Shown: one piece after another, positions 1 to 64,000 of the stretch
Position numbering within the stretch: position 1 is the first letter of the stretch
How the letters are laid out: every line of letters starts with the position of its first letter
Source: an uncultured Methanoregulaceae archaeon
GTDB lineage: Archaea > Halobacteriota > Methanomicrobia > Methanomicrobiales > Methanospirillaceae
NCBI GenBank assembly: GCA_963701095.1
Contig: OY969564.1
Span: 96,001 to 160,000 of the forward strand
Direction of reading: 5' to 3'
DNA: 64,000 nt
Made by a program: the position numbers and the translations under genes
Notes under the pieces: generated by a model
What the model saw: only the letters and a program-made list of their open reading frames with translations
The model's database searches: none
What the model was told of the DNA's origin: nothing

Positions 1-29
1 ATCGCGTATTGTTTTTTGCAGGAAAAAGG

Positions 30-980
30 TTATTTCCTTCGTGAGACTTTCTTCTTTGCACCGGCAGTTTTTGTCGGTTTCTTCACTCCAGCGGATTTTT
101 TTCTGACCGGCTCCCCGGATATGGGATATCCTTCCCGGTCAGTAACCGTTTTAAATTCCGCCATGAGTTGACGGGTAATGGGGCCGGGTTTTCCTGAACC
201 GATAACTCTTCCATCGACCCAGGTGATGGGTGCAACCTCCGCTGCCGTCCCGGTGCAGATCAGTTCGTCAGCAGTATAGAGATCGAAGTATCCCAGGTTT
301 TGTTCACGAAACGTAATACCCAGCGACTCGGCGAGTTCCTTGACGACCATCCGGGTAATCCCCCGGAGGTTGTTAAGTGTATAGGGGGTGAGAATTTCGC
401 CGTTTTTGATGATATACAGGTTGTCGCCGGAACCCTCAGCAAGATACCCATTGGTATCAAAGAAGATCGCCTCGTCACCTCCTTTATAGTTCGCTTCGAT
501 CTTTGCAAGAATGTTATTGAGGTAATTGAGACTCTTTACGTTGGGTGGCAGTGATTCGGCTGCGTTTCTCCTGACCGAGACCGTAATAGCCTTGAGGCCT
601 TTCTCGTACAGGTCGCCGTACATTGCACCCCATGTCACGCAGATTACTATAACGGATGCTTTTGGGCATTTACGGGGATCGAGACCCAGATCCCCGATAC
701 CTCGGGTTATGATCGGCCGTATGTAAGCGTCGGTCAGTTTGTTCCTGCGCATTGTCTCGCAGATCACGTCGGTCATCTCTTCTTTCGTTATCGGCGGGGT
801 AATATCCAGGGTTTTTGCCGAATCGAACAACCGGTCGAGATGTTCTTTGAGCCGGAAGATTCTGCCCTTGTATGCGCGGATGCCTTCAAAGACACCGTCG
901 CCGTATAACAGGCCGTGATCGAACACGGAGATCTTTGCCAAGGCTTCAGGGAGGTATTTTCCGTCAATGTAAATGATCAT
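30..980 (-). CDS. ilvE: Branched-chain amino acid aminotransferase (class IV PLP enzyme)
   Basis: Motifs [41 protein letters not shown]. Confidence 0.96.
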
Positions 981-981
981 A
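970..981. repeat. Candidate attL core overlapping the ilvE ATG
   Basis: TAAATGATCATA, identical to 62847-62858; an 11-bp copy also lies at 1035-1045. Confidence 0.55.
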
Positions 982-1037
982 TTAGTAACACTCCGTCAAG
1001 ATATACACTTTTATTTTTATACCCGTTTGGGTAATAA

Positions 1038-2108
1038 ATGATCATTGTGTCTTCCAATACTAAAAAGATACGAAGTGTTCCGCTCTATCTCTCGCTGCTC
1101 GAAAAAGCCGGGCGCTCGCAACAAACTATCAGAACCTACCGGGAAGCATTGCTCTATTTTTCCCGGTTCCTGGACGTGCCGCTTGAAGAGCTGCACAAGC
1201 ACCTGAGCGTTGAGAACCTCCTCGCTTATACCGATAGCGCGGCCCTGAAAGATGCCAGCCAGAACACTCGTCGCATGTGGTTAGCGATCATCCACAAGTA
1301 CATGAAACTGAATGGCGTGGAGTTCGACGAGCTGGAGACTTCCGTATTCAAACTCCGGCGTGACGATGTCAGGCGTGACAAGCCGCTGAAGATTGAGACC
1401 TTGCAGAAAATGATGGATCTTGCGGATGTGCATATGAAAGCATACCTGTCATTCCTCATCTCGACGGGTTGCCGGATTAATGAATCAGCGGAAATTCTGA
1501 TTACGGATATACAAGGCAATAGGGTTACGATACGCCCGGAGATCGCCAAAGGACGACATGGTGGCACAACATTCCTGACATCGGAAGCCCGGGAATACCT
1601 CGACCTGTGGCTGCGTGAGCGGGACCAGTGGATTCAACAGGCAAATGTGCGGACGAATAATATCGGATTGCGCAGACCTCAGGGTGACCAACGGCTCTTT
1701 GCCTGCACATCAAATAATCTCTCGAAACGGTTTCAGAAACTGTATGAGACTGTCGACGGCGAGAGCAGCCCTATTAAGGGCGGAACTCGCAACAAGATCA
1801 CCCCTCACTCGTGTCGCGCATATTTCCGGACACATGCCGTCACCAGCATGGGGATTGACCTGGTTGAAGGTATCATGCGGCATACCGGGTATCTGAATGC
1901 CGCGTATGTCCGCATGTCAGACGATGAACGCGAGAGGTTGTTTCATCTCGGAGAACATGAATTGTACATCACGAGGGCAAGCATACGCAATGAGGAACGG
2001 AAGATCGAGGAGATCAGAAGGGAGCAGGAAGAGAAAATATTGACCCTGGAACGACGGACTAAAATACTGGAAGCCTTACTGAAAATCGATGACTCAAAAA
2101 AGAAATGA
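1038..2108 (+). CDS. Tyrosine recombinase/integrase with C-terminal coiled coil
   Basis: TGCRINE (R), AKG (K), HSCR (HxxR), MRH...AAY (catalytic Y); N-terminal SAM-like 'SQQTIRTY'. Confidence 0.92.
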   Translation: MIIVSSNTKKIRSVPLYLSLLEKAGRSQQTIRTYREALLYFSRFLDVPLEELHKHLSVENLLAYTDSAALKDASQNTRRMWLAIIHKYMKLNGVEFDELETSVFKLRRDDVRRDKPLKIETLQKMMDLADVHMKAYLSFLISTGCRINESAEILITDIQGNRVTIRPEIAKGRHGGTTFLTSEAREYLDLWLRERDQWIQQANVRTNNIGLRRPQGDQRLFACTSNNLSKRFQKLYETVDGESSPIKGGTRNKITPHSCRAYFRTHAVTSMGIDLVEGIMRHTGYLNAAYVRMSDDERERLFHLGEHELYITRASIRNEERKIEEIRREQEEKILTLERRTKILEALLKIDDSKKK

Positions 2109-2307
2109 TTTGCCCTTAGTTTCATTTTTTGAAACTTTTGGTATTTTTTTTATATCATGTAAAGCGTTTTAGATATACCGCCTTGATTCTGAATAGATGT
2201 TAATTCACAGGGTTAAACAACAGATTCAGAGGGCGTTTTGGATCTGTTACCTTTCATACCGCACGTTTATGCATATAGAATCGGTGATACTGCACGCGCA
2301 AGACTAG

Positions 2308-2472
2308 GTGAGGCCAATTAATCCGACCATCGACGAACAACTTAATGATACCAATAAAAATTACAGTACGGGATTTGACGAGGATTTTCGACAGATTATC
2401 ATCAATATTATCAAGAGCGAAGAGTTTTCAGAATTTCTAAAAAAGGAAATTATCGAGATTGCTGAGAGATAA
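2308..2472 (+). CDS. 54-aa ORF convergent with the repressor (not in the ORF track)
   Basis: Read manually: GTG...MRPINPTIDEQLNDTNKNYSTGFDEDFRQIIINIIKSEEFSEFLKKEIIEIAER*. Confidence 0.4.
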   Translation: MRPINPTIDEQLNDTNKNYSTGFDEDFRQIIINIIKSEEFSEFLKKEIIEIAER

Positions 2473-2713
2473 TTTCTCTCATTAAACGCTCCAGTTCTCT
2501 TTTTACAGCCGGGTTACTCTTCATAAATGTAAGGATGGTTTCCTGCATACTACCTTCAAACTCTTTCCGGTTTTTATAATACTGTAACGCGGTATTCACC
2601 AAGTCACTAACTGACTCAAAAGGAGGTTTATTTCCATCTTTTGAATCTGTCTGATCCTGAACCCATTTGTCAAGATCGTTATTTATCTTGAATGACACCT
2701 GCCGTTTTACCAT
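2450..2713 (-). CDS. Ribbon-helix-helix (CopG/Arc-like) regulator, probable immunity repressor
   Basis: N-terminal strand 'QVSFKI', 'FESVSDLVNTAL'; divergent from the early operon. Confidence 0.7.
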   Translation of the reverse strand: MVKRQVSFKINNDLDKWVQDQTDSKDGNKPPFESVSDLVNTALQYYKNRKEFEGSMQETILTFMKSNPAVKRELERLMREIISQQSR

Positions 2714-2854
2714 AATCTTCTCGCCTCAATCTTAGTGATAATGGTACTACCATATACGTTATTTAATAGTATCACCATTTTTCCACCTTTTCGGCATGCT
2801 TATATTGTTCAATTTCGTAAGTAGATCCACCCACCATAGAGGTGTGAATGTAAA

Positions 2855-3001
2855 ATGAGTAAACGAGCAACAATTGAACTCGGAGACAACAATGAACGCA
2901 TCGTTGACACGCTTATCGAAAAAGGCATTTATAAAACCAAAATTGAGGCGATTCGTGCTGCAGTACGTGAACATGGCATAAAGTACGGAGTTTTGGCATG
3001 A
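2855..3001 (+). CDS. 48-aa RHH protein in a Cro-like position (not in the ORF track)
   Basis: MSKRATIELGDNNERIVDTLIEKGIYKTKIEAIRAAVREHGIKYGVLA; GAGGTG RBS upstream; typical archaeal RHH pattern. Confidence 0.75.
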   Translation: MSKRATIELGDNNERIVDTLIEKGIYKTKIEAIRAAVREHGIKYGVLA

Positions 3002-3165
3002 TCGAATCACTCGATTATCCGGCAGCGATGACCCCGGAAGATGTAAGATACTTCCGTGAACTCGGGCTCGGGCATAAAATAGACATTGGTCTGAAGATTG
3101 GTGCCCTGGAACTGATTAATGAGCAACAATATGGTGACCGGCATGCAAGCAAAAACAGGTTATAA
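2998..3165 (+). CDS. Small hypothetical viral protein (55 aa)
   Basis: ATGA overlap with the previous gene; MIESLDYPAAMTPEDVRYF... Confidence 0.5.
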   Translation: MIESLDYPAAMTPEDVRYFRELGLGHKIDIGLKIGALELINEQQYGDRHASKNRL

Positions 3166-3496
3166 CGGCGCCCCGACCCCACAGCCTGCAAGCATCGCGG
3201 GAGAGGGAAGCGCCGGTATAGTATCAGAACACGATCAGAAATATGTGCGCTCAACCTGCATCAGGTGCTGGCAGAAAGTCGTTATTGCATGGAAAAAGGG
3301 CGATTACCTGAAAGACAAGAAATGCCCCCTCTGTGGCGGCCGTCTTTTGGGTAAGGTGCCGGTCAAAAAGGGAGATCCTGATTACCCTGTTCTCGATGCA
3401 GACGCGACCCGGGCTACTGCGTTTCATTGTACAGCAGTCACAGGGACAAATCCGTTCGAGTTCGTGAGTTCTGCGCATGAACTGGTGGGACCATGA
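3119..3496 (+). CDS. Zinc-ribbon protein (start uncertain)
   Basis: CIRC...CPLCGG; ATGA overlap with the next gene. Confidence 0.55.
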   Translation: MSNNMVTGMQAKTGYNGAPTPQPASIAGEGSAGIVSEHDQKYVRSTCIRCWQKVVIAWKKGDYLKDKKCPLCGGRLLGKVPVKKGDPDYPVLDADATRATAFHCTAVTGTNPFEFVSSAHELVGP

Positions 3497-4308
3497 CCGA
3501 TCCCCGCATCATTGATTCACCTCTCGGTCCGGTGATCCCGGTAATCGATATCGCCAAACAGGTGGGATGCAGCCGCACTACCATCTCACATTCCATGCAA
3601 AGGCATCCAGCCCTTTTCAAGGATGTGACTTCAATTCAATGGCTGGAAACCCCTAGTGGCAGGCAGAAACATACCTGTATTGCAAAATCGGCAGTAGAGG
3701 ATCTTATCTCTCACCTACGGCCGATTAACCGTGACAACCTGCCGGAACGCATCGACACGTTCCGGGCGGCACAGATCAGGAAAAATAGTGCAGGAGCACC
3801 GGCCCTGTCTGATATTCTCGCCGAATATGCCCGGCAGGCAAGCGTGCTCGCAAAAGATTGGGATGTAAATCCGGCAGTTGCACAGAAAGTATCCATGGCA
3901 ACGGCCGTGGAAAGATATCCGGATCTGATGCCGTACCGGGCGCTTGTCGGAGGAAACGCTTCAGAAGAGGCACCAGTATCCCTTGCATTAACACCGGGCT
4001 TGCAGGCCGATCCCGATTATGACAAATTCTTCTCTCTCCGCAAGCTGGCACAGATCTGTCAGTGTGAAGAAAAAGTCGCCAGGAAGATCTTAGTCGATGA
4101 GGGTGTGATCGCATACCAGAACACCCACCTGATCCTTACCCATTATGGAGACCGGTTCGGCAAGATCTTTAAAGTCACCCCGGAAGCCCCACACAGAACG
4201 TATGAGGAAAGCAGGATCCGGTATAGCCCGGACGCCGTGCAACTCGTACGCGGGAAACTGTTCTGCATTCAGACAACACTTACGCAGGGAAAGAAAGCGA
4301 CGGGGTGA
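3493..4308 (+). CDS. Phage antirepressor-like DNA-binding protein
   Basis: N-terminal Bro/P22-AR-like segment (DIAKQVG...TPSGRQKHTCI); C-terminal KilA-C/ANT-like segment (SLRKLAQ...ILVDEGVI). Confidence 0.6.
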   Translation: MTDPRIIDSPLGPVIPVIDIAKQVGCSRTTISHSMQRHPALFKDVTSIQWLETPSGRQKHTCIAKSAVEDLISHLRPINRDNLPERIDTFRAAQIRKNSAGAPALSDILAEYARQASVLAKDWDVNPAVAQKVSMATAVERYPDLMPYRALVGGNASEEAPVSLALTPGLQADPDYDKFFSLRKLAQICQCEEKVARKILVDEGVIAYQNTHLILTHYGDRFGKIFKVTPEAPHRTYEESRIRYSPDAVQLVRGKLFCIQTTLTQGKKATG

Positions 4309-4471
4309 CCTCGATGGGCAAGCGAAAACGCATGTTACAACGAGCAGCGCCGTTGCTGTTCCGGTCGCATGACCTGTATGCAGAGTGCCGGAAGTATGGT
4401 GTAAGGGATATCTATGATCTGCCGGTCACGGTGCATTTCGCGTTCCGGTCGGAGCGGCTACGAGGTGCAGC

Positions 4472-5137
4472 GTGAGAGCACAGTATTGTCGGGAGCATAT
4501 CGACAAAGTAGCTGAAGAGTGCGGCATCAGCGAAGAGTACGTTTCTGATGTGAAGAAAGCCGCCAAGTTTTGTTCAGTGGCAGGAGAATTCTCCGACTGT
4601 GCTACCAGCGCAATTCTGGCTTTGATTAACGTTTCGGATGATATAGTGAGAGATAAAGCCATATCGTCCGTGTCAAATTCGTTGAAATCACTAAAGCATC
4701 CCCTGAACGGGCAGTTCCTGAAAGAGCGAAAATTGCCAGAAAAGACCATCAAGAAGGTGATACGGAATATAGAGCGGGAAGTACGGGGCGAGCTGACAAA
4801 GACCTATGAGAAAGAGCGGCGACCTGCACCGGAAACACCAAAAGAACCTGAAATAGAGCATATTGTTGAGGCACAGACCGGGTTCACGACCGCGGCAAGG
4901 ATGAGTGACGGTCTTGGCAACACATTCATCCGGGGAAATCCGCTCAAAATCACACCGGTTCAGCTGACCAAACTACAGGCAGAATCCGCGATAACTTCTG
5001 TGGTTCGGGGTCACTGGACGGATAAAGATCGTGCCGCCCTGGATGATCTCCGCAAGAACGGAGAGCTCGGCGATACGGATCACGACATCCTCTACAATGC
5101 GATGTGGACGTGCCATGATCGGTTGGGGGGTGCGTGA
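4472..5137 (+). CDS. Hypothetical viral protein
   Basis: 221-aa ORF in the early operon. Confidence 0.6.
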   Translation: MRAQYCREHIDKVAEECGISEEYVSDVKKAAKFCSVAGEFSDCATSAILALINVSDDIVRDKAISSVSNSLKSLKHPLNGQFLKERKLPEKTIKKVIRNIEREVRGELTKTYEKERRPAPETPKEPEIEHIVEAQTGFTTAARMSDGLGNTFIRGNPLKITPVQLTKLQAESAITSVVRGHWTDKDRAALDDLRKNGELGDTDHDILYNAMWTCHDRLGGA

Positions 5138-5401
5138 TGGCCGAACACAAAAAAGGTCACAAGGGTACGGTATCTACCCTCCGGTACAACCGGCAACGGC
5201 GTCGGACAAAGAAAGGACTGGAAAAACCGATTGAGTATACCACGACAGTAGAAGAAGCAGCTCTCGCGTTGGTGATGTGATTTTGTCGCATCTACCTACC
5301 TACCTCAGCGTACCGTCCGGTTATGTTATGTTATGTAACATAATCCGTAGTTCGGATTTTGGCATTAAGTCAATTTCAGGGTTCCATTCGCTGCAAAGGG
5401 G

Positions 5402-5869
5402 TTGGGGTCTTTGAGGAAAAACCACACCGTCAGTCTCGAAGAGGAAGATGTGCAACTTGCGCAAGCACTCGGTCTGACCAATCTTTCCGATTATGTCCGG
5501 AGTGCAATCTCGTATTTTATTTCTGGTTCAGATCGGGAACTCACCCCCACCGAGATCCGCGAACTCTCAAAAAAACTCGCTCTGGAAAAGCGAGCAGAAC
5601 TTCAAAAACAACAGAAAATCACCGGCCAGTCCAATGAGGAAAAACTGAAGATCGAAGATCTCCGTGCACAACGGCTTGCAAAGATTATCGAGTCGGTGAA
5701 AATCGAATCTTCCCGGGTCGGGTTCGACCGGTTCAAACGATACCTGGACGATCCCTATGGTGACTACGTTGCGATCCAAGACGACATTATAGCAGCAGTC
5801 TCGAATAGTGCCGGTTTCCCGGTGGATCTCGCTGATGTTGTCCAGGCGTTCAGGCAGGTGTCGGCATGA
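5402..5869 (+). CDS. RHH/CcdA-like N-terminal DNA-binding protein with coiled coil
   Basis: HTVSLEEEDVQLAQALGLTNLSDYVRSAI. Confidence 0.55.
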   Translation: MGSLRKNHTVSLEEEDVQLAQALGLTNLSDYVRSAISYFISGSDRELTPTEIRELSKKLALEKRAELQKQQKITGQSNEEKLKIEDLRAQRLAKIIESVKIESSRVGFDRFKRYLDDPYGDYVAIQDDIIAAVSNSAGFPVDLADVVQAFRQVSA

Positions 5870-6300
5870 GTTCCAACGGTGGCCCCCGGATTAAGAACGC
5901 GAAGAAAACCGTTATTGATAAGATCACTTTTGCATCGCATATGGAAGCCCGGCGATATATTGAGCTTAAGCGGCTGAAAGCGGCCGGGGTCGTGACTAAG
6001 ATTGATTGCCAGCCGGTATTTATGCTGCAACCTGCGTACCGGAAATGCTGCGATGTGAAATATGATGCCGAAATGACGCCGTTTCTCTATAAAAAAGGCA
6101 TCTGTGAGGTATGCGGGAAGAAGATGCCCGTGGTCAAGGCGATCCGGTATGTTGCCGATTTCCGGGTTACGTATGCAGATGGTCATTTTGAGGTAGAGGA
6201 AGTGAAAGGGTATGCCCAGGAGGTTTGGAGAATCAAGAAGAAAATTTTCGAATTCCGGTACCCGGAGATCACGCTTACAGTAGTAAAGAAGGTGCGGTGA
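5866..6300 (+). CDS. DUF1064-family PD-(D/E)XK nuclease with Cys-rich insertion
   Basis: FASHMEARRY, QPVFMLQ, YVADF...EEVKG; inserted CC...CEVC. Confidence 0.8.
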   Translation: MSSNGGPRIKNAKKTVIDKITFASHMEARRYIELKRLKAAGVVTKIDCQPVFMLQPAYRKCCDVKYDAEMTPFLYKKGICEVCGKKMPVVKAIRYVADFRVTYADGHFEVEEVKGYAQEVWRIKKKIFEFRYPEITLTVVKKVR

Positions 6301-6827
6301 TGACCCACAAACGCAACGGGAATTACAAAACCCTGAAAGATGAATGGGAAACCCCGGACTGGCTCTTTGCATTACTTGACCGGGAGTTTGATTTCCGGGT
6401 GGATGCAGCTGCTCGTAAACACAACACAAAAACCGGACTTTATTTCGAAGACGCACTTTCCGTAGACTGGGCGCATCAAGGGGGCATTGATCCCAGCTAT
6501 TTCCTTAATCCTCCCTACAGTGCCGGGAATATCTCCCGGTTTATGAAGAAAGCCTATGAGGAATCCCTGAAGGGTGCGGTAGTTGTTTGTCTTGTACCGG
6601 TCGCATCGGATACCGGATGGTGGCATACCTACGTGATGAAAGCAGACGAGATCCGGTTCATCAAAGGCCGGGTGAAGTTTATCGGGTACGATGGACAGGG
6701 CAACCCTATCAGGAACTCACCGACGTTCTCATCATGTGTTGTTATTTTTCGGGAAATGTATAAAAAAAGGTTCACTCCGTATATCGGGAAAACCGTCGAG
6801 CGACCCCGGAAGTGTGTGCAGTCATGA
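6300..6827 (+). CDS. Phage DNA N6-adenine methyltransferase (Dam-like)
   Basis: EWETPDWLF, FRVDAAA, NPPY, DTGWW, IRFIKGRVKF. Confidence 0.9.
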   Translation: MTHKRNGNYKTLKDEWETPDWLFALLDREFDFRVDAAARKHNTKTGLYFEDALSVDWAHQGGIDPSYFLNPPYSAGNISRFMKKAYEESLKGAVVVCLVPVASDTGWWHTYVMKADEIRFIKGRVKFIGYDGQGNPIRNSPTFSSCVVIFREMYKKRFTPYIGKTVERPRKCVQS

Positions 6828-7069
6828 ATGAAGAAACAAGAGTTATTTGGGGACGTTCACGAAGCGAGAAAGCAAAATATGTCCATCTTTTTATCAATGA
6901 CGAAGACTGCTGTGGACTAGGATCGCGGCTGGATCTGCAAAACGACGATTGGGATCCCAACAATCCCGAAACATGCCCGCACTGCAGGAAATATTTTGCA
7001 TGGCTAAAAAGGGGATTTCACCGCGTTCCAGAATCTTCAGGAATGCGTAAAAATTCGTTGGCTAAATAG
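6824..7069 (+). CDS. Small Cys/His-rich hypothetical protein
   Basis: VH...CCG...CPHC. Confidence 0.55.
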   Translation: MNEETRVIWGRSRSEKAKYVHLFINDEDCCGLGSRLDLQNDDWDPNNPETCPHCRKYFAWLKRGFHRVPESSGMRKNSLAK

Positions 7070-7141
7070 AATATAATTGATAAGTTAAATCCCATTGACA
7101 CAACAGCACAATTAAGTGTTATACTATGGGATAGTTTAATT

Positions 7142-8353
7142 ATGGAAGGAGGATTCTATGAAATTTTTCCGGGAAAAAAGCAAAAAGAACATTTTGTCCC
7201 TAAATGGTATCTAAGAAATTTTTCTTCCACTCCAGATCAAGGTCATATATGGGTTTATACTACTGAAACGAAAAAAATTAAACAAGAGCCCATTAATCTA
7301 GTTGCACAAAAACAAGGATTTTACGGAAAAGAATTCGAAGATTCATTGGACCCGATTGATACTAGAACGAAGCGTGTAATTGAAAATATTATTTTAAGCG
7401 AAAATATTGATGGTTTAACAAGTACTCAGGAAACCACATTACATGAGTTTTTTACTTTACAATATTATCGAACAGAACATGCAAAAAAGCTCGTCGAAAA
7501 TCAGCTAGAATTTACCATAAAATTTCAAATGGTACCAAAATTAAAACAATCCTATAAACATATTGCCGAAAAAGATTTTGTATCGATATTGAGTGAACCT
7601 CCGACACCTAATTTTTTTCTGTTAAACATCGATATGGCATTATGTTCAATAAAAGCGTTATCCGATTTAACCCCATATTTAATAAAAAATAACACTAATG
7701 TGCCATTTTTTACGAGTGATGACCCCGTAGCTTTCAATAATCGTTATCATGTACCCAATAAATTTTTAATCGGTCTTCATTCCGTTGGTTTACAAATATT
7801 TTGTCCAATAAACGAAAGATACAGCATAATGTTAATTCATAGAGAGGCTTACGATTTAAAAAATTCTGATAGATCTCTTATCAAATTAACTTCAAAAAAA
7901 GATGTTGATTTATTCAATAAATTACAGATCTTAGACAGTCATTTCCAGATTTTTTCAAAAAAGAACTCCTTGAGTTATATTCAACATTTGCATAAAGAAT
8001 CGGAAATGATGAAAAAATCAAAAGGGTTCGACATAAAATTACAAAATGAGATTCCTAGTGAAATTAAAGAATATAAAAAAGTAGAAAGAAGAGACTATGG
8101 ATTACAATTTTCATTTTTAGAGCGTAATAAGAATTTTGTTAGGAACGAATGGCCAAAATGTTTAAGGGAATCACAATCATCCAAAACGGCTTTTGTGCGG
8201 AATAAAGAAATTTATGACGAAGTAATGGCTAATACCGACTCATTTATATCCTCATTTTTGAAGAATTATCAATCAATGATGGAGCAAAAAGTAACTCAGC
8301 TCGATTCAAAAACGATTTCTGTAAAACATCCAAGATATATCAATCAAACATGA
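7142..8353 (+). CDS. DUF4238-family protein (AT-rich moron)
   Basis: N-terminal HFVPKWYLRNF; FFTSDDPV; IFCPIN. Confidence 0.8.
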   Translation: MEGGFYEIFPGKKQKEHFVPKWYLRNFSSTPDQGHIWVYTTETKKIKQEPINLVAQKQGFYGKEFEDSLDPIDTRTKRVIENIILSENIDGLTSTQETTLHEFFTLQYYRTEHAKKLVENQLEFTIKFQMVPKLKQSYKHIAEKDFVSILSEPPTPNFFLLNIDMALCSIKALSDLTPYLIKNNTNVPFFTSDDPVAFNNRYHVPNKFLIGLHSVGLQIFCPINERYSIMLIHREAYDLKNSDRSLIKLTSKKDVDLFNKLQILDSHFQIFSKKNSLSYIQHLHKESEMMKKSKGFDIKLQNEIPSEIKEYKKVERRDYGLQFSFLERNKNFVRNEWPKCLRESQSSKTAFVRNKEIYDEVMANTDSFISSFLKNYQSMMEQKVTQLDSKTISVKHPRYINQT

Positions 8354-8503
8354 ATATTTTTTTTATTTTTTAACCATTTTCACTCTAAAAATCGCAATAT
8401 TCCATTCAATAAAGATTCTAAATTATCAATTTCACCGTCCCGCACCCTCCTTGACCATCCCGTACCCTAATTTCCACTTATCTCAGGCTACCGTCCATTC
8501 TCT

Positions 8504-9079
8504 TTGGTAAATGCCCCATCCAACGTGGCGGGGCTTTTGGAGTATTTTCTCATGACAAACCCGATTGCAACGCCCACAGGGCTGTACAAGGCTGGTCCGG
8601 CCGGTGTCGGCGGCGAATACCAGACACTCGACTTGATCAACCAGCGGATCTTCATGCTGAACCAGGAACGCATCGTATATGGTCTCCAGTTCGCTGCACC
8701 GGCCACCGTGCCGGTAAACAACGAGGGCATCAAGGACAGCGTAATCATCGATATTGTTCTCGATGGCGACGATGCCCACACAATCCACGACCCGCACCAG
8801 TCGTATTCCTTCCTGTATTGCACCGACTATCCTGCACAACAGAATGGCACATGGTTCGGCTTCTTCAGGGTACCGAATAACAATCCGTCGCTCATTGCCC
8901 CAGGCGCGCACCAGGTCACTGTCAAGGTCGCACCCCGCACGCCTCCTCTGGCTGGTACATCCTCTGCTAACCAAATCCTCCCGCCCCGGAACTTCTCCCC
9001 GGCAGCTGGTGGCGTCAGCAAGACGTTCGTCTACTTTATCGAACCGCTTGCAAACATACCCTCGCAGACATCTGTGTGA
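8504..9079 (+). CDS. Hypothetical viral protein
   Basis: 191-aa ORF with codon usage like the provirus late genes. Confidence 0.6.
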   Translation: MVNAPSNVAGLLEYFLMTNPIATPTGLYKAGPAGVGGEYQTLDLINQRIFMLNQERIVYGLQFAAPATVPVNNEGIKDSVIIDIVLDGDDAHTIHDPHQSYSFLYCTDYPAQQNGTWFGFFRVPNNNPSLIAPGAHQVTVKVAPRTPPLAGTSSANQILPPRNFSPAAGGVSKTFVYFIEPLANIPSQTSV

Positions 9080-9081
9080 CC

Positions 9082-9791
9082 ATGTCTGCACAAACAGATC
9101 CAAATGAGGTTCCCCAGAACGACCCGAACGCCCGGCCGGATTCACCTTCGACCCGTACGCTGCACCGTGCCAGCAGGGAAATATCATTTCCTTTATCCCG
9201 TTCAGTTACCGGGACGACCACATCTACCAGGACGGTTTCAATGTAGGATTCCGGGCACTCTCCCCGGCCGACATCCAGCCGTGTCCCCCACTCTGGAGAG
9301 ATAAGCGATACGTCTGGGCAGCAGGCCAAGACGCCGGGTTCAAAGCCGGCAGGCTCTCGGACGCCGACAAAGCCCGGATAGCAGCACAACCCCCATTGTT
9401 GCTCACGGTGGATCCCCGTACCGGGTATAGTATCGATCCGTGGAGCGGTCCGGAATATCTCCTCGATGTGCACGATCCCCGTATTCCCTACCACACCAAG
9501 CGGCAACAGATGGTCTCATTGCTCGCAGCCCAGGAAGGTGCCGCCGCAAAGGATCGGGAATCCATCCCGGTTTGCCCTCCGATGTTTAGCGATGTGGAGC
9601 ATTACTGGGACTCGGACTCGATTGCCGGGTATGAGGCAACTCATAGTACCACGCTCCTCCGGATCAAGGGATTCGTAATCAATGAGTTCCTGACCAAAGC
9701 CGGGACTGCCGACTGGACGAGTATCGCGCTCAAGATCGTCTTCGGGCCGGTATTACTGTACGGTGGCTCCACGCTCTTGCACTTGCTCTAG
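9082..9791 (+). CDS. Hypothetical viral protein broken by two apparent 1-bp deletions
   Basis: Coding-like segments continue across frames at C-runs near 9135 and 9285 into ORF 9396-9791. Confidence 0.45.
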
Positions 9792-9812
9792 TATCACCTC
9801 ATAATCACCTCC

Positions 9813-9896
9813 GGCCTGTGTTTGCCTGCCGTCTGGATCTTGTTCCCCGGCACGGCGCAAAGCCCTCACGGGTGCGGTTCACTCCGCCCGGGCCCA
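9813..9896 (+). ncRNA. tRNA-like structured element (acceptor-like stem plus T-arm, no canonical D/anticodon arms)
   Basis: GGCCTG (9813-18) pairs with CGGGCC (9889-94); GCGG-TTCACT-CCGC T-arm; ends CCA; intergenic. Confidence 0.35.
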
Positions 9897-9901
9897 TTGA
9901 C

Positions 9902-10051
9902 ATGAAAAAGATAACAGAAAGCGACTGGCAGCGTTCCATCCAGCCCCAGTGCATAGATGCCCGGCCCGTCCGAGGTGGAACAAACTGCACTCACCCGGAC
10001 GGAACCGGATATTGCTATTTCAAAAATTGCCCGAAGGTCGCATCCCCGTGA
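9902..10051 (+). CDS. Small Cys-rich protein (49 aa)
   Basis: MKKITESDW...C...C...CYFKNCP. Confidence 0.5.
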   Translation: MKKITESDWQRSIQPQCIDARPVRGGTNCTHPDGTGYCYFKNCPKVASP

Positions 10052-10058
10052 GGTACGC

Positions 10059-10595
10059 ATGGAATTCAAGAAAGTCTTCATCAGCGAATTAAAACCTGCG
10101 AAATACAATCCCAGGAAAGACCTTCAGCCAAACGACCCGGAATATCAGCAGATAAAGCGGTCTATCGAAGAGTTCGGGTATGTGGATCCGGTGATTATCA
10201 ACAGCGACAATACGGTTATCGGTGGCCACCAGCGGCTCAAGGTGCTCAAAGAACTTGGCAACGCCCAGATCGATGTCGTCCAGATTGATATTCCCAAAAA
10301 CAAGGAGAAAGCGCTCAACGTCACCCTCAACAAGATTAGCGGCGAGTGGGATATGGACAAGCTCACGTCTCTTCTTGGCGAACTGAAAACGGAAGGGTTG
10401 CTGGATATTACCGGCTTCGATGAAAAAGAGTTCGCGGCATTAAAGGCGAACCTGGAAAAAGTCGATGAACCAAAAGAGGTTCCGTTGAAATCCGCGTTTG
10501 AAGTCATCATCGAATGTCCCAACGAAAGCGAGCAGGAACGAACCTACAATGAGCTCACGGAGGCCGGGTACAAGTGCCGCGTTTTGACATTGTAA
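10059..10595 (+). CDS. ParB N-terminal (ParB/Srx) domain protein
   Basis: LKPAKYNPR, IKRSIEEFGYVDPVIIN, GGHQRL, LNKISGEWD. Confidence 0.9.
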   Translation: MEFKKVFISELKPAKYNPRKDLQPNDPEYQQIKRSIEEFGYVDPVIINSDNTVIGGHQRLKVLKELGNAQIDVVQIDIPKNKEKALNVTLNKISGEWDMDKLTSLLGELKTEGLLDITGFDEKEFAALKANLEKVDEPKEVPLKSAFEVIIECPNESEQERTYNELTEAGYKCRVLTL

Positions 10596-11651
10596 AGACC
10601 ACAAAGGCCGATGAAACGTTCAAGGTAGAACAAGTCAAGGGAGCCTTTGACCTGCAAACCTCCACCATCCAGGAACATTTTACCGGAGATATTGCCATTG
10701 AAGGCAAAGACTGGAACATCGGCCTGATCGTTGGGCGGAGCGGGACTGGTAAAACCACTATTGCCCGGGAAGTTTTCGCTAATGGATATATTGAGCCACA
10801 TCAATACGGAACGGCTGCCATTGTAAATGAGATGCCCAACGGCTTGAACTACGCTGATATCACCAAAATGTTCACTGCCGTGGGTTTTTCATCGCCTCCT
10901 TCGTGGCTGAAACCGTATGCCGTACTGAGTAATGGCGAGAAAATGAGGGTCGACCTTGCCCGGGCCCTGCTTGAAGACCGGGACGTGATTGTCTTTGACG
11001 AATACACTTCGGTAGTAGACCGGGACGTTGCCAAAGTGTGTTCTTTGGCGTTGAACAAAGCAATCAGAAACCAAGGTAAGAAGTTCATCGCCGTATCCTG
11101 TCATGATGACATTATCGAATGGCTGCAACCTGATTGGGTGTACGATACCAATCAGCAGACGTTTTCCTTTCGGTCCGGGAAACGTCCTGAAATCACGGTT
11201 GACGTCTTCGACACCCACAGAAACGCAGACCTTTGGCCGTTATTTGGGAAGTATCATTATCTGAATACTGAAGTCAAGAGAGGCACCGACATTTTTGTGG
11301 GCTGCATTAACAACGCCCCGGTAGCCTTCTGCGCTGTGAGGCACTTTCCCCACCCGAAAAATCCCCGGTTAAAGATGATTCACCGGTTGGTGGTCCTCCC
11401 AGATTATCAGGGCATAGGTATAGGAACACGGTTCCTGGGATTCGTGGCTGACCTGTATACAAAGAGGGGATTTGCTGTACACCTGGTCACCTCGCAGGTA
11501 TCGCTTATCAACTCCCTCACAAAACACGGCTGGCGCATGGTCTATTACGGCCACCAGACAAAGCAGGTTGGCGGGCTGGAATGCCTTAAAGAAGCTGACT
11601 AGTACCCGCAGGATTACCGCTTCGTTCGCATATTCCGGGAGGTCGGTGTGA
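10574..11651 (+). CDS. ABC-type ATPase fused to GNAT acetyltransferase (frameshift near 11590)
   Basis: GRSGTGKTT, LSNGEKMR, VFDEY, H-loop SCH; YHYL; RLVVLPDYQGIGIG; alternative frame continues RRITASFAY to a TGA overlapping the terS GTG. Confidence 0.85.
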
Positions 11652-12103
11652 CCAAGAAGAAACCACCAGCGGCACTCAAGAAACGGGGCCGTAAAAAGAT
11701 CCCGATTGATTACGAAAAAGCGGAGAAATTGGCATCCATAATGTGTACGCAATCAGAAATCGCATCCGTTCTCGGTGTTTCCCTTTCGCAATTGGCTCAC
11801 GATCCCGAATTTTTGCATATCCATAAAAAAGGCATGGAACACGGTAAGGCATCACTGCGCCGTATGCAATATGCCGCTGCGAGTGGTGGAAACCCCACCA
11901 TGCAGATCTGGCTTGGAAAACAGTATCTTGAGCAACGGGATAAGATGGACGTCGAAAACACCATAACAACCGAAGAAGTCCTCGTCCGTGAGCGAGCACT
12001 GATTGAGATAGTCAAGGAGGCTATCCGTGCAGAAGCAGACCCCGAAACTACGCGGAAAATCGTCGCACACATCAAAACCCGCTGCAATCCCGTCAATACG
12101 TGA
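11648..12103 (+). CDS. terS: Terminase small subunit
   Basis: CTQSEIASVLGVS, KASLRRMQ, NPTMQIWLGKQYLEQRD; directly upstream of terL. Confidence 0.8.
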   Translation: MTKKKPPAALKKRGRKKIPIDYEKAEKLASIMCTQSEIASVLGVSLSQLAHDPEFLHIHKKGMEHGKASLRRMQYAAASGGNPTMQIWLGKQYLEQRDKMDVENTITTEEVLVRERALIEIVKEAIRAEADPETTRKIVAHIKTRCNPVNT

Positions 12104-13652
12104 TCAACTCAACGATCAGTTCGTCAGCGGTTTTGAACTCGCAAACCCTGTAGTGGATATCCTCACCTTTGCGGAGTCACCGGAGTATCTCGGTCGCAAA
12201 TTGTTTCCATCACAGCAGGAAATCCTCGCCGATTTCTATGACCCCGCGAAACCCTACGAAGAGCTGCTGCTGATTTGCGGCCGTGATTCCACCAAGACGT
12301 TCATGGTCAGTATCATTGCCGCATATACCGCCTATCTGTGGCTGGAGATCCCGGACCCGTATTATCTCTACCAGGGACGGGTCGACCGCGGCAAAGAAGT
12401 CCACATCATCTGCCTTGCGGTCAAGAGCGAACAGGCTACCATTCTGCTGGATGAAATCAAGGCGAAGATTAACACGAGTCCCTATTTCTCCGATAAAATC
12501 GTGTCAATGAACAATTTCGAGATTGTCCTCAACAAGAACCTCCACATCATCGCTGCAACCTCTAACAGTGCGTCCGAGGTCGGGAAGACAGCCATTCTTG
12601 TCCTGTTCGATGAGATAGGAAAATACGGGCAGGAACAGGGTACTAGAGACGGTGAAGAAGTCTATGACAGTCTCACTCCCTCCGTGGGCCGGTTTGCGTC
12701 TAATAGACCGGAGTTCCTGAAACGGTGTGCCGGGGATGCAGGTCTCGAGCGGATTGTCCGGTTCCTGGGCCGGGTTGTGTCGATGTCAACCCCGATGGGA
12801 AAACAGGGTATTCTCTGGCGGATTTACCAGACTGCTTTACGGATGCCCGAGGGTATCCGCATGTACCACCGGCCGACCTGGGAGATGAACCCGAATTACC
12901 CCATAGGGTGTGCGTATCTCGAAGAACAGAAGAAAAAGAATCCGGCGGCGTTTAACCGCGAATATGGCGCGGAATTCGATGAGGCAGTCGATGCCATGTT
13001 TCCCCGTGAGATTGTTGATCGCAACAGCCGGGCATCATCTCCCACGTACGATTACCAGATGGAATATATCGGCGTCCTCGATACGAGCAAACACAAAGAC
13101 GCCTTCGGGTTCGCTATCGGCCACCTGCTTGGGGGGCGGGTCGTCATCGACGTGATAAAGTATTTCTTCCCGGATAAAGGCGTACTGAACTGGAACCACG
13201 TCACAAACGAGATTATACAAATATGCCGCCGATATAGGGTCGATCACCTCCTACACGATGGGTACGAAGGGGAAGCCGTCAAACTGTATTTCAACAACTT
13301 CCTGCTGACAGAAACACCGTTTTCCGGCCAGTATAAGATGCAGATTTACTCGTCACTTGAAGACCGGATGTACCAGAACCAGATCGAGTACCCGGCCGAA
13401 TCCCGGCTGCTTGCGGAGCTCAAAGCGATCCAGAAGAAATGGAACGGCGACAAGTTCACGATCCATCACCCGGACAGCGGGCCGGTAACCACGGATGAAG
13501 GCCCCGACCTGATCGCCAATCTCTCGTATTTCCTGTTTACCCGATTTGTGAAAACCCGGGAGGGTCTCGATGACAGCCGGCCGTCCGGGTGGCCCGATGA
13601 TGATAACGAGGATTGTATTGCATTTATCGCCGGCGGACAGGTGCACTGTTGA
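12027..13652 (+). CDS. terL: Terminase large subunit (start uncertain)
   Basis: Walker A variant GRDSTKT, Walker B LFDE, STP coupling motif, REYGAEF, RNase-H nuclease LDTS..D and DEGPD. Confidence 0.85.
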   Translation: MQKQTPKLRGKSSHTSKPAAIPSIRDQLNDQFVSGFELANPVVDILTFAESPEYLGRKLFPSQQEILADFYDPAKPYEELLLICGRDSTKTFMVSIIAAYTAYLWLEIPDPYYLYQGRVDRGKEVHIICLAVKSEQATILLDEIKAKINTSPYFSDKIVSMNNFEIVLNKNLHIIAATSNSASEVGKTAILVLFDEIGKYGQEQGTRDGEEVYDSLTPSVGRFASNRPEFLKRCAGDAGLERIVRFLGRVVSMSTPMGKQGILWRIYQTALRMPEGIRMYHRPTWEMNPNYPIGCAYLEEQKKKNPAAFNREYGAEFDEAVDAMFPREIVDRNSRASSPTYDYQMEYIGVLDTSKHKDAFGFAIGHLLGGRVVIDVIKYFFPDKGVLNWNHVTNEIIQICRRYRVDHLLHDGYEGEAVKLYFNNFLLTETPFSGQYKMQIYSSLEDRMYQNQIEYPAESRLLAELKAIQKKWNGDKFTIHHPDSGPVTTDEGPDLIANLSYFLFTRFVKTREGLDDSRPSGWPDDDNEDCIAFIAGGQVHC

Positions 13653-13669
13653 CGTTCATTTTCAAATGC

Positions 13670-13903
13670 ATGAGTAAAGAGATTGTCATCGCAGAGGCCG
13701 CTAGGGTTATGCTCGCGATTGAAAAGAACGCCAGCATGTCCCTTATCATCGAACCATGCCCGGACCCGGATCGTGAAGGGTGGTGGCAGGTGCGGGAATG
13801 CCCGATATTTCCCATCCCCCAGTATAAATCCAAACCGCACCGGAAAAGCGAGCGAAAAGTCCGGCGGGATATGGGCAGACCGAGACTTCGCCAGACCGTT
13901 TAA
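13670..13903 (+). CDS. Small hypothetical protein
   Basis: ORF following terL. Confidence 0.45.
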   Translation: MSKEIVIAEAARVMLAIEKNASMSLIIEPCPDPDREGWWQVRECPIFPIPQYKSKPHRKSERKVRRDMGRPRLRQTV

Positions 13904-13921
13904 AAAGTGTTCATCCTACGC

Positions 13922-14152
13922 TTACGTATCCTCAAGCAGTAAAAAATACTCTTCACGGGAAATCCCGGCAGATTTCAGATTATTCTTGATAATGAAAACA
14001 GGGACATCATCCCAGTCCGGAATGACCAGTGGTCGTTTCGCACCGGGCTTTGAAAAAACATAATGATCGCCTTCAATTCTCCTGCAGGTATAACCGGCAT
14101 GCTCGAAGACCTTACGTAACTTTCTTGCCGGGATCGGGACAATCTTTGGCAT
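13922..14152 (-). CDS. hicA: HicA-family mRNA interferase toxin
   Basis: RKVFEHAGY..RIEGDH, PLVIP, NNLKSAGISREEY. Confidence 0.88.
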   Translation of the reverse strand: MPKIVPIPARKLRKVFEHAGYTCRRIEGDHYVFSKPGAKRPLVIPDWDDVPVFIIKNNLKSAGISREEYFLLLEDT

Positions 14153-14155
14153 TGA

Positions 14156-14440
14156 TCAGAGACTGACTTCTTCTGCCGCAATGATTTTTGGCGGTACATA
14201 CCGTCCATCGTGATTTACGGTATAGTTGACCTCAGAAAGAATCTCGTCGAGCGTTCCCATTTTTTCAGATTCTTCAAGAAACAACCGGATAGCAGTCCTG
14301 AGCATCTCTTTAGCGTTCAGGACGGAATTTCCGCAGCTCGAAAGATCCAGCTCCGGGCAGTACGCAACAAACGTATCCCCTTCCTTAAACACGATCATAT
14401 CGAAATTCATTTTGATCATAGTGTCACCGTTCTCATTCAA
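14156..14440 (-). CDS. hicB: HicB-family antitoxin
   Basis: FVAYCPELDLSSCG...AKEMLRTAIRLFLE. Confidence 0.88.
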   Translation of the reverse strand: MNENGDTMIKMNFDMIVFKEGDTFVAYCPELDLSSCGNSVLNAKEMLRTAIRLFLEESEKMGTLDEILSEVNYTVNHDGRYVPPKIIAAEEVSL

Positions 14441-14609
14441 ACCGGGATTGATTGTCCATATCTTGGCCTTTAGTTATGATAATTCCATCCATGGTCCGCA
14501 TGGATACTGCACTAGTTGATGCTATTTTTTTACTCTTCTGATGGGGGGTTATCGGTTTTCGCCAGACCGTTTCAAGTTTATAATTTTTGACGGAATAACG
14601 AAAACCAGC

Positions 14610-14978
14610 ATGCCACAACTCGAACTGGATCCTGGTTTTGTAAAACCGGTGAGTGCATCTGACATTGCAGAACCGGGATACGTACCTGGTTTCACCGTAT
14701 TACCGGCAGCAAGTACCAACCTCCTCAAGAACGGCAATATTACCTGCATCAAACCTAACGGACGCCTTGCATTTTGGTTCACTTCTACCGTTGCAGGAAC
14801 ACTGACGGTCACGTATACCGTCAATGGTGTGATTACCAAGAGTCTCCAGAACGGCGGAGCGTTGTTGGTCGCCGGGGTCGAGTATTCCGGTGTCATCGCA
14901 GTAGACGCGAATGAAACCGTCAATTTCCAGTACTCAGTCACCAGCGGCACCTATCGCCTGGTTGTTCGGGAGATCTGA
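14610..14978 (+). CDS. Beta-rich hypothetical (possibly virion) protein
   Basis: TGATG coupling to the portal gene. Confidence 0.55.
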   Translation: MPQLELDPGFVKPVSASDIAEPGYVPGFTVLPAASTNLLKNGNITCIKPNGRLAFWFTSTVAGTLTVTYTVNGVITKSLQNGGALLVAGVEYSGVIAVDANETVNFQYSVTSGTYRLVVREI

Positions 14979-16752
14979 TGGTGAAGCGTCCGGCAAATGC
15001 TCCCTTTGATCCTCTGGAGGGTATCGAGCATTTCTCCGGGATCGCCATGGGTGCAGCCTATACCATCCCCGACTTTGGTCCCAACGGCCGGGCATTGAAC
15101 GGCCAGGAATACATCAACAAAGCCCTGGACTCTGATGTGTACGGCGGCCGGAAAATCACCTATTTCAACAAATACGACCGTCTCCAGCAGCTCGAACAAA
15201 TTAATTCAAGACTGGGCATCGGCCTGATCAAGCTCGGCTTCAAACTCCGTGGCCCGGAATTCAAACTGTTCTGCGACCAGGCCGCCGGACTTACCAACGA
15301 ACAGCAGACCTCAATTCTCCAGGACGCGAACAATTTTACGACCAATCTTGATCTCCAGAACCAGTTTGCTGCTGCAGGCCGGCTACTTGCCCGTGACGGC
15401 ACTGTTCCGATCCTTAACAGTGCGGATGCCCGGTTTGGCAATGGGGAGGGTATTACAACCCTTGACTATATGCCGATGAGCCATACCACGATCCTCCCTA
15501 TCGATGCAGAACCTATGACCGCATTCCAGAACGAGGAACAGCTCTGGGAATATGGCACACTCACGGGTGAAGCGTACCAGGTTATTATTAACGAACGCAT
15601 CCAGGCTAAACGCGAAATCCACCTGATCCCGAATGGCCGGGTTACCCTCATGCGGCTGATGCATTTCGGTAACCAGGTCCGTGACATTTACAACCGCAAC
15701 ACGATCGGTCTCTACGGTATCAGCCTTGCCGAGATGATTGATCCCCGCGTCAAGCAACTCGAAGATATGATGTGGGGTTTTTCAAAAGCAATCAACCGGT
15801 ATGGGTATGGCAGGCTCCAGATCGACAACGACCTCCTGAAACAACAGATCGTTGAAGGGACGATGAACCTCAAACAGGCTACGAAGATCATGGCCACGGA
15901 ACAGAAAATCATGAATACCCTGGAGCCCAACCGTGACCTCCTGACCATTGGTAAGACGGTGAAGGCTATCCCGGCGGGTTTGAGAATGCTTCCGGTGTTA
16001 TCGAGATGATCGAGGCCGTCCAGAACGATATCTCGTATGGCCTGTTCGAGACGGAAGCCGGAGGCAACCGGACTCATTCCGGTTCGAACCGGGCGTCGTC
16101 CCAAATATCTGACCAGGATGCCAACCGGGTCCTTGAAGCACTGCGGCTCCAGGTCAAGGTCGGCTTTGAGTCCATCATCAAACGGCACCTTGAACTGCTC
16201 GGATATAACGAGGTTGAAGCCCAGTCTATCCGGATTGAACTGCAGCCCATTGATACGCCTATCGCAGATCTCCAGGTGCTTTTGAATATCGCCGCGATGG
16301 ATCCGAAGGCACTCTCAATGGGACAGGCTATTGAAATGGCCGGCCTGCACATTCCTCCACGGCAGACGGTTGATTTTGAAGAGGATCAAACGATCCAGAG
16401 CGATGATCAGAATCCTCCGGCTGTTGCAATGCCTCCAGGGAAAGGTGCGTCGATGACGATGTTCGGAGCCAAGATCGATGTACGGCCGGGTGAGTCTATC
16501 CAGGCCGCATACAAACGTAAGACAAAACAGGAACTATTCGCAGCGGTCAAAAAGTGGAAAGGAGAAAATAAGAAAATTCCTCTGCCTGCCTCAAAGACCG
16601 GTGAGTGGCGGCTGATCTTCGGCCGGTATATTAACGTGAAGGAGGGCGATGACGAAGCGGCATGCTATCTCACGCAAACCCTCCGGAACTACGACGATGA
16701 TGCCGAAGCTTGGGAGCAGGAATTACGGCGGGTAAAGGAGGGAAAGAAATGA
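14978..16752 (+). CDS. Portal protein (split by one frameshift near 15975)
   Basis: Position after terL; 'YGISLAE' motif; frames join as PAGFENASGVIEMIEA if one G is added to the G-run. Confidence 0.7.
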
Positions 16753-16887
16753 GATTTTCCACAGCATGCATTAGCCATTATCAAATAAGAAAATATATCG
16801 TTATTAGGATGAAATGAGGGGATATGCTTCCTGAAAATCCCAAAGAAATGTTAAAAAGAATCGATGGGGCAGTGAAAAGCGGGAGAA

Positions 16888-19152
16888 TTAGGTTAGTTTT
16901 TTTAGTGCGATTTCCCGATTCTGTTTCGCGATGGCATAATCTGGTTTAATGGCTAGGGCTTTGTCAAAAGATGCAATTGCATCATTAAGTCTACCAAGAC
17001 CACTGAGCGCGACTCCGCGGGTATCCCACACCAAGGCATAATTTGGGTTAAGATTGATTGCGTTGTCACATGAGGTAAGGGCTTCTGTATACCGACCGAG
17101 ATTATTCAGAGCATCCCCTCGGTTGTTCCACGCATCTGGGCTTTTTGGGTAGATTGCAATCGCTTTGTCATAAGAGGCGAGTGCTTCCGAATACCGACCG
17201 AGCATCCCTAGCAAGACTCCACGATTGTACCACACCAGAACATAATTTGGATAGATATCAATTGCCTTGTCATATGAGTCAAGTGCTTCCCTATTTCGGC
17301 CGAGCTTACGTAGTATAATCCCGCGATTGCCCCACGCTTCTGCGATATTAGGGTTGATGGCAATTGCCTTGTCATATGAGTCAAGTGCTTCTGTATGCCG
17401 ACCGAGATTTTTCAGAATATCTCCGCGATTGCCCCACGCTTCTGCGATATTGGGGTTGATGGCAATTGCCTTGTCATATGAGTCAAGTGCTTCTGTATGC
17501 CGACCGAGAATCCCTGACAAGACTCCATGGTTGTAACACGCATCAATGTCTTTGGGGTTTATCGCAAGGATTTTATCATAACATTCTATTGCTTTCTGGA
17601 AGTCCTTCAGATCAGAAAACATTTTTCCCTTGTTTCTCCATACAAGAGCCTCCCTTGGATTTATTTCGAGAGATTTATCATAACATTCTATTCCTTTCTG
17701 AAATTCTCCAAGATTATCTAAAGATTTACCTTTGGCTCCCCATGCTCTATCGTTTCTCGGGTCTATCTCAAGGGCTTTATCAAAACATTTAATTGCTTCC
17801 AGATTTTTCTTCAAAAAGGAAAGAATACCGCCTTTATTAATCCATGAATCAGCCATTCTTGGATCTAACTCAAGCGCTTTATCATAACATTCAAGTGCTT
17901 CATGGACGTTTCCCAGACAACGAAGAGCATATCCTTTATTACTCCAACCAAGAGGATCTTTTGGATTTATTTCAAGAGCTTTGTTGTAGCATTTAATTGC
18001 TTCTGGGTATTTCTTGAGATTATCAAGATTTATGCCCATTTCATACCATATACCGGCCACATTTGGATTTATGTCGAGAGCTTTTTCACAACATTCAATT
18101 GCCTCTTGATATTTTCCTAGATTACTAAATGCGACCGCTTTACTTAGCCAATTAGATCCTGTTAAACTCTGGTCTTCTTCAAAAACAACGTATTTTTCTT
18201 TAAAAAGGATATTATAGAGTGATATTAACTCATTTTTCAAGTCATTAAAATCTGAATATCTATTATCTGGATTTCTCTCAATACATTTCATAATCAATGT
18301 ATCCAGTTGTTCCGGTATCTCAGGATTCAAACTCTTAGGTCGTTCCGGTGTTTTTTCAAAGATCTCATTTAGATCATGGAAGGGTAGTTTTCCTGTTAGC
18401 AACACATAAAGTGTCAATCCAAAAGAATAGATGTCAGATCTCGTTGTCACTGGTCCCTTAAAAGAAAATTTATCTTGAATGTTCCTAGGGAACTGTTCCG
18501 GTGGCATAAATATAGGTGTTCCAATGCCATTTGAGACGTTTATGGAATCCCCCAGCATTTGATCACCCAATACTTTTACCAATCCAAAATCTGTGATTTT
18601 AAAAGAATACCTGGATATAAATCTTGGATCTTGTCGCAGCAATACATTGGTGGGTTTAATATCGCGGTGAATTATCCCATATTTGTGATAGACGTAATCC
18701 ATCCCTGTACAAAATTGAATGGCAAAGTCCATAGCGTTCTTAATATCAATTTTACCAATAAATCGGTCTAGATCTCCTCCGGGGACATATTCTAAAAACA
18801 GTAAAGGTTTACCTTCGACTATTCGAATTGTATTTGCAAAAACAATGTTTGCATGGTGCTCAATTGCAATCCAGACCTCTGCTTCCGCCATGAATCTTTG
18901 GATTGCATTATTATCCCAGAGAAATTTATCCTGAAAAGTTTTAATAGCAATAAGTCCATTCGATTGTAGCTCACGAGCGATATAAACAACACCCATGCCG
19001 CCTTTTTTTATATCAACAATTTCGTAGAGATTCGAAATTTTATAACCTTTCTCCCAAGGTTTCACGGTGGGATGTAAAATATACGTGTTGGGGTTATTGT
19101 TTAAATCAGAGTCATTCTCTGGATTTATTCTAAAATTATAAAGAAATCCCAT
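16888..19152 (-). CDS. Hanks-type Ser/Thr protein kinase with C-terminal TPR array
   Basis: GGMGVVY, AIK, HRDIKPTN, DFG, GTPIFMPPE, SDIYSFG; about 12 TPR units. Confidence 0.95.
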   Translation of the reverse strand: MGFLYNFRINPENDSDLNNNPNTYILHPTVKPWEKGYKISNLYEIVDIKKGGMGVVYIARELQSNGLIAIKTFQDKFLWDNNAIQRFMAEAEVWIAIEHHANIVFANTIRIVEGKPLLFLEYVPGGDLDRFIGKIDIKNAMDFAIQFCTGMDYVYHKYGIIHRDIKPTNVLLRQDPRFISRYSFKITDFGLVKVLGDQMLGDSINVSNGIGTPIFMPPEQFPRNIQDKFSFKGPVTTRSDIYSFGLTLYVLLTGKLPFHDLNEIFEKTPERPKSLNPEIPEQLDTLIMKCIERNPDNRYSDFNDLKNELISLYNILFKEKYVVFEEDQSLTGSNWLSKAVAFSNLGKYQEAIECCEKALDINPNVAGIWYEMGINLDNLKKYPEAIKCYNKALEINPKDPLGWSNKGYALRCLGNVHEALECYDKALELDPRMADSWINKGGILSFLKKNLEAIKCFDKALEIDPRNDRAWGAKGKSLDNLGEFQKGIECYDKSLEINPREALVWRNKGKMFSDLKDFQKAIECYDKILAINPKDIDACYNHGVLSGILGRHTEALDSYDKAIAINPNIAEAWGNRGDILKNLGRHTEALDSYDKAIAINPNIAEAWGNRGIILRKLGRNREALDSYDKAIDIYPNYVLVWYNRGVLLGMLGRYSEALASYDKAIAIYPKSPDAWNNRGDALNNLGRYTEALTSCDNAINLNPNYALVWDTRGVALSGLGRLNDAIASFDKALAIKPDYAIAKQNREIALKKLT

Positions 19153-19338
19153 TATATACTCAAATTTTCATTCTATTTTTTACCTTTATAAGGTTTTTCG
19201 ACTTTTAACATTTTGTACGAAACCTCAACTAATTTTCACCTTAAAAGTGAAGATAAAATGAAAGGTTAGGCAAAATGAATTTATTGTTGTTCACCTGGCT
19301 AAATTTAAAATATTAGTTTAATGGATCCCTTTGCCGTA

Positions 19339-20163
19339 TTAATTTCCAACCATAATAGTTCCATTTTGTTGTTTCACCATCTTTGCCATTTCTGGGTTTA
19401 AACGATATAATTGATTATAAGCATCAAGAAATTCTTTATCGCGGTTTAAATTTTTGAGAGCTGATGCTTTGTTATACCACGCGAAGGTGTCATTTGGATT
19501 TAATTGAATGGCTCTGTCGCATGCAATGAGAGATTCATCATAACGCTTCAGAAAAACAAGGATGCCGCCCCTGTTATGCCATGCAGATGCATCATTTGGA
19601 TTTAATTGAATGGCTCTGTCGCATGCAATGAGAGCTTCTTCCTGACGCTTCAGAAGAAAAAGGACACCGCCTTTCTTCCACCATGAGGTTGCATTATTTG
19701 GAGTGAATTGTAGAGCTTGGTCATGCGCATTCAAAGCTTCTTCAAATTGTTTAAGTACATGACTAAAGATGGCTGCCTTCTCTTGCCACGCAATCAATGC
19801 ATGATCATTATCGGGATTTAATTGAAGGACTCGATTATATGAGTCTAGAGCTTCTTCATGCCGGTTCAAATTATTGAGGATATACCCTCTCATGCACCAT
19901 GAGTCCGTATCATTTGGGTTTAGGTTAAGGGCGTGGTCATATGCCACCAGGCTCCCTTCGTAGCGTTTTAAATCAATAAGCATTCGTCCTTTAAATTTCC
20001 ATAAATCTGATGATTCTGGCTTTAATTGAATCGCCACATCACAAGCAGTAAAGGCATCTAAAAATAATCCCATATTATAGTTTTTAAAGGCAGCATCCAT
20101 CCATTGATTGGCATTTTTTCCCTCAATTGTTTTCTCGGTTGAAGAAAAAACCATTATTATCAA
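19339..20163 (-). CDS. TPR repeat protein
   Basis: Repeated 'W..KG..L..LKRYEEAL..YD.A..LNP'. Confidence 0.9.
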   Translation of the reverse strand: MIIMVFSSTEKTIEGKNANQWMDAAFKNYNMGLFLDAFTACDVAIQLKPESSDLWKFKGRMLIDLKRYEGSLVAYDHALNLNPNDTDSWCMRGYILNNLNRHEEALDSYNRVLQLNPDNDHALIAWQEKAAIFSHVLKQFEEALNAHDQALQFTPNNATSWWKKGGVLFLLKRQEEALIACDRAIQLNPNDASAWHNRGGILVFLKRYDESLIACDRAIQLNPNDTFAWYNKASALKNLNRDKEFLDAYNQLYRLNPEMAKMVKQQNGTIMVGN

Positions 20164-20463
20164 TCCTATTGTAAATTTGTAACATCTTAATACTTTATTT
20201 AAAAAAACCTAAACAAGGGTGTTCTTTTCTATCCAACATCATCTTATATTCCGTGCAGTACTGCCACTGGATCGCGCTTCAAGGCATTAAGTAAAATCAA
20301 ATCGGGGTACAATTTATCTTATGATTTTTGTCAGAGTTTTTCTGGAAAACAAATTGCCACATGGAATTTTAATTAATATCTATCTTGCGGACTTTGTGTG
20401 GCACATACCTTTTATTATTTAATTCTCAATATACCATATAATTATTAAAAGATGGTGACGTAA

Positions 20464-20889
20464 ATGGGCGTTGTAGTTGAAATTCTAAAGAAAGTAAGAG
20501 ATCCGCTTAATCTCTTATACATGGCAATGCCACGAGTTTCGATGAAACCAATTGGTGGTGGACGTGCAACGTCTACAGAATATGTACCGGATCAACTTGT
20601 ATTTGATGTTCATATATGGAATGACCGAGTGCAACTTTTCAAGGTCGGTGGCGGGATAAATCTCCAGTCATCAAATCTTGCAGTACGAATGATGGTAGAA
20701 CAATTATATCCAATGTATGTCAATATCAGAGAAGTTTGTGATATTGGAGATATAGATGAAATAGAAAAACGTGGGCGGGAATTATCAGATACCGATGATC
20801 CAACCCCATATACAACCGCATTTAACGAGTTTGTAAAATTAAAAGAACGTAGAATCAAAGATTTCGAAGCAGGTGATATACAAGGATAA
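20464..20889 (+). CDS. Hypothetical protein
   Basis: 141-aa ORF preceded by GGTGA RBS. Confidence 0.55.
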   Translation: MGVVVEILKKVRDPLNLLYMAMPRVSMKPIGGGRATSTEYVPDQLVFDVHIWNDRVQLFKVGGGINLQSSNLAVRMMVEQLYPMYVNIREVCDIGDIDEIEKRGRELSDTDDPTPYTTAFNEFVKLKERRIKDFEAGDIQG

Positions 20890-21190
20890 CAAACCCAAAT
20901 CCGATAATACCATTTAATTTTGCACTTGCTATCCCCAGTGATGTGATACGGAATTGAATATTTTTTGAGAACCGGGTATTTTCGTTGTGCTATGCGCCAT
21001 AAGCTATGGCGGATATTCTGCCGTCCCTTATGTCCTCGTTCCCATGAGTTTTATATATAGCATAAGATGTACTGACAATTATCCAGTTGACTTTGGACTA
21101 TCTGGCAGCAACATCTTACAATCCGGGCAATCAGTTCCCATACTAAAAGAACAAATAAAGATTAAGTTGATGAAATAGTGGGGAAATAAT

Positions 21191-21240
21191 ATGATAACGC
21201 ACTGTTATAGGTGTGGACACTATACTTTATTGAATTCATG
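21191..21240 (+). pseudogene. 5' fragment of a Zn-finger/TPR gene interrupted by the transposon
   Basis: MITHCYRCGHYTLLNS-C joins in frame to PIYPGLTKG at 25761 when the element and one TSD are removed. Confidence 0.8.
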
Positions 21241-21372
21241 GGCTTTGCACGTAAACTCGCTTCTGCACGTAAAGTATGAGACTTGCACGTAAAGTGGCGT
21301 ATAGGTAATTTTTAATAAATTTGAACCGATCAATTTGAAAATACTAATAGGAATGAATGGAGAACAACTAGT

Positions 21373-21738
21373 ATGAGCAAAAGGAAAAAGAACGCTATCA
21401 ACGATGATGGAACTGGCGAGTTCCCCTCAAGTGGCGGAGGAATAAGATTGTTTGGGGCGACATCAAGGCATGACTATGAGTTTTTAATAATGGATGGTAT
21501 TAAAAAAGGATTTACTACCACGCCAGAACTTCACAAATTTATAGAGGCTGGATTTAAAGACAAATTTAACGAGATAGATACATCATTTGTTACAATTTAC
21601 TCTACTCGTTGGCAAAAAAACGTTGATTGGAAAAAATATCTTATGAAAAACGATGGTTTAATTGAACAAGATGGGAAACAACTTTCGTTGACTGCTGAGG
21701 GAGTTGCCCGTTATTTACATTTGAGAAAGAATAGATAA
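21373..21738 (+). CDS. Mrr_N-like winged-helix protein (transposon cargo)
   Basis: RWQKNVDW..YLMKNDGLIE....LSLTAEG. Confidence 0.55.
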   Translation: MSKRKKNAINDDGTGEFPSSGGGIRLFGATSRHDYEFLIMDGIKKGFTTTPELHKFIEAGFKDKFNEIDTSFVTIYSTRWQKNVDWKKYLMKNDGLIEQDGKQLSLTAEGVARYLHLRKNR

Positions 21739-21748
21739 TGTAATTTCT

Positions 21749-22705
21749 TTAAAGGCTGCTCAACCAATTGCAGAGAGAGGCGAGTTGATCGGCATCGGTC
21801 ATATTTGCAGCATTTTTCAATGTTTCATTTTGAATCCGTTCCCATATTTCATCTGCCATACGTTGAGATATTGCAGCGGCGATAAAACATATTTCCGGGA
21901 ACGAATCCTCACGAGAAAATTTAGAGCGAATGTCACTCAATGCAGATCGCGTTGTTTTCCAACGTTCATCTGCACCTGCTGGATCGATACCGCCTTTCAA
22001 TTCACCTAATGCAAGAAACAGGGCAGGTGCTTTTTTTGCCCGAGGCAATTCTTCCCGTGAACATTTTATTAAATTAATATCAACATTTTTACCAACTAAC
22101 GGGATTCTAACGTCATAAATCAATGTTCTGTTTTGCCCGTTTTTCATCCAATTCAATCCCTTTACAAGAGGAGTAATATTCGCATCGTTGACATTGGTAT
22201 TTGGGGCGCGCGCCCACTTATCTGTATCACGATTGCACCAATAAAACGGAACACCCGCATTCCTTAAAGACGCTATAACTGCACTGGATACACGTTGTCG
22301 TGCCCAATATCCGACGATGTTGTTCATTGAACCCGCCAAGCTTCCGCCACTAATTAACAAAAAGCGAAATACCAACTCTTCAACAAAATTATTACCGGCC
22401 GGTTCAAGATATTCTCTGATCAATCCTTCGATAGCGGCTGTTTTTGCTTCTTCGGGAATGTTTCCCATGCTTTTATCAGATATTCCAGAAGCGGTGATCA
22501 ATGCGCTCCGTATCCCTCCAATCCCAATCAATTCTTGAGCAGTTCGGACTGTTGATGCTGTAGATTTCAACTGTCGTGCCTCTTCTATATATGGAGAGGC
22601 AATACGACTTTTTTCAAGCGCTTGAGCTACAAACGCAGCCCTGATTTCTTCACGGGTGGTTATAAGACTGGCCGCATTCGGCAAATGAGGTAGATTTGGT
22701 GGCAT
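21749..22705 (-). CDS. AvaI/BsoBI-family type II restriction endonuclease
   Basis: KNVD, LALGELKGGIDPAGADE.WKT, FVEELVFRFLL. Confidence 0.88.
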   Translation of the reverse strand: MPPNLPHLPNAASLITTREEIRAAFVAQALEKSRIASPYIEEARQLKSTASTVRTAQELIGIGGIRSALITASGISDKSMGNIPEEAKTAAIEGLIREYLEPAGNNFVEELVFRFLLISGGSLAGSMNNIVGYWARQRVSSAVIASLRNAGVPFYWCNRDTDKWARAPNTNVNDANITPLVKGLNWMKNGQNRTLIYDVRIPLVGKNVDINLIKCSREELPRAKKAPALFLALGELKGGIDPAGADERWKTTRSALSDIRSKFSREDSFPEICFIAAAISQRMADEIWERIQNETLKNAANMTDADQLASLCNWLSSL

Positions 22706-22746
22706 GATTAAATCTTATTTATGCCACAGTAAAATAAAAAATCATC

Positions 22747-24156
22747 TTATACTTTTTTCCAGCAATAGACACATTTTCTCAATGATGTTCGTCCGTGGGT
22801 TCCCATTTGCTGACTACTATTCCCTTTCCCCGTAGGAAGAACCAATATTTTTTCCACTTTAAACCCAAGATTCTCTGCAATACTCGACAAGATGGTATCA
22901 ACGGAAATATTGACCCCGGCATATCTCACATTGTCGTTTACCATGAACATGTATCCATCAGGTTTTAAAACACGGTGGCACTCTTTGATCACACATGCCA
23001 TCTCATAGAAATATCCACGAACCATACGAGGAATACCGGTGTTATTTAATTTATCCTGCTTTTTCAAATCTTCCAAATATCTCAATATCTCTTGCAAAAC
23101 CTCTTGGTCGTCGGTTATTTTTATGGCGTCTTTCCAGTCAGAATTCATTAAAATGAGATCCTTTGCACGATTCTCAACCGTGCAACTAATCATTTTCTGT
23201 CTCAAATCCCGCAATTTGTATTCATCGGTTCCAAGTAACGCCAGTTCTAGCGCGTATGTTCTCGTATAATCATACCGATTACAGTACGGCGGAGAGGTGA
23301 TAATAGTCTTATATGTGTCATCTTTTAACGTTTGCAAAATTTCAAGACACGATCCCTCATGAAGTATGATATCTCCATTCAGTATTGGCGATGATAGTTC
23401 TATACTAGGTGCAGTGTCAGTAATTATTTCGTTGAGTTTTTCGGTGATGGCACCACCGAATTCCAATATCGTTCCTTTATCAAACACGTTAGAATTTAGT
23501 TGCCCTCTGCCTGATCTTTGATCCCATCGAAGATATTGCCCATCTTTCCGAGTGTAACTGATTGATTCCAGAATACAAAGAAGTGCAAATTTTAAAACAA
23601 ACTGCACTCTTTTATTTTCTTTTGATAGCACATGCAGATAATTTTCTATCGCCAATTGTGTTTCTGGGGGGTACGCATTGTTTGTTATTTTTAATGCAAT
23701 GAATGGAGTTCTTTCCTGTGTTTTTATCCACGGCTTATTTTTTATCCACCGAAGAATTGTTTCACGATCTTTTTTCGTGAACTTTTGTTCCAAGCAGATT
23801 TTAGTCGTTATTATCTGATGTCCAATAGGAAGGAGTTCGATCCCATCCGCATCTAACCCCAATGCACTTGCGGTAAATAATGCAGTCCCACTCCCAGCAA
23901 ACGGATCTAACAATCTCCCCGACCGGATTCTATATTTCTTAAGGAGGTATTCTACGAGAGAGGCCGAAAACGCTTCCTTAAATTTATACCATCTGTAAAC
24001 AGGGCGCTTTTTATTATCTTGGAAACTTACGATCTGACGAGTTAGTTTTTTATCAATTATGATATTGTGTTGAAAATGATTTTCCAATAAGTGATCCATG
24101 TCGTCAATACGAGATATTGATTCTTTTTCTGAAAGAATTCCCATAAGTTCTACCAT
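22747..24156 (-). CDS. N4-cytosine DNA methyltransferase (M.BsoBI/M.AvaI-like)
   Basis: RWYKFKEAFS, DPFAGSGT, SYTRKDGQYLRWD, TSPPYCNRYDY. Confidence 0.9.
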   Translation of the reverse strand: MVELMGILSEKESISRIDDMDHLLENHFQHNIIIDKKLTRQIVSFQDNKKRPVYRWYKFKEAFSASLVEYLLKKYRIRSGRLLDPFAGSGTALFTASALGLDADGIELLPIGHQIITTKICLEQKFTKKDRETILRWIKNKPWIKTQERTPFIALKITNNAYPPETQLAIENYLHVLSKENKRVQFVLKFALLCILESISYTRKDGQYLRWDQRSGRGQLNSNVFDKGTILEFGGAITEKLNEIITDTAPSIELSSPILNGDIILHEGSCLEILQTLKDDTYKTIITSPPYCNRYDYTRTYALELALLGTDEYKLRDLRQKMISCTVENRAKDLILMNSDWKDAIKITDDQEVLQEILRYLEDLKKQDKLNNTGIPRMVRGYFYEMACVIKECHRVLKPDGYMFMVNDNVRYAGVNISVDTILSSIAENLGFKVEKILVLPTGKGNSSQQMGTHGRTSLRKCVYCWKKV

Positions 24157-24184
24157 GATTACAACGGCTCTATTAATACGCCTT

Positions 24185-24346
24185 TCATTTTCTTATTCGT
24201 TCCCGATCCCAATACGGGGACTTACATTTCGGATTCGGGCATACCTTCGGGAGTTTGTCCGGGTCTTTGGGATACCATTCGTGCCCACATCTAAGGCACG
24301 TCAATTTCTGATTAATCTCTTTACCGCAATGAGGACATCTCGCCAT
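24185..24346 (-). CDS. 53-aa zinc-finger microprotein divergent from the transposase (not in the ORF track)
   Basis: MARCPHCGKEINQKLTCLRCGHEWYPKDPDKLPKVCPNPKCKSPYWDRERIRK; AGAGGTG RBS. Confidence 0.8.
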   Translation of the reverse strand: MARCPHCGKEINQKLTCLRCGHEWYPKDPDKLPKVCPNPKCKSPYWDRERIRK

Positions 24347-24399
24347 AAAGTAACACCTCTACTGATTGATATAACTTAATCATCCAAAGTATATATTCC

Positions 24400-24450
24400 T
24401 GCCGGTATGTATCCCCTTCGGTATGTATACCGTTAGGTATATATCCCTTA
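24400..24450. promoter_or_regulatory. Three GGTATRTAT repeats (~16-bp period) between the divergent Zn-finger and transposase genes
   Basis: CGGTATGTATCCC / CGGTATGTATACC / AGGTATATATCCC. Confidence 0.45.
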
Positions 24451-24475
24451 AGGGACATAGTATAGGTAGTGAATT

Positions 24476-25717
24476 GTGATGACACAAACCCACGAACCCC
24501 TAACCACCAGCCGCGAAAAGAGGGGGCGAGCAATCGCAGAAAAGAGCGGTCAGATCCAGAAAGTCAAAGATAACCAGTACAAGGTAAGGTCACAGTCCGG
24601 CAACGGTTCCTATGAAATCAAAATCGGCAAGAATGGGGCCGAATGCAGTTGCCCGGATTTCCAGACCCGGCACCTGCCCTGCAAGCATATTCTCGGACTT
24701 CGCTATTACCTAGAAGTGCAGAAGGACACCCCCGAAGGCACTGTAACCGAAAAGGTACGTCTGACTTATTCCCAAGCGTGGAGCGCGTACAATGCTGCAC
24801 AGATCGAAGAAATCAAAATCTTCGATGCTCTGTTGAAGGATTTAGTAAAAGCAATCCCTGAGCCGGAACAGAAGATGGGGCGCCCACGCATACCGATGAG
24901 TGAAAACCTGTTCTGTGCTATTCAGAAGGTTTACTCTCAGTTATCCAGCCGTCGCGCTCACAGCCTCTTCCAGAATGCGGTAGAAAAGAAGCAGATCGAT
25001 CACGCGCCTTACTTCAATGCACCATCGGCCCTGTTCAACAAGCCCGAAATAACACCTATCCTTCAGGAGTTAGTCACGCTATCAGCGTTACCCGTTGCTG
25101 AGCTTGAAACAGACTTTGCGATTGACTCCACGGGATTCCGGACTACAACCTTTAGCGAATACTGTGGAATGAAACACGGGCAGAAGAAGGCTCACCGATG
25201 GATCAAGGCACACATGGCAACCGGCATTAAGACCAACATCGTTACCTGCATCGAAGTCACCGCTGGGAACGCCCACGATTCCACGCAATTCAAGCCCCTC
25301 GTTAAAGACATCTCAATGAATTTTAATATCCATGAAATTTCCGCCGACAAAGCTTACTCATCCCGTGACAATTACGAGGCCGTGAACGCAGTCGGTGGAA
25401 CTGCGTATATTCCGTTCAAGAGCCACGCAACTGGTAAGACTCGTGGTTCCCCCATCTGGAAAAAGATGTACCACTATTTCCAACTGAACAAGGATGAGTT
25501 CATGGAGCACTATCACAAGCGAAGTAACACTGAGTCAACCAACGCGGCCATCAAAAGGAAATTTGGGGAGACACTGAAATCGAAAAACCAGACCGCTCAG
25601 ATCAATGAACTTCTAGCAAAGATTATCGCCTACAATCTGACGGTAGTAATTCATGAGATGTATGAGAATGGGATCTCGCCAGACTTCCTGCACGTAAAGT
25701 CCGGAGCCTGCACGTAA
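24476..25717 (+). CDS. DDE transposase (IS4/IS5-like) with N-terminal SWIM zinc finger
   Basis: CSCPDF...CKH SWIM; AIDSTGF, WIKAH, ADKAYSS, YHKRSNTES...IKRKFG. Confidence 0.92.
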   Translation: MMTQTHEPLTTSREKRGRAIAEKSGQIQKVKDNQYKVRSQSGNGSYEIKIGKNGAECSCPDFQTRHLPCKHILGLRYYLEVQKDTPEGTVTEKVRLTYSQAWSAYNAAQIEEIKIFDALLKDLVKAIPEPEQKMGRPRIPMSENLFCAIQKVYSQLSSRRAHSLFQNAVEKKQIDHAPYFNAPSALFNKPEITPILQELVTLSALPVAELETDFAIDSTGFRTTTFSEYCGMKHGQKKAHRWIKAHMATGIKTNIVTCIEVTAGNAHDSTQFKPLVKDISMNFNIHEISADKAYSSRDNYEAVNAVGGTAYIPFKSHATGKTRGSPIWKKMYHYFQLNKDEFMEHYHKRSNTESTNAAIKRKFGETLKSKNQTAQINELLAKIIAYNLTVVIHEMYENGISPDFLHVKSGACT

Positions 25718-26550
25718 TGTCGGGTCAAATCCCTACTTTACGTGCAAAGCCGAATTCATGCCCCATTTATCCAGGTCTGACAAAAGGCTCTTTTGAAATT
25801 ACGGGTGAAAAACAATTATGTAAATCTTGCATGAGTAAAATTTTTGATGATATCCATGCGAAAGAGGTAGCAGATATTTCAATTTGTATGAAAGAGAAAA
25901 GGTTTGATGATGCTATTAAAATTTTTCAATCTATTTTCAATAACGAATCTGATAAAAACTGGTATAATCTTGGGAATTTGTACTACAATAAATTACAACT
26001 TTCTGACGCATTAGATTGTTATGATAATGCATTGTTCTTGAATACACATTACATAAAAGCATGGTATAGGAAGGGGACAATATTGTATAGCATATCAAAA
26101 CTTCAAGATGTTGAAAAACTCAAAGATTCTGCACAATGCTTTAAGAATATTCTCCTTTTAGATCCGAAAAATAAATATGGGTGGAACAATGCATCTACAT
26201 TTTTTATTGCATTATGCAGCATTTCTATTCATAATCGTTTTTTTCAAGACGGTAGCGATACAACACAAACAAACCAAGAAGTTCAAAAATGGGTTTCATT
26301 AAATCTAAATAATAAATATCCCAAAGATCTCGCAAGCGATCTTAAAAATCACCTTACTGGAAAGGCGGGTCGAGAACTTCTTAATGGACTTATTGATTGG
26401 TGGTTTTTAAATCATAAAAAAATATTGGATGCTCTTGAACCAAAAATTGGAGATATTAATCTTTATCCTGATGAAAGTAATGCCATAGAAAGAGTTTACG
26501 TTACGGCCGAAAACGCGAAGATTCCTGATAATTTCTCTAAAAAAATCTGA
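25717..26550 (+). CDS. TPR protein (3' part of the interrupted gene, with a new start supplied by the transposon end)
   Basis: WYNLGN..., AWYRKG TPR units; CKSC. Confidence 0.75.
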   Translation: MSGQIPTLRAKPNSCPIYPGLTKGSFEITGEKQLCKSCMSKIFDDIHAKEVADISICMKEKRFDDAIKIFQSIFNNESDKNWYNLGNLYYNKLQLSDALDCYDNALFLNTHYIKAWYRKGTILYSISKLQDVEKLKDSAQCFKNILLLDPKNKYGWNNASTFFIALCSISIHNRFFQDGSDTTQTNQEVQKWVSLNLNNKYPKDLASDLKNHLTGKAGRELLNGLIDWWFLNHKKILDALEPKIGDINLYPDESNAIERVYVTAENAKIPDNFSKKI

Positions 26551-26559
26551 AATTCAATA

Positions 26560-26902
26560 TTTTAATGAGGGTAATGAGTTTACCAAAGACGGTCAATATG
26601 CAGATGCTGTTGCATCATATGACAAGGTGCTTGCAATCAATCCGATAATTATAGGGCATGGAGCAAACGACGATAGGCTCTGTGTAATCTCGGTCGATAT
26701 TCAGAAGCGGCTGAATCTGATAAAAAATAGTTTATTATTTTTCATTTCTCATGAAGCTGAATTAGGAATGTTACCTGAAGAGATGGAATTTGGTATAACT
26801 ACAGATCCCTGTGTCAGACCTTTTATCATAGCATTTGCCATTAATCCAAATTCTGCAGGAGCGAAACAGAATCTAGAAATTGCGCTCAAAAAGATAACCT
26901 GA
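26560..26902 (+). pseudogene. Degenerate TPR gene remnant
   Basis: GQYADAVASYDKVLAINP...AFAINPNSAGAKQNLEIALKKIT in shifting frames. Confidence 0.55.
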
Positions 26903-26994
26903 TTTATACCTCGATGGGCAAGGACAGTTCTGTCAAGTCTTCTGTATAATTTCTTTTTACCTTTATAATTTTTCAATAAAAATCCCGTCTCCAG

Positions 26995-28389
26995 ATGCCG
27001 GAGATACCCCTGCTCGGTTCGCTGCAATCTTACACAGTAGCCGCCGCTGCTGATGGTGCACTCCTCGCACAAGGCCCTCTTTTCACCGCAAACAAGATCA
27101 ACAAAAACGGCTGGGGTATTCCCGAAGATGAAGCAGAGCATTTCGCCGCCTCGTTTACGGGAATGCCAATCCGGTATTGTCCGAAAGGGGTAGATACCGT
27201 TGCCAAAGACGGATCGCCGATTCCTGCCGCTCACTACTGCGACGCCATAAACAGCAGCCGAACGATTGTCGGGAACATTGAAAGCGTCTATCCGGTGGGA
27301 AAAGATGCCGATGATCGGACGATCTACGACATGAAAGCCCGGATTACAGACCCGAAGACCGTCAACGGCATTAAGGATGGCACCATCCCCGCGAGCTGGA
27401 GCCTGTGGGCATACGCCATAAAAGAATCCAACGACGGCATGATGCGGGGATGTCAGGGAAAGAGTGCAAGCATCGTCAGCGATCCGGCATACGCTGAGGC
27501 CCGGTTCCAGTGGCAGGCAATCGCAGCCTCCGCCGCTCCGGACCTTTGGAGCAGGGGTATCTACGAACAAGGAGCCAGAATGGCCGACGACAAACCAGAA
27601 AACCAGACAACGCTACCCGGGGTTACCCCAGTGGCAGCGGCTACCGGCGGTATCACCCAGGTATTCAACCTGGGCGCTGCTGCATCCGGTGATGGAACGA
27701 CCGATGGAAAAGAAAGTGCCGATGACCCCAAACCCGCCGAGAACAACGCAGTCTGTGCGAAATGCAAAGAACCCCTCCCGGCCTCTGCCAAGTTCTGCCC
27801 GGCGTGTGGCACATCGCTCCATGCTTCCTGCTCGAACTGTTCATCAACCATACCCCCGGGTGCGAAGTTCTGCCCGGCGTGTGGAAACCCGGCAGCTGCT
27901 CCTGATGGCAATATGAACACCACAGTTGGTGACAACTCCGTTGCTGCCTCACTGGTTGATAAGCTCGTTGAACAGAAACTCGCCGCCCGGCTCGACCAGG
28001 AAAAACGCCAGTCCCTTGCAGCCTCAATTGCACAGGTACAGGTCAAGACCGGCGTCCTCCAGCCGGCAGACACCGAGAAACGCATCGTTGAACTCATTGC
28101 ACTCCCGGCAGCAACCCTCGAAACCGAACTCAACAACTACTGCATGATCGCTGACAAACTCGGCAAACCGGTAGAGCAGGGTATGCGAAGCGGCCAGATC
28201 CCCGCTGCAGCAGCGTCAACCAATAATGGACTGCCGAAGATCCCCATGCCGGCCAATTACCGGGCAATCCTGAAACAGGCGCTCGGTATCGATGGCAGAG
28301 GCATGACAGATGCAGATATCCTCAAGTATGGCATTGCGAGGACTCCCGCCGGGGTCTGGCAGGGTTCGTACCATTCCAGCGAGGGATAA
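26995..28389 (+). CDS. Prohead protease/scaffold-like protein with double zinc ribbon
   Basis: Position before the capsid gene; INKNGW, SIVSDPAY protease-like motifs; CAKC...FCPACG...CSNC...FCPACG; coiled-coil C-terminus. Confidence 0.65.
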   Translation: MPEIPLLGSLQSYTVAAAADGALLAQGPLFTANKINKNGWGIPEDEAEHFAASFTGMPIRYCPKGVDTVAKDGSPIPAAHYCDAINSSRTIVGNIESVYPVGKDADDRTIYDMKARITDPKTVNGIKDGTIPASWSLWAYAIKESNDGMMRGCQGKSASIVSDPAYAEARFQWQAIAASAAPDLWSRGIYEQGARMADDKPENQTTLPGVTPVAAATGGITQVFNLGAAASGDGTTDGKESADDPKPAENNAVCAKCKEPLPASAKFCPACGTSLHASCSNCSSTIPPGAKFCPACGNPAAAPDGNMNTTVGDNSVAASLVDKLVEQKLAARLDQEKRQSLAASIAQVQVKTGVLQPADTEKRIVELIALPAATLETELNNYCMIADKLGKPVEQGMRSGQIPAAAASTNNGLPKIPMPANYRAILKQALGIDGRGMTDADILKYGIARTPAGVWQGSYHSSEG

Positions 28390-28392
28390 ACC

Positions 28393-29291
28393 ATGACAAA
28401 CCTTACCTATCCTATCGATATTCCTGAACGGCAGGGCAAGACCGTAAACCGTGGTGTTGCTGCCGGCGTCCCGATCTTCAAAGGTGGCCTCCTTGAACTC
28501 AACGTTCGCGGGTACGTCCAGCCGTTCTGCCCGACCGACAACCTGCCCTTCGCCGGTATTGCCGCAGAAGGTTCGATAGTCCCGATCTCCCCGCTCCAGG
28601 CCACGCTTGTTGGTACAACTGATGGATGGGCAACGGTTGGAGTCCAGATCACCGGCCTGCATAAGTTCTCGTACCCGCAGCCTCAGTCACCAACATCAAT
28701 GCCCTGGTATACACCGCTGGCGACGACAACACGATCTCGCTCGTAGAAAACGGGCAGCCGATTGGTATCGTCCAGGACTACGAGAGCGGTTATCTCTGGG
28801 TCAATATCACCGGATTTGCCTCCAGTCTCCCGCAGCGGCTTGATCCGGTCGGCGTGATCAATGTCCCCTTCAGCCTTGCAACTGGTACCCAGTACACCGG
28901 TATTACCCTTCCTCCCCGTGCCATTGTGATGGATGTGATCGTTGAATTTACGACCCCCCTCACTGGCGCTTCTGTCAGTCTTGGCCTTGCGACAATTGCG
29001 AACGGCAGCCTGAATAACAACTGCCTCGTGAATGGTTCGCTCAGCCCGGCCACCGGTTCACCGGGATTCGTTGATCTCATCTTCGAGTCCACAACGTCTG
29101 CGAACATTACGCTCGGTGCATTTCTGAACCAGGCAACCATCAAGTCCGGGGATGCAACCCCAATCTACGCAGCGACCCAGAAGTACTACGCTTCACCACA
29201 GAACCCGACCCTGACCCAGTTCGCCGCAACGGCGGTAGCAGCAGCAACCCCGATCACGGGTGTCTTCCACGTCCAGTTTATGGTGGTCTAA
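28393..29291 (+). CDS. Capsid cement/decoration protein (DUF2190/Mu gp35-like N-terminus); one frameshift near 28675
   Basis: VAAGVPIFKGGL, FAGIAAE, then VYTAGDDNTI..PIGIV...WVNI in frame with ORF 28854-29291. Confidence 0.6.
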
Positions 29292-29293
29292 CC

Positions 29294-30277
29294 ATGCCCG
29301 TTGGTTTATCCGATCTTTATCCCGAATTTACGCAGCTCCTGATCCAGACCCAGTTTTTCCGGATTTACGATATCTATGTACCTGACGATTACGGCCTGTT
29401 TACGCAGGTAGTCCCCTCCACCAAAGAAGCCGAAGTCTACCCGACGATGGGTGCAGTTCCGCAGATGTCGCTTTTTGAAGGGGAACGGAAATTCTCCGGT
29501 ATCGGGAACAAACAGACCTTCATGGTCTTCAACAAGTCCTTCGATACCGGCATCAAGATCCCCCTGACAGTCTTCCAGGACGACCAGTACGGGATCCTGA
29601 CCCAGAAGATCGCCGAGCTTGCCATGGAAGGAAAACGGTTGCCCGTTTCCCTCGTGTACAGTGTCCTCCACAACGGAGCCCAGACCAGCGGGTCCAACTA
29701 TCAGGCCGGTTTTGACGGTCTCCCGCTCTATTCCCAGGACCACCAGGGTGTCGGTTCGGCATTCCAGAGCAATATGCTTGGCGGCACGAACACGCTCAAC
29801 GCTACAAACCTTCAGGAAGTCATCGCAAACATGCGGACCCTGACCGACCAGACCGGCAGGCCGCTGGGGATTATCCCGGACACGCTCATCGTTCCACCAA
29901 TGCTTGAGATTCCCGCCAAGCAGCTACTCCACTCGGCATTCTTCATGTCGGTTGGCACCGCTTCATCGCAGAACACCACCGCGTCAACCCCCGCTGGCGT
30001 CTACAATATCCCAACCAGCAACGAGTTCGGCGGTATCCTGAAGAAAATCATTGTCAACGAATACCTCACGAGCCCGTCCGAATGGCATGTTGCCTGTACC
30101 GGAAGGATGACCAAACCGGTTTTGCTCCAAGAGCGACAGGCACCAATGCTGACGGTCAAGATGGACCCGAACACCAGCGACGACGTGATGAAGGAAAACA
30201 ATGCGTTTGCCTCCATCTATGCACGGTGGGGAGCTGCCCCCGGCAACTGGATGACCGTCTACCAGGGAAGCTCCTGA
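29294..30277 (+). CDS. Major capsid protein, Mu gpT-like (HK97 fold)
   Basis: VPST..E.Y..MGAVPQM, DDQYG, FDGLPLYSQDH, GRPLGIIPDTLIVPP.LE, KPVLLQER. Confidence 0.88.
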   Translation: MPVGLSDLYPEFTQLLIQTQFFRIYDIYVPDDYGLFTQVVPSTKEAEVYPTMGAVPQMSLFEGERKFSGIGNKQTFMVFNKSFDTGIKIPLTVFQDDQYGILTQKIAELAMEGKRLPVSLVYSVLHNGAQTSGSNYQAGFDGLPLYSQDHQGVGSAFQSNMLGGTNTLNATNLQEVIANMRTLTDQTGRPLGIIPDTLIVPPMLEIPAKQLLHSAFFMSVGTASSQNTTASTPAGVYNIPTSNEFGGILKKIIVNEYLTSPSEWHVACTGRMTKPVLLQERQAPMLTVKMDPNTSDDVMKENNAFASIYARWGAAPGNWMTVYQGSS

Positions 30278-30304
30278 TCTCACCTCTCATTTTTCAGGAT
30301 TCCA

Positions 30305-30730
30305 ATGACCGGCTTGATCTGGGCTAACGATATCGCGGCGATGCTTGAAACCGGATGCAGTTACTCCCAGGCGACGGTTGATGCCCTCGGCGCCGTCGTT
30401 GAGCAGTTCATCCAGGCCGAGCTTGACATGAACGGTTTACCGATTAACCCGGCCAACACGGCCGGGAGCGGTGTCGGCATGCTCATGGTCGCATCCCAGA
30501 ACTGGCTCTGCCGGGATATCCGGATCATGCAGAAGCATGACGGCACGATCCCGAACAGTCTCTCTGCCGGCCCGACACGGGAAGACGTTGCGATTGATGT
30601 CAGTATCAAATTTTACGATGATAAGGGACGGGCTGCACTTGACAAGTACATCCTGAGCCAGGCCGGCGACGAAGAGGACGACGAAGCACAGTATGCCGGG
30701 CTGATAGCCCTTGCCGGGGAAGATCTGTGA
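30305..30730 (+). CDS. Head-tail adaptor (putative)
   Basis: Position after the capsid gene; size. Confidence 0.55.
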   Translation: MTGLIWANDIAAMLETGCSYSQATVDALGAVVEQFIQAELDMNGLPINPANTAGSGVGMLMVASQNWLCRDIRIMQKHDGTIPNSLSAGPTREDVAIDVSIKFYDDKGRAALDKYILSQAGDEEDDEAQYAGLIALAGEDL

Positions 30731-31074
30731 CCGCACCAGTATTCCCTTCAATCTTTGTGCACACCTGCACGCTTCAGCATACGATATCTACGGGTAAGGA
30801 TCAGTATGGTGCACCATCGCCCAACAAACAGATCACTGCATCGGTTTGCCGGTTCTTTTCCTGCCAGGTTGCGGGGGAAAATGCGGCTGGTGTGCCGATA
30901 CTGGTTGATCAGCTCCATTGCCTCCTGCCATCTACGGCCGTCGTACAAGATGAGGACACTATCGTCAGTACGGTTCCGGGCTACAATGGCACGTTCCAGA
31001 TCATCAACGCTGAACCTGATACCACCCGGGCCGGCGTCCGGCACTGGACGTGTACGATCAAGAAGGTGGTGTGA
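30727..31074 (+). CDS. Head closure/stopper (putative)
   Basis: HTCT...D.YG.P; position. Confidence 0.6.
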   Translation: MTAPVFPSIFVHTCTLQHTISTGKDQYGAPSPNKQITASVCRFFSCQVAGENAAGVPILVDQLHCLLPSTAVVQDEDTIVSTVPGYNGTFQIINAEPDTTRAGVRHWTCTIKKVV

Positions 31075-31077
31075 GCC

Positions 31078-31332
31078 ATGGACGCGACAAAACCCCAAAC
31101 GGATCGTGAATGGCTGGTCCAGATTGACGGTAAGGTGGACTCCATCCTCGCCCGCCTTGAGAAAGGTGATACCTGCATGGAAGATTATGGCGACCGGCTT
31201 GATGTCCTTGAAAAATTCCAGGCTAAACTTGTCGGTATTGCCGTAAGTCTCTCCCTGATCGCTTCGGTCTGCGGGTACTGGATTCTCTGCAAGCTCTCCG
31301 AACTGGGAATCGGTAACGGAGGAGGTCACTGA
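31078..31332 (+). CDS. Small coiled-coil plus transmembrane protein (holin/XhlA-like)
   Basis: RLDVLEKFQAKLVGIAVSLSLIASV. Confidence 0.55.
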   Translation: MDATKPQTDREWLVQIDGKVDSILARLEKGDTCMEDYGDRLDVLEKFQAKLVGIAVSLSLIASVCGYWILCKLSELGIGNGGGH

Positions 31333-31366
31333 CATAACCGCCGAACTCGAAGGGCTGGAAGAGTGC

Positions 31367-31729
31367 ATGGCTGGTTTACAGGATGCCCTTGATCAGGTTC
31401 ATGCAAGTTCCGGAAACGCTGCCATGCAGGGTGGTCTTGCGTATGTTGCCGATGTGAAAGCCCTCGCACCAGTCAAGAACGGTGAGTACCGGGACGGGAT
31501 CTCCTGCAAACCTTCTCCGGATGGTGATGGTTCCGTTATCGTCGGGTCTCCCGATCCTTTCTCCCGGCGGCTTGAGTACGGGTTCTACGATATGACCGAT
31601 TCTCTCGGCCGGCACTTTTTCCAAGAGCCCCGCCCGCATTTCCGACCGCCACTCGACACCGAGATGGACAGATATCTGGCGATCATGGCCGGCACTATTG
31701 CAAAAGAAGCTTTCGGGGATGATGGGTGA
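31367..31729 (+). CDS. HK97 gp10-like tail completion protein (true start may be ~11 codons upstream)
   Basis: LAPVKNG.YR.GI, LEYG, PRPHFRPP. Confidence 0.75.
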   Translation: MAGLQDALDQVHASSGNAAMQGGLAYVADVKALAPVKNGEYRDGISCKPSPDGDGSVIVGSPDPFSRRLEYGFYDMTDSLGRHFFQEPRPHFRPPLDTEMDRYLAIMAGTIAKEAFGDDG

Positions 31730-32130
31730 TGCAGGATATTGTTCTTGCCGTCATCGACCAGCTGCTTGCCAATGCTTCCGTTGCCGGGCAGGTTGGGACG
31801 AACATCTACCGGGGCAACCTGCCACCATCACCTCCGTATCCTTCAGTCGTAGTAGACCGCGTCACAAAACTCCGGGAGGCCGGGAACAACACCGCCCACT
31901 ATGCAACCGCCCGGGTACAATGCACCGTCTTTACGCAATCCGATGGTCTCGCGGAAACTATCAGCGAGGCAATAGCGGACTGCCTGCACAGCACGACGAA
32001 CACCTTCATGAATAACGTGTACGTGATCCGCATCGAAGACGCGGGAGGTGCCCCGGATAACTCCGATGCACTTACCGTCGGTATCTTCCGGGATCACCGC
32101 GATTTCCTGATTTTCTATTCAGCACATTGA
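31726..32130 (+). CDS. Tail terminator (DUF3168-like)
   Basis: VGTNIY...P.YP.VV, RVQCTVF. Confidence 0.7.
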   Translation: MMQDIVLAVIDQLLANASVAGQVGTNIYRGNLPPSPPYPSVVVDRVTKLREAGNNTAHYATARVQCTVFTQSDGLAETISEAIADCLHSTTNTFMNNVYVIRIEDAGGAPDNSDALTVGIFRDHRDFLIFYSAH

Positions 32131-32143
32131 GGTACCACAAACC

Positions 32144-32878
32144 ATGACTTCACAAGCCAAGATGGCGACCGGGATGTTTCTCGCATTCAACGGTTACGTT
32201 CTTGCCGAGATGACAGATATTTCCGAACCCCCGCTCGCCGTTGAGAAAGTTGATTCTACGAGCCATGACAGCCCGTGTAAGATCACCATCCCCGGCCAGC
32301 TCTCGTACGGTGACATGACCTACACGGTGAACTTCGTAAACGATGTAACGCAGGCCGCACTTGAGACCATGGCCACCGCACGGACTACCGGCATGTGGCA
32401 GGTTATTTTCCCGCCGGCATTTGCGTCCCTATCGTACCAGGTGCCCGGGTTCGTCAGTGGCATAAAGAAGAAAACCCCGCTGAAAAGCAATCCTGCTTCA
32501 CGAGACTTCACCGTCACACCGACCGGAGGCATCACGCCAATCACTACGGCAGGACCGAACCTGACTGCGCCGTACATGATCGTGGAGGACCAGGTGCCGA
32601 ACATCTTTACGCTTTCACCGGCGTTGTCCGGTACGACCTATCAGTATACCTGCACGTCCAAACAGGCCAGCACTGCGATTACTGTCACACCGACGGCCGC
32701 AAGTGGCACGATCTACGTTGCCGGAAACCAGACGGCGACCGGTGTTGCAAGCACTGCGATCCCCTATACCCTTGCACAATATCCGACCGGTTCCATCCTG
32801 ACGGTCTTCGTGCTTGTGACCGGGACCAATGTCACGCCGTCCGTGTATGAAATCCAGATCACCCGGGGTACCTCATAA
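32144..32878 (+). CDS. Major tail tube protein with C-terminal cadherin-like beta-sandwich
   Basis: VDSTSHDS, IPG...G; LSPALSGTTYQY...ITVTPTA...YEIQITR. Confidence 0.8.
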   Translation: MTSQAKMATGMFLAFNGYVLAEMTDISEPPLAVEKVDSTSHDSPCKITIPGQLSYGDMTYTVNFVNDVTQAALETMATARTTGMWQVIFPPAFASLSYQVPGFVSGIKKKTPLKSNPASRDFTVTPTGGITPITTAGPNLTAPYMIVEDQVPNIFTLSPALSGTTYQYTCTSKQASTAITVTPTAASGTIYVAGNQTATGVASTAIPYTLAQYPTGSILTVFVLVTGTNVTPSVYEIQITRGTS

Positions 32879-33312
32879 TGCTGAATAGTGTCCCTATCGA
32901 AATCGGCGGAGAAAAGTATCTCCTCCAGTTTTCGGCCATCGATGTAGACGAGATGGAGGCCATCTTCGATAAACCACTGGTGAGTATACTCAACGAGAAC
33001 CAGATCAAACGAATTGGCGTGCTTGGGACGATGCTGTATGCAGGTCTCAAGAAGAACGGTCTGCCGGGTCCGCATGGAGAACTCCCCCGGGTATTCCCGC
33101 GAGGTGCAGCCGGACGGGCAGAGGCCCTTGATCTCGTACGAACCCATACCACCGGAAAAACCGGGGCGGTCATGATCGAGCTCGGTAACAAGATCTTCGA
33201 AGGATTCGGTGCCGGGGAGTGGTTCACGTTCAAGGCGGTGCTCGAAAAGGAGGCAGTGCCCCAGGAGACCGAGCCCTCAAAAAACTCGGAAGGGACTGGA
33301 TCAAGTCCATAG
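32878..33312 (+). CDS. Tail assembly chaperone (G)
   Basis: Between tail tube and tape measure; slippery site near the 3' end. Confidence 0.75.
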   Translation: MLNSVPIEIGGEKYLLQFSAIDVDEMEAIFDKPLVSILNENQIKRIGVLGTMLYAGLKKNGLPGPHGELPRVFPRGAAGRAEALDLVRTHTTGKTGAVMIELGNKIFEGFGAGEWFTFKAVLEKEAVPQETEPSKNSEGTGSSP

Positions 33313-33668
33313 AACCGGCTGCATACGGGCTATGCGGTCTCTTCCCGGCTGAGCTCTGGAACCTAACGCCCCGTGATCTCCGGGTGATGATTGAGACTAA
33401 ACTCAAAATACGGACGGAACGGCAACGAGCTGACCTGTGGCACTTCGACCGGCTCTTTGCCGTCCAGACTGCAAGGCTGCTCAACATAGCTGGAAAAACG
33501 CTCAAAGAGGGCGTTGAAATCGACGCGGATTCCCTCTACGTGTTTAAGTGGGATATGCCAGCAACCGAAGAGCCGGAAGATGAATGCGATCCAGCGTCAC
33601 GGCTGGAAGAAATCAGGCAGAAAATGAACAAGTGGGTCAAGGCAACCGGAGGAACTCCTCGTGGGTGA
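33279..33668 (+). CDS. Tail assembly chaperone GT extension reached by -1 frameshift
   Basis: A AAA AAC at 33279-85; -1 frame reads GLFPAELWNLTPRDL. Confidence 0.75.
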   Translation, partial: KKLGRDWIKSIEPAAYGLCGLFPAELWNLTPRDLRVMIETKLKIRTERQRADLWHFDRLFAVQTARLLNIAGKTLKEGVEIDADSLYVFKWDMPATEEPEDECDPASRLEEIRQKMNKWVKATGGTPRG

Positions 33669-35373
33669 ACAAGTAGTTGGATCCTTGTGGGTCAAACTGG
33701 GTCTTGATGGATCCGGCCTGTCCGGTGGTGTTGCCAACGCAGCGGCATCATTCGATGTCATTACAATGGCAGCGAGGACTGCGACGAGGTTTGCCCAGCA
33801 GGGATTCGATGATACCGTCGGTGCGGCGATCTCGTATGCCGACCAGATGCAGCACGTTTCTGACGTAACCGGTATGAGCACCGACTCGGCACAGAAATGG
33901 AATGCTGCAAACATTGCTGTTGGTGGATCCCTGGACTCAATGCTTTCATCGCTCCAGATGGTGCAGGGAAAGATCGCTGACACCACAACCACCGGCAACA
34001 CCTACCGGAAGACCCTCGATAATCTTCACATCGCTTACAAAGACCAGAACGGGGATTACCTCGACGCCGACACCCTCCAGAAAAATATCCTTACGAGTTT
34101 AAGCAAGGTAACTGACGCCACTCAAAGGGACTCCGATGCCCGCCTTATCTACGGCCGGGGATGGGCGAGCAATGCAGAGCTTATCACCAATGCAACAAAG
34201 GCCCTCCAGGTCTATAACGCGACCCCGTCACCATTCTCTGACGACCAGATCACCGCTGCCCACAACATTGGTATCGAGCTTGACCAGTTCAACGCCAAAC
34301 TCTCCATCGCCCAGACCGAAGTCGGCATGGAACTGTTACCCTCAGTAAAAACGCTGGTTACCACATTTGGCGCTGCATTTAATGAGGACAGCCCGGTCAT
34401 CACCTTTTTCTCATGGCTTAACGGTGCGATAGAAGATTCTGTCGAAGGATTCGCAAAACTTGTCGGTGGTATTGAAGCCGGTACAGAGGCCATCAACGAT
34501 CTGGCAACCGGGAAAGGACTCTCCCAGTCTATGGCGGATTTCCAGTCCCAGGAAAATAAGACCAACGCCTATATCACCAACCTCCGGGGCCAGGCCGATA
34601 TCACTCAGGGAGAGATGGCCAATCCATCACCATCTTCACCAGTTGCCGGAAGTTCATCGCCAGATACGAGTGGAGACTCCGGAGGAAGTTCAGGCACTAA
34701 ATCAGGCAAAACGTCCACCGCTAAAACAGCAAGCACCACTACAAAAGCTGGCAGTGGATGGCACGGTGCTGCAATCGGAGATCCCGGTACGGCGATGAAC
34801 CAGTACATGATGGATTCATATGCCGATGGGATGTCATATTCCGAAGCCCTGAACGCATGGTCCGGGAACGCCCAGCCCACAGCATCCACCATGAAGCTGG
34901 CTCAGCAGTTCCAGGGAGATCAGACAAACCAGGGAATGAATGCAACGGTTGCATCGCTCGTTTCATCCACCGGGATCTCAACAGCAACCGCAATGCAGGC
35001 ATGGCAGCAAGGTGATGTCCTTCACGGAGACGCTGCCGCAACTTCAGATCCATCAAAGACCGCAGCTGCTTCAACTACGCTCGCAAAAGCCACCAGTACT
35101 GACCCGGTACTTACCGCTATTCAAAAGTGGTATAACGACTGGACGCCCCTGAACCAACTCGAGCAGTCCTCGTGGAAAACGACGACTGAAACCTATCAGA
35201 CAACCGTACTCAGCAACTGGACCACCTTGCTCGGTAATATGACGACTGTCTTAGCGACACTCAGCACAATTGCCGCGAAGACCGGCACAACTCCCGCCGG
35301 TTCGAGTGCAAACGCGGGTTCCACCACATTAGCAACTGCAGGACAGAGCACCTCCATTGGAGGGCTCTACTGA
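33661..35373 (+). CDS. Tape measure protein
   Basis: VGSLWVKLGLD N-terminus; Ala/Thr/Ser-rich; position. Confidence 0.85.
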   Translation: MGEQVVGSLWVKLGLDGSGLSGGVANAAASFDVITMAARTATRFAQQGFDDTVGAAISYADQMQHVSDVTGMSTDSAQKWNAANIAVGGSLDSMLSSLQMVQGKIADTTTTGNTYRKTLDNLHIAYKDQNGDYLDADTLQKNILTSLSKVTDATQRDSDARLIYGRGWASNAELITNATKALQVYNATPSPFSDDQITAAHNIGIELDQFNAKLSIAQTEVGMELLPSVKTLVTTFGAAFNEDSPVITFFSWLNGAIEDSVEGFAKLVGGIEAGTEAINDLATGKGLSQSMADFQSQENKTNAYITNLRGQADITQGEMANPSPSSPVAGSSSPDTSGDSGGSSGTKSGKTSTAKTASTTTKAGSGWHGAAIGDPGTAMNQYMMDSYADGMSYSEALNAWSGNAQPTASTMKLAQQFQGDQTNQGMNATVASLVSSTGISTATAMQAWQQGDVLHGDAAATSDPSKTAAASTTLAKATSTDPVLTAIQKWYNDWTPLNQLEQSSWKTTTETYQTTVLSNWTTLLGNMTTVLATLSTIAAKTGTTPAGSSANAGSTTLATAGQSTSIGGLY

Positions 35374-36254
35374 TGTATTTCACCTGGACACCATCGACCG
35401 GATCGCCGACCCTGACCTTTTCCGGCACCGCACCGGATTACCGGCTGCTCAAAGCATACGACGGGCTTGAATCGATGGCCAGCATCATCATGACGGCAAA
35501 ATCCCTCTATCTCGACGGGGAATCCATCATGGCTGCCCCGTGGCTGGACAACCGGTCGGTCACAATCCCGCTCATGATTATTTCGACTGATGGAACGCTG
35601 CCGACCCTGCAAGCCGAAGTCCTCGCCTTAGTCTCGACACTCAATCCCAAATATGGTCCCGGAGTACTGACCTTTTACAACGATTCCGGGGCGGCATATG
35701 CGCTCAACTGTGTCAATGATTCTGGTTCTCCGGTGATGGATACAAAAACAAAATACACGAACGAATGGCAATGCACCTTGAAATTCAAGGCGTACGATCC
35801 CACGTTCTACAACCCGGTTGCAAGCATCAATCCTTTCCAGACCTTCTATAACGGCTGGTCGTTCCCGTGGAGTTACCCGATGTCGTACGGTACGGCGAAC
35901 ACGACGCTTGGCTGTACCAACCACGGCAATACGCCTACATGGTTTACGGCGGTGGTTACCGGCCCTGTCTCAAACCCCGTGATTACCAATACTACTACAG
36001 GGGAATTCCTCCAGTCCAGCCAGACCCTCAACGCTGGTGATACGCTTACCATCAGCACGAGACCTCGGGCATGCACCGTGACCTATACACCGTCGGGGGG
36101 GAGTCCCATAAACGCCATGAAGACGATGTCGCTTAATAGCACCTTTTTCCTCCTCCCTCCGGGAACGACAAACGTCACGTATGCATCGAGCCTGAATATC
36201 CAGAGCGGCTCCAGTATGGAACTTACCTGGAATGACCGGTGGGCGGCGGTCTGA
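35373..36254 (+). CDS. Distal tail (Dit)-like protein
   Basis: FKAYDPTFY, N.GN.P, GP..NP.I.N.TTG, FF.L.PG. Confidence 0.8.
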   Translation: MYFTWTPSTGSPTLTFSGTAPDYRLLKAYDGLESMASIIMTAKSLYLDGESIMAAPWLDNRSVTIPLMIISTDGTLPTLQAEVLALVSTLNPKYGPGVLTFYNDSGAAYALNCVNDSGSPVMDTKTKYTNEWQCTLKFKAYDPTFYNPVASINPFQTFYNGWSFPWSYPMSYGTANTTLGCTNHGNTPTWFTAVVTGPVSNPVITNTTTGEFLQSSQTLNAGDTLTISTRPRACTVTYTPSGGSPINAMKTMSLNSTFFLLPPGTTNVTYASSLNIQSGSSMELTWNDRWAAV

Positions 36255-36255
36255 A

Positions 36256-38580
36256 ATGCCGGCTGCAAATCCTATGCCCCTCTGGGTCTTTGATCCAAAC
36301 CTCAACGCAATCGGCATCATTGACGGATACCAGTACCTTTCCTGGACCCGGGATTTTCGCGGTATCGGCACCATGAAATTAGAGGTTTCCCGGAAACTGG
36401 CGTTAGATAACCTCGGCAATTCGTTACTGCAACCGGGCAACTATTTCGGGTTCCTGCGAAACGGATGGTGGCGGGTCGCCCGTATCACGCAGGGAGATAT
36501 TTCGTGGAAATCAGACGATACCGCGAATACGGATCTCTGGACGGTCTCGTGTGCTGATGGAAAAGGGATCCTCAACCAGCGGTTGTGTCTTTACAACACC
36601 ACCACCGGCACAGGATACAATTCGCTGAACGCTGATGCTGAGACTGCTATCCGGACGCTGATCGCCGAAGAGATGATGACAAACGCCAATGCCGACCGCA
36701 ACATCCCCCAACTCGCGCTTGAAACTATTGACCAGACACGCGGCGGCAACATCACCATCGATGCCCGGTTCGAATACGTGATGGACAAAATCACCGAGAT
36801 TCTCCAGCAGAGCGGTGTAATGGGCATGGAAGTCCGGCTGAATGCCAGCGTCAGTCCGCCAACCCTTGTGCCGACAATGATTGTCGGTACTGACAGGACG
36901 GCATCAGTCTTCTTTACTCCGAAGTTCTCGAATGTCAAACAGTTAGAGTATACATTCGATATTTCAAAATCCCGGAACGCTGCGATGGTAGCCGGGAGCG
37001 GTACGGCGGCAGCCCGAACCCAGACCTGGGTCACGGTCGATAACTCGTTTTACCAGATGGGTAAACTCGGGTCGGCAACAATGGTCTGTTGTATGGCAGA
37101 TTGCGGTAATGGTATCCTGATTTTCGGTGGAAATGACGGGTTCATCTACCGCAGCACCAACAACGGCAGCACCTGGACGGCTATGCAGTCACTGGGGTAT
37201 CCGGTATTCTCGATGCTGTTTGTCAACAATATTGTTCTTGCAGGCACATCCGGCGCTGCCAAAATATTTGCCTCGTATGATCTTGGGCTGACGTGGAATT
37301 TACTTACCACCCTCACAGACGGATCGAACATGATATATTCCCTAGCCTGTGACGGCGCCCCTAATACTGCGACGACTACCACGACAACAACGGGCTCGAA
37401 CGCAACCCCGGGTACGATCAACAATATTACCTCAGTGGGGTGGACGGGGGCCGTGAACGTTTATGCCGGCACCGGGTCTACGGTGGGAACGGTCTGGATG
37501 GCTAATGTAAATGCGTTGAACTCGTGGACCAGCCTTGGATCGTGTGGTTCTGATAATTATGTCACCGCGATGCTCTATTCCGGGGTTGCCGGTGCAAATG
37601 GCGCGCCTACATGGTCGGTAAAGTACTCGCTCGACCTGACCCCGATCCCGTCGAATCCTCGCGGGTGTATGATCGCATCGGGATTTCCATCAGGAAACCT
37701 GTACTGGTTCGGCCAGAATCTTAACAGTATCACCACCGTCGCGATTGCACCGACAGAATCGATGTCGACCGCTAACTGGGGTCCCTGGATGTGGAACAAT
37801 TTCGGGAACCTGGCCGGGGTTAATGGCGTTATGTCGTTTCTCGCTTTGAGTAGCGGAGATATCCTGGCGGGATGTTATCCGGCAGGGAATATCATAAAAT
37901 GCCCTTACGGGAGGGGATCTGCACCTACTGCCATTAACATCAGTAATTGGTCACAGACTGGCCGACTCGGCACTGGCACTCTTTCTGTCCGCCGCATGAT
38001 TGACGGTAGTAACGGTTTAGTGTACGCTGGATCGAGCGACGGAACGAATGCAACGGTATTCCGAAGCCTCGATTATGGGAAGACCTGGACTTCGTTAGGT
38101 AACGTAGGATCTGAAACCGGTATTTACGCACTTGATCTTTCTCCCACTGGATACCTGATAATCGGGACGTATCCCGGCGGATTTATCTATCAATCGATGA
38201 ACGTGTCGCTGGAAAAGATTCCGACGGGTATCAACCGGTCGGAAATTCTGGTCGATGCTTCCGATGCCCAGAGTGCCGGTACGATCACGGCACAGGGTGC
38301 ACAGACGATTACCGATCTGGAGGAAGTGGATACCCTCACCTGTGTTATCGAGCCGGGGACGACGACGTTTGTGTATGGATCGGACTTTGATCTTGGCGAT
38401 ATGGTCACAGTCGTGTATCCTGGTATTGTGCAGAAAAGCGCCCGGATCCTGACAATCCAGGAAGAGTATTCCCTTTCTGCCGGATTCCAGGACACGATCA
38501 CACTTGGCAGTACCGGCACCGACCTCGGTTCTGTGATCAAGAAAGCGAACAAAGCGAACACCAAAGCTAAACGAAAGTGA
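36256..38580 (+). CDS. Baseplate hub/Tal-like (ReqiPepy6 gp37-like) protein with inserted BNR/Asp-box beta-propeller
   Basis: IGIIDGYQYLSW.R, VAG.G...R, Y..DFDLGD.VTV; S.(D/N).G.TW repeats. Confidence 0.75.
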   Translation: MPAANPMPLWVFDPNLNAIGIIDGYQYLSWTRDFRGIGTMKLEVSRKLALDNLGNSLLQPGNYFGFLRNGWWRVARITQGDISWKSDDTANTDLWTVSCADGKGILNQRLCLYNTTTGTGYNSLNADAETAIRTLIAEEMMTNANADRNIPQLALETIDQTRGGNITIDARFEYVMDKITEILQQSGVMGMEVRLNASVSPPTLVPTMIVGTDRTASVFFTPKFSNVKQLEYTFDISKSRNAAMVAGSGTAAARTQTWVTVDNSFYQMGKLGSATMVCCMADCGNGILIFGGNDGFIYRSTNNGSTWTAMQSLGYPVFSMLFVNNIVLAGTSGAAKIFASYDLGLTWNLLTTLTDGSNMIYSLACDGAPNTATTTTTTTGSNATPGTINNITSVGWTGAVNVYAGTGSTVGTVWMANVNALNSWTSLGSCGSDNYVTAMLYSGVAGANGAPTWSVKYSLDLTPIPSNPRGCMIASGFPSGNLYWFGQNLNSITTVAIAPTESMSTANWGPWMWNNFGNLAGVNGVMSFLALSSGDILAGCYPAGNIIKCPYGRGSAPTAINISNWSQTGRLGTGTLSVRRMIDGSNGLVYAGSSDGTNATVFRSLDYGKTWTSLGNVGSETGIYALDLSPTGYLIIGTYPGGFIYQSMNVSLEKIPTGINRSEILVDASDAQSAGTITAQGAQTITDLEEVDTLTCVIEPGTTTFVYGSDFDLGDMVTVVYPGIVQKSARILTIQEEYSLSAGFQDTITLGSTGTDLGSVIKKANKANTKAKRK

Positions 38581-38587
38581 GGACTCT

Positions 38588-39853
38588 ATGACGCTTACCT
38601 ACGGTTATTTTGCATCGGCATCCGGGGATATCCGGCAGTATATGCAGACCGACGACGCCAACCTGTTCCGCCAGTGGTGGAGCAACGGCATTATGAACAG
38701 TTTTGCGAACTCCCTGCAGGTAACAGCGCTTGCAAGCCCGAACATGTCTGTCTATGCCGGTATCGGTGGCTGTTTTATTGACGGGTACTGGATGTATAAC
38801 AATGCTGCATTGAACCTCGGTATTGCCGCGAACACTTCGGGCAACCCGAGGATCGACCGGATTATTGTGTCCATCGATGAAGTCAACGCCCGGGTCGTCA
38901 GTATCCAGGTTTTACAGGGATCTCCGGCTGCATCTCCGCTCCCCCCATCTCTCACCCAGAATTCAGGATCGACATACCAGTTGTCCCTTGCTCAGATCTC
39001 TGTGGCAAACGGCGCTAACCAGATCTTCCCGGCAAATATTACAGACGAACGTTGGACCCAGTACTGCGGGGTGATGGCGGCTACGATGGGGAAATTCTCC
39101 ATACAGACCGACGGATCCCTGAATGGCGGTGGCATGAATATTCACAATATCGCTGATCCGGTAAGCGCTCAAGATGCGGCGACGATGCATTATATCACCG
39201 GCCTTATGTCCTCAAGTACATTCCGCGTGAAAGTGTCCGTAATAGCATCAGGTTCCGTTTTTACGACACAATCAACGACGCAATACGTGGATATTCTCCT
39301 TGTTGGAGGATGCGGCGGTGGAGGTGGTGGTGGGGGCGCGATCACTACTTCCTGGGCAGGTGGAGCAGGTGGGGGCGGAGGGGCTGGCGGGACGAATTAT
39401 GCATGGGGTATCTCCGTCGCGGGAAATGCGACATACACGATTGCGGTCGGAGCCGCCGGTACCGCTGGTTCCGGGGGAGCTTACGGCGGATCCGGTTATG
39501 GCAGCGGTGGAGGTGGCGGTTCAGGCGGATCTGGCGGAAATACCTCAATCACCGTAGGTGGTACGACATATATTGCGTACGGTGGCGGTGGTGGAAACGG
39601 CGGAATTGGTGGGCATTTCTACGCTACCGGTGGCAGCGGGAATGGTATTGCCGGCGGTGCCGGTTCCGGTGGCAGTATCGCCAATGGATTTGGCATGCTC
39701 GGTAACTCGGGAAATGGCACGTCGCCCGGTGCCGGTCAGTTCAGTGCATCCCAAGTGGGAGGAACGGGAGGAAATGGTGGGGGCGGTGGGGGCGCTGGCG
39801 GTGCCGGGATGGCGGGGACTGCTGGAATGATGATTATCTGGGAATGGTCGTAA
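38588..39853 (+). CDS. Tail fibre/upper baseplate protein with glycine-rich C-terminal domain
   Basis: NPRIDRI, ITDER, NIADPVSAQDAAT, GGGGGG repeats. Confidence 0.75.
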   Translation: MTLTYGYFASASGDIRQYMQTDDANLFRQWWSNGIMNSFANSLQVTALASPNMSVYAGIGGCFIDGYWMYNNAALNLGIAANTSGNPRIDRIIVSIDEVNARVVSIQVLQGSPAASPLPPSLTQNSGSTYQLSLAQISVANGANQIFPANITDERWTQYCGVMAATMGKFSIQTDGSLNGGGMNIHNIADPVSAQDAATMHYITGLMSSSTFRVKVSVIASGSVFTTQSTTQYVDILLVGGCGGGGGGGGAITTSWAGGAGGGGGAGGTNYAWGISVAGNATYTIAVGAAGTAGSGGAYGGSGYGSGGGGGSGGSGGNTSITVGGTTYIAYGGGGGNGGIGGHFYATGGSGNGIAGGAGSGGSIANGFGMLGNSGNGTSPGAGQFSASQVGGTGGNGGGGGGAGGAGMAGTAGMMIIWEWS

Positions 39854-39979
39854 TTTCTCTTTTTTTATCTACTTGACAAGACAAATCCTTCACGAACAGC
39901 CTTCAATTTTAATAGATTCCTCTATATTCCATATATCTAAAGAAATATAACCTAGAGATCAAGATTAATCATTGAGAAT

Positions 39980-40502
39980 ATGGGTTTCTTCGGCAAAATC
40001 GGGGAAGTTTTCAATAAAATTGACTATCATACCTCAAATGATCCTGAAATAGTTGGTAAAAGATTTGAAGATCATGTTGAAAGTCTCTTTTCAAAAAAAT
40101 ACTTCAAAATTCTTGAAAAGACACACTCATTCAAAACAAACGCAGAAAGATATGTCGAGAGTAGTAAAAATCCTGATTTTATCTTTGAATATGGCCCTAC
40201 AAAAGAGCAATTTGCTATTGAATGTAAATTTCGGACAAAATTGAATAGTCAAGGGCAATTAGAATGGTCTTACCCTGCCCAATTAAAACGTTATCAGCAA
40301 TTCGCAGCTCAATCTCGTATACCGGTCTATATTGTCATTGGTTTGGAAGAAGATCCTGAAGATGATGAGGAACCAGAGGGTTACATGTTCAATATACCAT
40401 TGAATGAAGCTGAAATATCCTGCTCTCTATCCGAGTGTATTTGCCAAATATGAAAGACCATTGGATAAACCGTTTTTCTGGAAGAATGGAAAATTGTATT
40501 GA
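39980..40502 (+). CDS. PD-(D/E)XK nuclease-like protein (frameshift near 40410)
   Basis: G..FE, NPD, FAIECKFR, QLKRYQ; alternative frame finishes YERPLDKPFFWKNGKLY*. Confidence 0.7.
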
Positions 40503-40544
40503 AATGCGCAGAGTGGAAATGTTGGATATTTCTGATTCAAAATT

Positions 40545-40748
40545 TCAATGTCCTATGAACTTTAAGATATTGCCAACCTCATTGTGAACATTCTGATCCC
40601 AAGATTGGTTATTTTGAGAGATTGAAGATTGGGGATTATTTGCTTGTTGATTTTCCGTGCTATCACATCCTGCTATTGAAACTGAAAGCAGAATAAGAAT
40701 AATCATTATTAAAATTACCATTATCTTCATAAATTGGGTTATTAACAT
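40545..40748 (-). CDS. Small lipoprotein
   Basis: Hydrophobic signal peptide with SIAGC lipobox. Confidence 0.5.
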   Translation of the reverse strand: MLITQFMKIMVILIMIILILLSVSIAGCDSTENQQANNPQSSISQNNQSWDQNVHNEVGNILKFIGH

Positions 40749-40877
40749 TTGAAGATAAAAGATTTTAGCCTTTGATTATACATTTTTCGTAAAATCAATA
40801 AAAAACAATAGTTTTCTTTTGTAGGGCTTTTTAACCTTATATTCTAACTTAACTAGTAACACAGGAGGAGGCAGTTT

Positions 40878-40967
40878 ATGACTGATTCTGGATTTATTTT
40901 AATATGTGCAGGTGTTGGAATTGCTCTGGTAATTATCGCTATTTGGATTTTATTGCAGCGTCGATAA
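40878..40967 (+). CDS. 29-aa single-TM microprotein (not in the ORF track)
   Basis: MTDSGFILICAGVGIALVIIAIWILLQRR*; AGGAGG RBS. Confidence 0.5.
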   Translation: MTDSGFILICAGVGIALVIIAIWILLQRR

Positions 40968-41064
40968 ATATCAGTCCCGTTGCATCTGTCCGCAGTCCGG
41001 GCACAGCCACTTTCACACCATCAACTCTCTTCCATTTATCAATCTCCATTCATGATCAGGTATC

Positions 41065-41232
41065 ATGCAATCATTCTCGTGCAAAAGACACAACAAATTC
41101 CCTGATTGTTTGAAACCCGATCATAATTTGGCCCTGGTTCGGTGTATAGGAAAAGACTGCGAGGAATGGAGAGACGGCCCTATTTATTGTCCCCATCTTG
41201 TGAGGGTGGAAAATGGAAGAAGGGTGAATTAA
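41065..41232 (+). CDS. 55-aa Cys-rich microprotein (not in the ORF track)
   Basis: MQSFSCKRHNKFPDCLKPDHNLALVRCIGKDCEEWRDGPIYCPHL... Confidence 0.45.
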   Translation: MQSFSCKRHNKFPDCLKPDHNLALVRCIGKDCEEWRDGPIYCPHLVRVENGRRVN

Positions 41233-41250
41233 CTAATCTTCATATCCGCG

Positions 41251-41889
41251 TTACAGCGGAATATCCCGAGGTAACACATCTATTTTTTTGATATATGGTT
41301 CCGTTTTTACGATAACGTGTATCCCTGCCAGATCAGGATTCGATTCGATTTGATACTTACTACCGTAATATAACCAGAACTTCAGGTCAACCCCAGATTT
41401 TTTTAATTTATTAACCGATCTTTTCCGGTAAGAGGAATCTATTTCAATCACGGCGATTTTCTGTTCCTTATAACGATAAATGACATCAATACCCCCGCCC
41501 CTGCTTTTCCCGTTCTTATCGATACTCAATTTTTTTACTCCAAATTCTTTTTTACCCTCCATATGGAGTTCCCCGGCAGCATTCTTAACCAAATCCTGAA
41601 TTTTATTGTGAAATGCCAGATCATTTTTCATACCATGTTCTTTTCTTATCTGGACAGCTTCATCGAAGCATCTAATCAACACTTTCTCAATATCATGCCA
41701 AGTGAAACTCGGATAGGGAAGGTGTCTATTGTCAGCCAGATCCATATCAAAGGGTTCTGAAGGTGACATAATTGTTCTTTTTAAGAGGAACGAACATAAA
41801 ACATGTACCGTGCGGCGTGAAAATGAAAAATCGCGATCGTACAGCGCGTCTATAAATACATTACGGATTACAATAATGCATCGCAACAA
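41251..41889 (-). CDS. PD-(D/E)XK-like nuclease (start probably ~41769)
   Basis: EF......GGIDV.....AVIEIDSS.R..SV.KL. Confidence 0.55.
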   Translation of the reverse strand: MLRCIIVIRNVFIDALYDRDFSFSRRTVHVLCSFLLKRTIMSPSEPFDMDLADNRHLPYPSFTWHDIEKVLIRCFDEAVQIRKEHGMKNDLAFHNKIQDLVKNAAGELHMEGKKEFGVKKLSIDKNGKSRGGGIDVIYRYKEQKIAVIEIDSSYRKRSVNKLKKSGVDLKFWLYYGSKYQIESNPDLAGIHVIVKTEPYIKKIDVLPRDIPL

Positions 41890-41974
41890 TTCTTTTTTAA
41901 ATTGCGCGAAGAATCATCGTTTGAACAATACATCAACATCGAAATTTATTAATAATGTAATACATATTGTATAC

Positions 41975-42050
41975 ATAGTGAGTAAGTCCTTCCCGAAAAG
42001 GATGATGCCACCTTGAGGTGGATGGGACGAAGTAGGGAAGGGGTCACTAT
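41975..42050 (-). ncRNA. Structured RNA directly 3' of the DUF3800 gene
   Basis: Nested inverted repeats ATAGTGA/TCACTAT, CCTTCCC/GGGAAGG, CCACC/GGTGG; GC-rich patch in AT-rich DNA. Confidence 0.6.
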
Positions 42051-42706
42051 CGTTTCTGAATCCCCCTGAAAAAATCAAGTTCGATTCGTATCTTTTCATC
42101 GATAATGTTGAAATACGTATCATCATTCTCGCGATAATAGTAATGCAGTGCACCTGCGATAAAATCGACCGCTTGTATACAAGGTTCGCATGCTGAATCT
42201 GTATGGCTGATTTGGATAACCGGCATCTGAAAATCACTTGTCGATTTTTTCTCCATTTCATCCATCGTTTTGAATACAACATATTGATTAAAGGCCTCTC
42301 GTTGGATGCCATTTAACGATTTATCAACAGTGATCTCTAAATCCCTCTCCTGACTATACCTTTGAACAATTTTTGAAATCATTAGCCCAGTCAAATAATT
42401 ATAGATAATCTGATGTTGTGTCCGTAAATGTGGACGAACCTGATTTTTACGAAGGACACAATAACAAACGTCTACGTTTGATGCTGCAATACACAAGAGA
42501 ATGCGTCTTTTGATTTCAGATCCCGAATTATTGAATTTAAATTCTGGCAGTTCATGATATTTCTTTTTAAGTTTGTTTTTTCTTAATTTAGCAAAGCAAC
42601 GATTGATTGCAAGCGGATCATGCACGATTAGTCCGGCTAGAATAAAGTACTTGGATGACTTCCCTGTGAAGCCCATATCCCCAGACTCGTCGATGTATAT
42701 CTTCAC
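42047..42706 (-). CDS. DUF3800-family protein (RNase H-like)
   Basis: IYIDESGD, EFKF, IQAVDFIAG. Confidence 0.88.
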   Translation of the reverse strand: MKIYIDESGDMGFTGKSSKYFILAGLIVHDPLAINRCFAKLRKNKLKKKYHELPEFKFNNSGSEIKRRILLCIAASNVDVCYCVLRKNQVRPHLRTQHQIIYNYLTGLMISKIVQRYSQERDLEITVDKSLNGIQREAFNQYVVFKTMDEMEKKSTSDFQMPVIQISHTDSACEPCIQAVDFIAGALHYYYRENDDTYFNIIDEKIRIELDFFRGIQKR

Positions 42707-42939
42707 TCGTATAATATGTAGATATCATCTACTATTAGGGGTTACGGTTTTTTTGAACTAAAAAAAACGATTATTAATCCGGCAGCATCATCTTACAGTC
42801 CGGGCAATACTGCCACGGGATCGCGCATGGTTTCTGCGCGTGTTGCAAAGATTATTTCTATTTCCAAAACCTATCAAATAACACGGAAAATTATAATTAC
42901 CCTCCATTTTCAAAATAGGGAATAATTTGAGGAAGTTAC

Positions 42940-43333
42940 ATGAATGGGCTAGCCCAATGCGAAACTCAGATACATCACATTCCTGCTCTTGAATACGATA
43001 GCAATTCTTCATCAGGGTATTTTGTAATGTTACCTGAAGATTACCCGGTTTATATTGCCTATTATGGTATTGCAGGATCGGACCATCTGGATGAACAGTC
43101 AACACTTTTAAAAATACTCATAATGAGTACAGTTGCACCTTATATGTGGGTACCATCTCCACAAGGAATGCAGGGACGCTTGATGCATTGATGGCAATGT
43201 TGCACCTTATATGTGGGTACCATCTCCACAACCACCACCTCAAATCTCTCTTTCTCTCACTCCATTTGGAGAAATCTTTTTAATTGGTTTCGGCTTGTTA
43301 GTGTTGCTTATTCTTGTCAGACGAAAGGGTTGA
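42940..43333 (+). pseudogene. C-terminal fragment of a membrane-anchored protein interrupted by a 67-bp repeat-spacer unit
   Basis: Removing one unit gives ...VAPYMWVPSPQPPPQISLSLTPFGEIFLIGFGLLVLLILVRRKG*. Confidence 0.6.
43132..43231 (+). repeat. Two perfect 33-bp direct repeats around a 34-bp unique insert (CRISPR-like unit)
   Basis: GTTGCACCTTATATGTGGGTACCATCTCCACAA at 43132-64 and 43199-231. Confidence 0.9.
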
Positions 43334-43599
43334 TTATGTGTTTCCGATTCTATAGTGTTTAGGGTTGAAATATAATTCTTCCGATGTGAAAAATCCGAAA
43401 CCTTCATAGACGCAACATTGCTTTTCTGTTTATGCAAATAAAAGGAAAATATGGATGGCTCGTATCCTCCTTCTTTTAATTCAGATTAACAGATGAATTT
43501 GGTAAATATTGTTTACTTCGAATCCCACTCGTTATATTGGGTGGGATATAGACTATTGATTGCAAATTATTATCGTTTTGAATATTGTATAGCGAGTAT

Positions 43600-45802
43600 A
43601 TGATGCCATCCCCTTATTATGCCCATTCTACTGAGAAACAGGATAAGTCGGATTGGCAGCAATTGAAAACTCATTTAACGAATGTCGCTACCCTCACTCG
43701 GAATTTTGCGGACGACTTCAGTGCCGGTGACTTTGCATATGCCAGTGGGATCCTTCATGATATCGGAAAATACTCCCGCGATTTCCAGAAGCGTCTTGAA
43801 GGAGAAAAGATCTCCGTTGACCACTCAACAGCCGGTGCAAGAGAAGCAACCCGGTTATTCAAAGATGATCAGTATGCCGCGGGGCTGATATTTGCCTACC
43901 TTGTTGCCGGTCACCATGGGGGTCTGCTCAATTACGGGAGCGCTGAAAGTGGACTCTGCGAACGGTTGCAGAAAGAAAAAATCCCGGATTATTCTGTATA
44001 CCACACGGAGGTTTCGATTGACACGCAGGCAATCGGGCCTTTCAGGTTACGCCCCTCCCCGCATAAAACCGGCTTCTGTGTCTCATTCTTTACGCGGATG
44101 CTTTACTCCTGCCTTGTGGATGCAGATTCACTCGACACAGAAAAATTCTGTTTTCCTGAAAAATCTTCATCACGTGGGAACTACAAATCGTTTGAGATCC
44201 TGAATAAGAAATTCGAAACTCACATGCAGAAAATTAATTCCGGTGCGGAAGATTCACTCATCAACCGCGAGCGGAAAAATATTTTCGAGCAGTGCGTTCA
44301 GGCCGGCTCGTTTCCTCCCGGAATTTTCAGCCTGACAGTCCCGACCGGTGGAGGGAAGACGCTCTCCTCAATGGCATTTGCGCTTGAACACGTTAAGAAA
44401 AATAATCTCAAAAGGATCTTTTACGTCATCCCGTATACCAGTATTATCGAACAGAATGCCGATGTTTTCCGTGACATTTTCGGGTGGCAGAATGTGCTGG
44501 AGCATCATTGCAATTTTGATCCGGCAACGGTTGATACCGGAGACTTGGATACGGGAAAAGAATCTCTCCGGCTTGCAACCGAGAACTGGGATATGCCAAT
44601 CGTTGTCACGACCAATGTCCAGTTCTTTGATTCGCTCTTCTCTAACAAGAGATCCCGCTGCCGGAAACTGCATAACCTTGCAAAGAGCGTAATCATTCTT
44701 GATGAGGCACAGATGCTCCCAACCGGGTACCTGCTTCCCTGTCTTGCCGCATTGTCGGAACTTGTACGCAACTTTGGCGCAACGGTCGTGATTTGTACCG
44801 CAACACAACCGCGATTGGGTGATCTGCTTGACGAGAGGGTCCGGCCCAGAGATCATGCAGTCCCCGGATCAATTGTATGAAACCTTCCAGCGGGTACGGG
44901 TGACGAATCTTGGCCCGCTCAGCGATGCGGAACTTTCTGCCCGGCTGAAAGATCACCGGCAGATCCTGTGTATCGTGAATACCCGGAATCATGCAAAGAA
45001 ATTGTACAATGCGATCAAAGAGTCCGAAAATTGCTATCATCTCAGTGCCCGGATGTGCCCGGTCCATCGCAGGAAAAAGATCGCAGAGATCAAGAATCGG
45101 CTTCGCGAGGGGGAAGACTGCCGGGTCATCTCAACGCAGCTGATCGAAGCCGGTGTCGATATCGATTTCCCCGTTGTGTACCGGACAATGACCGGTATCG
45201 ATTCGGTTGCACAGGCTGCCGGCAGGTGCAACCGTGAAGGGAAATTGCCTGAGAAAGGGGAGGTCTACATTTTCAAATCAACGGAATCTTACGGAAAGGC
45301 GACTTCATGGCAGAGTCTCGTTGCAGAAATTGGCGAGATGACTCTTGCAGGATCGAATGACCCGCTCTCGCTCCCGACCGTAGCGGATTACTTCCGGCGT
45401 TTATATCACTACAAGGGAGATGACGGACTGGACGAGAAAAAAATCCTGCGCCAGCTCGAAGAGCGGTCTGGTGAACTTGCATTCCCGTTTGAGGATATCG
45501 CGGATAAATTTCAGATAATCGAGGAGGGGACTAAAGACCTGATCATACCCTATGGCAAACACGCCACGGAAACGATTGCAAAATTACGCGCAGCAGAATT
45601 TCCCTGGAAATTCGTACGGGAACTCCAGGGGTATTCAGTCAGTATCTATCCCAATGAATTCCGGAATATGGAACGGATGAATCTGATTGAAACGATTGGC
45701 GACCGGTTTTATGTATTGCGATCCTGTGAGGATTATTCCGATGAAACAGGATTGAAACTCCGGCAGTATACCGGTTACGATGGATCATTGTTGATTACGT
45801 AA
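43600..45802 (+). CDS. cas3: Cas3 helicase-nuclease (frameshift near 44845)
   Basis: HD domain LHDIGK, GHHGG, DAD; PTGGGKT, DEAQ, TAT, QAAGRCNR. Confidence 0.93.
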
Positions 45803-45806
45803 GGAG

Positions 45807-46475
45807 GTGGTGAATATCGGATTTGGTATTAAACTCAAAGTCTGGGGCGACTACGCCTGCTTCACGCGCCCCGAGATGAAAGTCGAGCGGGTCAGTTACG
45901 ATGTGATGACCCCTTCAGCTGCCCGGGGGATTCTTGAAGCAATTTACTGGAAGCCGGCGATAACCTGGGAGATTGACCGGATTCATGTGATGAAGCCGGT
46001 GAAATTTGACAACATCAGAAGGAACGAAGTGCTGGGAAAGATTCCGCTTGCCCAAGTGAAAAGTGCTTTTTCAGGGAAAGAGGCGGTTCTCTTCAAGGAT
46101 TCAAACGATGATCGGGTTCAGCGTGCATCAATGGTTCTCCGCGATGTCGAGTATTACATTGAAGCCCACTTCAACATGACCGACAAAAAAGGACCCGATG
46201 ATACCATTGAGAAGCATTACAACATTGCCCTCCGCAGGATGCGGAAAGGTCAGTGTTTCCACCACCCGTATTTCGGGTGCCGCGAGTTCCCCGTTCAGTT
46301 CGAGTTCATTGAGGGAGAGATCCCCCTGTCGGATCTGAAAGGGAAAAAGGATCTCGGGCTCATGCTCTGGGACATTAATTTTGCCGACAACATGAACCCG
46401 GTTTTCTTCCGGGCGGAGATGAACGATGGCATGATCGATGTGCAGAAGTGCCTCAGGGGAGGTGTTCACTCGTGA
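45807..46475 (+). CDS. cas5: Cas5 (type I-C, Cas5d)
   Basis: GDYACFTRPEMKVERVSYDVMTPSAARG, PYFGCREF. Confidence 0.95.
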   Translation: MVNIGFGIKLKVWGDYACFTRPEMKVERVSYDVMTPSAARGILEAIYWKPAITWEIDRIHVMKPVKFDNIRRNEVLGKIPLAQVKSAFSGKEAVLFKDSNDDRVQRASMVLRDVEYYIEAHFNMTDKKGPDDTIEKHYNIALRRMRKGQCFHHPYFGCREFPVQFEFIEGEIPLSDLKGKKDLGLMLWDINFADNMNPVFFRAEMNDGMIDVQKCLRGGVHS

Positions 46476-48364
46476 TTGTCGAGTCCCTTGTCCGGTATTA
46501 CGATATCCTGGCAGCGGATGAGACAGTTAAGATCTCCAAACCGGGTTACAGCCAAGCAAATGTTTCCTTTGCGCTGGTTATCTCAAAGGATGGAGAACTT
46601 ACAAATATTGTCGATCTCCGTACTGATGGAAAGAAAAAACTTCCAAAGGTAATGACAGTACCCTTGCAAAGGAGTCGCTCTGGAAAGAATCCCCCACCAC
46701 GTTTCCTCTGTGACAAATGCGAATACATCTTTGGAATTGAGAGCTTGAAACCTGATGAATTCAGGAAAAAAATGGATGCATCGTCGCATGAGATCGAGAT
46801 TCTTGACCAAACTCAAAAATCTATGATTGTGGTTTCGCCACGATCTCGTGAATATTTCAGTAAGTTTCGAACACTCCATCATTCTTTGCTGGACCATCAG
46901 ACGGATCCTGAAGTTCAGATATTCCTTAAATTTATGGATGGATGGAAACCGGAATTATCACTACAGCATCCAAAAATTGCCGAATATGAGGAAGAAATTT
47001 TGGCGGGTGTATTCTTTGTCTTCGATATTGGAGGAAAATACATTCATCAGAACCCGGTTGTCCGACAGATATGGGAATCTCGCAATTCTCTATTAGACAG
47101 TACAGACTCAGTGGAATGTTCCCAGTGCCTTGTCACAGGTAAACATGAACCCATTGCCCGGACTCATCAGAAAATTAAAGGTGTCTATAATCCACAAGGT
47201 CAGATTTCCGAAATGTCTCTTGTTAGTTTTAATGATCCCGCTTTTGAATCCTATGGGAAAGATCAGAGTTACAACGCCCCAATCAGCGAATCGGCGATGT
47301 TCAAGTACACAACAGCACTGAATTATCTTCTTGAACGGGAGAGCAAGAACCGGATCCAGATCGGTAACACGACAACAGTCTTCTGGGCCGAAACCACGAA
47401 GAAAAACTGCGGGAATCTCGCCCGGTTCTTTATCGATCCTGTTGAGACCCCCGAAGAACCCGGTGAAACCAAAAGCGAAGTAAAAAAACAGGATCTCCAG
47501 ACCCGCCAGCTGGTCAACGATATCCTCCAGAAAGTCCGTACCGGGCAGCATCTGGAAGAAAAAGATCTTGGCGTGGACCCGGACAAAACAAAATTCTACA
47601 TTCTTGGTCTGGCACCGAACAATGCCCGGCTCGCTGTCCGTTTCTGGCATGAGGACAGTTTCGGGAATTTTATCGCCCGTGTTGCACGTCATCATCTCGA
47701 CATGGAGATCGAACGGGATGATCGCGGGCCACAATTTATCTCCGTGTACTGGCTCCTGAAACAGACCGTCCCCCAGAATTCCAGTGACAATGCATCATCG
47801 CCCCTTCTCGGGGGGCTCCTGATGCGTTCGATTCTTGAGAACACACTTTACCCGGTGCCGATGTACAACGCGATCCTGAACCGGGTGAAAGTCGAGCGAT
47901 CGATTAATTATGCCCGGGCCGGCTTCATCAAGGCCTGCCTGATCCGTCTTGCACGAACGAGAGGAAAACATGAAGAGGATATGATTACCGTGAGTCTGAA
48001 CAAAGAGAGCACAAGTGTACCGTACCGCCTCGGAAGATTGTTTGCGGTGCTGGAGAAAGCGCAGAGCGATACGAACAAGGAACTGAAGAGCACGATCACG
48101 AGCAAGTACTTCAGCAGTGCATCGACAACGCCGTCCGTTGTGTTCCCGGTCCTGCTGAAACTGGCCCAGCATCACATTGCCAAATCGGACTGGGGCTTCA
48201 AATCGAACCAGTGGATCGTGGAAGTGCTTGATGGCGTTGATAAATTCCCGGCGTACCTGAACCAGGAAGAGCAGGGGATGTTCATGCTCGGGTACTATCA
48301 CCAGAAAAAGGCGTTTTTCAAGAAGAAAGAGAACAGCGAGGAAAAGAAGGAGGAAGATCAATGA
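46472..48364 (+). CDS. cas8c: Cas8c/Csd1 large subunit
   Basis: CLVTG, SLVSFN..AFESYG, LAPNNARLAVRF, YRLGRLFAVLE. Confidence 0.95.
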   Translation: MIVESLVRYYDILAADETVKISKPGYSQANVSFALVISKDGELTNIVDLRTDGKKKLPKVMTVPLQRSRSGKNPPPRFLCDKCEYIFGIESLKPDEFRKKMDASSHEIEILDQTQKSMIVVSPRSREYFSKFRTLHHSLLDHQTDPEVQIFLKFMDGWKPELSLQHPKIAEYEEEILAGVFFVFDIGGKYIHQNPVVRQIWESRNSLLDSTDSVECSQCLVTGKHEPIARTHQKIKGVYNPQGQISEMSLVSFNDPAFESYGKDQSYNAPISESAMFKYTTALNYLLERESKNRIQIGNTTTVFWAETTKKNCGNLARFFIDPVETPEEPGETKSEVKKQDLQTRQLVNDILQKVRTGQHLEEKDLGVDPDKTKFYILGLAPNNARLAVRFWHEDSFGNFIARVARHHLDMEIERDDRGPQFISVYWLLKQTVPQNSSDNASSPLLGGLLMRSILENTLYPVPMYNAILNRVKVERSINYARAGFIKACLIRLARTRGKHEEDMITVSLNKESTSVPYRLGRLFAVLEKAQSDTNKELKSTITSKYFSSASTTPSVVFPVLLKLAQHHIAKSDWGFKSNQWIVEVLDGVDKFPAYLNQEEQGMFMLGYYHQKKAFFKKKENSEEKKEEDQ

Positions 48365-49212
48365 GCGAACCAATCAAGAACCGGTACGAATTTGTATTGT
48401 TATTCGATGTCGAGAACGGGAACCCGAACGGCGATCCCGATATGGGGAACATGCCCCGGGTCGATCCACAGACCGGCTACGGGATCGTGACCGATGTCTG
48501 CCTCAAGCGGAAGATCCGTGATTATGTTGACATGGTAAAAGAAGGGAAAGAGGGCTACGACATCTATGTGAAAGATGGTGTTGTGCTCAACGAACAGCAC
48601 ACAAAAGCATATGCTGCCCTCAAGAGGAAGCCTGACTCGAAGAAGCCCAAGGATGAAGAACTTACAAAATTCATGTGCCAGAACTTTTTCGATATCCGTG
48701 CTTTTGGTGCGGTCATGACAACTGATGTAAACTGCGGTCAGGTTCGCGGCCCTGTTCAGCTAAATTTTGCCCGAAGCCAGGACCCGATCTTCCAGCAGGA
48801 AGTAACAATTACAAGGCAGGCCGTGGCAAATGCGAAGGATGCCGAGAAAGGCCAGACAATGGGCAAGAAACAGATTGTCCCCTACGGCCTGTACCGTGTT
48901 GAGGGTTATGTATCTGCAAATCTCGCAAAGAAAACTACCGGCTTCTCCGAAGACGATCTCGCCCTGCTCTGGGAAAGTCTGGTCAACATGTTCGAGCACG
49001 ACCATTCTGCATCCCGGGGGAAACTCTCCGCAAGGAAACTGATCGTCTTCAAGCATGACAGCGAATTCGGGTGCTGCCAGTCTCACATCCTGTTCGACAA
49101 AGTGAAGATCGAGACGATCCCAAAAGATCTCCCGCCTCGCTCATTTGGGGATTACAAAGTCACCGTAGACAAGAACGTACCCAAAGGAGTAGAAATCATC
49201 GAAAAGTTATGA
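48361..49212 (+). CDS. cas7: Cas7/Csd2
   Basis: NGNPNGDPD..N.PR, FFDIRAFGAV, GQVRGPVQ. Confidence 0.96.
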   Translation: MSEPIKNRYEFVLLFDVENGNPNGDPDMGNMPRVDPQTGYGIVTDVCLKRKIRDYVDMVKEGKEGYDIYVKDGVVLNEQHTKAYAALKRKPDSKKPKDEELTKFMCQNFFDIRAFGAVMTTDVNCGQVRGPVQLNFARSQDPIFQQEVTITRQAVANAKDAEKGQTMGKKQIVPYGLYRVEGYVSANLAKKTTGFSEDDLALLWESLVNMFEHDHSASRGKLSARKLIVFKHDSEFGCCQSHILFDKVKIETIPKDLPPRSFGDYKVTVDKNVPKGVEIIEKL

Positions 49213-49895
49213 GCGGACTTCCCTACACCGATGACGAGCTGCTCTCGTTATCCGGTATCCAGCATTTTTGTTTCTGCAAGCGGCAGTGGGCGCTAATCCA
49301 TGTCGAGCAGCAGTGGCAGGAAAATCTCCGCACGCAGGAAGGGCGGTTCGTTCATGAACGGGTCGATGATCCATTCTTCAACGAGTCTCGGGGCGATATC
49401 GTCATCTCACGGGCATTTCCCTTGGTCTCGTATACGCTGGGACTGACCGGTATTGCGGATGTGATCGAGAATACCCGGTCGGATGCGGGAATCTCAATTC
49501 CGGATCATGAAGGCCTCTGGCTGATGAAACCCGTAGAGTACAAACGGGGAAAGCCGAAGATCGATGAGCGCGACGAGGTCCAGCTCTGTGCACAGGTAAT
49601 GTGTCTTGAGGAGATGCTCGGCATTCAGATTGACTCCGCCGATTTCTATTACAACGAAATCCGCAGGAGACAACATATTGCCATCACGGACGATCTGCGC
49701 AGCACGGTACGATCGCTGGCCGATGAAATGCATACGGTTTTCCGGAACGGGATTACGCCGGAAGCGGAAGCCGGGAAGAACTGTGCCCTCTGTTCTCTTG
49801 TCGATATATGTGTCCCGAAACTGACAAAGAAGAAAAGTCCGGTACGGAAATACATCGGGAGACATATCCGGGAGGCGTGCGCGCTTGACCAGTGA
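49209..49895 (+). CDS. cas4: Cas4
   Basis: LSGIQHF.FCKRQWALIH, PVEYKRG, QLCAQ, C..CS...C. Confidence 0.94.
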   Translation: MSGLPYTDDELLSLSGIQHFCFCKRQWALIHVEQQWQENLRTQEGRFVHERVDDPFFNESRGDIVISRAFPLVSYTLGLTGIADVIENTRSDAGISIPDHEGLWLMKPVEYKRGKPKIDERDEVQLCAQVMCLEEMLGIQIDSADFYYNEIRRRQHIAITDDLRSTVRSLADEMHTVFRNGITPEAEAGKNCALCSLVDICVPKLTKKKSPVRKYIGRHIREACALDQ

Positions 49896-49946
49896 GTACC
49901 AGCCGCAGGTGGCCGGAATCCGATACCATCAACGAGAGAGGATGAA

Positions 49947-50978
49947 ATGAGAAAATTGCTCAACACTCTGTATGTCACGACACCCGACTCCTTCCTGCAC
50001 CGTGACGGCGAGAATGTTATCGTGAAGGTCGGTAGCGATGAGCGTTTCAGGATTCCCATTCATAACATCGAAGGGATTGTCTGTTTTGGCTACATGGGAG
50101 CGAGCCCCCAGCTGATGCAGTTGTGCACGGACAATAATGTCGGGCTTTCGTTTCTCACACCCTATGGAAAATTTATGGGTCGGGTGAATGGTCGCATACG
50201 GGGAAATGTTCTGCTCAGGCGCACCCAGTACCGTATTGCTGACGACTCAGGGGCCTCACTGGATATCGCCAGGTGTTTCATTACAGCAAAGATCGTCAAC
50301 TGCCGGACAGTTCTTGGGAGAAGCATCCGGGATCATGGCGATACAATCCGGTGCGAAACCATCAGGAATGCGGATAATCTCCTGATCGAGAACCTGTCGA
50401 AGATTGAGGAGTGTCCCAACGCCGATGCGTTGCGGGGCCTTGAAGGGAACTGCGCAAAATTCTATTTCGATGTGATGGACGAACTGATCCTCAAACAGAA
50501 AGATGCGTTCTTTGTCCGCGAAAGAAACCGGCGCCCTCCCCGAGATAATATGAATGCCCTTCTCTCATTTCTCTATACGCTCCTTGCCCACGATGTGGAA
50601 TCAGCACTGGAGACAGTCGGCCTCGATCCGTATGTCGGGTTCTTCCATACTGACCGGCCCGGACGGGCAAGCCTTGCGCTTGACATGATGGAGGAATTCC
50701 GGCCGTTTATTGCGGACCGTCTTGCGCTGAGCATGGTGAATCTCCAGCAGGTATGCAGGGAGGATTTCCTGCACAAAGAAGGTGGGGGGATCATCCTGAC
50801 CGACAAGGGACGCAAAGCCGTGCTGGGTGCGTGGCAGAAGAGGAAGCAGGACGAGATCACGCATCCGTACCTCAACGAGAAGATTGAAATCGGTCTTTTG
50901 CCGTATATCCAAGCACTGCTGATGGCCCGGTTTCTGCGCGGGGATATCGATGGCTACCCTCCATTCTTCATGAACTGA
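49947..50978 (+). CDS. cas1: Cas1 (type I-C)
   Basis: MRKLLNTLYVT, GNVLLRR.QY, NALLSF.Y, LALDMMEEFR. Confidence 0.97.
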   Translation: MRKLLNTLYVTTPDSFLHRDGENVIVKVGSDERFRIPIHNIEGIVCFGYMGASPQLMQLCTDNNVGLSFLTPYGKFMGRVNGRIRGNVLLRRTQYRIADDSGASLDIARCFITAKIVNCRTVLGRSIRDHGDTIRCETIRNADNLLIENLSKIEECPNADALRGLEGNCAKFYFDVMDELILKQKDAFFVRERNRRPPRDNMNALLSFLYTLLAHDVESALETVGLDPYVGFFHTDRPGRASLALDMMEEFRPFIADRLALSMVNLQQVCREDFLHKEGGGIILTDKGRKAVLGAWQKRKQDEITHPYLNEKIEIGLLPYIQALLMARFLRGDIDGYPPFFMN

Positions 50979-50988
50979 GGTATCGATA

Positions 50989-51279
50989 ATGATGGTTCTT
51001 GTCACCTACGATGTAAATACGGAAACTCCGGAAGGTCGGCGAAGGCTCCGACAGGTTGCGAAAGAGTGCGTGAACTATGGGCAGCGGGTACAGAATTCCG
51101 TCTTCGAATGCCTTGTGGATCCCACCCAGTTTGCAAAGCTTAAACATTCCTTGAACGGGATTATGGATAAGGACCGGGACAGTATCCGGTTTTATTATCT
51201 GGGATCTAACTGGCAGCACCGGGTAGAACATCTGGGAAACAAGATCGGTTATAATCCTGAAGGGTTACTGGTAACCTGA
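50989..51279 (+). CDS. cas2: Cas2
   Basis: VLVTYDV, GQRVQNSVFEC, DSIRFY.LG. Confidence 0.97.
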   Translation: MMVLVTYDVNTETPEGRRRLRQVAKECVNYGQRVQNSVFECLVDPTQFAKLKHSLNGIMDKDRDSIRFYYLGSNWQHRVEHLGNKIGYNPEGLLVT

Positions 51280-51510
51280 TGACTGCGAACTGGGAGCTGC
51301 CATAGTCATCCCTGAAGGTTCGCGGAGAATTTTCGAATCTGTTATTTAATACTTTTTGGTGATTTCCCGAATTTATCGCGAATAATTCGGATTGAGAAGA
51401 GGCGAAACGTCCGGAAAATCCTGTGAAAGATCCAAAATTTTGAACCCGGTTTCTTGTTTAAGAAATGATTATCTGTTTATTCCACCATAAGAATGGTTAG
51501 CTAATTTGCA
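51280..51510 (+). promoter_or_regulatory. CRISPR leader
   Basis: AT-rich, between cas2 and the first repeat; GCGAAC...GTTCGC inverted motif at 51285-51323. Confidence 0.75.
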
Positions 51511-54500
51511 GTCGTACCCCGTGCGGGTACGTGGATTGAAATGGGATCGAATGCAAGGCGCAGGAAACCCTCAATATCGTCGTACCCCGTGCGGGTACGT
51601 GGATTGAAATACCTATGCGCCTTCATCAGGCAACGCTCCACTGAGTCGTACCCCGTGCGGGTACGTGGATTGAAATCATCCGTGATGTTCTTTGAGCCAT
51701 GCTTTCTTATGTCGTACCCCGTGCGGGTACGTGGATTGAAATTATGGTACTCTTATGCGATATGGGGGGTCTATTCGTCGTACCCCGTGCGGGTACGTGG
51801 ATTGAAATATCGGTACTGCACACGGAATGTCGACGAATCCCGGGTCGTACCCCGTGCGGGTACGTGGATTGAAATAGGCGCGATGCAGTAATAAGACTCC
51901 CGATTGAGGGTCGTACCCCGTGCGGGTACGTGGATTGAAATCTCGACCGGGTGAGCACGATCCAGGCGATTGTCAAGTCGTACCCCGTGCGGGTACGTGG
52001 ATTGAAATAAAACCATCGCGCGAGAAATGCCAGAAAAAGAGAGTCGTACCCCGTGCGGGTACGTGGATTGAAATCGGTTTCGACTGGCGTACGAGAATGC
52101 AGACCGTGGTCGTACCCCGTGCGGGTACGTGGATTGAAATAAATCTTGATCCAATGCGGAGCCATGGAAGGGAACGTCGTACCCCGTGCGGGTACGTGGA
52201 TTGAAATAGTATATACAAGTATATACAAATATACAAATATAGTCGTACCCCGTGCGGGTACGTGGATTGAAATAAAAGCCCCGAAGAGATCAAAGAAGCA
52301 CTGGAAAGTCGTACCCCGTGCGGGTACGTGGATTGAAATACCTTTACCCAGCGGGCCCTTGGATATTCTCTATGTCGTACCCCGTGCGGGTACGTGGATT
52401 GAAATAATCAACGCGCGACTCTCTGGTGTAGAGGAGTGAGTCGTACCCCGTGCGGGTACGTGGATTGAAATGTGTGCAGGAAAACGCAGAGCGTCTGGTG
52501 ATGAGTCGTACCCCGTGCGGGTACGTGGATTGAAATCCCCGGTAACGAACACGGTAACGGTCACGAGTTTGTCGTACCCCGTGCGGGTACGTGGATTGAA
52601 ATCTACGGCTGCAGTCGGGGTGATTTTGACACCCGTGTCGTACCCCGTGCGGGTACGTGGATTGAAATTGAATCTGCGTGCCTGTAATGTCATGGTTCCT
52701 CGTCGTACCCCGTGCGGGTACGTGGATTGAAATATTTCGATAATGGCGGTACTGTGCCAGGGTCCGGGTCGTACCCCGTGCGGGTACGTGGATTGAAATA
52801 CGATAAGCGCGAGCGGTTCCCCGCCTTCTGAATGTCGTACCCCGTGCGGGTACGTGGATTGAAATCGGCTTAATGAGCAGACCAACAACCATGAATGAAG
52901 TCGTACCCCGTGCGGGTACGTGGATTGAAATTCTGTGGTGTGGCGCTCCGACATCCGCAGCTTCCGTCGTACCCCGTGCGGGTACGTGGATTGAAATTGA
53001 TCAAAGACGTTCCGATGCTCGCAGAAGGCGTGTCGTACCCCGTGCGGGTACGTGGATTGAAATCGTTTGATCCACGGCATCGCACTCCTGAAATACGTCG
53101 TACCCCGTGCGGGTACGTGGATTGAAATTGGTACCCAAGCTGCTGAAGCATCTGATTAATGGTGGTCGTACCCCGTGCGGGTACGTGGATTGAAATACGG
53201 GCACCCGGTATCTGGGCAAGAGTGTTCAGGTCGTACCCCGTGCGGGTACGTGGATTGAAATCAGTTACACACGAGGTGGTAACAACGGTCAATGAGTCGT
53301 ACCCCGTGCGGGTACGTGGATTGAAATTCATCGTCATAACCATTATTGTGGGAAAAGTCCGTCGTACCCCGTGCGGGTACGTGGATTGAAATTTAACAAC
53401 CTGCCCCGTAACGTGTATTGGTTCTGTCGTACCCCGTGCGGGTACGTGGATTGAAATCGCACGAACTGGAAATACACATCAGCAATACTGAGTCGTACCC
53501 CGTGCGGGTACGTGGATTGAAATTATTTAAGGAAGTGATGTGAGATGGTTTACACAGAGTCGTACCCCGTGCGGGTACGTGGATTGAAATAAACAGGAAG
53601 TGCTTAATCCCGGGCAGGTCGCCAGTCGTACCCCGTGCGGGTACGTGGATTGAAATCGCTCCCTGATGATGAGGGCGGCCTTCCAGGACGGTCGTACCCC
53701 GTGCGGGTACGTGGATTGAAATTTCCCGGTGTGTGGCCTGACGTGCGCTCATCTCGTCGTACCCCGTGCGGGTACGTGGATTGAAATGGAATGCCCACAT
53801 CTGAAAGCGGAAGACGATGAAGTCGTACCCCGTGCGGGTACGTGGATTGAAATTCCTCATCGGGTGAAATGTGGGACTGGTTTGAGAGTCGTACCCCGTG
53901 CGGGTACGTGGATTGAAATAATAAGAAAGAAGTATGGTGCTAAGGGATTAAGGGTCGTACCCCGTGCGGGTACGTGGATTGAAATACCTGGAGCCCGGTC
54001 GCGGCCGCACCCACTTTGATGTCGTACCCCGTGCGGGTACGTGGATTGAAATAGGGTATTGGTAGCCACACTACCAGATAACCCGGGTCGTACCCCGTGC
54101 GGGTACGTGGATTGAAATGGAAGTGCATTGTAAACCAGAGAGTTAGTTGCTGGTCGTACCCCGTGCGGGTACGTGGATTGAAATCGGGTGTGTCGGCTAT
54201 TACAGCACCCCTGCGTATGTCGTACCCCGTGCGGGTACGTGGATTGAAATAGGGTATTGGTAGCCACACTACCAGATAACCCGGTGTCGTACCCCGTGCG
54301 GGTACGTGGATTGAAATGGTACACTTTGCGATCCCCGCTGCAGAACTCATGTCGTACCCCGTGCGGGTACGTGGATTGAAATTTGAGGACCACGATAGGA
54401 GCGGCCCCGGTTGTGTGTCGTACCCCGTGCGGGTACGTGGATTGAAATAAGATCCGCGCGTTGTTGGATCTGTTTTTGCATGTCGTACCCCGTGCGGGTA

Positions 54501-55503
54501 CGTGGATTGAAATTCTTCTTCATTGCGGTTAAAATAGAGTACTTCAGGTCGTACCCCGTGCGGGTACGTGGATTGAAATAATTTTAACCGCTCCTGTTGA
54601 ACTGCCGACGACGGTCGTACCCCGTGCGGGTACGTGGATTGAAATATCCCAACAACCGCATAGGTGCCGGCGCGTAGAGGTCGTACCCCGTGCGGGTACG
54701 TGGATTGAAATCGGTTACTTGAGAGATCATATCCAGGAGCTGCCCGTCGTACCCCGTGCGGGTACGTGGATTGAAATCTGTAGATTTCTGCGAGCTGATC
54801 ACGTAGAAGATGTCGTACCCCGTGCGGGTACGTGGATTGAAATGATCATGGTGTCACGTCCGGCAAAATCTTATGAGTCGTACCCCGTGCGGGTACGTGG
54901 ATTGAAATGCGGTTCTGAACAAGCATTGGCCGGATGTGCCGAAGTCGTACCCCGTGCGGGTACGTGGATTGAAATATGCCCTCGCCCGGTTGGGTCACGA
55001 TATGCACCGGAGTCGTACCCCGTGCGGGTACGTGGATTGAAATGCGGCCCGGTGCATCTGCACCAGCAGCGGAAAAGTCGTACCCCGTGCGGGTACGTGG
55101 ATTGAAATTTCCCGGAACCCTGCGACATCTGCCGGTCTAGTTGTCGTACCCCGTGCGGGTACGTGGATTGAAATATATTTCCAGCATTTTTCTGGGTGAA
55201 ATTCACTCGTCGTACCCCGTGCGGGTACGTGGATTGAAATCCTCTAGCACCGTGCCACAGTCCTCACAATATCGTCGTACCCCGTGCGGGTACGTGGATT
55301 GAAATACTGACAGCCACGCACCGGCGGCAATGGTAAACCGTCGTACCCCGTGCGGGTACGTGGATTGAAATTTGAATATGCCGGTAAGTATATGGGTCTA
55401 CTGGAGTCGTACCCCGTGCGGGTACGTGGATTGAAATCTGATGCGAGTCCGTTCCTGCTGGATGGCTGCAGGTCGTACCCCGTGCGAGTACGTGGATTGA
55501 AAT
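51511..55503 (+). CRISPR. Type I-C CRISPR array, 61 repeats / 60 spacers (manual count)
   Basis: 32-bp repeat GTCGTACCCCGTGCGGGTACGTGGATTGAAAT; spacers ~33-36 bp; last repeat has one substitution. Confidence 0.98.
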
Positions 55504-55835
55504 AATTCTTCGAACAATTTTTTTTCAAATTAAGGGAAAGGTAATACAGTCCTGTCCTGCTTTCCTTTTATTTACATAAAATGAAAACAGAAGCGTTCGA
55601 AAAATATGCTCAATTTACCGTAAATAACAATTAAAGAAAAAATACAGTTCAAGAAAAATAAATAGCTAAAAACAAGATCTTTTGGGACCATTTCGGCCGT
55701 AGTCGCCGAACTAGGACAAGCTGAATTATTGTCTCATATTCCCTCTCTTCTCTGATGTTCCGTATAATACCCCGAATGTGTCAGAAGGGGTCCGGGCAAA
55801 AGATAGAACAAAAAGAGATACCAGCGCCGAAAAAA

Positions 55836-56487
55836 TTATGCGTCCTTTCGTACAAGCCGGCTCCCGAGTTCGTACGCCTTTTTGCAGTCGAGCGGGAACT
55901 GTTCTTCCTTGTGTTTCTTTTTTGCCACCGGATCAAAGAGCGTGGATACGTACTTTGAATAATCGTCGAACTGGAACGTGTTAGTGACCCAGAGCGTGTC
56001 GCATGAACCGAAGATCCGGGCCATTGCCATCTCGGTTGGCTGCTCAAACCGGTCAAAGCCCATTTCCTTTACCATTGGTTCCGGGGCCCCGGCCGTGTAG
56101 ATAAAACCCGTCCGGATCTTTTTCCCGAAAAGCGAGGAGTGCTCCGGGTCGTAGACCGAGTACTGGAACATCAGCCGTTCGAGAAACGATCGTGTCATTC
56201 CCGTAATTAGCGAGTAATAGATGGGCGAACCGATGAGGATCGCGTCTGCGGCCCCGACTTTTTTAAAGAGCGGCAGGAGTTCGTCCTTTACCGGACAGTG
56301 TCCATAACTTTTCCCACCGATCCTTTTACAGGCAAAACAGACTTGTGCAGCCCGTGTAGTCCAGATCGTAGAGATGGATGAGTTCAGTTTTAGCCCCTTC
56401 GGATTTTGCGCCTTTGAGTGCATGTTCAAGGGGAGTTGCGGTGTTCCACTTCTTCCGTGGGCTGCCGTTAATTGCTAAAACTTTTAT
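55836..56487 (-). pseudogene. Flavodoxin/iron-sulfur flavoprotein family gene with apparent start loss and frameshifts
   Basis: KVLAINGSPRKKWNT, C..CFACK, IGSPIY, FLERL; 5' part in shifting frames. Confidence 0.7.
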
Positions 56488-57335
56488 TATAACCACGTCA
56501 CTTTGAGAGGTTTGCTGCGCTCCGGAATGCGCATCGGTTTATACTTTGGATACCCGGCCAATATCGCGCCGGCAAGCTTGCGGTTGTCCGGGATGTGGAG
56601 GGCTTCTCTTACGGGACGATAATTCTGGGCAACACTGACCAGCCGTCCAGCCCAGCACGTCCCGAGCCCGAAAGCCGGGGCGGTGACATCGACATGGGTA
56701 AGTGCGATGATCGCATCGGTCTCTACCAGACCCGTGGAATCCGCCTTCCCCGTGGGAACATGGGCGCCGATAAGAACCGGGGCGCCCCGGCAGACAATAT
56801 CGATTCCTTTATTCCAGTATTCAGTGAGTAAAGGAATGTATCCACTGATAGGATGATCACTTTTCCCCGATTCCTGTAAATAATCCATCGTAAGTGCGGC
56901 TATGGTATGGACTTTTTCAGCACCGTTCACGACTACCCATTCGACAGGCTGGTAATTGCTCCCGGTCGCAGCATAGCGGGCGATCCCAAGGATCTGCATA
57001 AGGGTTTCATTGGCCACCGGATCGGGACGGAATACCCGGATCGAGCGGCGACTTTTAAGATAGGTACCTAGAGTTTCCGGATGCATCAATCCAGGCGCTG
57101 CTGCACGTTGGAGGTGCACACCTTCCTTGTGTTCGCGGGTCAGCGCCCCGGTCGGACAGAATGCTTCGCAATGCCCGCAGGACAGACACCCTGCCTCCTT
57201 CGAGGACGGGATTTCCGGAAGCGCAGCATCGTTATCAGCCCGTGCTATAATCTGCGTCGTGCAAATCTCCGAACAGATCCCGCACTGGGTGCAGAGATCA
57301 CGATCAACGGTTATTCCGACCATAAGGATAACCAT
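56487..57335 (-). CDS. Nitroreductase with N-terminal 2x[4Fe-4S] ferredoxin domain
   Basis: CTQCGIC...C, CLSCGHCEAFCP, RRSIR, GLGTCWAG. Confidence 0.92.
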   Translation of the reverse strand: MVILMVGITVDRDLCTQCGICSEICTTQIIARADNDAALPEIPSSKEAGCLSCGHCEAFCPTGALTREHKEGVHLQRAAAPGLMHPETLGTYLKSRRSIRVFRPDPVANETLMQILGIARYAATGSNYQPVEWVVVNGAEKVHTIAALTMDYLQESGKSDHPISGYIPLLTEYWNKGIDIVCRGAPVLIGAHVPTGKADSTGLVETDAIIALTHVDVTAPAFGLGTCWAGRLVSVAQNYRPVREALHIPDNRKLAGAILAGYPKYKPMRIPERSKPLKVTWL

Positions 57336-57446
57336 CCTGAAAATATGAGATCGGCGTTGCCGTCAGTTTCTTCAATTTTTCTCATACCCGGTTTGAATCG
57401 TTCGCTTTGCATACCAACTAGTACGCCTGGCCATAATAAATAGTTT

Positions 57447-57461
57447 GTTAGATTAACTAAC
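57447..57461. promoter_or_regulatory. Palindrome GTTAG-N5-CTAAC, candidate MarR operator
   Basis: Upstream of the nitroreductase, next to marR. Confidence 0.45.
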
Positions 57462-57474
57462 CAATTTTATTGAT

Positions 57475-57990
57475 TTACTCTTTCTTTTCCGGTGAGCATT
57501 CAATCATAATCCGGAAGGCTTCTGTAAGGGTTTTCTGCTGGTTTTCTGTTGTGGTTTTCTCAATCTGTTTTATGAATGCCTCAAAAACCCGCTGTTTGTG
57601 TTTAAAAACTTGACAACCTTTTTTGCTCAGGGACAGGAGGAATTTGCGCTGGTCAACATCGGATTGGGTTCGGACAACGAATCCATCCTTCATAAGTTTT
57701 GTAATTGCGGCGTTGGCTGAAGGTTTTGAGACACCGAGTTTTTGGGCAAGCTCAGTTAAGGTGATCCTATCGTTGCGTTGGATACCTCGGAGATAATAAA
57801 ACTGGTTGAGGGTAAGATCGCAAAAGCCAATCTTTTCCATTTCGACCTTATCTGCCTCAACGGTAACTTGGCGGTACCGTTCAATAAACTCAACAAACAG
57901 GTCCCCTAATTCCATAGCAGTACATAGAACCAATTCAAGTATTAAGGTAATGAAGGGTTCTGTTGCATTATCGGGACTTTGAATTGTCAA
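57475..57990 (-). CDS. MarR-family regulator (start probably ~57915)
   Basis: LTELAQKLGVSKPSA...KL..DGFV.R..S..DQR...L.L...G. Confidence 0.88.
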   Translation of the reverse strand: MTIQSPDNATEPFITLILELVLCTAMELGDLFVEFIERYRQVTVEADKVEMEKIGFCDLTLNQFYYLRGIQRNDRITLTELAQKLGVSKPSANAAITKLMKDGFVVRTQSDVDQRKFLLSLSKKGCQVFKHKQRVFEAFIKQIEKTTTENQQKTLTEAFRIMIECSPEKKE

Positions 57991-58146
57991 TATTGATGGG
58001 ATATTATCATATTATTTTTCGCTAAGTTCCGATCACTTTCACATCTCCCAAGGCCGGATCCTTATCCTCCTCAGTGCAGCAGGGATCCGGTGCTATGCAA
58101 ATCAAGATCCTCGAGCACCAGGACTACGAAAGACCGGAGTGGGATC

Positions 58147-60091
58147 GTGTGGATCCTTGATTCCGCGTACCGAGATCATGGTATTGACCTCTGGACAAAG
58201 GATGGCACTGTAACCAAAACCCATTACGACTATCAGCCACCTTTTTACGTCCACCTCCACGACCCTCACGCTCACCATGAGATGATCGAAGCATTGGAAG
58301 AGCGGTACGGTGCGGAGGAGTGCACCATCAAAACCATCTTTGGCGAACTCCCCGGGTACGCTGTCTTTGCAGGCCGGGATGTGGCCGAAGCGATAGAACG
58401 GCAGGCGCAGTTCGACATCGATATCTTCAACGTTGATGTGCGCCGGGACCAGCGGTTCATGGCCGAGCGTGGGATCTGCCCGTGTGTGGGAGAAGGTGAC
58501 GACCGGTTTTCCCCGGAGATTGCACATGACCTTACCGTAATGGAAATTGACATCAAGGGCAACCCGGCGCTCTCCTCGCAGTTCACAGAAATTGAAGTGA
58601 AGGGGATCCACAGAGAACGGCTTACCGGTGAGAACCATGAAGTCCTCGGAGCACTCTTCGGGCTCGTCAGTTCCCTTGACCCCGATGTAATCCTCATGCC
58701 GGATGCCGATACCTGGATGCCGAAGATCCGGACGCTGGCAAAGCAGTATGACCTGGTCATGCCCTTCTCGCGGAATGGAAAGTACCGGCAGATGGACGCC
58801 CGCTCGTACTGGAGTTACGGCAGGATGGAGCACAAGGAATCCGCGCTTATTCCGGACGGGCGCATCCTGATCGATACCGAACAATCGTTCGTGTTCCGGG
58901 AGGGCGGTCTGGAAGCAGGTACTCATGGCCGCCCGTCTCGCAGGACTCTCCCCTAACCTTGCGTCCCGGTTCACGCCGGGAACGCTCATCAGCAGTTACG
59001 AAGTCTACGAAGCAGTAAAACGGGGGATTGCGGTACCGTTCCGCAAGAGCGACCCCGAGCAGAGCCGCAAGCTCTCCGCCCTCCAGGCTGCTGACCGGGG
59101 CGGGATGATGTACCAGCCGAAGCCAGGAACGTATGAGAATGTCGAGGAGATCGATTACACCTCCATGTATCCCTCAATCATCGTAAAAGCGAACCTCTCT
59201 CCGGAGACGGTCGGGCATCAGGAGCGGGCGGGATTCCTTCCCGCCGTCCTCAAGCCGCTGCTCGAACTCCGTATCAGAACCAAGCGCCTCAAGAAGACCA
59301 ATCCACGGTTTGCCGGTACTGATGCAATTCTCAAGTGGATGCTCGTCACCTGTTTCGGGTACACGGGCTACAAGAATGCAAAGTTCGGGAGAATTGAGGT
59401 TCATGAAGGCATCACAGGCCGCTCCCGGGAAATCCTGATACAGACCAAAGATATCGCTGAGGAGATGGATTTCCGGATACTGCACGGGATCGTAGACTGC
59501 CTCTGGGTGCAGGGATCACCGATCAAAGCACTCAGGGAACGGGTCGAGCGTGAGACCGATATGCTCCTTGAAGTTGACCACTTCGACTGGATCGTCTTTC
59601 TGCCGCTCGCGGATGGTTTTGGTGCCTATAACCGATATTATGGCAGGCAACCGGATGGTAGTATCAAGGTCCGGGGGATTGCCGCAAGAAGGCATGATAC
59701 GGCAGAGTACGTGCGCGAGATGCAGAGCAGGATGCTGGATGTCATGTCCCGGGTAAAAACGATTGCAGAACTCAAAGAGACACAGGATGAAGTCACACGA
59801 ATTTACCGGGAAACCATACACAACCTGCCGGCGGCGGATCCAAAGGAAATGATGATCAACCGCCGGATTAGCCGGCTCACGTATGCGCACCGGTGCATTG
59901 AAGGCGCAGCAGTGCAGGCATACCAGGATAACAAGATAGAGATTGCTCCCGGTATGAAAATTCAGTACGTTGTGACCGATGCCCGGCGATACAAAGTGGA
60001 ACCAGTGTGGTGCGCATCATCGTTTGATGTTGGGTATTACCGGGAATTGATCGATAAGGCATATGCCGAGATCAAGTTCGCATTTTCCTAA
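58147..60091 (+). CDS. Family B DNA polymerase, PolB2-like (frameshift near 58920)
   Basis: DYTSMYPSII, KW.LVTCFGY.GY, HGIVD in place of YGDTD, NRYYG, KVRG. Confidence 0.82.
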
Positions 60092-60153
60092 ATAAGACAA
60101 AAAGAGAGATCCTGTGAACCTTCACCGGATTGTGGGGGCAATGAACCCACAAT
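60030..60153. repeat. ~125-bp direct repeat, copy 1 (polB 3' end plus two hairpins)
   Basis: Near-identical to 60654-60781. Confidence 0.9.
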
Positions 60154-60188
60154 GTGCGGATAGGGCCTGTTTTGATTGAAAGGGAATA

Positions 60189-60443
60189 TCACCGATCATA
60201 TACTTTCTTTCTCGGACCTACTTTTAAAATGGAAACCATCAATTCCGTATCATCAATTTCAAGGATGGCCCGATAGTTCCCGACACGCTGATGATACCAT
60301 GGATATCCCTCACATCGTTCTGCCGTGCGGTGAGGATCTTCCGATAACGATTCAATTTTATCAACAATTCGTTTTGAGATTGAGGGAGATAACTTCTCCA
60401 AATCCTTGCGTGAACGATCTGTCCAAAAAATAGAATAACTCAT
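60189..60443 (-). CDS. relE: RelE/ParE-family toxin
   Basis: KDLEKL...RIV.KI..L..DP, RVGNYRAI, VGPRKKVY. Confidence 0.88.
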   Translation of the reverse strand: MSYSIFWTDRSRKDLEKLSPSISKRIVDKIESLSEDPHRTAERCEGYPWYHQRVGNYRAILEIDDTELMVSILKVGPRKKVYDR

Positions 60444-60589
60444 TCAATCCCAAGTTTGGCACGTACTTCTTTGGTAGTGTAGACATGCCCCTGACGGATA
60501 TCTTCTTGGGCCTCGGCAATGTCCTTTAAATCCTGCTCATCCAGATATGCATCCGGGTTTTTGCAGGTCTTTTTGATAAGCTCCGGCAT
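60440..60589 (-). CDS. RelB-like antitoxin (49 aa)
   Basis: DLKDIAEAQEDIRQGHVYTTKEVRAKLG; ATGA overlap with relE. Confidence 0.75.
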   Translation of the reverse strand: MPELIKKTCKNPDAYLDEQDLKDIAEAQEDIRQGHVYTTKEVRAKLGIE

Positions 60590-60653
60590 GATACAATAGT
60601 TATACCCGGACGAGATTATCAAACCTGCGATTATTCCAGTCGTATTTTGCCCC

Positions 60654-60781
60654 TTGGGTATAATCGGGAATTGATCGATAAGGCATTGGCAGAGATCAAG
60701 TTCGCATTTTCCTGAATAGGACAATGAAAAAGAGAGATCCTGTGAACCTTCACCGGATTGTGGGGGCAATGAACCCACAAT
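60654..60781. repeat. ~125-bp direct repeat, copy 2
   Basis: Encodes GYNRELIDKALAEIKFAFS*, the polB C-terminus. Confidence 0.9.
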
Positions 60782-60922
60782 TGCCGGAGTGGATTCTGGT
60801 GCGTTGTCGGGACTTTTAATTAGTCAACATTGATAGGTCACGACGACTTCATTTTCGTGACATTCACGAGGGTAACATAAACCGGAGAGATTATCTCATT
60901 TTCGGGTCATTGTTTCATAACA

Positions 60923-61291
60923 ATGGAAAAACTGTCGGTTGAGAAAATTATCGAGATTCACAACGACATCATTGAGGACTTCGGGGGGGAGCACGGCGTC
61001 CGAGATCTCGCAACTATCGAATATCTCATCTACCGGCTGGAGCGGAAAAGCAGCGTATTCCATAAGGCTGCAATTGCCTTGCACGCGATTTGCACCGATC
61101 ACCCCTTTATCGATGGAAATAAGCGGACAGCCTTTGTTGTTGCAGATAACCTGTTAAAGGAGAGTGGATACCGCATTCAGGCGACCGATGACGAGGTCGT
61201 CTCGTTTATGCTTGAAGTGGCACAATACACTCACACGATGGAATCCGTTAAAAAATGGATAAAAAAGAGTGCTGTATTACAGACGGCTTAA
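60923..61291 (+). CDS. doc: Doc/Fic-family toxin
   Basis: HPFIDGNKRTA. Confidence 0.9.
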   Translation: MEKLSVEKIIEIHNDIIEDFGGEHGVRDLATIEYLIYRLERKSSVFHKAAIALHAICTDHPFIDGNKRTAFVVADNLLKESGYRIQATDDEVVSFMLEVAQYTHTMESVKKWIKKSAVLQTA

Positions 61292-61408
61292 CTGCTCAAG
61301 GGCGCGGTGATACGTCTTTTTGGTCTCGTCAAGGTGTGCCCGTTCGGTCTGGGTAAGTCCGTTTTTGGGCTGCTCTTGAGACTGCTTGTTTTTTATCTGC
61401 TCGTTCAT
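61277..61408 (-). CDS. 43-aa putative antitoxin convergent with doc (not in the ORF track)
   Basis: MNEQ...HLDETKKTYHRALEQLSRL*. Confidence 0.5.
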   Translation of the reverse strand: MNEQIKNKQSQEQPKNGLTQTERAHLDETKKTYHRALEQLSRL

Positions 61409-61617
61409 GATCTCTTTTTATTTTTCCTCTGAAGTGATAAAACTATCAATACGACGTATCCGGGTTTTCAATAGTGAGATGCGGACATCCAAGGCCTCAG
61501 ACCCTGCCCTGCTTAATCAATAAATACATCGCTCCGGGAAAGTCATAATCGACTAATACTACACACTTTATACGATCTTAGGTTCGATCGTAAATAGTAC
61601 ACTCACTTTCACCCGAT

Positions 61618-61700
61618 AACTCCCCCCTATTTTTAATTATTTTGTGATATTATTCTAATTATATAAGGAGATTAACTTGACGGTACGTTATTGTTAAATG
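61618..61700. repeat. 82/83-bp direct repeat, copy 1
   Basis: One substitution and one C-run indel versus 62771-62852. Confidence 0.92.
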
Positions 61701-61736
61701 CAAAAATCCGTTATCCGAATAATGGATGAAAAAAGA

Positions 61737-62171
61737 TCAAATATTTAGTGATACTTCCCCGGCAGGAAGCGGTCTGACACAGAGTGTCTTCTGGTGCATA
61801 CCCCTCATAACAACATCGATCTTGCGGGAGGTCTCCGTAGTGTAATATGATTCCCCGCACTTTTCGCAAACATACGCCGGCACATCTTTAATTACAACGA
61901 TTTCGTTGCCAGCCCTTCCCATAAACTCTGTAGTGGATTCTTCGAGTGTTCCATCACAGAAAGAACAACGATCGAATTTTACCCTTGAAGGGCTCAAAGA
62001 GGACTTAGATTCGATTTTATGGCCACCGGACCTCTTTCCAATGCGAGTGGTTGACACGTCCTTATCTTTTGGTGCGAAGACAGGTGAGATGCTGTCTGGA
62101 TTTTCCGCAAACTTTTCCTTCATCTTTCGCATGAAGAGTTTTTCCGTATTTTTTGTTTTTGATGTTGCCAT
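61737..62171 (-). CDS. YgiT-type (MqsA-like) zinc-finger protein with N-terminal extension
   Basis: CSFC...IKDVPAYVCEKCGESY. Confidence 0.85.
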   Translation of the reverse strand: MATSKTKNTEKLFMRKMKEKFAENPDSISPVFAPKDKDVSTTRIGKRSGGHKIESKSSLSPSRVKFDRCSFCDGTLEESTTEFMGRAGNEIVVIKDVPAYVCEKCGESYYTTETSRKIDVVMRGMHQKTLCVRPLPAGEVSLNI

Positions 62172-62200
62172 AATGCTTCCCCCCTTTGAATTACTTCGTT

Positions 62201-62503
62201 TTACCTTCTTCTACGGTGCTCTACCCATTTCTCTTCTTTCGGAAAATATGCGGTGATGACGACGAGATGCTCCGGGCAAAATGCTACTACTACATGATAT
62301 GCGATATGGTTAATAAAACCGAGTATAACGGCGGAGGGACAGGGAATTCTATGGGGATCTTCCTCAATTATTTCACCAGAAGCGACAATATCCATCACTT
62401 CGTCCGTTGAAATATTCCGTTCGAACATTCTGTCCCGGGCATGTTTAGATATGAGGACCGCATCCCTCTCAACAAATTCGGCTCTCCGCGCAGCTGCCTC
62501 CAT
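62201..62503 (-). CDS. DUF4258-family protein (putative toxin partner of the YgiT finger)
   Basis: SKHARDRMFERNI, GEIIE, HVVV, VITAY.P...W. Confidence 0.85.
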   Translation of the reverse strand: MEAAARRAEFVERDAVLISKHARDRMFERNISTDEVMDIVASGEIIEEDPHRIPCPSAVILGFINHIAYHVVVAFCPEHLVVITAYFPKEEKWVEHRRRR

Positions 62504-62770
62504 TACATTTACCCTGACTAGGTTACCTGTCTATCATTATTCCATCGTAAAAGATATAATTAACTTCGATGGGATTCACGGGTTCTGTAAAGTCTGCGGG
62601 AAAACATAAGGAAAATGAGGCTTTCGCATGAGTGAGCACCCCCCGTCACTGGCAACTATCTGGAAATTCCAGATCGTTCATCCGCGAAATGGTGGGATAT
62701 TAACTGAGAAGTGAATGTGCAGATTATGCATTTTTTCTTTGAGTAACCATTTTTCATTAATCTGCGACGG

Positions 62771-62852
62771 AACTCCCCCTATTTTTAATTATTTTGTGAT
62801 ATTATTCTAATTATATAAGGTGATTAACTTGACGGTACGTTATTGTTAAATG
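62771..62852. repeat. 82-bp direct repeat, copy 2, running into the candidate attR core
   Basis: Matches 61618-61700; contains TTATATAA. Confidence 0.92.
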
Positions 62853-62858
62853 ATCATA
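62847..62858. repeat. Candidate attR core
   Basis: TAAATGATCATA; minus strand reads ATG ATC ATT TAA versus ilvE ATG ATC ATT TAC. Confidence 0.55.
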
Positions 62859-62969
62859 GCATGTGATGGGGTTTCGTGGTTTTTTAGTTTTTTCTATGGC
62901 TCGGCAAAGAAAACCTTCTCTTTTACCGATCCCGCAGCCATTGTGGTCCGGGAATTACAAAAAAGAAGG

Positions 62970-64000
62970 TTACGAGATGTTCCTGCAGTGGTCAACAAAG
63001 TTCCGGAACATATCGCGGCTGCCCACGGGGTGGAGATGGGTATAGCTCCCCAGCGTATTGCTGACCACGGCACCGTCGAGAGTATCTTTTATTCCGATTC
63101 CCCGGGAGAGGTGATACGCATACCGTGTCGCGGGATCAAGCACCACTTCAGAATAATGGAATTCATGGCCGCGGAACCGTGCAGCACCCATAGGGCAGTC
63201 TTGTACGCTGGTCCCTTCAACGTAACTGACCACGCGCCGGGCCGGCATCCGGGTTTTCACCGGGAAACACGCCACACATCTCGCCGGAGATCTCAGTGTC
63301 TTGGCCCTGCCATCCTTTCCTGAGCACCATCGTGTCAGTAAGGTACATAAGCCCACCACACTCCGCATAGATCGGCGTGCCGTTTCGTGACACATCGCGG
63401 ATCGCTTCACGCATACGATCATTTTCTTCCAGCTCGGGAACAAAGAGTTCCGGGTAACCGCCACCGATAATATACCCGTCAGCGTCCGGTAACCGGTCGT
63501 GAATAGGACTGAACTGTACAACCGTTGCCCCAAGTGAAGGAAGGACATCGAGAAGATCCGCATAGTAAAAGTTGAACGCTTCATCGTACGCCACACCGAT
63601 GCGCAGGTTATGCCCTGAGGCTGGTTCAGGAACTTTCTCCTTCCCAATTGACGGAATTTCTTTAGCGAGCGCAAGAAGACGGTCGAGATCGACGTATTTT
63701 CCTATTATATCGGTGATCGTCCGGATCCGGTCATTAAAATCGCCCCTACCAGCCCCCTCCCGGTACGGGACGAGACCAAGATGGCGCATTGCAAGCTGCA
63801 TCTCTTCCATCCGGGGAATAGCACCAATAACCGGAACACCGCAGTAACACTCGATTGCCCGGGTCGCTTTTTCACGGTGCGTGCCTCCCTTGACCTGGTT
63901 AAGAATGACACCGGCAATACGGATCTCAGGATCGAATGCCTGGAATCCTTTGACAATCGCAGCCGCACTCCGGGTAATGCTCTGCGCTGAGATAACAAGG
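62970..64000 (-). CDS. cfbB: CobB/CbiA/CfbB-family a,c-diamide synthase, 3' part (frameshifted; runs off the window)
   Basis: MRHLGL, IGVAYDEAFNFYY, GGYPE, AECGGLMYL, GHEFHYS, SYTHLH; cfbB versus cbiA not distinguishable by eye. Confidence 0.75.

Follow-up and report, generated by a model that had tools for sequence, protein, structure and literature searches.

The start codon of ilvE in an uncultured Methanoregulaceae archaeon is the site of a 61,877-bp insert that occupies nearly all of the window analysed here (a single stretch of 64,000 nt). The insert is probably a 60.7-kb provirus (982–61700, hereafter called P1) with CRISPR-Cas in a variable slot, joined in tandem to a 1.15-kb toxin-antitoxin unit. 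Read from the sequence in this way, P1 would be an archaeal virus-derived element of ∼61 kb carrying a complete CRISPR-Cas system as cargo, which is rare among archaeal viruses.

The insert is bounded by a 12-bp core, TAAATGATCATA, which a scan of the window places exactly at 970–981 (attL) and 62847–62858 (attR), on the plus strand in each case. The left copy holds the start codon of ilvE (30–980, minus strand), a class IV aminotransferase gene (Pfam Aminotran_4, E 4.9e-57) for which all 31 genomes searched, G000 included, have a homologue at E≤1e-40. The first codons of ilvE, ATG ATC ATT TAC, are the reverse complement of the left copy, and the right copy on the same strand reads ATG ATC ATT TAA. 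Both core positions and this M-I-I-stop agree with the initial annotation, made from the DNA letters and their open reading frames. The same core lies at the ilvE start of relatives in which the site is empty.

These relatives reveal the original arrangement. The cfbB-like gene to the right of the insert (62970–64000, minus strand; a CobB/CobQ-type amidotransferase, Pfam GATase_3 and CbiA) is in two frames in the assembly and runs past the window end; its open reading frame at 62970–63674 (minus strand, like ilvE) ends 112 bp from the right core copy, close to the 110 bp first estimated. It had been proposed that the empty site is cfbB–ilvE. Indeed, cfbB is found upstream of ilvE in 23 of 24 informative relatives, with a gap below 450 bp in 16 of those 23 (18 of 19 informative loci in a first set, 13 of them with a gap below 400 bp, and 5 of 5 in a second). 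Moreover, native promoter-like sequence of ilvE resumes at 62859, directly right of the right core copy: GCATGTGATGGGG...TTTTTTAGTTTTTTCT aligns to the DNA lying immediately beyond the ilvE ATG region of G008, G004, G014 and G003. Alignment with relatives assigns 62859–62969 to the native upstream region, cut off from ilvE by the insert, and the proposal that ilvE was given new upstream DNA is borne out. The sole DNA now upstream of the gene is the left att arm (982–1037), which has CCGTCAAG 11 nt from the core and, on the ilvE strand, an A/T-rich box (GTATATC / TATAAAAATAAAAG). This arm probably drives ilvE in place of the native promoter region.

A tyrosine integrase would have inserted the DNA at the core overlapping the start codon, and an identical 12 bp in attP would leave ilvE with its M-I-I start. 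The integrase gene (1038–2108, plus strand; Pfam Phage_integrase and Phage_int_SAM_1, a SAM-like N domain) begins 57 bp in from the left core copy, just where it had been placed before, and 10 of the 107 other genomes in the genus have a homologue. The right arm and attR core (62775–62858, plus strand) carry CTTGACGG 11 nt from the core, and attP is symmetric in that CTTGACGG and CCGTCAAG stand at the same distance from it. Among the 107 other genomes, the right arm has its only clear match in G307 (79% identical over 76 nt), where 30 nt of the left arm (TAGTAACACTCCGTCAAGATATACACTTTT) are also identical. In G307 the same core, in two copies of TAAATGATCATA, encloses a 4,935-bp insert with a truncated integrase (88% identical over 98 aa) and unrelated, non-viral cargo beside the homologous right arm. 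This cousin element shows that the integrase and att arms are genuine and, with the empty site in relatives and the native sequence that resumes beyond the right copy, that the 61,877-bp insert is integrase-made. A more distant integrase (54% identical), that of a provirus in G247, targets DNA 4 nt upstream of a start codon.

The insert was initially taken to be one 62-kb element. However, an internal copy of the right arm at 61623–61700 (plus strand, 77 of 78 positions identical to 62775–62852) terminates partway through the core, after its first half (TAAATG). This duplicated arm with its half core shows at least two units, of 60.7 and 1.15 kb. The smaller (61701–62846) would be a tandem addition, a toxin-antitoxin cassette with its own right-arm copy; the cassette itself (61701–62774, minus strand) lies between the two arms, and Pfam identifies a zinc-ribbon/MqsA-like gene (61737–62171, minus strand) and a DUF4258 gene (62201–62503, minus strand). 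Tandem accretion, offered as the alternative in the initial annotation, thus holds for the last 1.15 kb, and the remainder reads as one provirus. CRISPR-Cas, the family B DNA polymerase gene (polB) and the toxin-antitoxin modules all lie within the integrase-bounded insert, as stated.

P1 would belong to a family of mosaic, temperate, siphovirus-like archaeal viruses. Early, replication and packaging genes (2450–16752, plus strand; Pfam and PHROGs) include DUF1064 resolvase-like, Dam and ParB-like genes, a low-GC DUF4238 gene (7142–8353, plus strand), TerS (11648–12103, plus strand) and TerL (12027–13652, plus strand), the last 63–70% identical to that of a Methanocellaceae provirus. The head and tail module (26995–39853), also on the plus strand and annotated in the same way, contains neck, tail terminator, major tail protein and Dit genes together with a Mu gpT-like capsid gene (29294–30277), tape measure (33661–35373), Tal-like gene (36232–38580) and fibre (38588–39853); no portal gene was named in P1 by Pfam or PHROGs. 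Between these two modules lies a low-GC cargo island (16888–26902, GC 36–42%) of 10.2 kb, a position at which a Methanocellaceae relative has 2.9 kb. It encodes a Ser/Thr kinase-TPR protein, TPR proteins, a BsoBI-like type II restriction-modification system and a DDE/SWIM transposase (24476–25717), identified with Pfam and PADLOC, the latter calling PD-T4-6/mad6, REase_II and MTase_II. This 10-kb, transposase-bearing island splits the structural genes, and P1 may be defective.

The same genome harbours two mosaic relatives of P1. Provirus P2 (62.1 kb) sits in tRNA-Thr between copies of a 49-nt repeat of that gene, and begins at the left with an integrase; its last gene, 265 nt before attR, is an intact polB of 657 aa. 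Provirus P3 (∼43 kb) likewise has an integrase at the left and polB last, and an 18-nt repeat (one mismatch) lies just outside both; it is a short match, with an E value of 0.026 when the search was restricted. P1 has early genes in common with each of the two (blocks of the P1 early region are 57–94% identical at the amino acid level in P2 and 48–86% in P3) and tail genes in common with P2 (tape measure, Dit and fibre 56–70% identical). In both P2 and P3 the order is integrase, tail fibre, variable slot, polB and att. The polB products of P1, P2 and P3 are 86–92% identical to one another, and a fourth genomic copy, without provirus genes nearby, is 69–75% identical to that of P1. By sequence comparison, polB is the conserved final gene of the family backbone, whose layout runs from att and integrase through early genes, packaging, head, tail and fibre to a variable cargo slot, then polB and the second att. 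As polB adjoins att in P2 and P3, the CRISPR-Cas genes of P1 lie between conserved provirus parts and not past the provirus end.

The slots of the three proviruses have nothing in common beyond the 3′ end of the fibre gene, though a SRAP gene occurs in both P2 and P3. P2 carries low-GC cargo that includes GmrSD, a reverse transcriptase with nuclease, and BacA. The P1 slot would extend over ∼39.9–58.0 kb, with low-GC genes followed by a host-like block of ∼15 kb. The low-GC start (39980–42963, GC 36–40%), in which Pfam finds a DUF3800 gene (42047–42706), is without homology to the P2 or P3 slots. At the other end are host-like genes by Pfam (55836–57990, minus strand): FMN-reductase-like, Fe-S nitroreductase and MarR. 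The last two are 86–92% identical to genes that share a common chromosomal setting in G312, G035 and G307, unlike that in P1. Then comes polB (58034–60091, plus strand; Pfam DNA_pol_B; two frames in the assembly), after which come the toxin-antitoxin genes of P1: a ParE cassette (60030–60788; ParE at 60189–60443, minus strand, Pfam ParE_toxin), 91% identical at the nucleotide level in G118 and flanked by a 131-nt repeat in which the 3′ end of polB and the DNA downstream of it are duplicated (repeats D8 and D10), and a Fic/Doc-family gene (60923–61291, plus strand; Pfam Fic, E 1.3e-14).

Type I-C CRISPR-Cas occupies the P1 slot between fibre and polB, beside these host-like genes. The operon (43585–51279, plus strand; Pfam) comprises cas3, cas5, cas8c, cas7, cas4, cas1 and cas2. 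The cas3 gene is in two frames in the assembly and in one in G268 and G312; two additional bases at 44847, present in contigs of four of four metagenome runs, would rejoin it. The array (51511–55503, plus strand) consists of 61 repeats of 32 nt, the last mutated, and the 60 spacers originally counted; compared with their own genome, the spacers gave no match longer than 19 nt. Upstream of the operon lies a 486-bp segment (42964–43449, plus strand) that contains a mini-array of two 33-nt repeats, at 43132 and 43199, around a 34-nt spacer. This segment is 100% identical in a metagenome contig of another species (L060) and is also present, with one repeat, in L059; there it precedes a type I-B operon whose surroundings do not look viral. 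Contig C56 of G103 is 100% identical to L060 7076–8630. The type I-C loci of five relatives are at different chromosomal places and share no flanks with the P1 locus. These placements, the shared 486-bp segment and the chromosomal setting of MarR and nitroreductase in relatives weigh against a single provirus. The system looks like recent, strain-specific, swapped cargo rather than part of a stable viral gene set, and we infer a recent recombination that brought it into the slot in this lineage alone. With the restriction-modification, kinase and toxin-antitoxin genes, it would act as a provirus-borne defence of the lysogen.

Other readings of the insert differ in what they make of the region beyond the fibre. 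The virus could end there (∼40 kb), with ∼40.4–61.7 kb the remnant of one or more older elements at the same att site and CRISPR-Cas never viral; we consider this unlikely, though it has evidence in its favour. The second right arm proves at least one extra integration or duplication at the site, the G307 cousin has its non-viral cargo by the same right arm, and the G247 provirus ends 2.5 kb past its tail genes. GC drops from 53% to 36% at ∼40.4 kb and returns to ∼50% at ∼43 kb, and summed contig depth, a weak measure, falls in the bin 39671–40337 in four of four runs; the host-like genes and the swapped segment upstream of cas point the same way. However, a hypervariable slot after the fibre accounts equally well for the GC and depth steps. 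Accretion also supposes that internal att and integrase copies were deleted, yet window searches detected no core, arm or integrase fragment at 40–43 kb or anywhere between 2.1 and 61.6 kb (a core-like copy that overlaps the integrase start, at 1035–1046 with one mismatch, lies to the left), in line with the earlier failure to find a core copy near the end of the tail genes. The polB gene lies past CRISPR-Cas, and both sister proviruses of this genome have it as their conserved terminal gene; the simplest reading is that the P1 backbone continues beyond CRISPR-Cas.

Far less probable is an assembly artefact, a misjoin at the 486-bp segment common to a more abundant species, with CRISPR-Cas located away from the provirus. 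The genome is one contig (86% completeness) with frameshifts in cas3, cfbB and polB; the segment that is identical in the other species is a branch point in metagenome runs, with loose ends at 42964 and 43449. Against the main reading itself, none of the metagenome contigs examined spans tail genes to cas genes, and the linkage is that of one single-contig assembly with indel errors, 4 of 4 runs having +2 nt at 44847 and −1 nt at 40412. Nevertheless, the att duplication and cfbB–ilvE synteny tie the two outer ends to a single locus, so that an artefact needs two compensating misjoins, and polB and the right arm lie further along the same contig. Moreover, contigs from three other studies (X2, X4 and X5) match the assembly letter for letter from 43420 into cas3; these studies also gave cas operon pieces with 0–1 differing letters and junction pieces at 43420–44241, and X2 a piece at 40194–41118. 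A further point against the main reading is summed contig depth, again a weak measure: in X2, X4 and X5 it is 5–10 times higher over 33.0–39.7 kb than across the cas operon and lowest over 40.3–42.3 kb, and in X3 it is uneven, which suggests that linkage among the tail module, the cargo and the cas module is not constant. As for coincidence in an ordinary chromosome, the 12-mer repeat by itself is not beyond chance: there are 531 identical 12-mer pairs in the window outside the array, and 2 of 100 shuffled sequences had at least three matches to TAAATGATCATA at one mismatch or fewer. The repeat is genuine on account of its context: it lies on a start codon, 23 of 24 relatives have the site empty, native promoter sequence picks up immediately past the right copy, and G307 has a homologous element with its arms at the same core. 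Together these refute coincidence.

The provirus with its CRISPR-Cas slot has parallels in several known systems. Phage integrases that target tRNA genes have an attP that rebuilds the end of the target gene. As in those systems, the P1 core is duplicated, the target gene is intact and the integrase adjoins attL, and the sister provirus in tRNA-Thr is a classic case. By contrast, P1 targets the 5′ end and start codon of a protein-coding gene, and must therefore supply a promoter rather than a 3′ end. P2/P4-like prophages and satellites carry variable defence cargo between conserved core genes. The hypervariable slot between fibre and polB in our three proviruses is comparable, with defence-type genes and completely different content, but the host is archaeal, the backbone has a terminal family B polymerase and the cargo reaches 18 kb and includes host-like metabolic genes. 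Casposons are transposons with Cas1 and a family B polymerase, and in P1 cas1 and polB are within 10 kb of each other. We rejected a casposon: cas1 is in a standard type I-C adaptation operon by the array, a distance of 7 kb that includes the array and host-like genes separates it from polB, and the sole bracketing inverted repeat (28 nt, four mismatches) encloses the cas module without polB. This repeat also occurs away from cas genes.

Vibrio phage ICP1 reportedly encodes a type I-F CRISPR-Cas system, and huge phages are another example of phage-encoded CRISPR-Cas. P1 resembles both in having CRISPR-Cas within viral genome borders, along with other defence genes. It differs in that its host is a methanogenic archaeon, in that the element, known from provirus sequence, is temperate, integrated and siphovirus-like, and in its full type I-C system with cas4-cas1-cas2 and a 60-spacer array. 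A survey of archaeal viruses (PMC13465236) describes CRISPR systems in 38 viral genomes from a database of 3,708 genomes; only a single system among them was relatively complete, and most were without cas1, cas2 and cas4. P1 is like that set in being an archaeal virus genome with CRISPR components; unlike most of its members, P1 has cas1, cas2 and cas4.

Two exact copies of a 12-mer core, TAAATGATCATA, lie in the window at 970-981 (attL) and 62847-62858 (attR). The left copy covers the start of ilvE (30-980, minus strand; Pfam Aminotran_4) and is the reverse complement of its first codons, ATG ATC ATT TAC. Read on the ilvE strand, the right copy gives ATG ATC ATT TAA, or M-I-I-stop, 112 bp past the stop of a cfbB-like gene (62970-63674, minus strand, the same as ilvE). 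An integrase gene (1038-2108; assigned by Pfam domain matches only) starts 57 bp inside attL. A repeated 12-mer is not remarkable on its own: with the CRISPR array excluded, identical 12-mers still form 531 pairs in the window.

The empty site is visible in relatives. We compared the ilvE neighbourhoods of 20 relatives, of which one contig stops at ilvE, leaving 19 informative loci. Upstream of ilvE, 18 of these loci have a cfbB homologue in the same orientation (gap <400 bp in 13, 1.4-11 kb in 5). Four further genomes of the genus have cfbB-ilvE gaps of 153, 436, 445 and 1,415 bp, and a fifth, G307, is a special case. Taken together, cfbB is found upstream of ilvE in 23 of the 24 informative relatives, and no homologue of any window-internal ORF separates the two genes there. 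The ilvE ATG region of same-genus relatives reads ...TAAATGATCATA and then G(C/T)nTnTGATGG...TTTTGTAGTTTTTTCTTT. In the window this native second half resumes at 62859, directly past the right core copy, so that the ancestral site was ...CAATGTAAATGATCATA|GCATGTGATGGGG... and 982-62858 (61,877 bp) is inserted DNA. The larger gaps in G007, G010, G013, G009 and G019 might suggest an integration hot spot, but they hold ordinary extra genes and no inserts at the core; native sequence still adjoins the ilvE ATG in these loci, and the extra genes sit between the native promoter and cfbB.

These results bear out the initial annotation on the two core copies, on the integrase just inside the left one and on cfbB-ilvE as the empty site. 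They also agree with its proposal that the element supplies ilvE with new upstream DNA. The left arm, the DNA adjoining the core inside attL, is now the sole DNA upstream of ilvE; it has A/T-rich boxes at promoter-like distance, and we infer that it acts as the ilvE promoter. The window ilvE is 316 aa long and most relatives match residues 1-290 only, which would reflect either a C-terminal extension or an assembly indel.

Because G307 carries a cousin element at the same core, we regard the att site in the window as proven. The G307 insert, 4,935 bp long, lies between two copies of the same 12-mer (positions 1493 and 6428 of locus L042). Its left copy is adjoined by 30 nt identical to the window left arm and then by a truncated integrase (88% identical over 98 aa), and its right copy by a right arm 79% identical over 76 nt, a match found in G307 alone among 107 other genomes of the genus. 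The cargo of the G307 insert is unrelated to that of the window. When the window arms are joined as attP, CTTGACGG and its complement CCGTCAAG each stand 11 nt from the core, a symmetry expected at an integrase core site, and the equivalent pair in G307 matches at 7 of 8 positions. A 12-bp core at both ends, an integrase beside attL and arms conserved in G307 give the insert the borders of an integrated tailed (Caudoviricetes-like) provirus; judged by its sequence, it is the product of an integrase that targets the ilvE start codon. In another related genome (G247:C1:384000-443999; loci L048-L050), a 44.6-kb provirus whose integrase is 54% identical to that of the window has the 15-nt repeat ACTACCTCAGGATAT at its borders, 4 nt ahead of a host-gene start codon; it is a second case of targeting a 5' gene end. 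In the window, a copy of the core with one mismatch (1035-1046, TAAATGATCATT; TAATTGATCATG in G307) overlaps the integrase start and may be an extra integrase binding site. Both ilvE and the integrase start M-I-I.

Early and packaging genes occupy 2.4-16.8 kb (resolvase-like DUF1064, Dam, ParB-like, TerS, TerL). They are followed by a low-GC island at 16.9-26.9 kb (36-42% GC; a Ser/Thr kinase-TPR gene that is PADLOC PD-T4-6/mad6-like, a BsoBI-like type II R-M system and a DDE transposase), by head and tail genes at 27.0-39.9 kb (Mu gpT-like capsid, neck, tail, tape measure, Dit, Tal-like, fibre) and by low-GC genes including DUF3800 at 40.0-43.0 kb. Then come a type I-C cas operon (43585-51279), a CRISPR array (51511-55503; 61 repeats, 60 spacers), FMN-reductase-like, nitroreductase and MarR genes (55.8-58.0 kb, minus strand), a family B polymerase gene, polB (58034-60091), a ParE cassette with a Fic/Doc gene (60.0-61.3 kb) and a DUF4258/zinc-ribbon pair (61737-62503). 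The packaging and structural genes identified in the provirus are thus TerS and TerL, a Mu gpT-like capsid gene and those for neck, tail, tape measure, Dit and fibre; neither Pfam nor PHROGs named a portal gene.

We also looked for related viruses. A provirus in a Methanocellaceae MAG (L056-L058) shares the packaging and head genes (TerL 63-70%, capsid 53% identical), with no tail or integrase in common. We take the 16.9-26.9 kb island to be an insertion into the window provirus, because the Methanocellaceae provirus has 2.9 kb where the window has 10.2 kb. The capsid was found in 0 of 400 other genomes of the order, and tail DNA in one of 107 genus genomes, over only 503 nt at 79%. Scanning IMG/VR with the Tal-like protein returned no related virus, and with the integrase one distant match (L055).

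The insert is made up of two or more units. At 61623-61700 the right arm recurs as a 78-nt copy that matches 62775-62852 at 77 of 78 positions and ends in TAAATG, the first half of the core, and the DNA beyond 61700 is unrelated. Thus attL, an internal right arm with half a core, and attR follow one another in direct order. Because of this internal copy we place the end of the large unit at 61700 and treat the last 1,152 bp, with the DUF4258 toxin-antitoxin pair, as a separate tandem unit; on this evidence the insert is a 60.7-kb provirus plus a 1.15-kb toxin-antitoxin cassette. No further arm copy exists elsewhere in the window or genome. The initial annotation had favoured a single 62-kb element at the ilvE start, with tandem accretion as the alternative. 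An integrase-made insert at that site stands, but as a divided one. Accretion accounts for the last 1.15 kb, the only part that the internal arm sets off, but not for a junction at 40-43 kb, where we found no arm copy; the earlier failure to find a core near the end of the tail genes was therefore correct. Just left of the internal right arm, 81 nt (61532-61612) are 74% identical to DNA upstream of the polB of a second provirus relative, P3.

We compared the window with the rest of its source genome, G000, and found two more mosaic proviruses, P2 and P3, related to the one in the cfbB-ilvE site (P1). P2 is 62.1 kb long (G000:C1:786655-848759, or 690,655-752,759 relative to the window) and is bounded at both ends by a 49-nt repeat of a tRNA-Thr(GGT) gene. 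Its integrase is at the left (Pfam-confirmed), amino acid identity to the window amounts to 57-94% in the early and 56-70% in the tail genes, and its last gene is an intact 657-aa polB, 265 nt before attR. P3 spans ~43 kb (about G000:C1 2069202-2112160), with an 18-nt repeat (1 mismatch) just outside both ends, an integrase at the left, polB last and early genes 48-86% identical to those of the window; it sits at the start of a small ORF beside a FEN1-like gene. The polB proteins of P1, P2 and P3 are 86-92% identical, and a fourth copy, without provirus genes nearby, is 69-75% identical. Between fibre and polB, only the 3' end of the fibre gene is common to all three proviruses; a SRAP gene is common to P2 and P3. 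From this comparison we derive the family layout: integrase, ..., fibre, a variable slot, polB, att. P2 owes its size of ~62 kb to several low-GC cargo islands, and its cargo comprises GmrSD-like, GGDEF, reverse transcriptase with PD-(D/E)XK nuclease, PKD, BacA, flavodoxin, radical SAM and SRAP genes.

Several smaller features mark these proviruses. Ahead of every provirus polB stands a ~78-nt element that contains a palindrome (CCGGATCC...GGATCCGG). Copies lie at 58033-58110 in the window and at G000:C1 846428, about 2109930, 782031, 783974, 786228 and 716116 (reverse strand); three extra copies are found immediately to the left of the P2 attL, at ~2-kb intervals, and another is elsewhere. 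They may be left over from earlier elements or form a structured site. A low-GC DUF4238 gene (7142-8353, 403 aa) splits the early region of P1, and P2 has its GmrSD-like gene at a comparable place. The ParE cassette is bracketed by a 131-nt duplication (60030-60160 and 60654-60788; 86-95% identical) of the polB 3' end and downstream DNA, and is 91% identical at the nucleotide level in G118, on a contig without polB.

The position of the CRISPR-Cas system relative to the viral borders had competing explanations. A sharp GC change, host-like genes beyond 40-43 kb and a total of 60 kb that seemed too large for a virus all spoke for a system lying outside the provirus. The comparison with P2 and P3 overturned this reading: within the att sites of both, polB comes last in the gene order, so the CRISPR-Cas system, which sits between the fibre gene and polB, is within the borders of P1. 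The objection that 60.7 kb exceeds capsid capacity was dropped, since the sister provirus P2 measures 62.1 kb. The system might instead have been part of a casposon, but no inverted repeat in 43.0-62.9 kb encloses both cas1 and polB. We therefore place the type I-C system in the fibre-polB slot of the 60.7-kb provirus, much as the initial annotation had it when it counted CRISPR-Cas and polB within the unit. It had counted the toxin-antitoxin modules as well, which holds for ParE but not for the DUF4258 pair in the separate 1.15-kb unit.

The cas operon comprises cas3, cas5c, cas8c (Csd1), cas7 (Csd2), cas4, cas1 and cas2 and lacks cas6, the composition of type I-C. Pfam matches are Cas_Cas5d, Cas_Csd1 (E 8e-174), Cas_Cas7, Cas4, Cas1 and Cas2. 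The adjacent array has a leader and regular spacers, with 32-nt repeats, spacers of 33-36 nt, a distance of 231 bp from cas2 to the first repeat and a degenerate last repeat. The spacers have no match >19 nt in their own genome, P2 and P3 included, and none at E≤0.01 in the 63 loci compared.

The system looks like recent, strain-specific and exchangeable cargo. Of 301 genomes of the order (G000 counted), 60 have a Cas8c homologue, as do 9 of 48 of the genus. At the five closest I-C loci, where Cas8c is 70-80% identical, the flanking DNA is unrelated to that of the window and maps to different G000 regions. The 486 bp upstream of cas3 (42964-43449) contain a mini-array of two 33-nt repeats and a 34-nt spacer (43132-43231), with a repeat that differs from the I-C repeat. 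This segment is 100% identical in the metagenome contig L060 (two repeats and the same spacer, 8794-8893) and also in contig L059, except that L059 has one repeat (219-251) and no spacer. In both contigs secreted-protein genes stand before it and a type I-B operon after it. Another species of the genus, G103, has a 1,555-bp piece 100% identical to L060. The mini-array repeat itself was not found in IMG/VR, in G103 or in G356. A role for the mini-array as a cas-regulating RNA was rejected, since matches of its 34-nt spacer in the window are no longer than 11 nt and the cas promoter region contains none.

Two further observations concern the DNA around the module. A 28-nt motif (43422-43449) and its inverted copy (55560-55587; 4 mismatches) bracket the whole I-C module, and identity with the I-B-linked contigs stops exactly at the end of the left copy; the motif carries little weight, since G356, G184 and G000 (C1:672373) have it at sites without cas genes as well. 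The MarR and nitroreductase proteins are 86-92% identical to those in one shared chromosomal context of G312, G035 and G307; the other genes of that context map elsewhere in G000. Their 91-92% nucleotide identity to G312 and G035 (ilvE 77-81%) was considered as a mark of horizontal transfer, but is no clear signal of it because other G000-G312 orthologues are also 77-92% identical at the amino acid level.

Complete CRISPR-Cas systems within archaeal virus genomes are very rare in published surveys; a 2026 survey (PMC13465236), based on a database of 3,708 genomes, found CRISPR systems in 38 archaeal viral genomes, and a single one of these systems was relatively complete. The accessible text of a 2026 provirus survey makes no mention of provirus-borne CRISPR-Cas (PMC13573593), and the literature searched, judged mostly from search listings, held no description of the window element. 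The locus offers a tangible case with clear borders, from a methanogen lineage that is common in the environment, and it defines a family of polB-terminated proviruses with defence-filled slots, with three copies in G000 alone. A broader reading, which we think possible but on balance doubtful, is that a temperate tailed virus infecting methanogens of peat and wetland has, in a swappable slot, a complete type I-C system capable of adaptation (60 spacers), moves it between strains within its ~60-kb genome and replaces the ilvE promoter and start-codon region on integration. The lysogen would gain adaptive immunity, and I-B and I-C cas modules would be exchanged at the shared 486-bp segment. With this locus one can ask whether adaptive immunity in archaea uses proviruses as its carriers and as platforms for exchange, how whole cas modules of different types are swapped at a fixed upstream segment, and how an integrase can hit a start codon while an essential biosynthetic gene stays expressed.

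Public metagenomes contain parts of this element. All or part of 36001-46000 is covered by Logan contigs from 20 runs (15 studies; sample labels peat, wetland, bog, soil or freshwater metagenome). We compared four runs from four studies (X2-X5) over 33001-53000, using contigs only. Pieces of the cas operon with 0-1 differing letters are present in X2, X4 and X5, including a 4,767-nt piece in X5; those in X3 are shorter. Contig pieces of X2, X4 and X5 run from 43420 into cas3, and a 924-nt piece of X2 spans 40194-41118. The mini-array has a single repeat in each of the four runs (joint 43131 to 43199). All four also have two extra bases at 44847 and one base fewer at 40412, which suggests indel errors in the assembly (a single contig, 86% complete) unless the strain differs. 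The two extra bases would merge cas3, which is in two frames in the assembly, into one; polB (58.9 kb) and cfbB (63.2-63.7 kb) are likewise in two frames. No piece joining the tail genes to the cas genes was found among the contigs of the four runs over 33001-53000, where thinly covered parts (40.3-42.3 kb; the array past 51.7 kb) are not counted as absence, and two loose-end consensus strings from the run contigs were not found in G000. By summed contig depth, a weak measure, X2, X4 and X5 cover 33.0-39.7 kb, where variant letters are many, several-fold more deeply than the cas operon, and 40.3-42.3 kb least of all (X3 is uneven). This pattern is compatible with a structural module that circulates with other cargo.

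Follow-up and report, generated by a model that had tools for sequence, protein, structure and literature searches.

At this locus in a methanogen, a gene lying among tailed-virus genes is divided by some 4.5 kb of DNA that carries a transposase together with restriction-modification (R-M) genes, which raises the question of whether that DNA moves as a unit with its passengers and, if so, what kind of element it is and where it inserts. The window (the whole stretch that was analysed, 64,000 nucleotides) very probably holds an autonomous transposon of the 'IS with passenger genes' type, in which a SWIM finger joined to an IS903-like enzyme is combined with asymmetric three-core ends and exchangeable cargo.

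A 4,511-bp element interrupts a gene within a provirus

The element measures 4,511 bp and is bordered in the window sequence by perfect 15-bp inverted repeats and a perfect 9-bp target duplication.

21191..21240, + strand: 5' portion of the target gene that the element splits, encoding the zinc-ribbon N-terminus; the final 9 bases form the left duplication copy
21232-21240: 9-bp target-site duplication, left copy, GAATTCATG
21241-21255: left terminal inverted repeat, GGCTTTGCACGTAAA, complementary to 25737-25751 at 15/15 positions
25737-25751: right terminal inverted repeat, complementary to the left repeat at 15/15 positions
25752-25760: 9-bp target-site duplication, right copy, GAATTCATG
25761..26550, + strand: 3' part of the interrupted zinc-ribbon/TPR gene (TPR_1 E 1.3e-10)

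An earlier note on this DNA had placed the limits at 21232..25760, which are exactly the outer borders of the GAATTCATG direct repeats, and the perfect repeats and duplication that it described were found again. In the element's own genome (2.63 Mb, one contig) the transposase is present as a single copy, as is each element end. With a single transposase gene and a left end that holds only 55 bp of conserved DNA, the element lacks the two complete IS copies that bracket the cargo of a composite transposon; one transposase and passenger genes lie within one IS-type repeat pair with the target duplication outside, as in a transporter IS.

The insertion split a once-continuous gene. When the element and one duplication copy are removed, the target-gene reading frames before the element and from 25761 form one frame, and a 35%-identical homologue in a genome of the same genus (L088 1444-2214) has the same N-terminal architecture and is uninterrupted. 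The exact empty site was not found in 150 genomes of the same family, which yielded only this paralogue-level homologue. The insertion lies within a block of 36-40% GC (16888-26900) between virus genes of 50-56% GC.

11648-12100: small terminase, upstream of the insertion
12027-13649: large terminase, upstream of the insertion
29294-30274: Mu gpT-like capsid gene, downstream, followed by major tail, tape measure, Dit and minor tail genes up to 39850

With packaging genes on one side and structural genes on the other, the surroundings are those of a tailed-virus provirus, in which the element had already been described as nested.

The window copy carries a type II R-M system

Between the left end and the transposase gene the element holds four further genes and a short tandem repeat.

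21373-21738, + strand: Mrr_N-like (winged-helix) protein, 121 aa, a candidate assignment from Pfam Mrr_N and Atlas
21749-22705, - strand: BsoBI-family type II restriction endonuclease, full length (PF09194, 1dc1, REase_II)
22747-24156, - strand: type II DNA methyltransferase, N6_N4 class with SPPY motif, full length (PF01555, PADLOC)
24185-24346, - strand: 53-aa four-cysteine zinc-ribbon protein, first gene of the methylase-endonuclease operon
24403..24447: tandem repeat with a 16-bp unit present 2.8 times, in the gap that separates the divergently oriented zinc-ribbon and transposase genes

The earlier reading of this cargo as a complete R-M system stands: by sequence, a full-length BsoBI-family endonuclease and an adjoining full-length methylase make up a complete type II system. 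The endonuclease matches PF09194 (E 1.5e-110, model positions 4-313 of 313), REase_II (E 4.9e-90) and BsoBI itself (PDB 1dc1, E 5.6e-86 over residues 6-316), and the methylase matches PF01555 (E 9.2e-13) and the PADLOC model PDLC03224 MTase_II (E 8.7e-163, positions 32-480 of 481). R-M activity and its specificity are what we would infer from these matches. Activity of the endonuclease is not assured, because the histidine of the BsoBI GADEHWK motif, which has been proposed to act in catalysis, is aligned with an arginine in the window protein.

The zinc-ribbon gene, the m4C/m6A-class methylase gene and the BsoBI-type endonuclease gene form an operon, convergent with the Mrr_N-like gene. Homologues of the zinc-ribbon protein (38-69% identity) occupy the equivalent place in four relatives (L051, L059, L060, L065), and among the five elements that have it, the window's included, the gene heads a methylase gene in four and a nuclease gene in one. 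The protein is a candidate regulator, and the 16-bp tandem repeat may be an operator. For the 121-aa protein, the Mrr_N label is a lead, not firm: the Pfam match is weak (E 0.098, below threshold), and the nearest Atlas clusters are stand-alone Mrr_N proteins (score 0.91, TM 0.69-0.74).

A SWIM-containing transposase and multi-site asymmetric ends

A single transposase gene was identified, and its product carries the N-terminal SWIM finger that the earlier note had ascribed to it.

24476-25717, + strand: transposase, 413 aa, N-terminal SWIM finger and IS5-type DDE domain

The SWIM match (PF04434, residues 48-75) scores 32.3 bits against a cut-off of 19.6 and shows the CxCxnCxH signature, with zinc ligands C57, C59, C69 and H71 that are invariant in 30/30 aligned family members. 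The remainder of the protein matches DDE_Tnp_1 (PF01609, E 1.2e-24), and its residues D217, D291 and E353, together with Y346, R349 and K360 of a Y-2-R-3-E-6-K motif, are likewise invariant in all 30. The NCBIfam IS5 model NF033579 aligns over positions 3-288 of 289 at 136.6 bits against a 140-bit cut-off, with the N-terminal 100 residues of the protein falling outside it, and residues 84-387 are 23-26% identical to the IS903/IS903B transposases. No ISfinder element name occurs among the best 120 clusters listed, which are called only 'transposase' or 'IS5 family transposase'. As in IS903, the enzyme would act by cut-and-paste with a 9-bp stagger, and its extra N-terminal SWIM domain may read a core sequence that is repeated at both ends of the element. 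Each end carries three copies of this 9-10-bp core, one terminal and two subterminal, about 20 bp apart.

21241..21295, + strand: left end, inverted repeat 21241-21255 and two subterminal TGCACGTAA cores, all direct (element positions 6, 24, 44)
25689..25751, + strand: right end, inverted repeat 25737-25751 and two subterminal cores (25689, 25709)

The core TGCACGTAA occurs six times in the 64-kb window, always within the element ends (21246, 21264, 21284, 25689 and 25709 on the + strand, 25738 on the - strand), against 0.30 occurrences expected by chance; a count of six was reached in 0/100 shuffles. The two inner right-end cores share the orientation of the left copies, as had been noticed before, and they point outward, the opposite of the left end's arrangement. 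The transposase stop codon falls inside the core copy at 25709.

The multi-site, asymmetric layout is kept across the family defined below. Sites lie at positions 6/24/44 on the left and 6/34/54 on the right, against an interior rate of 0.21 per kb, and at least two are present at the left end of 31/39 elements and at the right end of 30/39; sites were called with a 1-mismatch rule, which leaves 8 to 9 of the 39 elements with fewer than two at an end and allows chance matches in the AT-rich cores of DPANN genomes. The core comes in about 18 versions, each of which matches the terminus of its own element, so that position is kept while sequence co-varies. The differing architecture, with three direct cores on the left and the two inner cores flipped on the right, may tell the left end from the right.

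Cargo is exchanged across an archaeal family

Eighty relatives were fetched from archaeal genomes, and 37 of these loci yielded 38 bounded elements, or 39 with the window copy. The bounded members measure 1.8-11.6 kb and none is a bare IS; because 43/80 loci, many of them cut by contig ends, gave no bounded element, the statement that cargo is always present rests on these 39. The target duplication is perfect in 38/39 and has a single mismatch in the other. DNA methylase or R-M genes are carried by 22 of the 39 (window included) and other defence-type genes (TIR, NYN or TOTE/HerA) by four more; the cargo is non-defence in three and belongs to no family in ten. An archaeal family with variable defence cargo, as the earlier note supposed, is thus what the survey found, and the outcome that it named as refuting, homologues that never carry variable cargo, did not occur.

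The window copy was compared with relatives of up to 94% transposase identity; the DNA in common is confined to element positions 1-55 and the part that runs from the start of the transposase gene through to the right end. The 55 bp of the left end are the only left-side DNA common to close relatives (85-95% identity), and the right end, 63 bp long, takes in the final 29 bases of the transposase gene. The conserved backbone thus amounts to only about 1.4 kb (left end, transposase gene and right end), and everything from the left end to the transposase start codon is exchangeable cargo. The small open reading frame upstream of the transposase was considered as a conserved backbone gene and rejected, as it lies outside the conserved DNA; it also differs between elements, with three or more unrelated types (zinc ribbon, AbrB/MazE-like, DUF7557), and the zinc-ribbon gene of the window is itself not part of the family backbone. 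R-M or other defence cargo may help the element to persist, through host protection or post-segregational killing.

Insertions abut promoter-like motifs

Members of the family usually insert on the upstream side of a BRE/TATA-like motif. Such a motif abuts 28/39 insertions, where controls give 12.8% over all positions and 24.5% over intergenic ones, and under a strict criterion 19/39 insertions, compared with 1.2% of intergenic control positions; the relatives are non-independent, and a binomial test overstates the significance of this adjacency. In 28 of the 42 scored flanks the distance from the duplication to the start of the TATA-like run is 5-7 nt, where the offsets peak, and the motif lies on the left in 17 insertions and on the right in 18, so that either orientation occurs. 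At one locus (L061) two elements sit in tandem in an identical 9-bp target, and at two others (L017, L035) the right end of a neighbouring element abuts the duplication. The flanks show T at -4 and -3 and A at +10 to +12, matching the IS903 target motif WTTYA-N9-TRAAW (PMC2577343 Table 1). Promoter adjacency most likely reflects a preference for flanks of the IS903 type (TTYA-N9-TRAA), and this preference coincides with the archaeal BRE. Eleven of the 39 insertions lack the motif, including that of the window copy, whose own target is no BRE/TATA site and which is an off-type insertion within coding DNA of low GC.

Tethering could also place insertions next to promoters, although we consider it unlikely. 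The transposase, perhaps via its SWIM finger, would bind TBP/TFB on BRE/TATA and integrate at the upstream border with the flanks unread, a parallel being Ty3, which targets integration via TFIIIB. Precise phasing, insertion in both orientations, the tandem re-use of the L061 target and the abutting neighbours at L017 and L035 are all consistent with tethering, as is the position of the TATA run outside the 5-nt flank that the IS903 motif covers. However, the flank bases already fit the palindromic IS903 motif, for which no host factor is needed in bacteria, and the 11 motif-free insertions also count against it. Phasing does not separate the two, since BRE and TATA have a fixed spacing and reading a BRE-like flank would phase insertions equally well. 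A complex prediction for transposase residues 1-110 with this genome's TBP and TFB core gave a score of 0.01 (mark 0.32), which is uninformative either way.

Survivorship, in which insertion is widespread, insertions within genes are purged and the remainder are intergenic and hence near promoters without any targeting, is quite improbable. The sample does consist only of fixed insertions in assembled genomes, and TATA-like runs are commoner at intergenic controls than at all positions (24.5% against 13%), but the excess persists against intergenic controls by both criteria, the offsets are sharply peaked, and in L061 the identical 9 bp were re-used. A flank preference of the IS903 type remains our preferred explanation.

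Other samples hold the element at different sites

In three other metagenome studies (runs X2, X6 and X9), contigs cover 21246-25576 at 90-100% identity. In these runs depth is zero over 20900-21073 and over 25772-26100, and the bin with the left terminus shows only as much as the element itself accounts for. Loose contig ends fall at 21241 and 25752, the exact element termini. At 25752, contigs from runs X1 and X2 part from the window sequence, with X1 supplying a second right-hand flank, and one contig of run X6 diverges at 21295; run X6 also holds a joint of the right end to the left end with a 9-bp spacer between them. Because contigs of other studies hold the element with its cargo and diverge exactly at its termini, the element moves as a unit, pieced together in those samples from short, overlapping Logan contigs rather than from a single spanning record. 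Metagenomes of soil, freshwater, lake and permafrost contain copies that are nearly identical, which indicates that the element is active today.

That the window copy is an immobile relic, or that R-M genes entered a resident IS here and the 4.5-kb unit never moved whole, is scarcely credible: the element is single-copy in its own genome and no spanning long read places the whole unit at another site, but its repeats and duplication are perfect, its transposase is intact with all catalytic residues, contigs with cargo and transposase from three other studies break at its exact termini, and run X1 provides a second flank.

Significance and comparison with known systems

Neither the IS5-family transposase class nor the idea of an IS with passengers is new; the archaeal family that moves varied defence genes is large and apparently undescribed. 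Searches of literature text found no paper on an archaeal cargo transposon with SWIM and an IS903-like enzyme. In the parts of PMC6563490 drawn on here, thaumarchaeal IS-like elements have 1-2 genes and SWIM is unmentioned. The family offers a concrete vehicle for the spread of R-M and other defence genes among archaea, small-genome DPANN lineages included, and the element is small enough to travel inside a provirus. It also provides a natural study series, with a constant backbone, cargo swapped between two sharp junctions and binding sites that co-vary with the transposase.

A wider reading is put forward tentatively, as one we would sooner doubt than assert: that a very large pan-archaeal SWIM-IS903-like family, from methanogens to DPANN, consists of dedicated defence-gene shuttles homing to the upstream edge of BRE/TATA. 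The SWIM finger and the three-site asymmetric ends would assemble the transpososome, and the promoter complex or a DNA signature would serve as a safe landing pad, re-used nucleotide for nucleotide. If true, this would be promoter-targeted DNA transposition in archaea, of which searches of literature text found no description. The BRE/TATA phasing suggests a way for a transposon to avoid killing its host and, possibly, a promoter-proximal insertion tool for archaea.

Among known systems, BsoBI (PDB 1dc1), whose specificity is CYCGRG, aligns end to end with the window endonuclease, with VD and ELK motifs kept and a methylase adjoining, whereas the window protein has one histidine replaced by arginine and is encoded in an operon that begins with a zinc-ribbon gene and lies on a transposon within an archaeal provirus. 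Tn7-like transposons carry defence cargo, and Tn7/Mu-type ends are multi-site and asymmetric. The SWIM family resembles these systems in that each end has several transposase-binding sites, laid out differently on the two sides, the defence cargo varies and insertion favours a particular context, but its members encode a single IS5-type DDE protein, make a 9-bp rather than a 5-bp duplication and are much smaller; a Pfam scan of the window element's five genes found no TnsA/B/C/D-type family.

Transposon-like R-M units with inverted repeats and 8-bp duplications are described from Xanthomonas oryzae and Neisseria gonorrhoeae (Furuta et al. 2010, PMC2853133). According to the sections of that paper used here, they share type II or IIG R-M genes inside inverted repeats, a short duplication and a demonstrable empty site, but they are bacterial and were chosen for having no mobility genes linked to them, a selection that no archaeal R-M system passed; the window unit is one of a large family and supplies its own transposase.

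The likeness to IS903 (IS5 family, IS903 group, enterobacterial plasmids), also recognised earlier, extends to DDE_Tnp_1, the Y-2-R-3-E-6-K motif and 23-26% identity over about 300 residues, to the 9-bp duplication with a flank preference TT..N9..AAA resembling WTTYA-N9-TRAAW, and to termini that begin GGCTTTG, the GGCTTTGTTTAATAAGT of DPANN members being close to the GGCTTTGTTGAATAAATC of IS903. An IS903 copy read at L086 has GGCTTTG... ends and a 9-bp duplication and is cargo-free. The window element has the GGC... termini and 9-bp duplication of IS5/IS903 but, at 4,511 bp with four extra genes, is no compact transposase-only IS of about 1 kb. Whereas IS903 has about 1,057 bp, one gene and single 18-bp repeats, members of the SWIM family have a further 100 residues with the SWIM finger at the N-terminus, asymmetrically arranged ends with two subterminal sites each, and 0.5-10 kb of cargo, and their insertions abut archaeal promoter motifs.

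The closest concept is the transporter IS (tIS), said to have been set out by Siguier, Gagnevin and Chandler in 2009 for IS-like elements with passenger genes. Described tIS reportedly belong, as scattered cases, to families that are mainly bacterial, IS1595 and IS66 among them. The SWIM family shares with them one transposase, IS-type inverted repeats with a target duplication, and passengers unrelated to transposition, but its hosts are archaeal and all 39 bounded members carry cargo, mostly defence genes.

Structure and cargo of the element

Repeat comparison confirmed that the window holds a 4.5-kb element with perfect 15-bp terminal inverted repeats and a 9-bp target duplication, as the earlier note had claimed. 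The element measures 4,511 bp (21241-25751) and ends in the inverted repeat GGCTTTGCACGTAAA; on either side, at 21232-21240 and 25752-25760, lies a perfect copy of the 9-bp direct repeat GAATTCATG. In its own genome (2.63 Mb, one contig), the transposase and each element end are single-copy. The following features lie between the ends:

21373-21738, convergent to the operon: 121-aa gene, Mrr_N-like (lead)
21749-22705, minus strand: full-length BsoBI-family endonuclease (PF09194, E 1.5e-110; PDB 1dc1, E 5.6e-86)
22747-24156, minus strand: type II methylase (PADLOC MTase_II, E 8.7e-163, nearly the whole model)
24185-24346, minus strand: zinc-ribbon gene, 53 aa, four cysteines
24403-24447: 16-bp unit repeated 2.8 times between the zinc-ribbon and transposase genes, candidate operator
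24476-25717: transposase, 413 aa; SWIM finger at residues 48-75, DDE_Tnp_1 domain at residues 212-388

The cargo is laid out as a minus-strand operon and one convergent gene. The methylase contains an SPPY motif, and its motif I precedes motif IV. When the endonuclease is aligned to BsoBI, the stretch GADEHWK reads GADERWK; a role in catalysis has been proposed for the His that is replaced by Arg here. The 121-aa protein matches Mrr_N at a Pfam E of 0.098 and resembles stand-alone Mrr_N clusters (Atlas score 0.91, TM 0.69-0.74), an assignment that is only a lead.

Across 30 aligned family members there is no variation in the transposase zinc ligands (C57, C59, C69 and H71), in the catalytic residues D217, D291 and E353, or in Y346, R349 and K360. 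A similar N-terminal SWIM module, with 38% identity to transposase residues 9-90, is found elsewhere in the same genome in a 395-aa protein (L002 1489-2676; G000:C1:1779493-1780680), where its fusion partners are an InsA-type zinc ribbon and an IS240/IS6-type DDE domain. The SWIM module is thus common to unrelated archaeal transposase families.

A transposon family with variable cargo

One genome per species was scanned for transposase relatives, and 80 loci were returned. The hosts include Methanoregulaceae, Methanothrix, Methanocellaceae and other Methanosarcinales, as well as Micrarchaeota, Woesearchaeota, Pacearchaeota, Aenigmatarchaeota, Nanoarchaeota, Altiarchaeota and a few bins labelled bacterial. 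Close relatives (42-79% identity) on five bacterial-binned contigs (L009, L011, L047, L050 and L065, in bins of CSSED10-310, Acidiferrales, Korobacteraceae and Fusobacteriaceae) could reflect either mis-binning or real transfer to bacteria. Elements were considered bounded when [GA]GCTTTG termini lay no more than 10 kb from the transposase gene, the two ends differed at 7 or fewer of 18 positions, and the 9-bp flanking repeat had no more than one mismatch. Thirty-eight bounded elements were obtained from 37 of the 80 loci; the other 43 gave none, many being cut by contig ends. With the window element included (n = 39), sizes range from 1,802 to 11,562 bp, none is a bare IS, and the target duplication is perfect in 38, with a single mismatch in one.

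Cargo was called on 197 non-transposase ORFs (Pfam E <=1e-6, PADLOC E <=1e-5). DNA methylases or restriction-modification (R-M) components are carried by 22 of the 39 elements, including type I-like M+S genes, type IIG/Eco57I/MmeI-like fusions, MamI, C5 and D12 methylases, GmrSD and the BsoBI system of the window; genes for AbiU/AIPR, PDC-M19, Panacea or DUF3800 are frequent additions in methylase-bearing elements. Other defence-type genes are found in four (TIR/ThsB, NYN/HEC-09, and TOTE primase with HerA and NurA) and non-defence cargo in three (an 8-kb glycosyltransferase and radical-SAM cluster, a membrane protein and a winged-helix protein), while the cargo of ten has no family match. This survey of SWIM-DDE homologues, their ends and their cargo thus bears out the variable cargo proposed in the earlier note. 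In one Methanothrix element (L022 6837-7972), a second, IS630-like transposase (HTH_32 plus DDE_3) is nested between the methylase and specificity genes.

The limits of the cargo slot can be seen in close relatives. With the elements at L006, L007, L008, L010 and L013, which encode transposases up to 94% identical to its own, the window element has only two stretches in common: element positions 1-55 (85-95% identity) and the DNA that runs from the start codon of the transposase as far as the right terminus (76-86% identity). Nothing in between is related, neither the zinc-ribbon gene nor the promoter region of the transposase. The short gene frequently found immediately before the transposase gene belongs to at least three types with no relation to one another (zinc ribbon, AbrB/MazE-like and DUF7557). 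Zinc-ribbon homologues occur in four other elements (38-69% identity) and, counting the window, head a methylase gene in four of five elements and a nuclease gene in one.

When 1.84 billion cluster representatives were searched in full with phmmer, 809 transposase family proteins were retrieved at E <=1e-30; a word-indexed search retrieved 4,753 clusters at E <=1e-20. Judged by these sequence matches, the SWIM-bearing transposon family is large. Among the 120 matches listed of the 4,753, the only cluster labels are 'transposase' or 'IS5 family transposase'.

Repeated sites at asymmetric ends

Six copies of the core TGCACGTAA are present in the 64-kb window, all of them within the element ends; the chance expectation is 0.30, and six copies were reached in 0 of 100 shuffles. 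The left end has three direct copies, at element positions 6, 24 and 44. On the right, the copy in the terminal repeat is inverted, and the two further in share the absolute orientation of the left copies. This window-wide count agrees with the earlier observation that the core is reiterated at both ends, with the inner right copies oriented like the left ones.

Across the family, positions 6-15 of each element's own left terminus were searched against both ends with one mismatch allowed. At least two left copies were found in 31 of 39 elements and at least two right copies in 30, and the rate in element interiors is 0.21 per kb. Left copies lie at positions 6, 24 and 44, all direct; on the right, the copy at position 6 is inverted and those at 34 and 54 point outward. 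This layout is unchanged whether or not there is cargo between the transposase gene and the right end. The core itself has approximately 18 variants among lineages, such as TGCACGTAA, TGCTAATAAA, TGTTGCATAA and TGTGTATAAA, and subterminal copies follow their own terminus. A constant layout with a co-varying core is the pattern expected of transposase-binding sites co-evolving with the protein, making the terminal and subterminal cores candidate binding sites. The SWIM domain may be the reader of these repeated cores.

Target choice

Read outward from the duplication, many flanks of the 39 elements contain RAAANC followed by TTTATATA-like runs, which at the level of sequence pattern is an archaeal BRE plus TATA box. 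Under a loose rule (an A/T run of at least 7 beginning 2-11 nt past the duplication), such a flank was found on one side or the other in 28 of 39 elements (17 left, 18 right, 7 both), compared with 12.8% of 541,391 control positions and 24.5% of 85,014 intergenic positions. Run offsets peak at 5-7 nt, and a strict rule (RAA in the first five bases and a run start at 5-7) picks out 19 of 39 elements versus 1.2% of intergenic controls; P values for target choice are indicative only, since related genomes are not independent. The window insertion site, within a low-GC coding region, does not conform to the target rule. Targets can also be shared: at L061, two different elements occupy one 9-bp target, with the duplication present three times, and at L017 and L035 the right end of a neighbouring element abuts the duplication.

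Insertion near BRE/TATA sequences could arise from direct readout of the flank or from tethering of the transposase to TBP/TFB, and the data fit both. The flank bases are T at -4 and -3 and A at +10 to +12, matching the IS903 target motif WTTYA-N9-TRAAW (PMC2577343, Table 1). We therefore favour direct recognition of the BRE-like flank by an IS903-type transposase over tethering.

Insertion in a tailed-virus-like provirus and presence in other samples

With the element and a single copy of the duplication taken out, the ORF from 21191 and the TPR ORF to 26550 fall in one frame, indicating a split target gene; a 35%-identical homologue from a same-genus genome has an uninterrupted zinc-ribbon-plus-TPR N-terminus. 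Within 25717-25760, an ATG overlaps the stop codon of the transposase, and its frame continues across the inverted repeat on the right into the interrupted TPR gene, so that transposase read-through could still yield a truncated target protein.

Virus genes lie on both sides of the insertion. Upstream are a ParB-like gene and the small and large terminase genes (9957-13649); downstream are genes for a Mu gpT-like major capsid protein, connector, tail completion, major tail, chaperone, tape measure, Dit and minor tail proteins (29294-39850). The block hosting the element (16888-26900) has 36-40% GC and the flanking virus DNA 50-56%. The block also includes, at 16888-20163 on the opposite strand, a 753-aa protein in which a Ser/Thr protein kinase is joined to many TPR repeats, and another TPR protein; this low-GC block interrupts the virus morphogenesis genes, and the transposon target encodes a third TPR protein. 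After the tail genes, a low-GC stretch contains a DUF3800 gene (42047-42703), a gene type that is also cargo in the related L040 element. A type I-C CRISPR-Cas gene set (43585-48361), with HD-helicase cas3 (apparently two ORFs), cas5d and csd1/cas8c, begins approximately 3 kb past the last tail gene.

Parts of the stretch are present in 20 public runs from 12 studies, and contigs of four runs were compared over 20900-26100. Run X1 (soil), probably the source sample, covers the whole interval and also contains a second, different flank past 25752. Three runs from three other studies, X2 (freshwater), X6 (lake water) and X9 (permafrost), have contigs at 90-100% identity across 21246-25576, cargo included; they have zero depth on 20900-21073 and 25772-26100, and depth in the left-terminus bin is only the element's own contribution. 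Copies in these samples are inferred from overlapping short contigs, which break away exactly at 21241 in X6 and X9 and at 25752 in X2. In one X6 contig, 25751 is joined to 21240 with eight other letters between, giving a 9-bp spacer; this is either two copies head to tail in a single target or the junction of a circle. More loose contig ends, at 21295 and 24487, mark places where the same backbone bears other cargo, in agreement with the slot limits from the alignment.

Relation to known elements

The cargo survey, the end sites and the virus genes on either side support the earlier interpretation of an archaeal defence-cargo transposon family with multi-site, asymmetric ends, here within a provirus. 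The window element is no new kind of element. Its transposase aligns over residues 102-389 to nearly the full NCBI IS5 model NF033579 (136.6 bits, just below its cut-off of 140 bits). In a tblastn search against plasmids, residues 84-387 are 23-26% identical to the transposases of IS903 and IS903B, which upholds the suggested likeness to IS903. The class of the transposase, IS903-like within the IS5 family, is a known one. IS elements with passenger genes and R-M genes in transposon-like units are likewise already known; for the latter, PMC2853133 describes bacterial cases and reports that its selection left no archaeal one. Text searches of the literature found no paper on the SWIM-bearing archaeal family, its ends or promoter-edge insertion.

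The family traits worth experimental follow-up are the obligatory, mostly defensive cargo, the asymmetric three-site ends with their co-varying cores, the landing at promoter edges and the spread in the present day. Like the window element, IS903 makes a 9-bp target duplication, as seen in the copy at L086 (ends GGCTTTGTTGAATAAATC). However, IS903 is a one-gene element of ~1,057 bp, whereas the window element extends to 4,511 bp with its cargo.

Follow-up and report, generated by a model that had tools for sequence, protein, structure and literature searches.

A probable off-target CRISPR integration scar, with natural empty alleles, beside a type I-C cas locus in an uncultured archaeon

In a 64,000-nucleotide stretch of the genome of an uncultured Methanoregulaceae archaeon (hereafter the window; positions 96,001 to 160,000 of contig OY969564.1, assembly GCA_963701095.1), a perfect 33-nt direct repeat (window positions 43132–43164 and 43199–43231, forward strand) flanks a unique 34-nt insert (43165–43198) upstream of a complete type I-C CRISPR-Cas locus. 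The unit is a true insertion, carried by some natural alleles and missing from others, and we consider it, with a probability of roughly 0.7, to be the scar of an off-target Cas1-Cas2 integration, probably by a type I-C system; a CRISPR integrase is the best-supported cause. As to the enzyme, the resident type I-C module is the likeliest candidate, with odds that we put at about even. In the proposed event a Cas1-Cas2 integrase, most probably the adjacent type I-C Cas4-Cas1-Cas2, would have acted once off target, joining the two 3' ends of a 34–35-nt prespacer to opposite strands of ordinary DNA at the 3' end of a surface-protein gene; with the two attacks 32–33 bp apart, gap repair would then have doubled the 33-bp target.

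An earlier note on this DNA, made from the letters alone, had described a perfect 33-bp duplication around a unique 34-bp insert about 370 bp upstream of cas3, and this description is borne out by the sequence, with 369 nt separating the end of the second copy from the cas3 ATG at 43600. The 33-mer has exactly two matches in the window at up to 3 mismatches, two such matches occur in 0 of 100 dinucleotide-preserving shuffles, and the 34-mer is single-copy across the 2.63-Mb genome with up to 3 mismatches allowed. Neither copy of the 33-mer can be extended, the preceding bases being A and T and the following bases G and C, respectively, and the unit repeats with a period of 67 nt. The insert begins GGAATG and ends GGCAAT, without terminal inverted repeats, and could be 35 nt long should a base now counted with the flanking duplication be its own. 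Its GC content (0.50) is close to the mean of the resident spacers (0.51), the flanking gene fragment having 0.38. Outside the array, a genome-wide scan for repeats of at least 24 nt with a period of 50–90 nt returned six repeat-insert-repeat structures in the 2.63 Mb, of which just two are perfect and the rest are imperfect coding repeats.

The unit is also found in independent assemblies, which disposes of the concern that raw reads might not support it. A metagenome contig, L027, has the identical filled 33-34-33 unit, and in the public run X1 a 94-nt unitig covers copy 1, insert and copy 2 (depth 11.4), while the unitig of the 33-mer has a depth of 22, roughly double the flanking value of approximately 9, which is what a sequence present twice should give. 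Run X1 may be the source sample of the genome.

The duplicated DNA is ordinary coding sequence. Copy 1 encodes VAPYMWVPSPQ and lies in a truncated reading frame of 83 aa (42940–43191, forward strand) that is stopped by an in-frame TGA (43189–43191) brought by the insert, and the displaced C-terminal coding part follows copy 2 (43232–43333, forward strand), now out of frame and encoding a proline-rich linker, a membrane helix and RRKG before the stop. Dropping one unit fuses ...MSTVAPYMWVPSPQ to PPPQISLSLTPFGEIFLIGFGLLVLLILVRRKG and the stop codon, a reading frame that is found as such in a natural contig, L026. The prediction that deletion of one unit would restore a frame with a transmembrane helix and a terminal RRKG is therefore matched by a real allele, the L026 C-terminus being exactly as foreseen (...VAPYMWVPSPQPPPQISLSLTPFGEIFLIGFGLLVLLILVRRKG).

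Neither Pfam nor NCBIfam contains a family for the interrupted gene, and a word-indexed protein search with the 83-residue frame gave no match. When 108 genomes of the genus were searched in six frames, 24 of them (its own included) held relatives of the frame's first 75 residues, the best foreign match being 52% identical; the first eight codons of the frame are unrelated to the family. Members are approximately 250–290 residues long. An N-terminal signal-like helix and a conserved core (...IPxLEY.SN.TSGYF...YIAYYG...) are followed in them by a linker that varies, a membrane helix near the C-terminus and a few basic residues at the end, and the window thus holds only about the last third of such a gene.

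Empty and filled alleles of this gene both occur in public metagenomes. Four loci were obtained when metagenome contigs were scanned with the 75-residue piece. In contig L026 the full gene (249 residues) is intact, with a single 33-mer and without the 67 nt, while contig L027 has the full-length gene with the filled unit, its frame stopping inside the insert after 224 residues; the two are identical over a 1.9-kb overlap except for the 67 nt. We also placed the Logan contigs of four public runs (X1, X4, X5 and X9) on positions 42600–43800, giving no weight to bins that the contigs of a run leave uncovered. A contig joins 43131 directly to 43199 in X4, X5 and X9 (depths 23, 41 and 5.4), skipping exactly 67 nt, and the fourth run, X1, has the filled form. 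The three runs belong to three studies, and as L026 may derive from one of the same samples the empty form is documented in three independent studies, not four. Uninterrupted homologues with a single 33-mer, proposed earlier as the decisive comparison, therefore exist, and the opposite outcome, a 34-bp segment native to the homologues, does not hold: at up to 3 mismatches the 34-mer matches none of the 107 other genomes of the genus.

The direction of the event is not in doubt. The filled form contains a frameshift and a premature stop, homologues in the genus end like the empty allele, with linker, membrane helix and basic residues, and since an unbroken frame of the family's kind is obtained from the empty form alone, the unit is an insertion and not the remnant of a deletion.

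The genome carrying the unit is archaeal, with full-length matches to archaeal SSU and LSU rRNA, and its assembly consists of one contig, in which several genes are split and whose completeness is estimated at 86%. Upstream of the unit lie a DUF3800 gene and tailed-virus-like provirus genes (29294–39850), and 3' of it, on the same strand, a complete type I-C locus comprising cas3, cas5d, cas8c, cas7, cas4, cas1, cas2, leader and array. The cas3 gene (HD nuclease and helicase, by NCBIfam and Pfam) occupies 43600–45802 in two overlapping frames (43585–44880 and 44819–45802), an interruption that is uninformative on adaptation but makes one question whether the system, or else the assembly, is in good order. 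The effector genes cas5d, cas8c (Csd1) and cas7 follow (45807–49212; Pfam E-values 4e-46, 8e-174 and 1e-107, respectively), and then the adaptation genes cas4, cas1 and cas2 (49071–51279; Pfam), all with intact, open frames, the Cas1 being of the I-C type (PADLOC, 4.6e-155). A 231-nt leader (51280–51510) precedes the array (51511–55503, forward strand), which has 60 perfect 32-nt repeats and one degenerate terminal repeat; the genome has no other CRISPR array.

The insert length and the period of the unit fit this array. Its 59 spacers between perfect repeats range from 33 to 36 nt and are most often 34 nt long (37 spacers, as against 12 of 33 nt, 7 of 35 nt and 3 of 36 nt), so that the insert has the modal length. 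The earlier observation that the 67-bp period matches the array also stands, since resident repeat-spacer units measure 65–68 nt and 7 of the 59 are 67 nt. The 33-nt duplication compares with a 32-nt resident repeat, and the 37-nt repeats of the type I-B systems found in related genomes do not fit it; with 71–76-nt units in those systems, the 67-nt unit is not I-B-like. The context CA/GT (the slash marking the junction) is common to the start of the unit and to the leader-repeat junction. To our knowledge, a duplication of 33 nt enclosing a unique insert of 34 nt is not the product of any transposon, casposon or repair process. The empty alleles, the I-C-like lengths, the intact adaptation genes, the rarity of such units in the genome and the spacer-like GC content of the insert argue for off-target integration by Cas1-Cas2, and the reading offered in the earlier note is in this respect supported.

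We count the single extra nucleotide, a duplication of 33 and not 32 nt, against the I-C reading. It could possibly arise from chance identity of a base at the spacer end, in which case a 32-nt duplication would accompany a 35-nt spacer (7 of 59 resident spacers), or from a slip of a ruler that would set the duplication length. An excess of this size has a precedent in the type I-B system of Haloarcula hispanica, in which altered spacing of the mid-repeat motifs gives duplications of 29–33 bp vs 30, their size depending on where a GTGGG motif lies (Wang et al. 2016, PMC4872114). Set against the ruler described there, the corresponding motif in our unit is displaced by 2 nt from its place relative to the repeat start, so that a comparable ruler anchored on GGGTAC would be expected to yield a 34-nt duplication, one base longer than the one seen.

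Similarity of the target to the resident repeat is limited. The earlier note had pointed to a resemblance between the start of the 33-mer and that of the repeat; the first 8 nt do match at 6 of 8 positions (P 0.0034, in a comparison chosen after seeing the data), but by global score the 33-mer ranks in the top 12% of random genomic 33-mers (P 0.12), which is not significant. The 40 nt upstream of the unit bear no resemblance to the leader, with which they agree at 13 of 40 positions. The target core reads TGTGGGTAC vs TGCGGGTAC in the I-C repeat.

The unit has a counterpart elsewhere in the genome. The second perfect structure (G000:C1:2537069-2537177) lies at the 3' end of a gene for a tyrosine recombinase, where a 38-nt duplication encloses 33 nt of unique sequence; a paralogue within this genome and an orthologue in genome G118 contain the 38-mer in single copy and then end with the same ...KEKRG and stop, showing that this second scar is likewise an insertion. 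No close relative of the scarred integrase was found in viral_contigs. The targets of both scars share a TG[C/T]GG(A)GTAC core with TGCGGGTAC of the repeat (local alignment P 0.12 for the unit and 0.016 for the second scar), but as its spacing from the ends of the duplication differs between the two we do not claim it as a ruler anchor; likeness to the I-B repeat was found for neither target (P 0.23–0.99). The period of the second scar, 71 nt, is within the range of I-B units but not within that of I-C units, and its 38-nt duplication, which an I-C integrase leaves unexplained, is a further point that we count against the I-C reading. With such I-B-range lengths in one of them, the assignment of an enzyme to both scars is not fixed, and this is the main reason why our confidence is not higher. 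The genome also contains a second cas1, solo, with neither cas2 nor an array nearby; it gives no link to either scar, as its product shares only approximately 24% identity with the Cas1 of I-C and likewise with that of I-B.

The surroundings of the unit are a mosaic. With the L027-type locus the genome shares only 486 bp, at 100% identity, comprising the 3' part of the surface-protein gene and 116 nt downstream of it (42964–43449, forward strand; from BLAST of L026 and L027 and alignment), and both flanks are unrelated. Contigs of X4, X5 and X9 show loose ends at the same two positions, 42964 and 43449. Past 43449, L027 and the three empty-form runs continue into a cas8b gene (PADLOC, 7.2e-17), which genome G116 carries at 100% identity, and related genomes with this I-B cassette have 37-nt repeats and 34–39-nt spacers; no I-B genes were found in the genome studied here. 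Among the genomes of the genus, 7 of 108 have the I-B cas8b, and 10 have I-C cas3 matches of gene length. As the PolB region of G116 is just 73% identical to that of the window, and as no I-C cas3 match was found in it, G116 represents a distant species of the genus. From such complete identity to the locus of a distant species it follows that the 486-bp fragment reached the genome by recent horizontal transfer, and position 43449 is a junction at which I-B and I-C cassettes alternate.

This mosaic bears on where the integration took place. Because the scar lies in the transferred fragment, the event may have happened in this genome or in an earlier host in which an I-C cassette adjoined the fragment at this junction, and the I-B species may also have been its site. 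The suggestion made earlier that Cas1 had inactivated a gene is consequently to be divided: here only a 5'-truncated fragment is present, so that no working gene was lost in this genome, while in L027 a full-length frame is stopped early. L027, with the filled unit between I-B-type flanks, may be a real strain, or it may be an assembly chimera of two co-occurring genomes, a possibility created by the identical sequence that the two share on both sides of the unit (168 and 251 bases).

It is against this background that an integrase from another system or host has to be considered, the scar having come ready-made on the 486-bp fragment. The perfect identity of the fragment to a locus in a species so distant by PolB would agree with such an origin, as would the occurrence of the filled allele in L027 between that species' own flanks, beside cas8b, and the presence in the genome of a second scar of other lengths (38 and 33 nt) and of a solo cas1. 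The I-B system, the sole other system seen at the locus, would nevertheless be expected to give units of 71–76 nt from its 37-nt repeats, and the difference of only 67 nt between L027 and L026 means that L027 could be the product of chimeric assembly. The I-B-type flanks of the filled form in L027, and the lack of an I-C cas3 match in the representative of that species, are points that we count against the I-C reading, although the latter also weighs against the foreign origin of the scar. On balance we regard the ready-made foreign scar as rather unlikely.

Less probable still is an origin outside CRISPR altogether, in which the insert would be filler at a staggered break, or the work of a recombinase or of template switching, with the lengths a coincidence. 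The search for a source of the insert, proposed earlier as a protospacer with a 5' TTC-type PAM, yielded none: exact searches with the 34-mer gave 0 matches in viral_contigs and 0 in genome_contigs, and blastn of the insert against phages and plasmids returned chance-level partial matches only (E at least 0.9). As a control, the whole resident array is likewise without a match in the phage collection, which therefore does not cover the mobile elements of this host. A 16-nt exact self-match at G000:C1:1394361 was rejected as the source, being judged a chance match (22/34 overall, with no adjacent TTC). The missing protospacer and PAM and the weak similarity of the site to the repeat would agree with a non-CRISPR process, and the 38-nt duplication of the second scar, which fits no resident system, could mean that one length-variable process made both. 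Yet the two inserts (34 and 33 nt) both fall inside the spacer ranges measured here, the periods of 67 and 71 nt fall inside the unit ranges of two CRISPR types that occupy this very locus in the genus, and the insert has neither terminal inverted repeats nor a template elsewhere in the genome. We know of no other process that gives 30–40-nt target duplications around spacer-sized unique inserts. Insertion of an IS or MITE, elements that have terminal inverted repeats and a short target duplication, typically of 2–15 bp, was rejected for a 34-nt insert without inverted ends inside a 33-nt duplication.

The unit is probably an inert scar and not a new array. Its repeat lacks both the hairpin of the I-C repeat and the handle needed by Cas5d, from which we infer that the unit is inert. 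None of the features of an I-C array, that is the hairpin, the 3' handle (...GGATTGAAAT) and a leader, is found in the unit: the hairpin predicted for the 33-mer is weaker (-5.8 vs -10.8 kcal/mol for the I-C repeat) and differently positioned, and GATTGAAAT does not occur in the 33-mer, as the earlier note had remarked. A GGGTTGAAAT at 43362–43371 was considered as a repeat handle and rejected, being no better than chance (P about 0.7). The unit gives no sign of having grown or of working as an array.

A functional mini-array is for similar reasons highly improbable, be it the source of a guard or regulatory RNA, as in CreA-type or Cas-regulating units, or the beginning of a working second array. 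In mini-arrays of the CreR/CreTA type the repeats are degenerate versions of that of the system itself, and part of the spacer matches a promoter. The unit resembles them in its repeat-spacer-repeat layout near a cas operon, on the same strand and 369 nt upstream of cas3, and in being one of just two such perfect units in the genome; it differs from them in that its repeats exactly reproduce a piece of coding DNA of which the empty allele has one copy, and in that its insert shows no such match, none of at least 9 nt being found within 42001–44000 outside the unit. The unit has no Rfam match, and a scan of 42700–43131 found no promoter-like site, a result of little weight in an archaeon as the scan was for bacterial sigma-70 sites. 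Lastly, an ancestral filled form, from which a deletion between the 33-nt repeats would have produced the empty one, is largely refuted, as is an assembly artefact, for although recombination between direct repeats readily removes the DNA between them and the genome is an incomplete assembly with split genes, the intact frame with its C-terminal anchor belongs to the empty form alone, the 33-mer would need to have been present in two copies before selection could act, and L027 and the X1 unitigs contain the unit independently.

Type I-C adaptation in Bacillus halodurans reportedly proceeds through Cas4-Cas1-Cas2 at the leader-repeat junction. An off-target event of the kind proposed here would share with canonical I-C adaptation the chemistry that we predict for it, a pair of staggered transesterifications spaced by one repeat length with gap repair afterwards, and the unit does share the modal spacer length and the CA/GT context of the leader-side nick. 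It departs from canonical adaptation in lying outside the array, at a target with neither leader nor I-C repeat, and in having no Cas5d hairpin or handle. The closest parallel is the off-target integration of Nivala, Shipman and Church (2018, Nat Microbiol 3:310), described in passages citing that work as occurring in E. coli overproducing Cas1-Cas2 and as able to spawn arrays (10.1101/148544, PMC7054753, PMC6698737, PMC9456107). Evidence from two further species is called ‘circumstantial’ in one such passage (10.1101/148544). As in the E. coli neo-CRISPR loci so described, a spacer-sized insert lies between copies of repeat-length ordinary DNA outside the array. In contrast to those type I-E loci, the present case is natural and comes from an uncultured archaeon with a Cas4-containing type I-C module, its empty and filled alleles are both found in wild populations, and its duplication exceeds the repeat by one base.

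The position of the unit invites a more tentative suggestion. It lies 218 nt from the point at which the I-B and I-C haplotypes diverge, as well as 369 nt from cas3, and under uniform placement the chance that one of two scars would fall within 500 nt of the locus is approximately 0.001, a figure obtained by post hoc arithmetic. Off-target integration could be biased to the flank of the cas operon, such an event could be a first step in the seeding of a second array, and the scar could have been moved or made on a fragment exchanged with the cas cassette junction; we think this doubtful. If it is true, scars of this kind could serve as natural markers of the transfer of CRISPR cassettes between distant archaeal species.

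Off-target integration as a phenomenon was already known, mainly from E. coli with overproduced Cas1-Cas2, and the value of this case lies in its natural empty and filled alleles and in their mosaic, horizontally exchanged context. In wild populations of peat, wetland and soil the same DNA is met in both states, filled and empty, and the surroundings of the cas operon are themselves a mosaic, I-B and I-C cassettes alternating at one junction beside a fragment exchanged across species. Should the L027 form be real, the unit would also illustrate a cost of adaptation to the host, a surface protein losing its membrane anchor. An exact empty target is now available for an archaeal, Cas4-containing type I-C system, and the empty and filled pair offers a substrate for studying how the integrase chooses and measures targets that are not CRISPR repeats, and how new arrays might originate.

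A second perfect scar lies outside the window, in the 3' part of a gene for a tyrosine recombinase (G000:C1:2537069-2537177 in the source genome contig, equivalent to L042:2070-2178), where a unique 33-nt insert is flanked by a perfect 38-nt duplication, giving a period of 71. The single-copy form of its target is found both in a paralogue (G000:C1:316633-317142) and in the orthologue (L044) from G118, another genome of the genus. Judged by length, the second scar fits type I-B units (37 + 34), not those of the resident I-C system. The recombinase gene that bears it is also split, as is cas3, which is read in two overlapping frames (window 43585-44880 and 44819-45802). Short G and C runs lie close to the cas3 frame shift (overlap at window 44819-44880), which may be genuine or may stem from misassembly, neither being favoured. 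The source genome additionally carries a solo cas1 of 314 aa (G000:C1:1216757-1217575, minus strand; L032:10668-11612), with no cas2 and no array close by. Its product is ~24% identical to I-C Cas1, and likewise to I-B Cas1.

A 486-bp fragment (window 42964-43449) shows 100% identity to its counterpart in a species that has a PolB region just 73% identical to that of the source genome, a disparity that indicates recent horizontal transfer of the fragment. The cas cassettes part at 43449/43450, being I-C in the window and I-B in both the metagenome contig L027 and the distant species G116. The stretch spanning this junction (window 43419-43489) is found again at G000:C1:672372-672400 in the source genome, at three places in the related genome G101, and on diverged contigs in the public metagenome runs X4 and X9, and may represent a recombination or regulatory element.

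Comparison of metagenome contig L028 with G000:C1:135604-139028 reveals that L028 shares the truncated gene start of the window type and lacks ~2.3 kb of the source genome (window ~40231-42528), so that the region upstream of the first scar, on these sequences, is also variable between strains. A provirus-like block (window 29294-39850), encoding a Mu-like major head protein, siphovirus tail proteins (Dit, Gp37-like) and a tail-fibre-like protein, precedes the cas locus by a few kb. A DUF3800-X RNA (window 42000-42049, plus strand; Rfam RF02984, 44.5 bits, the match being clipped at the start of the searched stretch) adjoins a DUF3800 gene (window 42047-42706, minus strand). A dispersed element of ~50 nt (window 42773-42825, also ~20237-20277 and ~21104-21131), which has no match in Rfam, is 75-88% conserved across several genomes of the genus and sits between unrelated flanks. 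In one metagenome run its summed depth is very high, at 380 in the bin concerned.

None of the spacers of the resident array matches its own genome. At window ~53888-54449 the same spacer sequence occurs twice, once as 34 nt and once as 35 nt, and adjoining spacers resemble each other as diverged copies would (a period-198 repeat in the tandem-repeat output), suggesting that related targets have been sampled repeatedly and that spacer trimming varies by one base.
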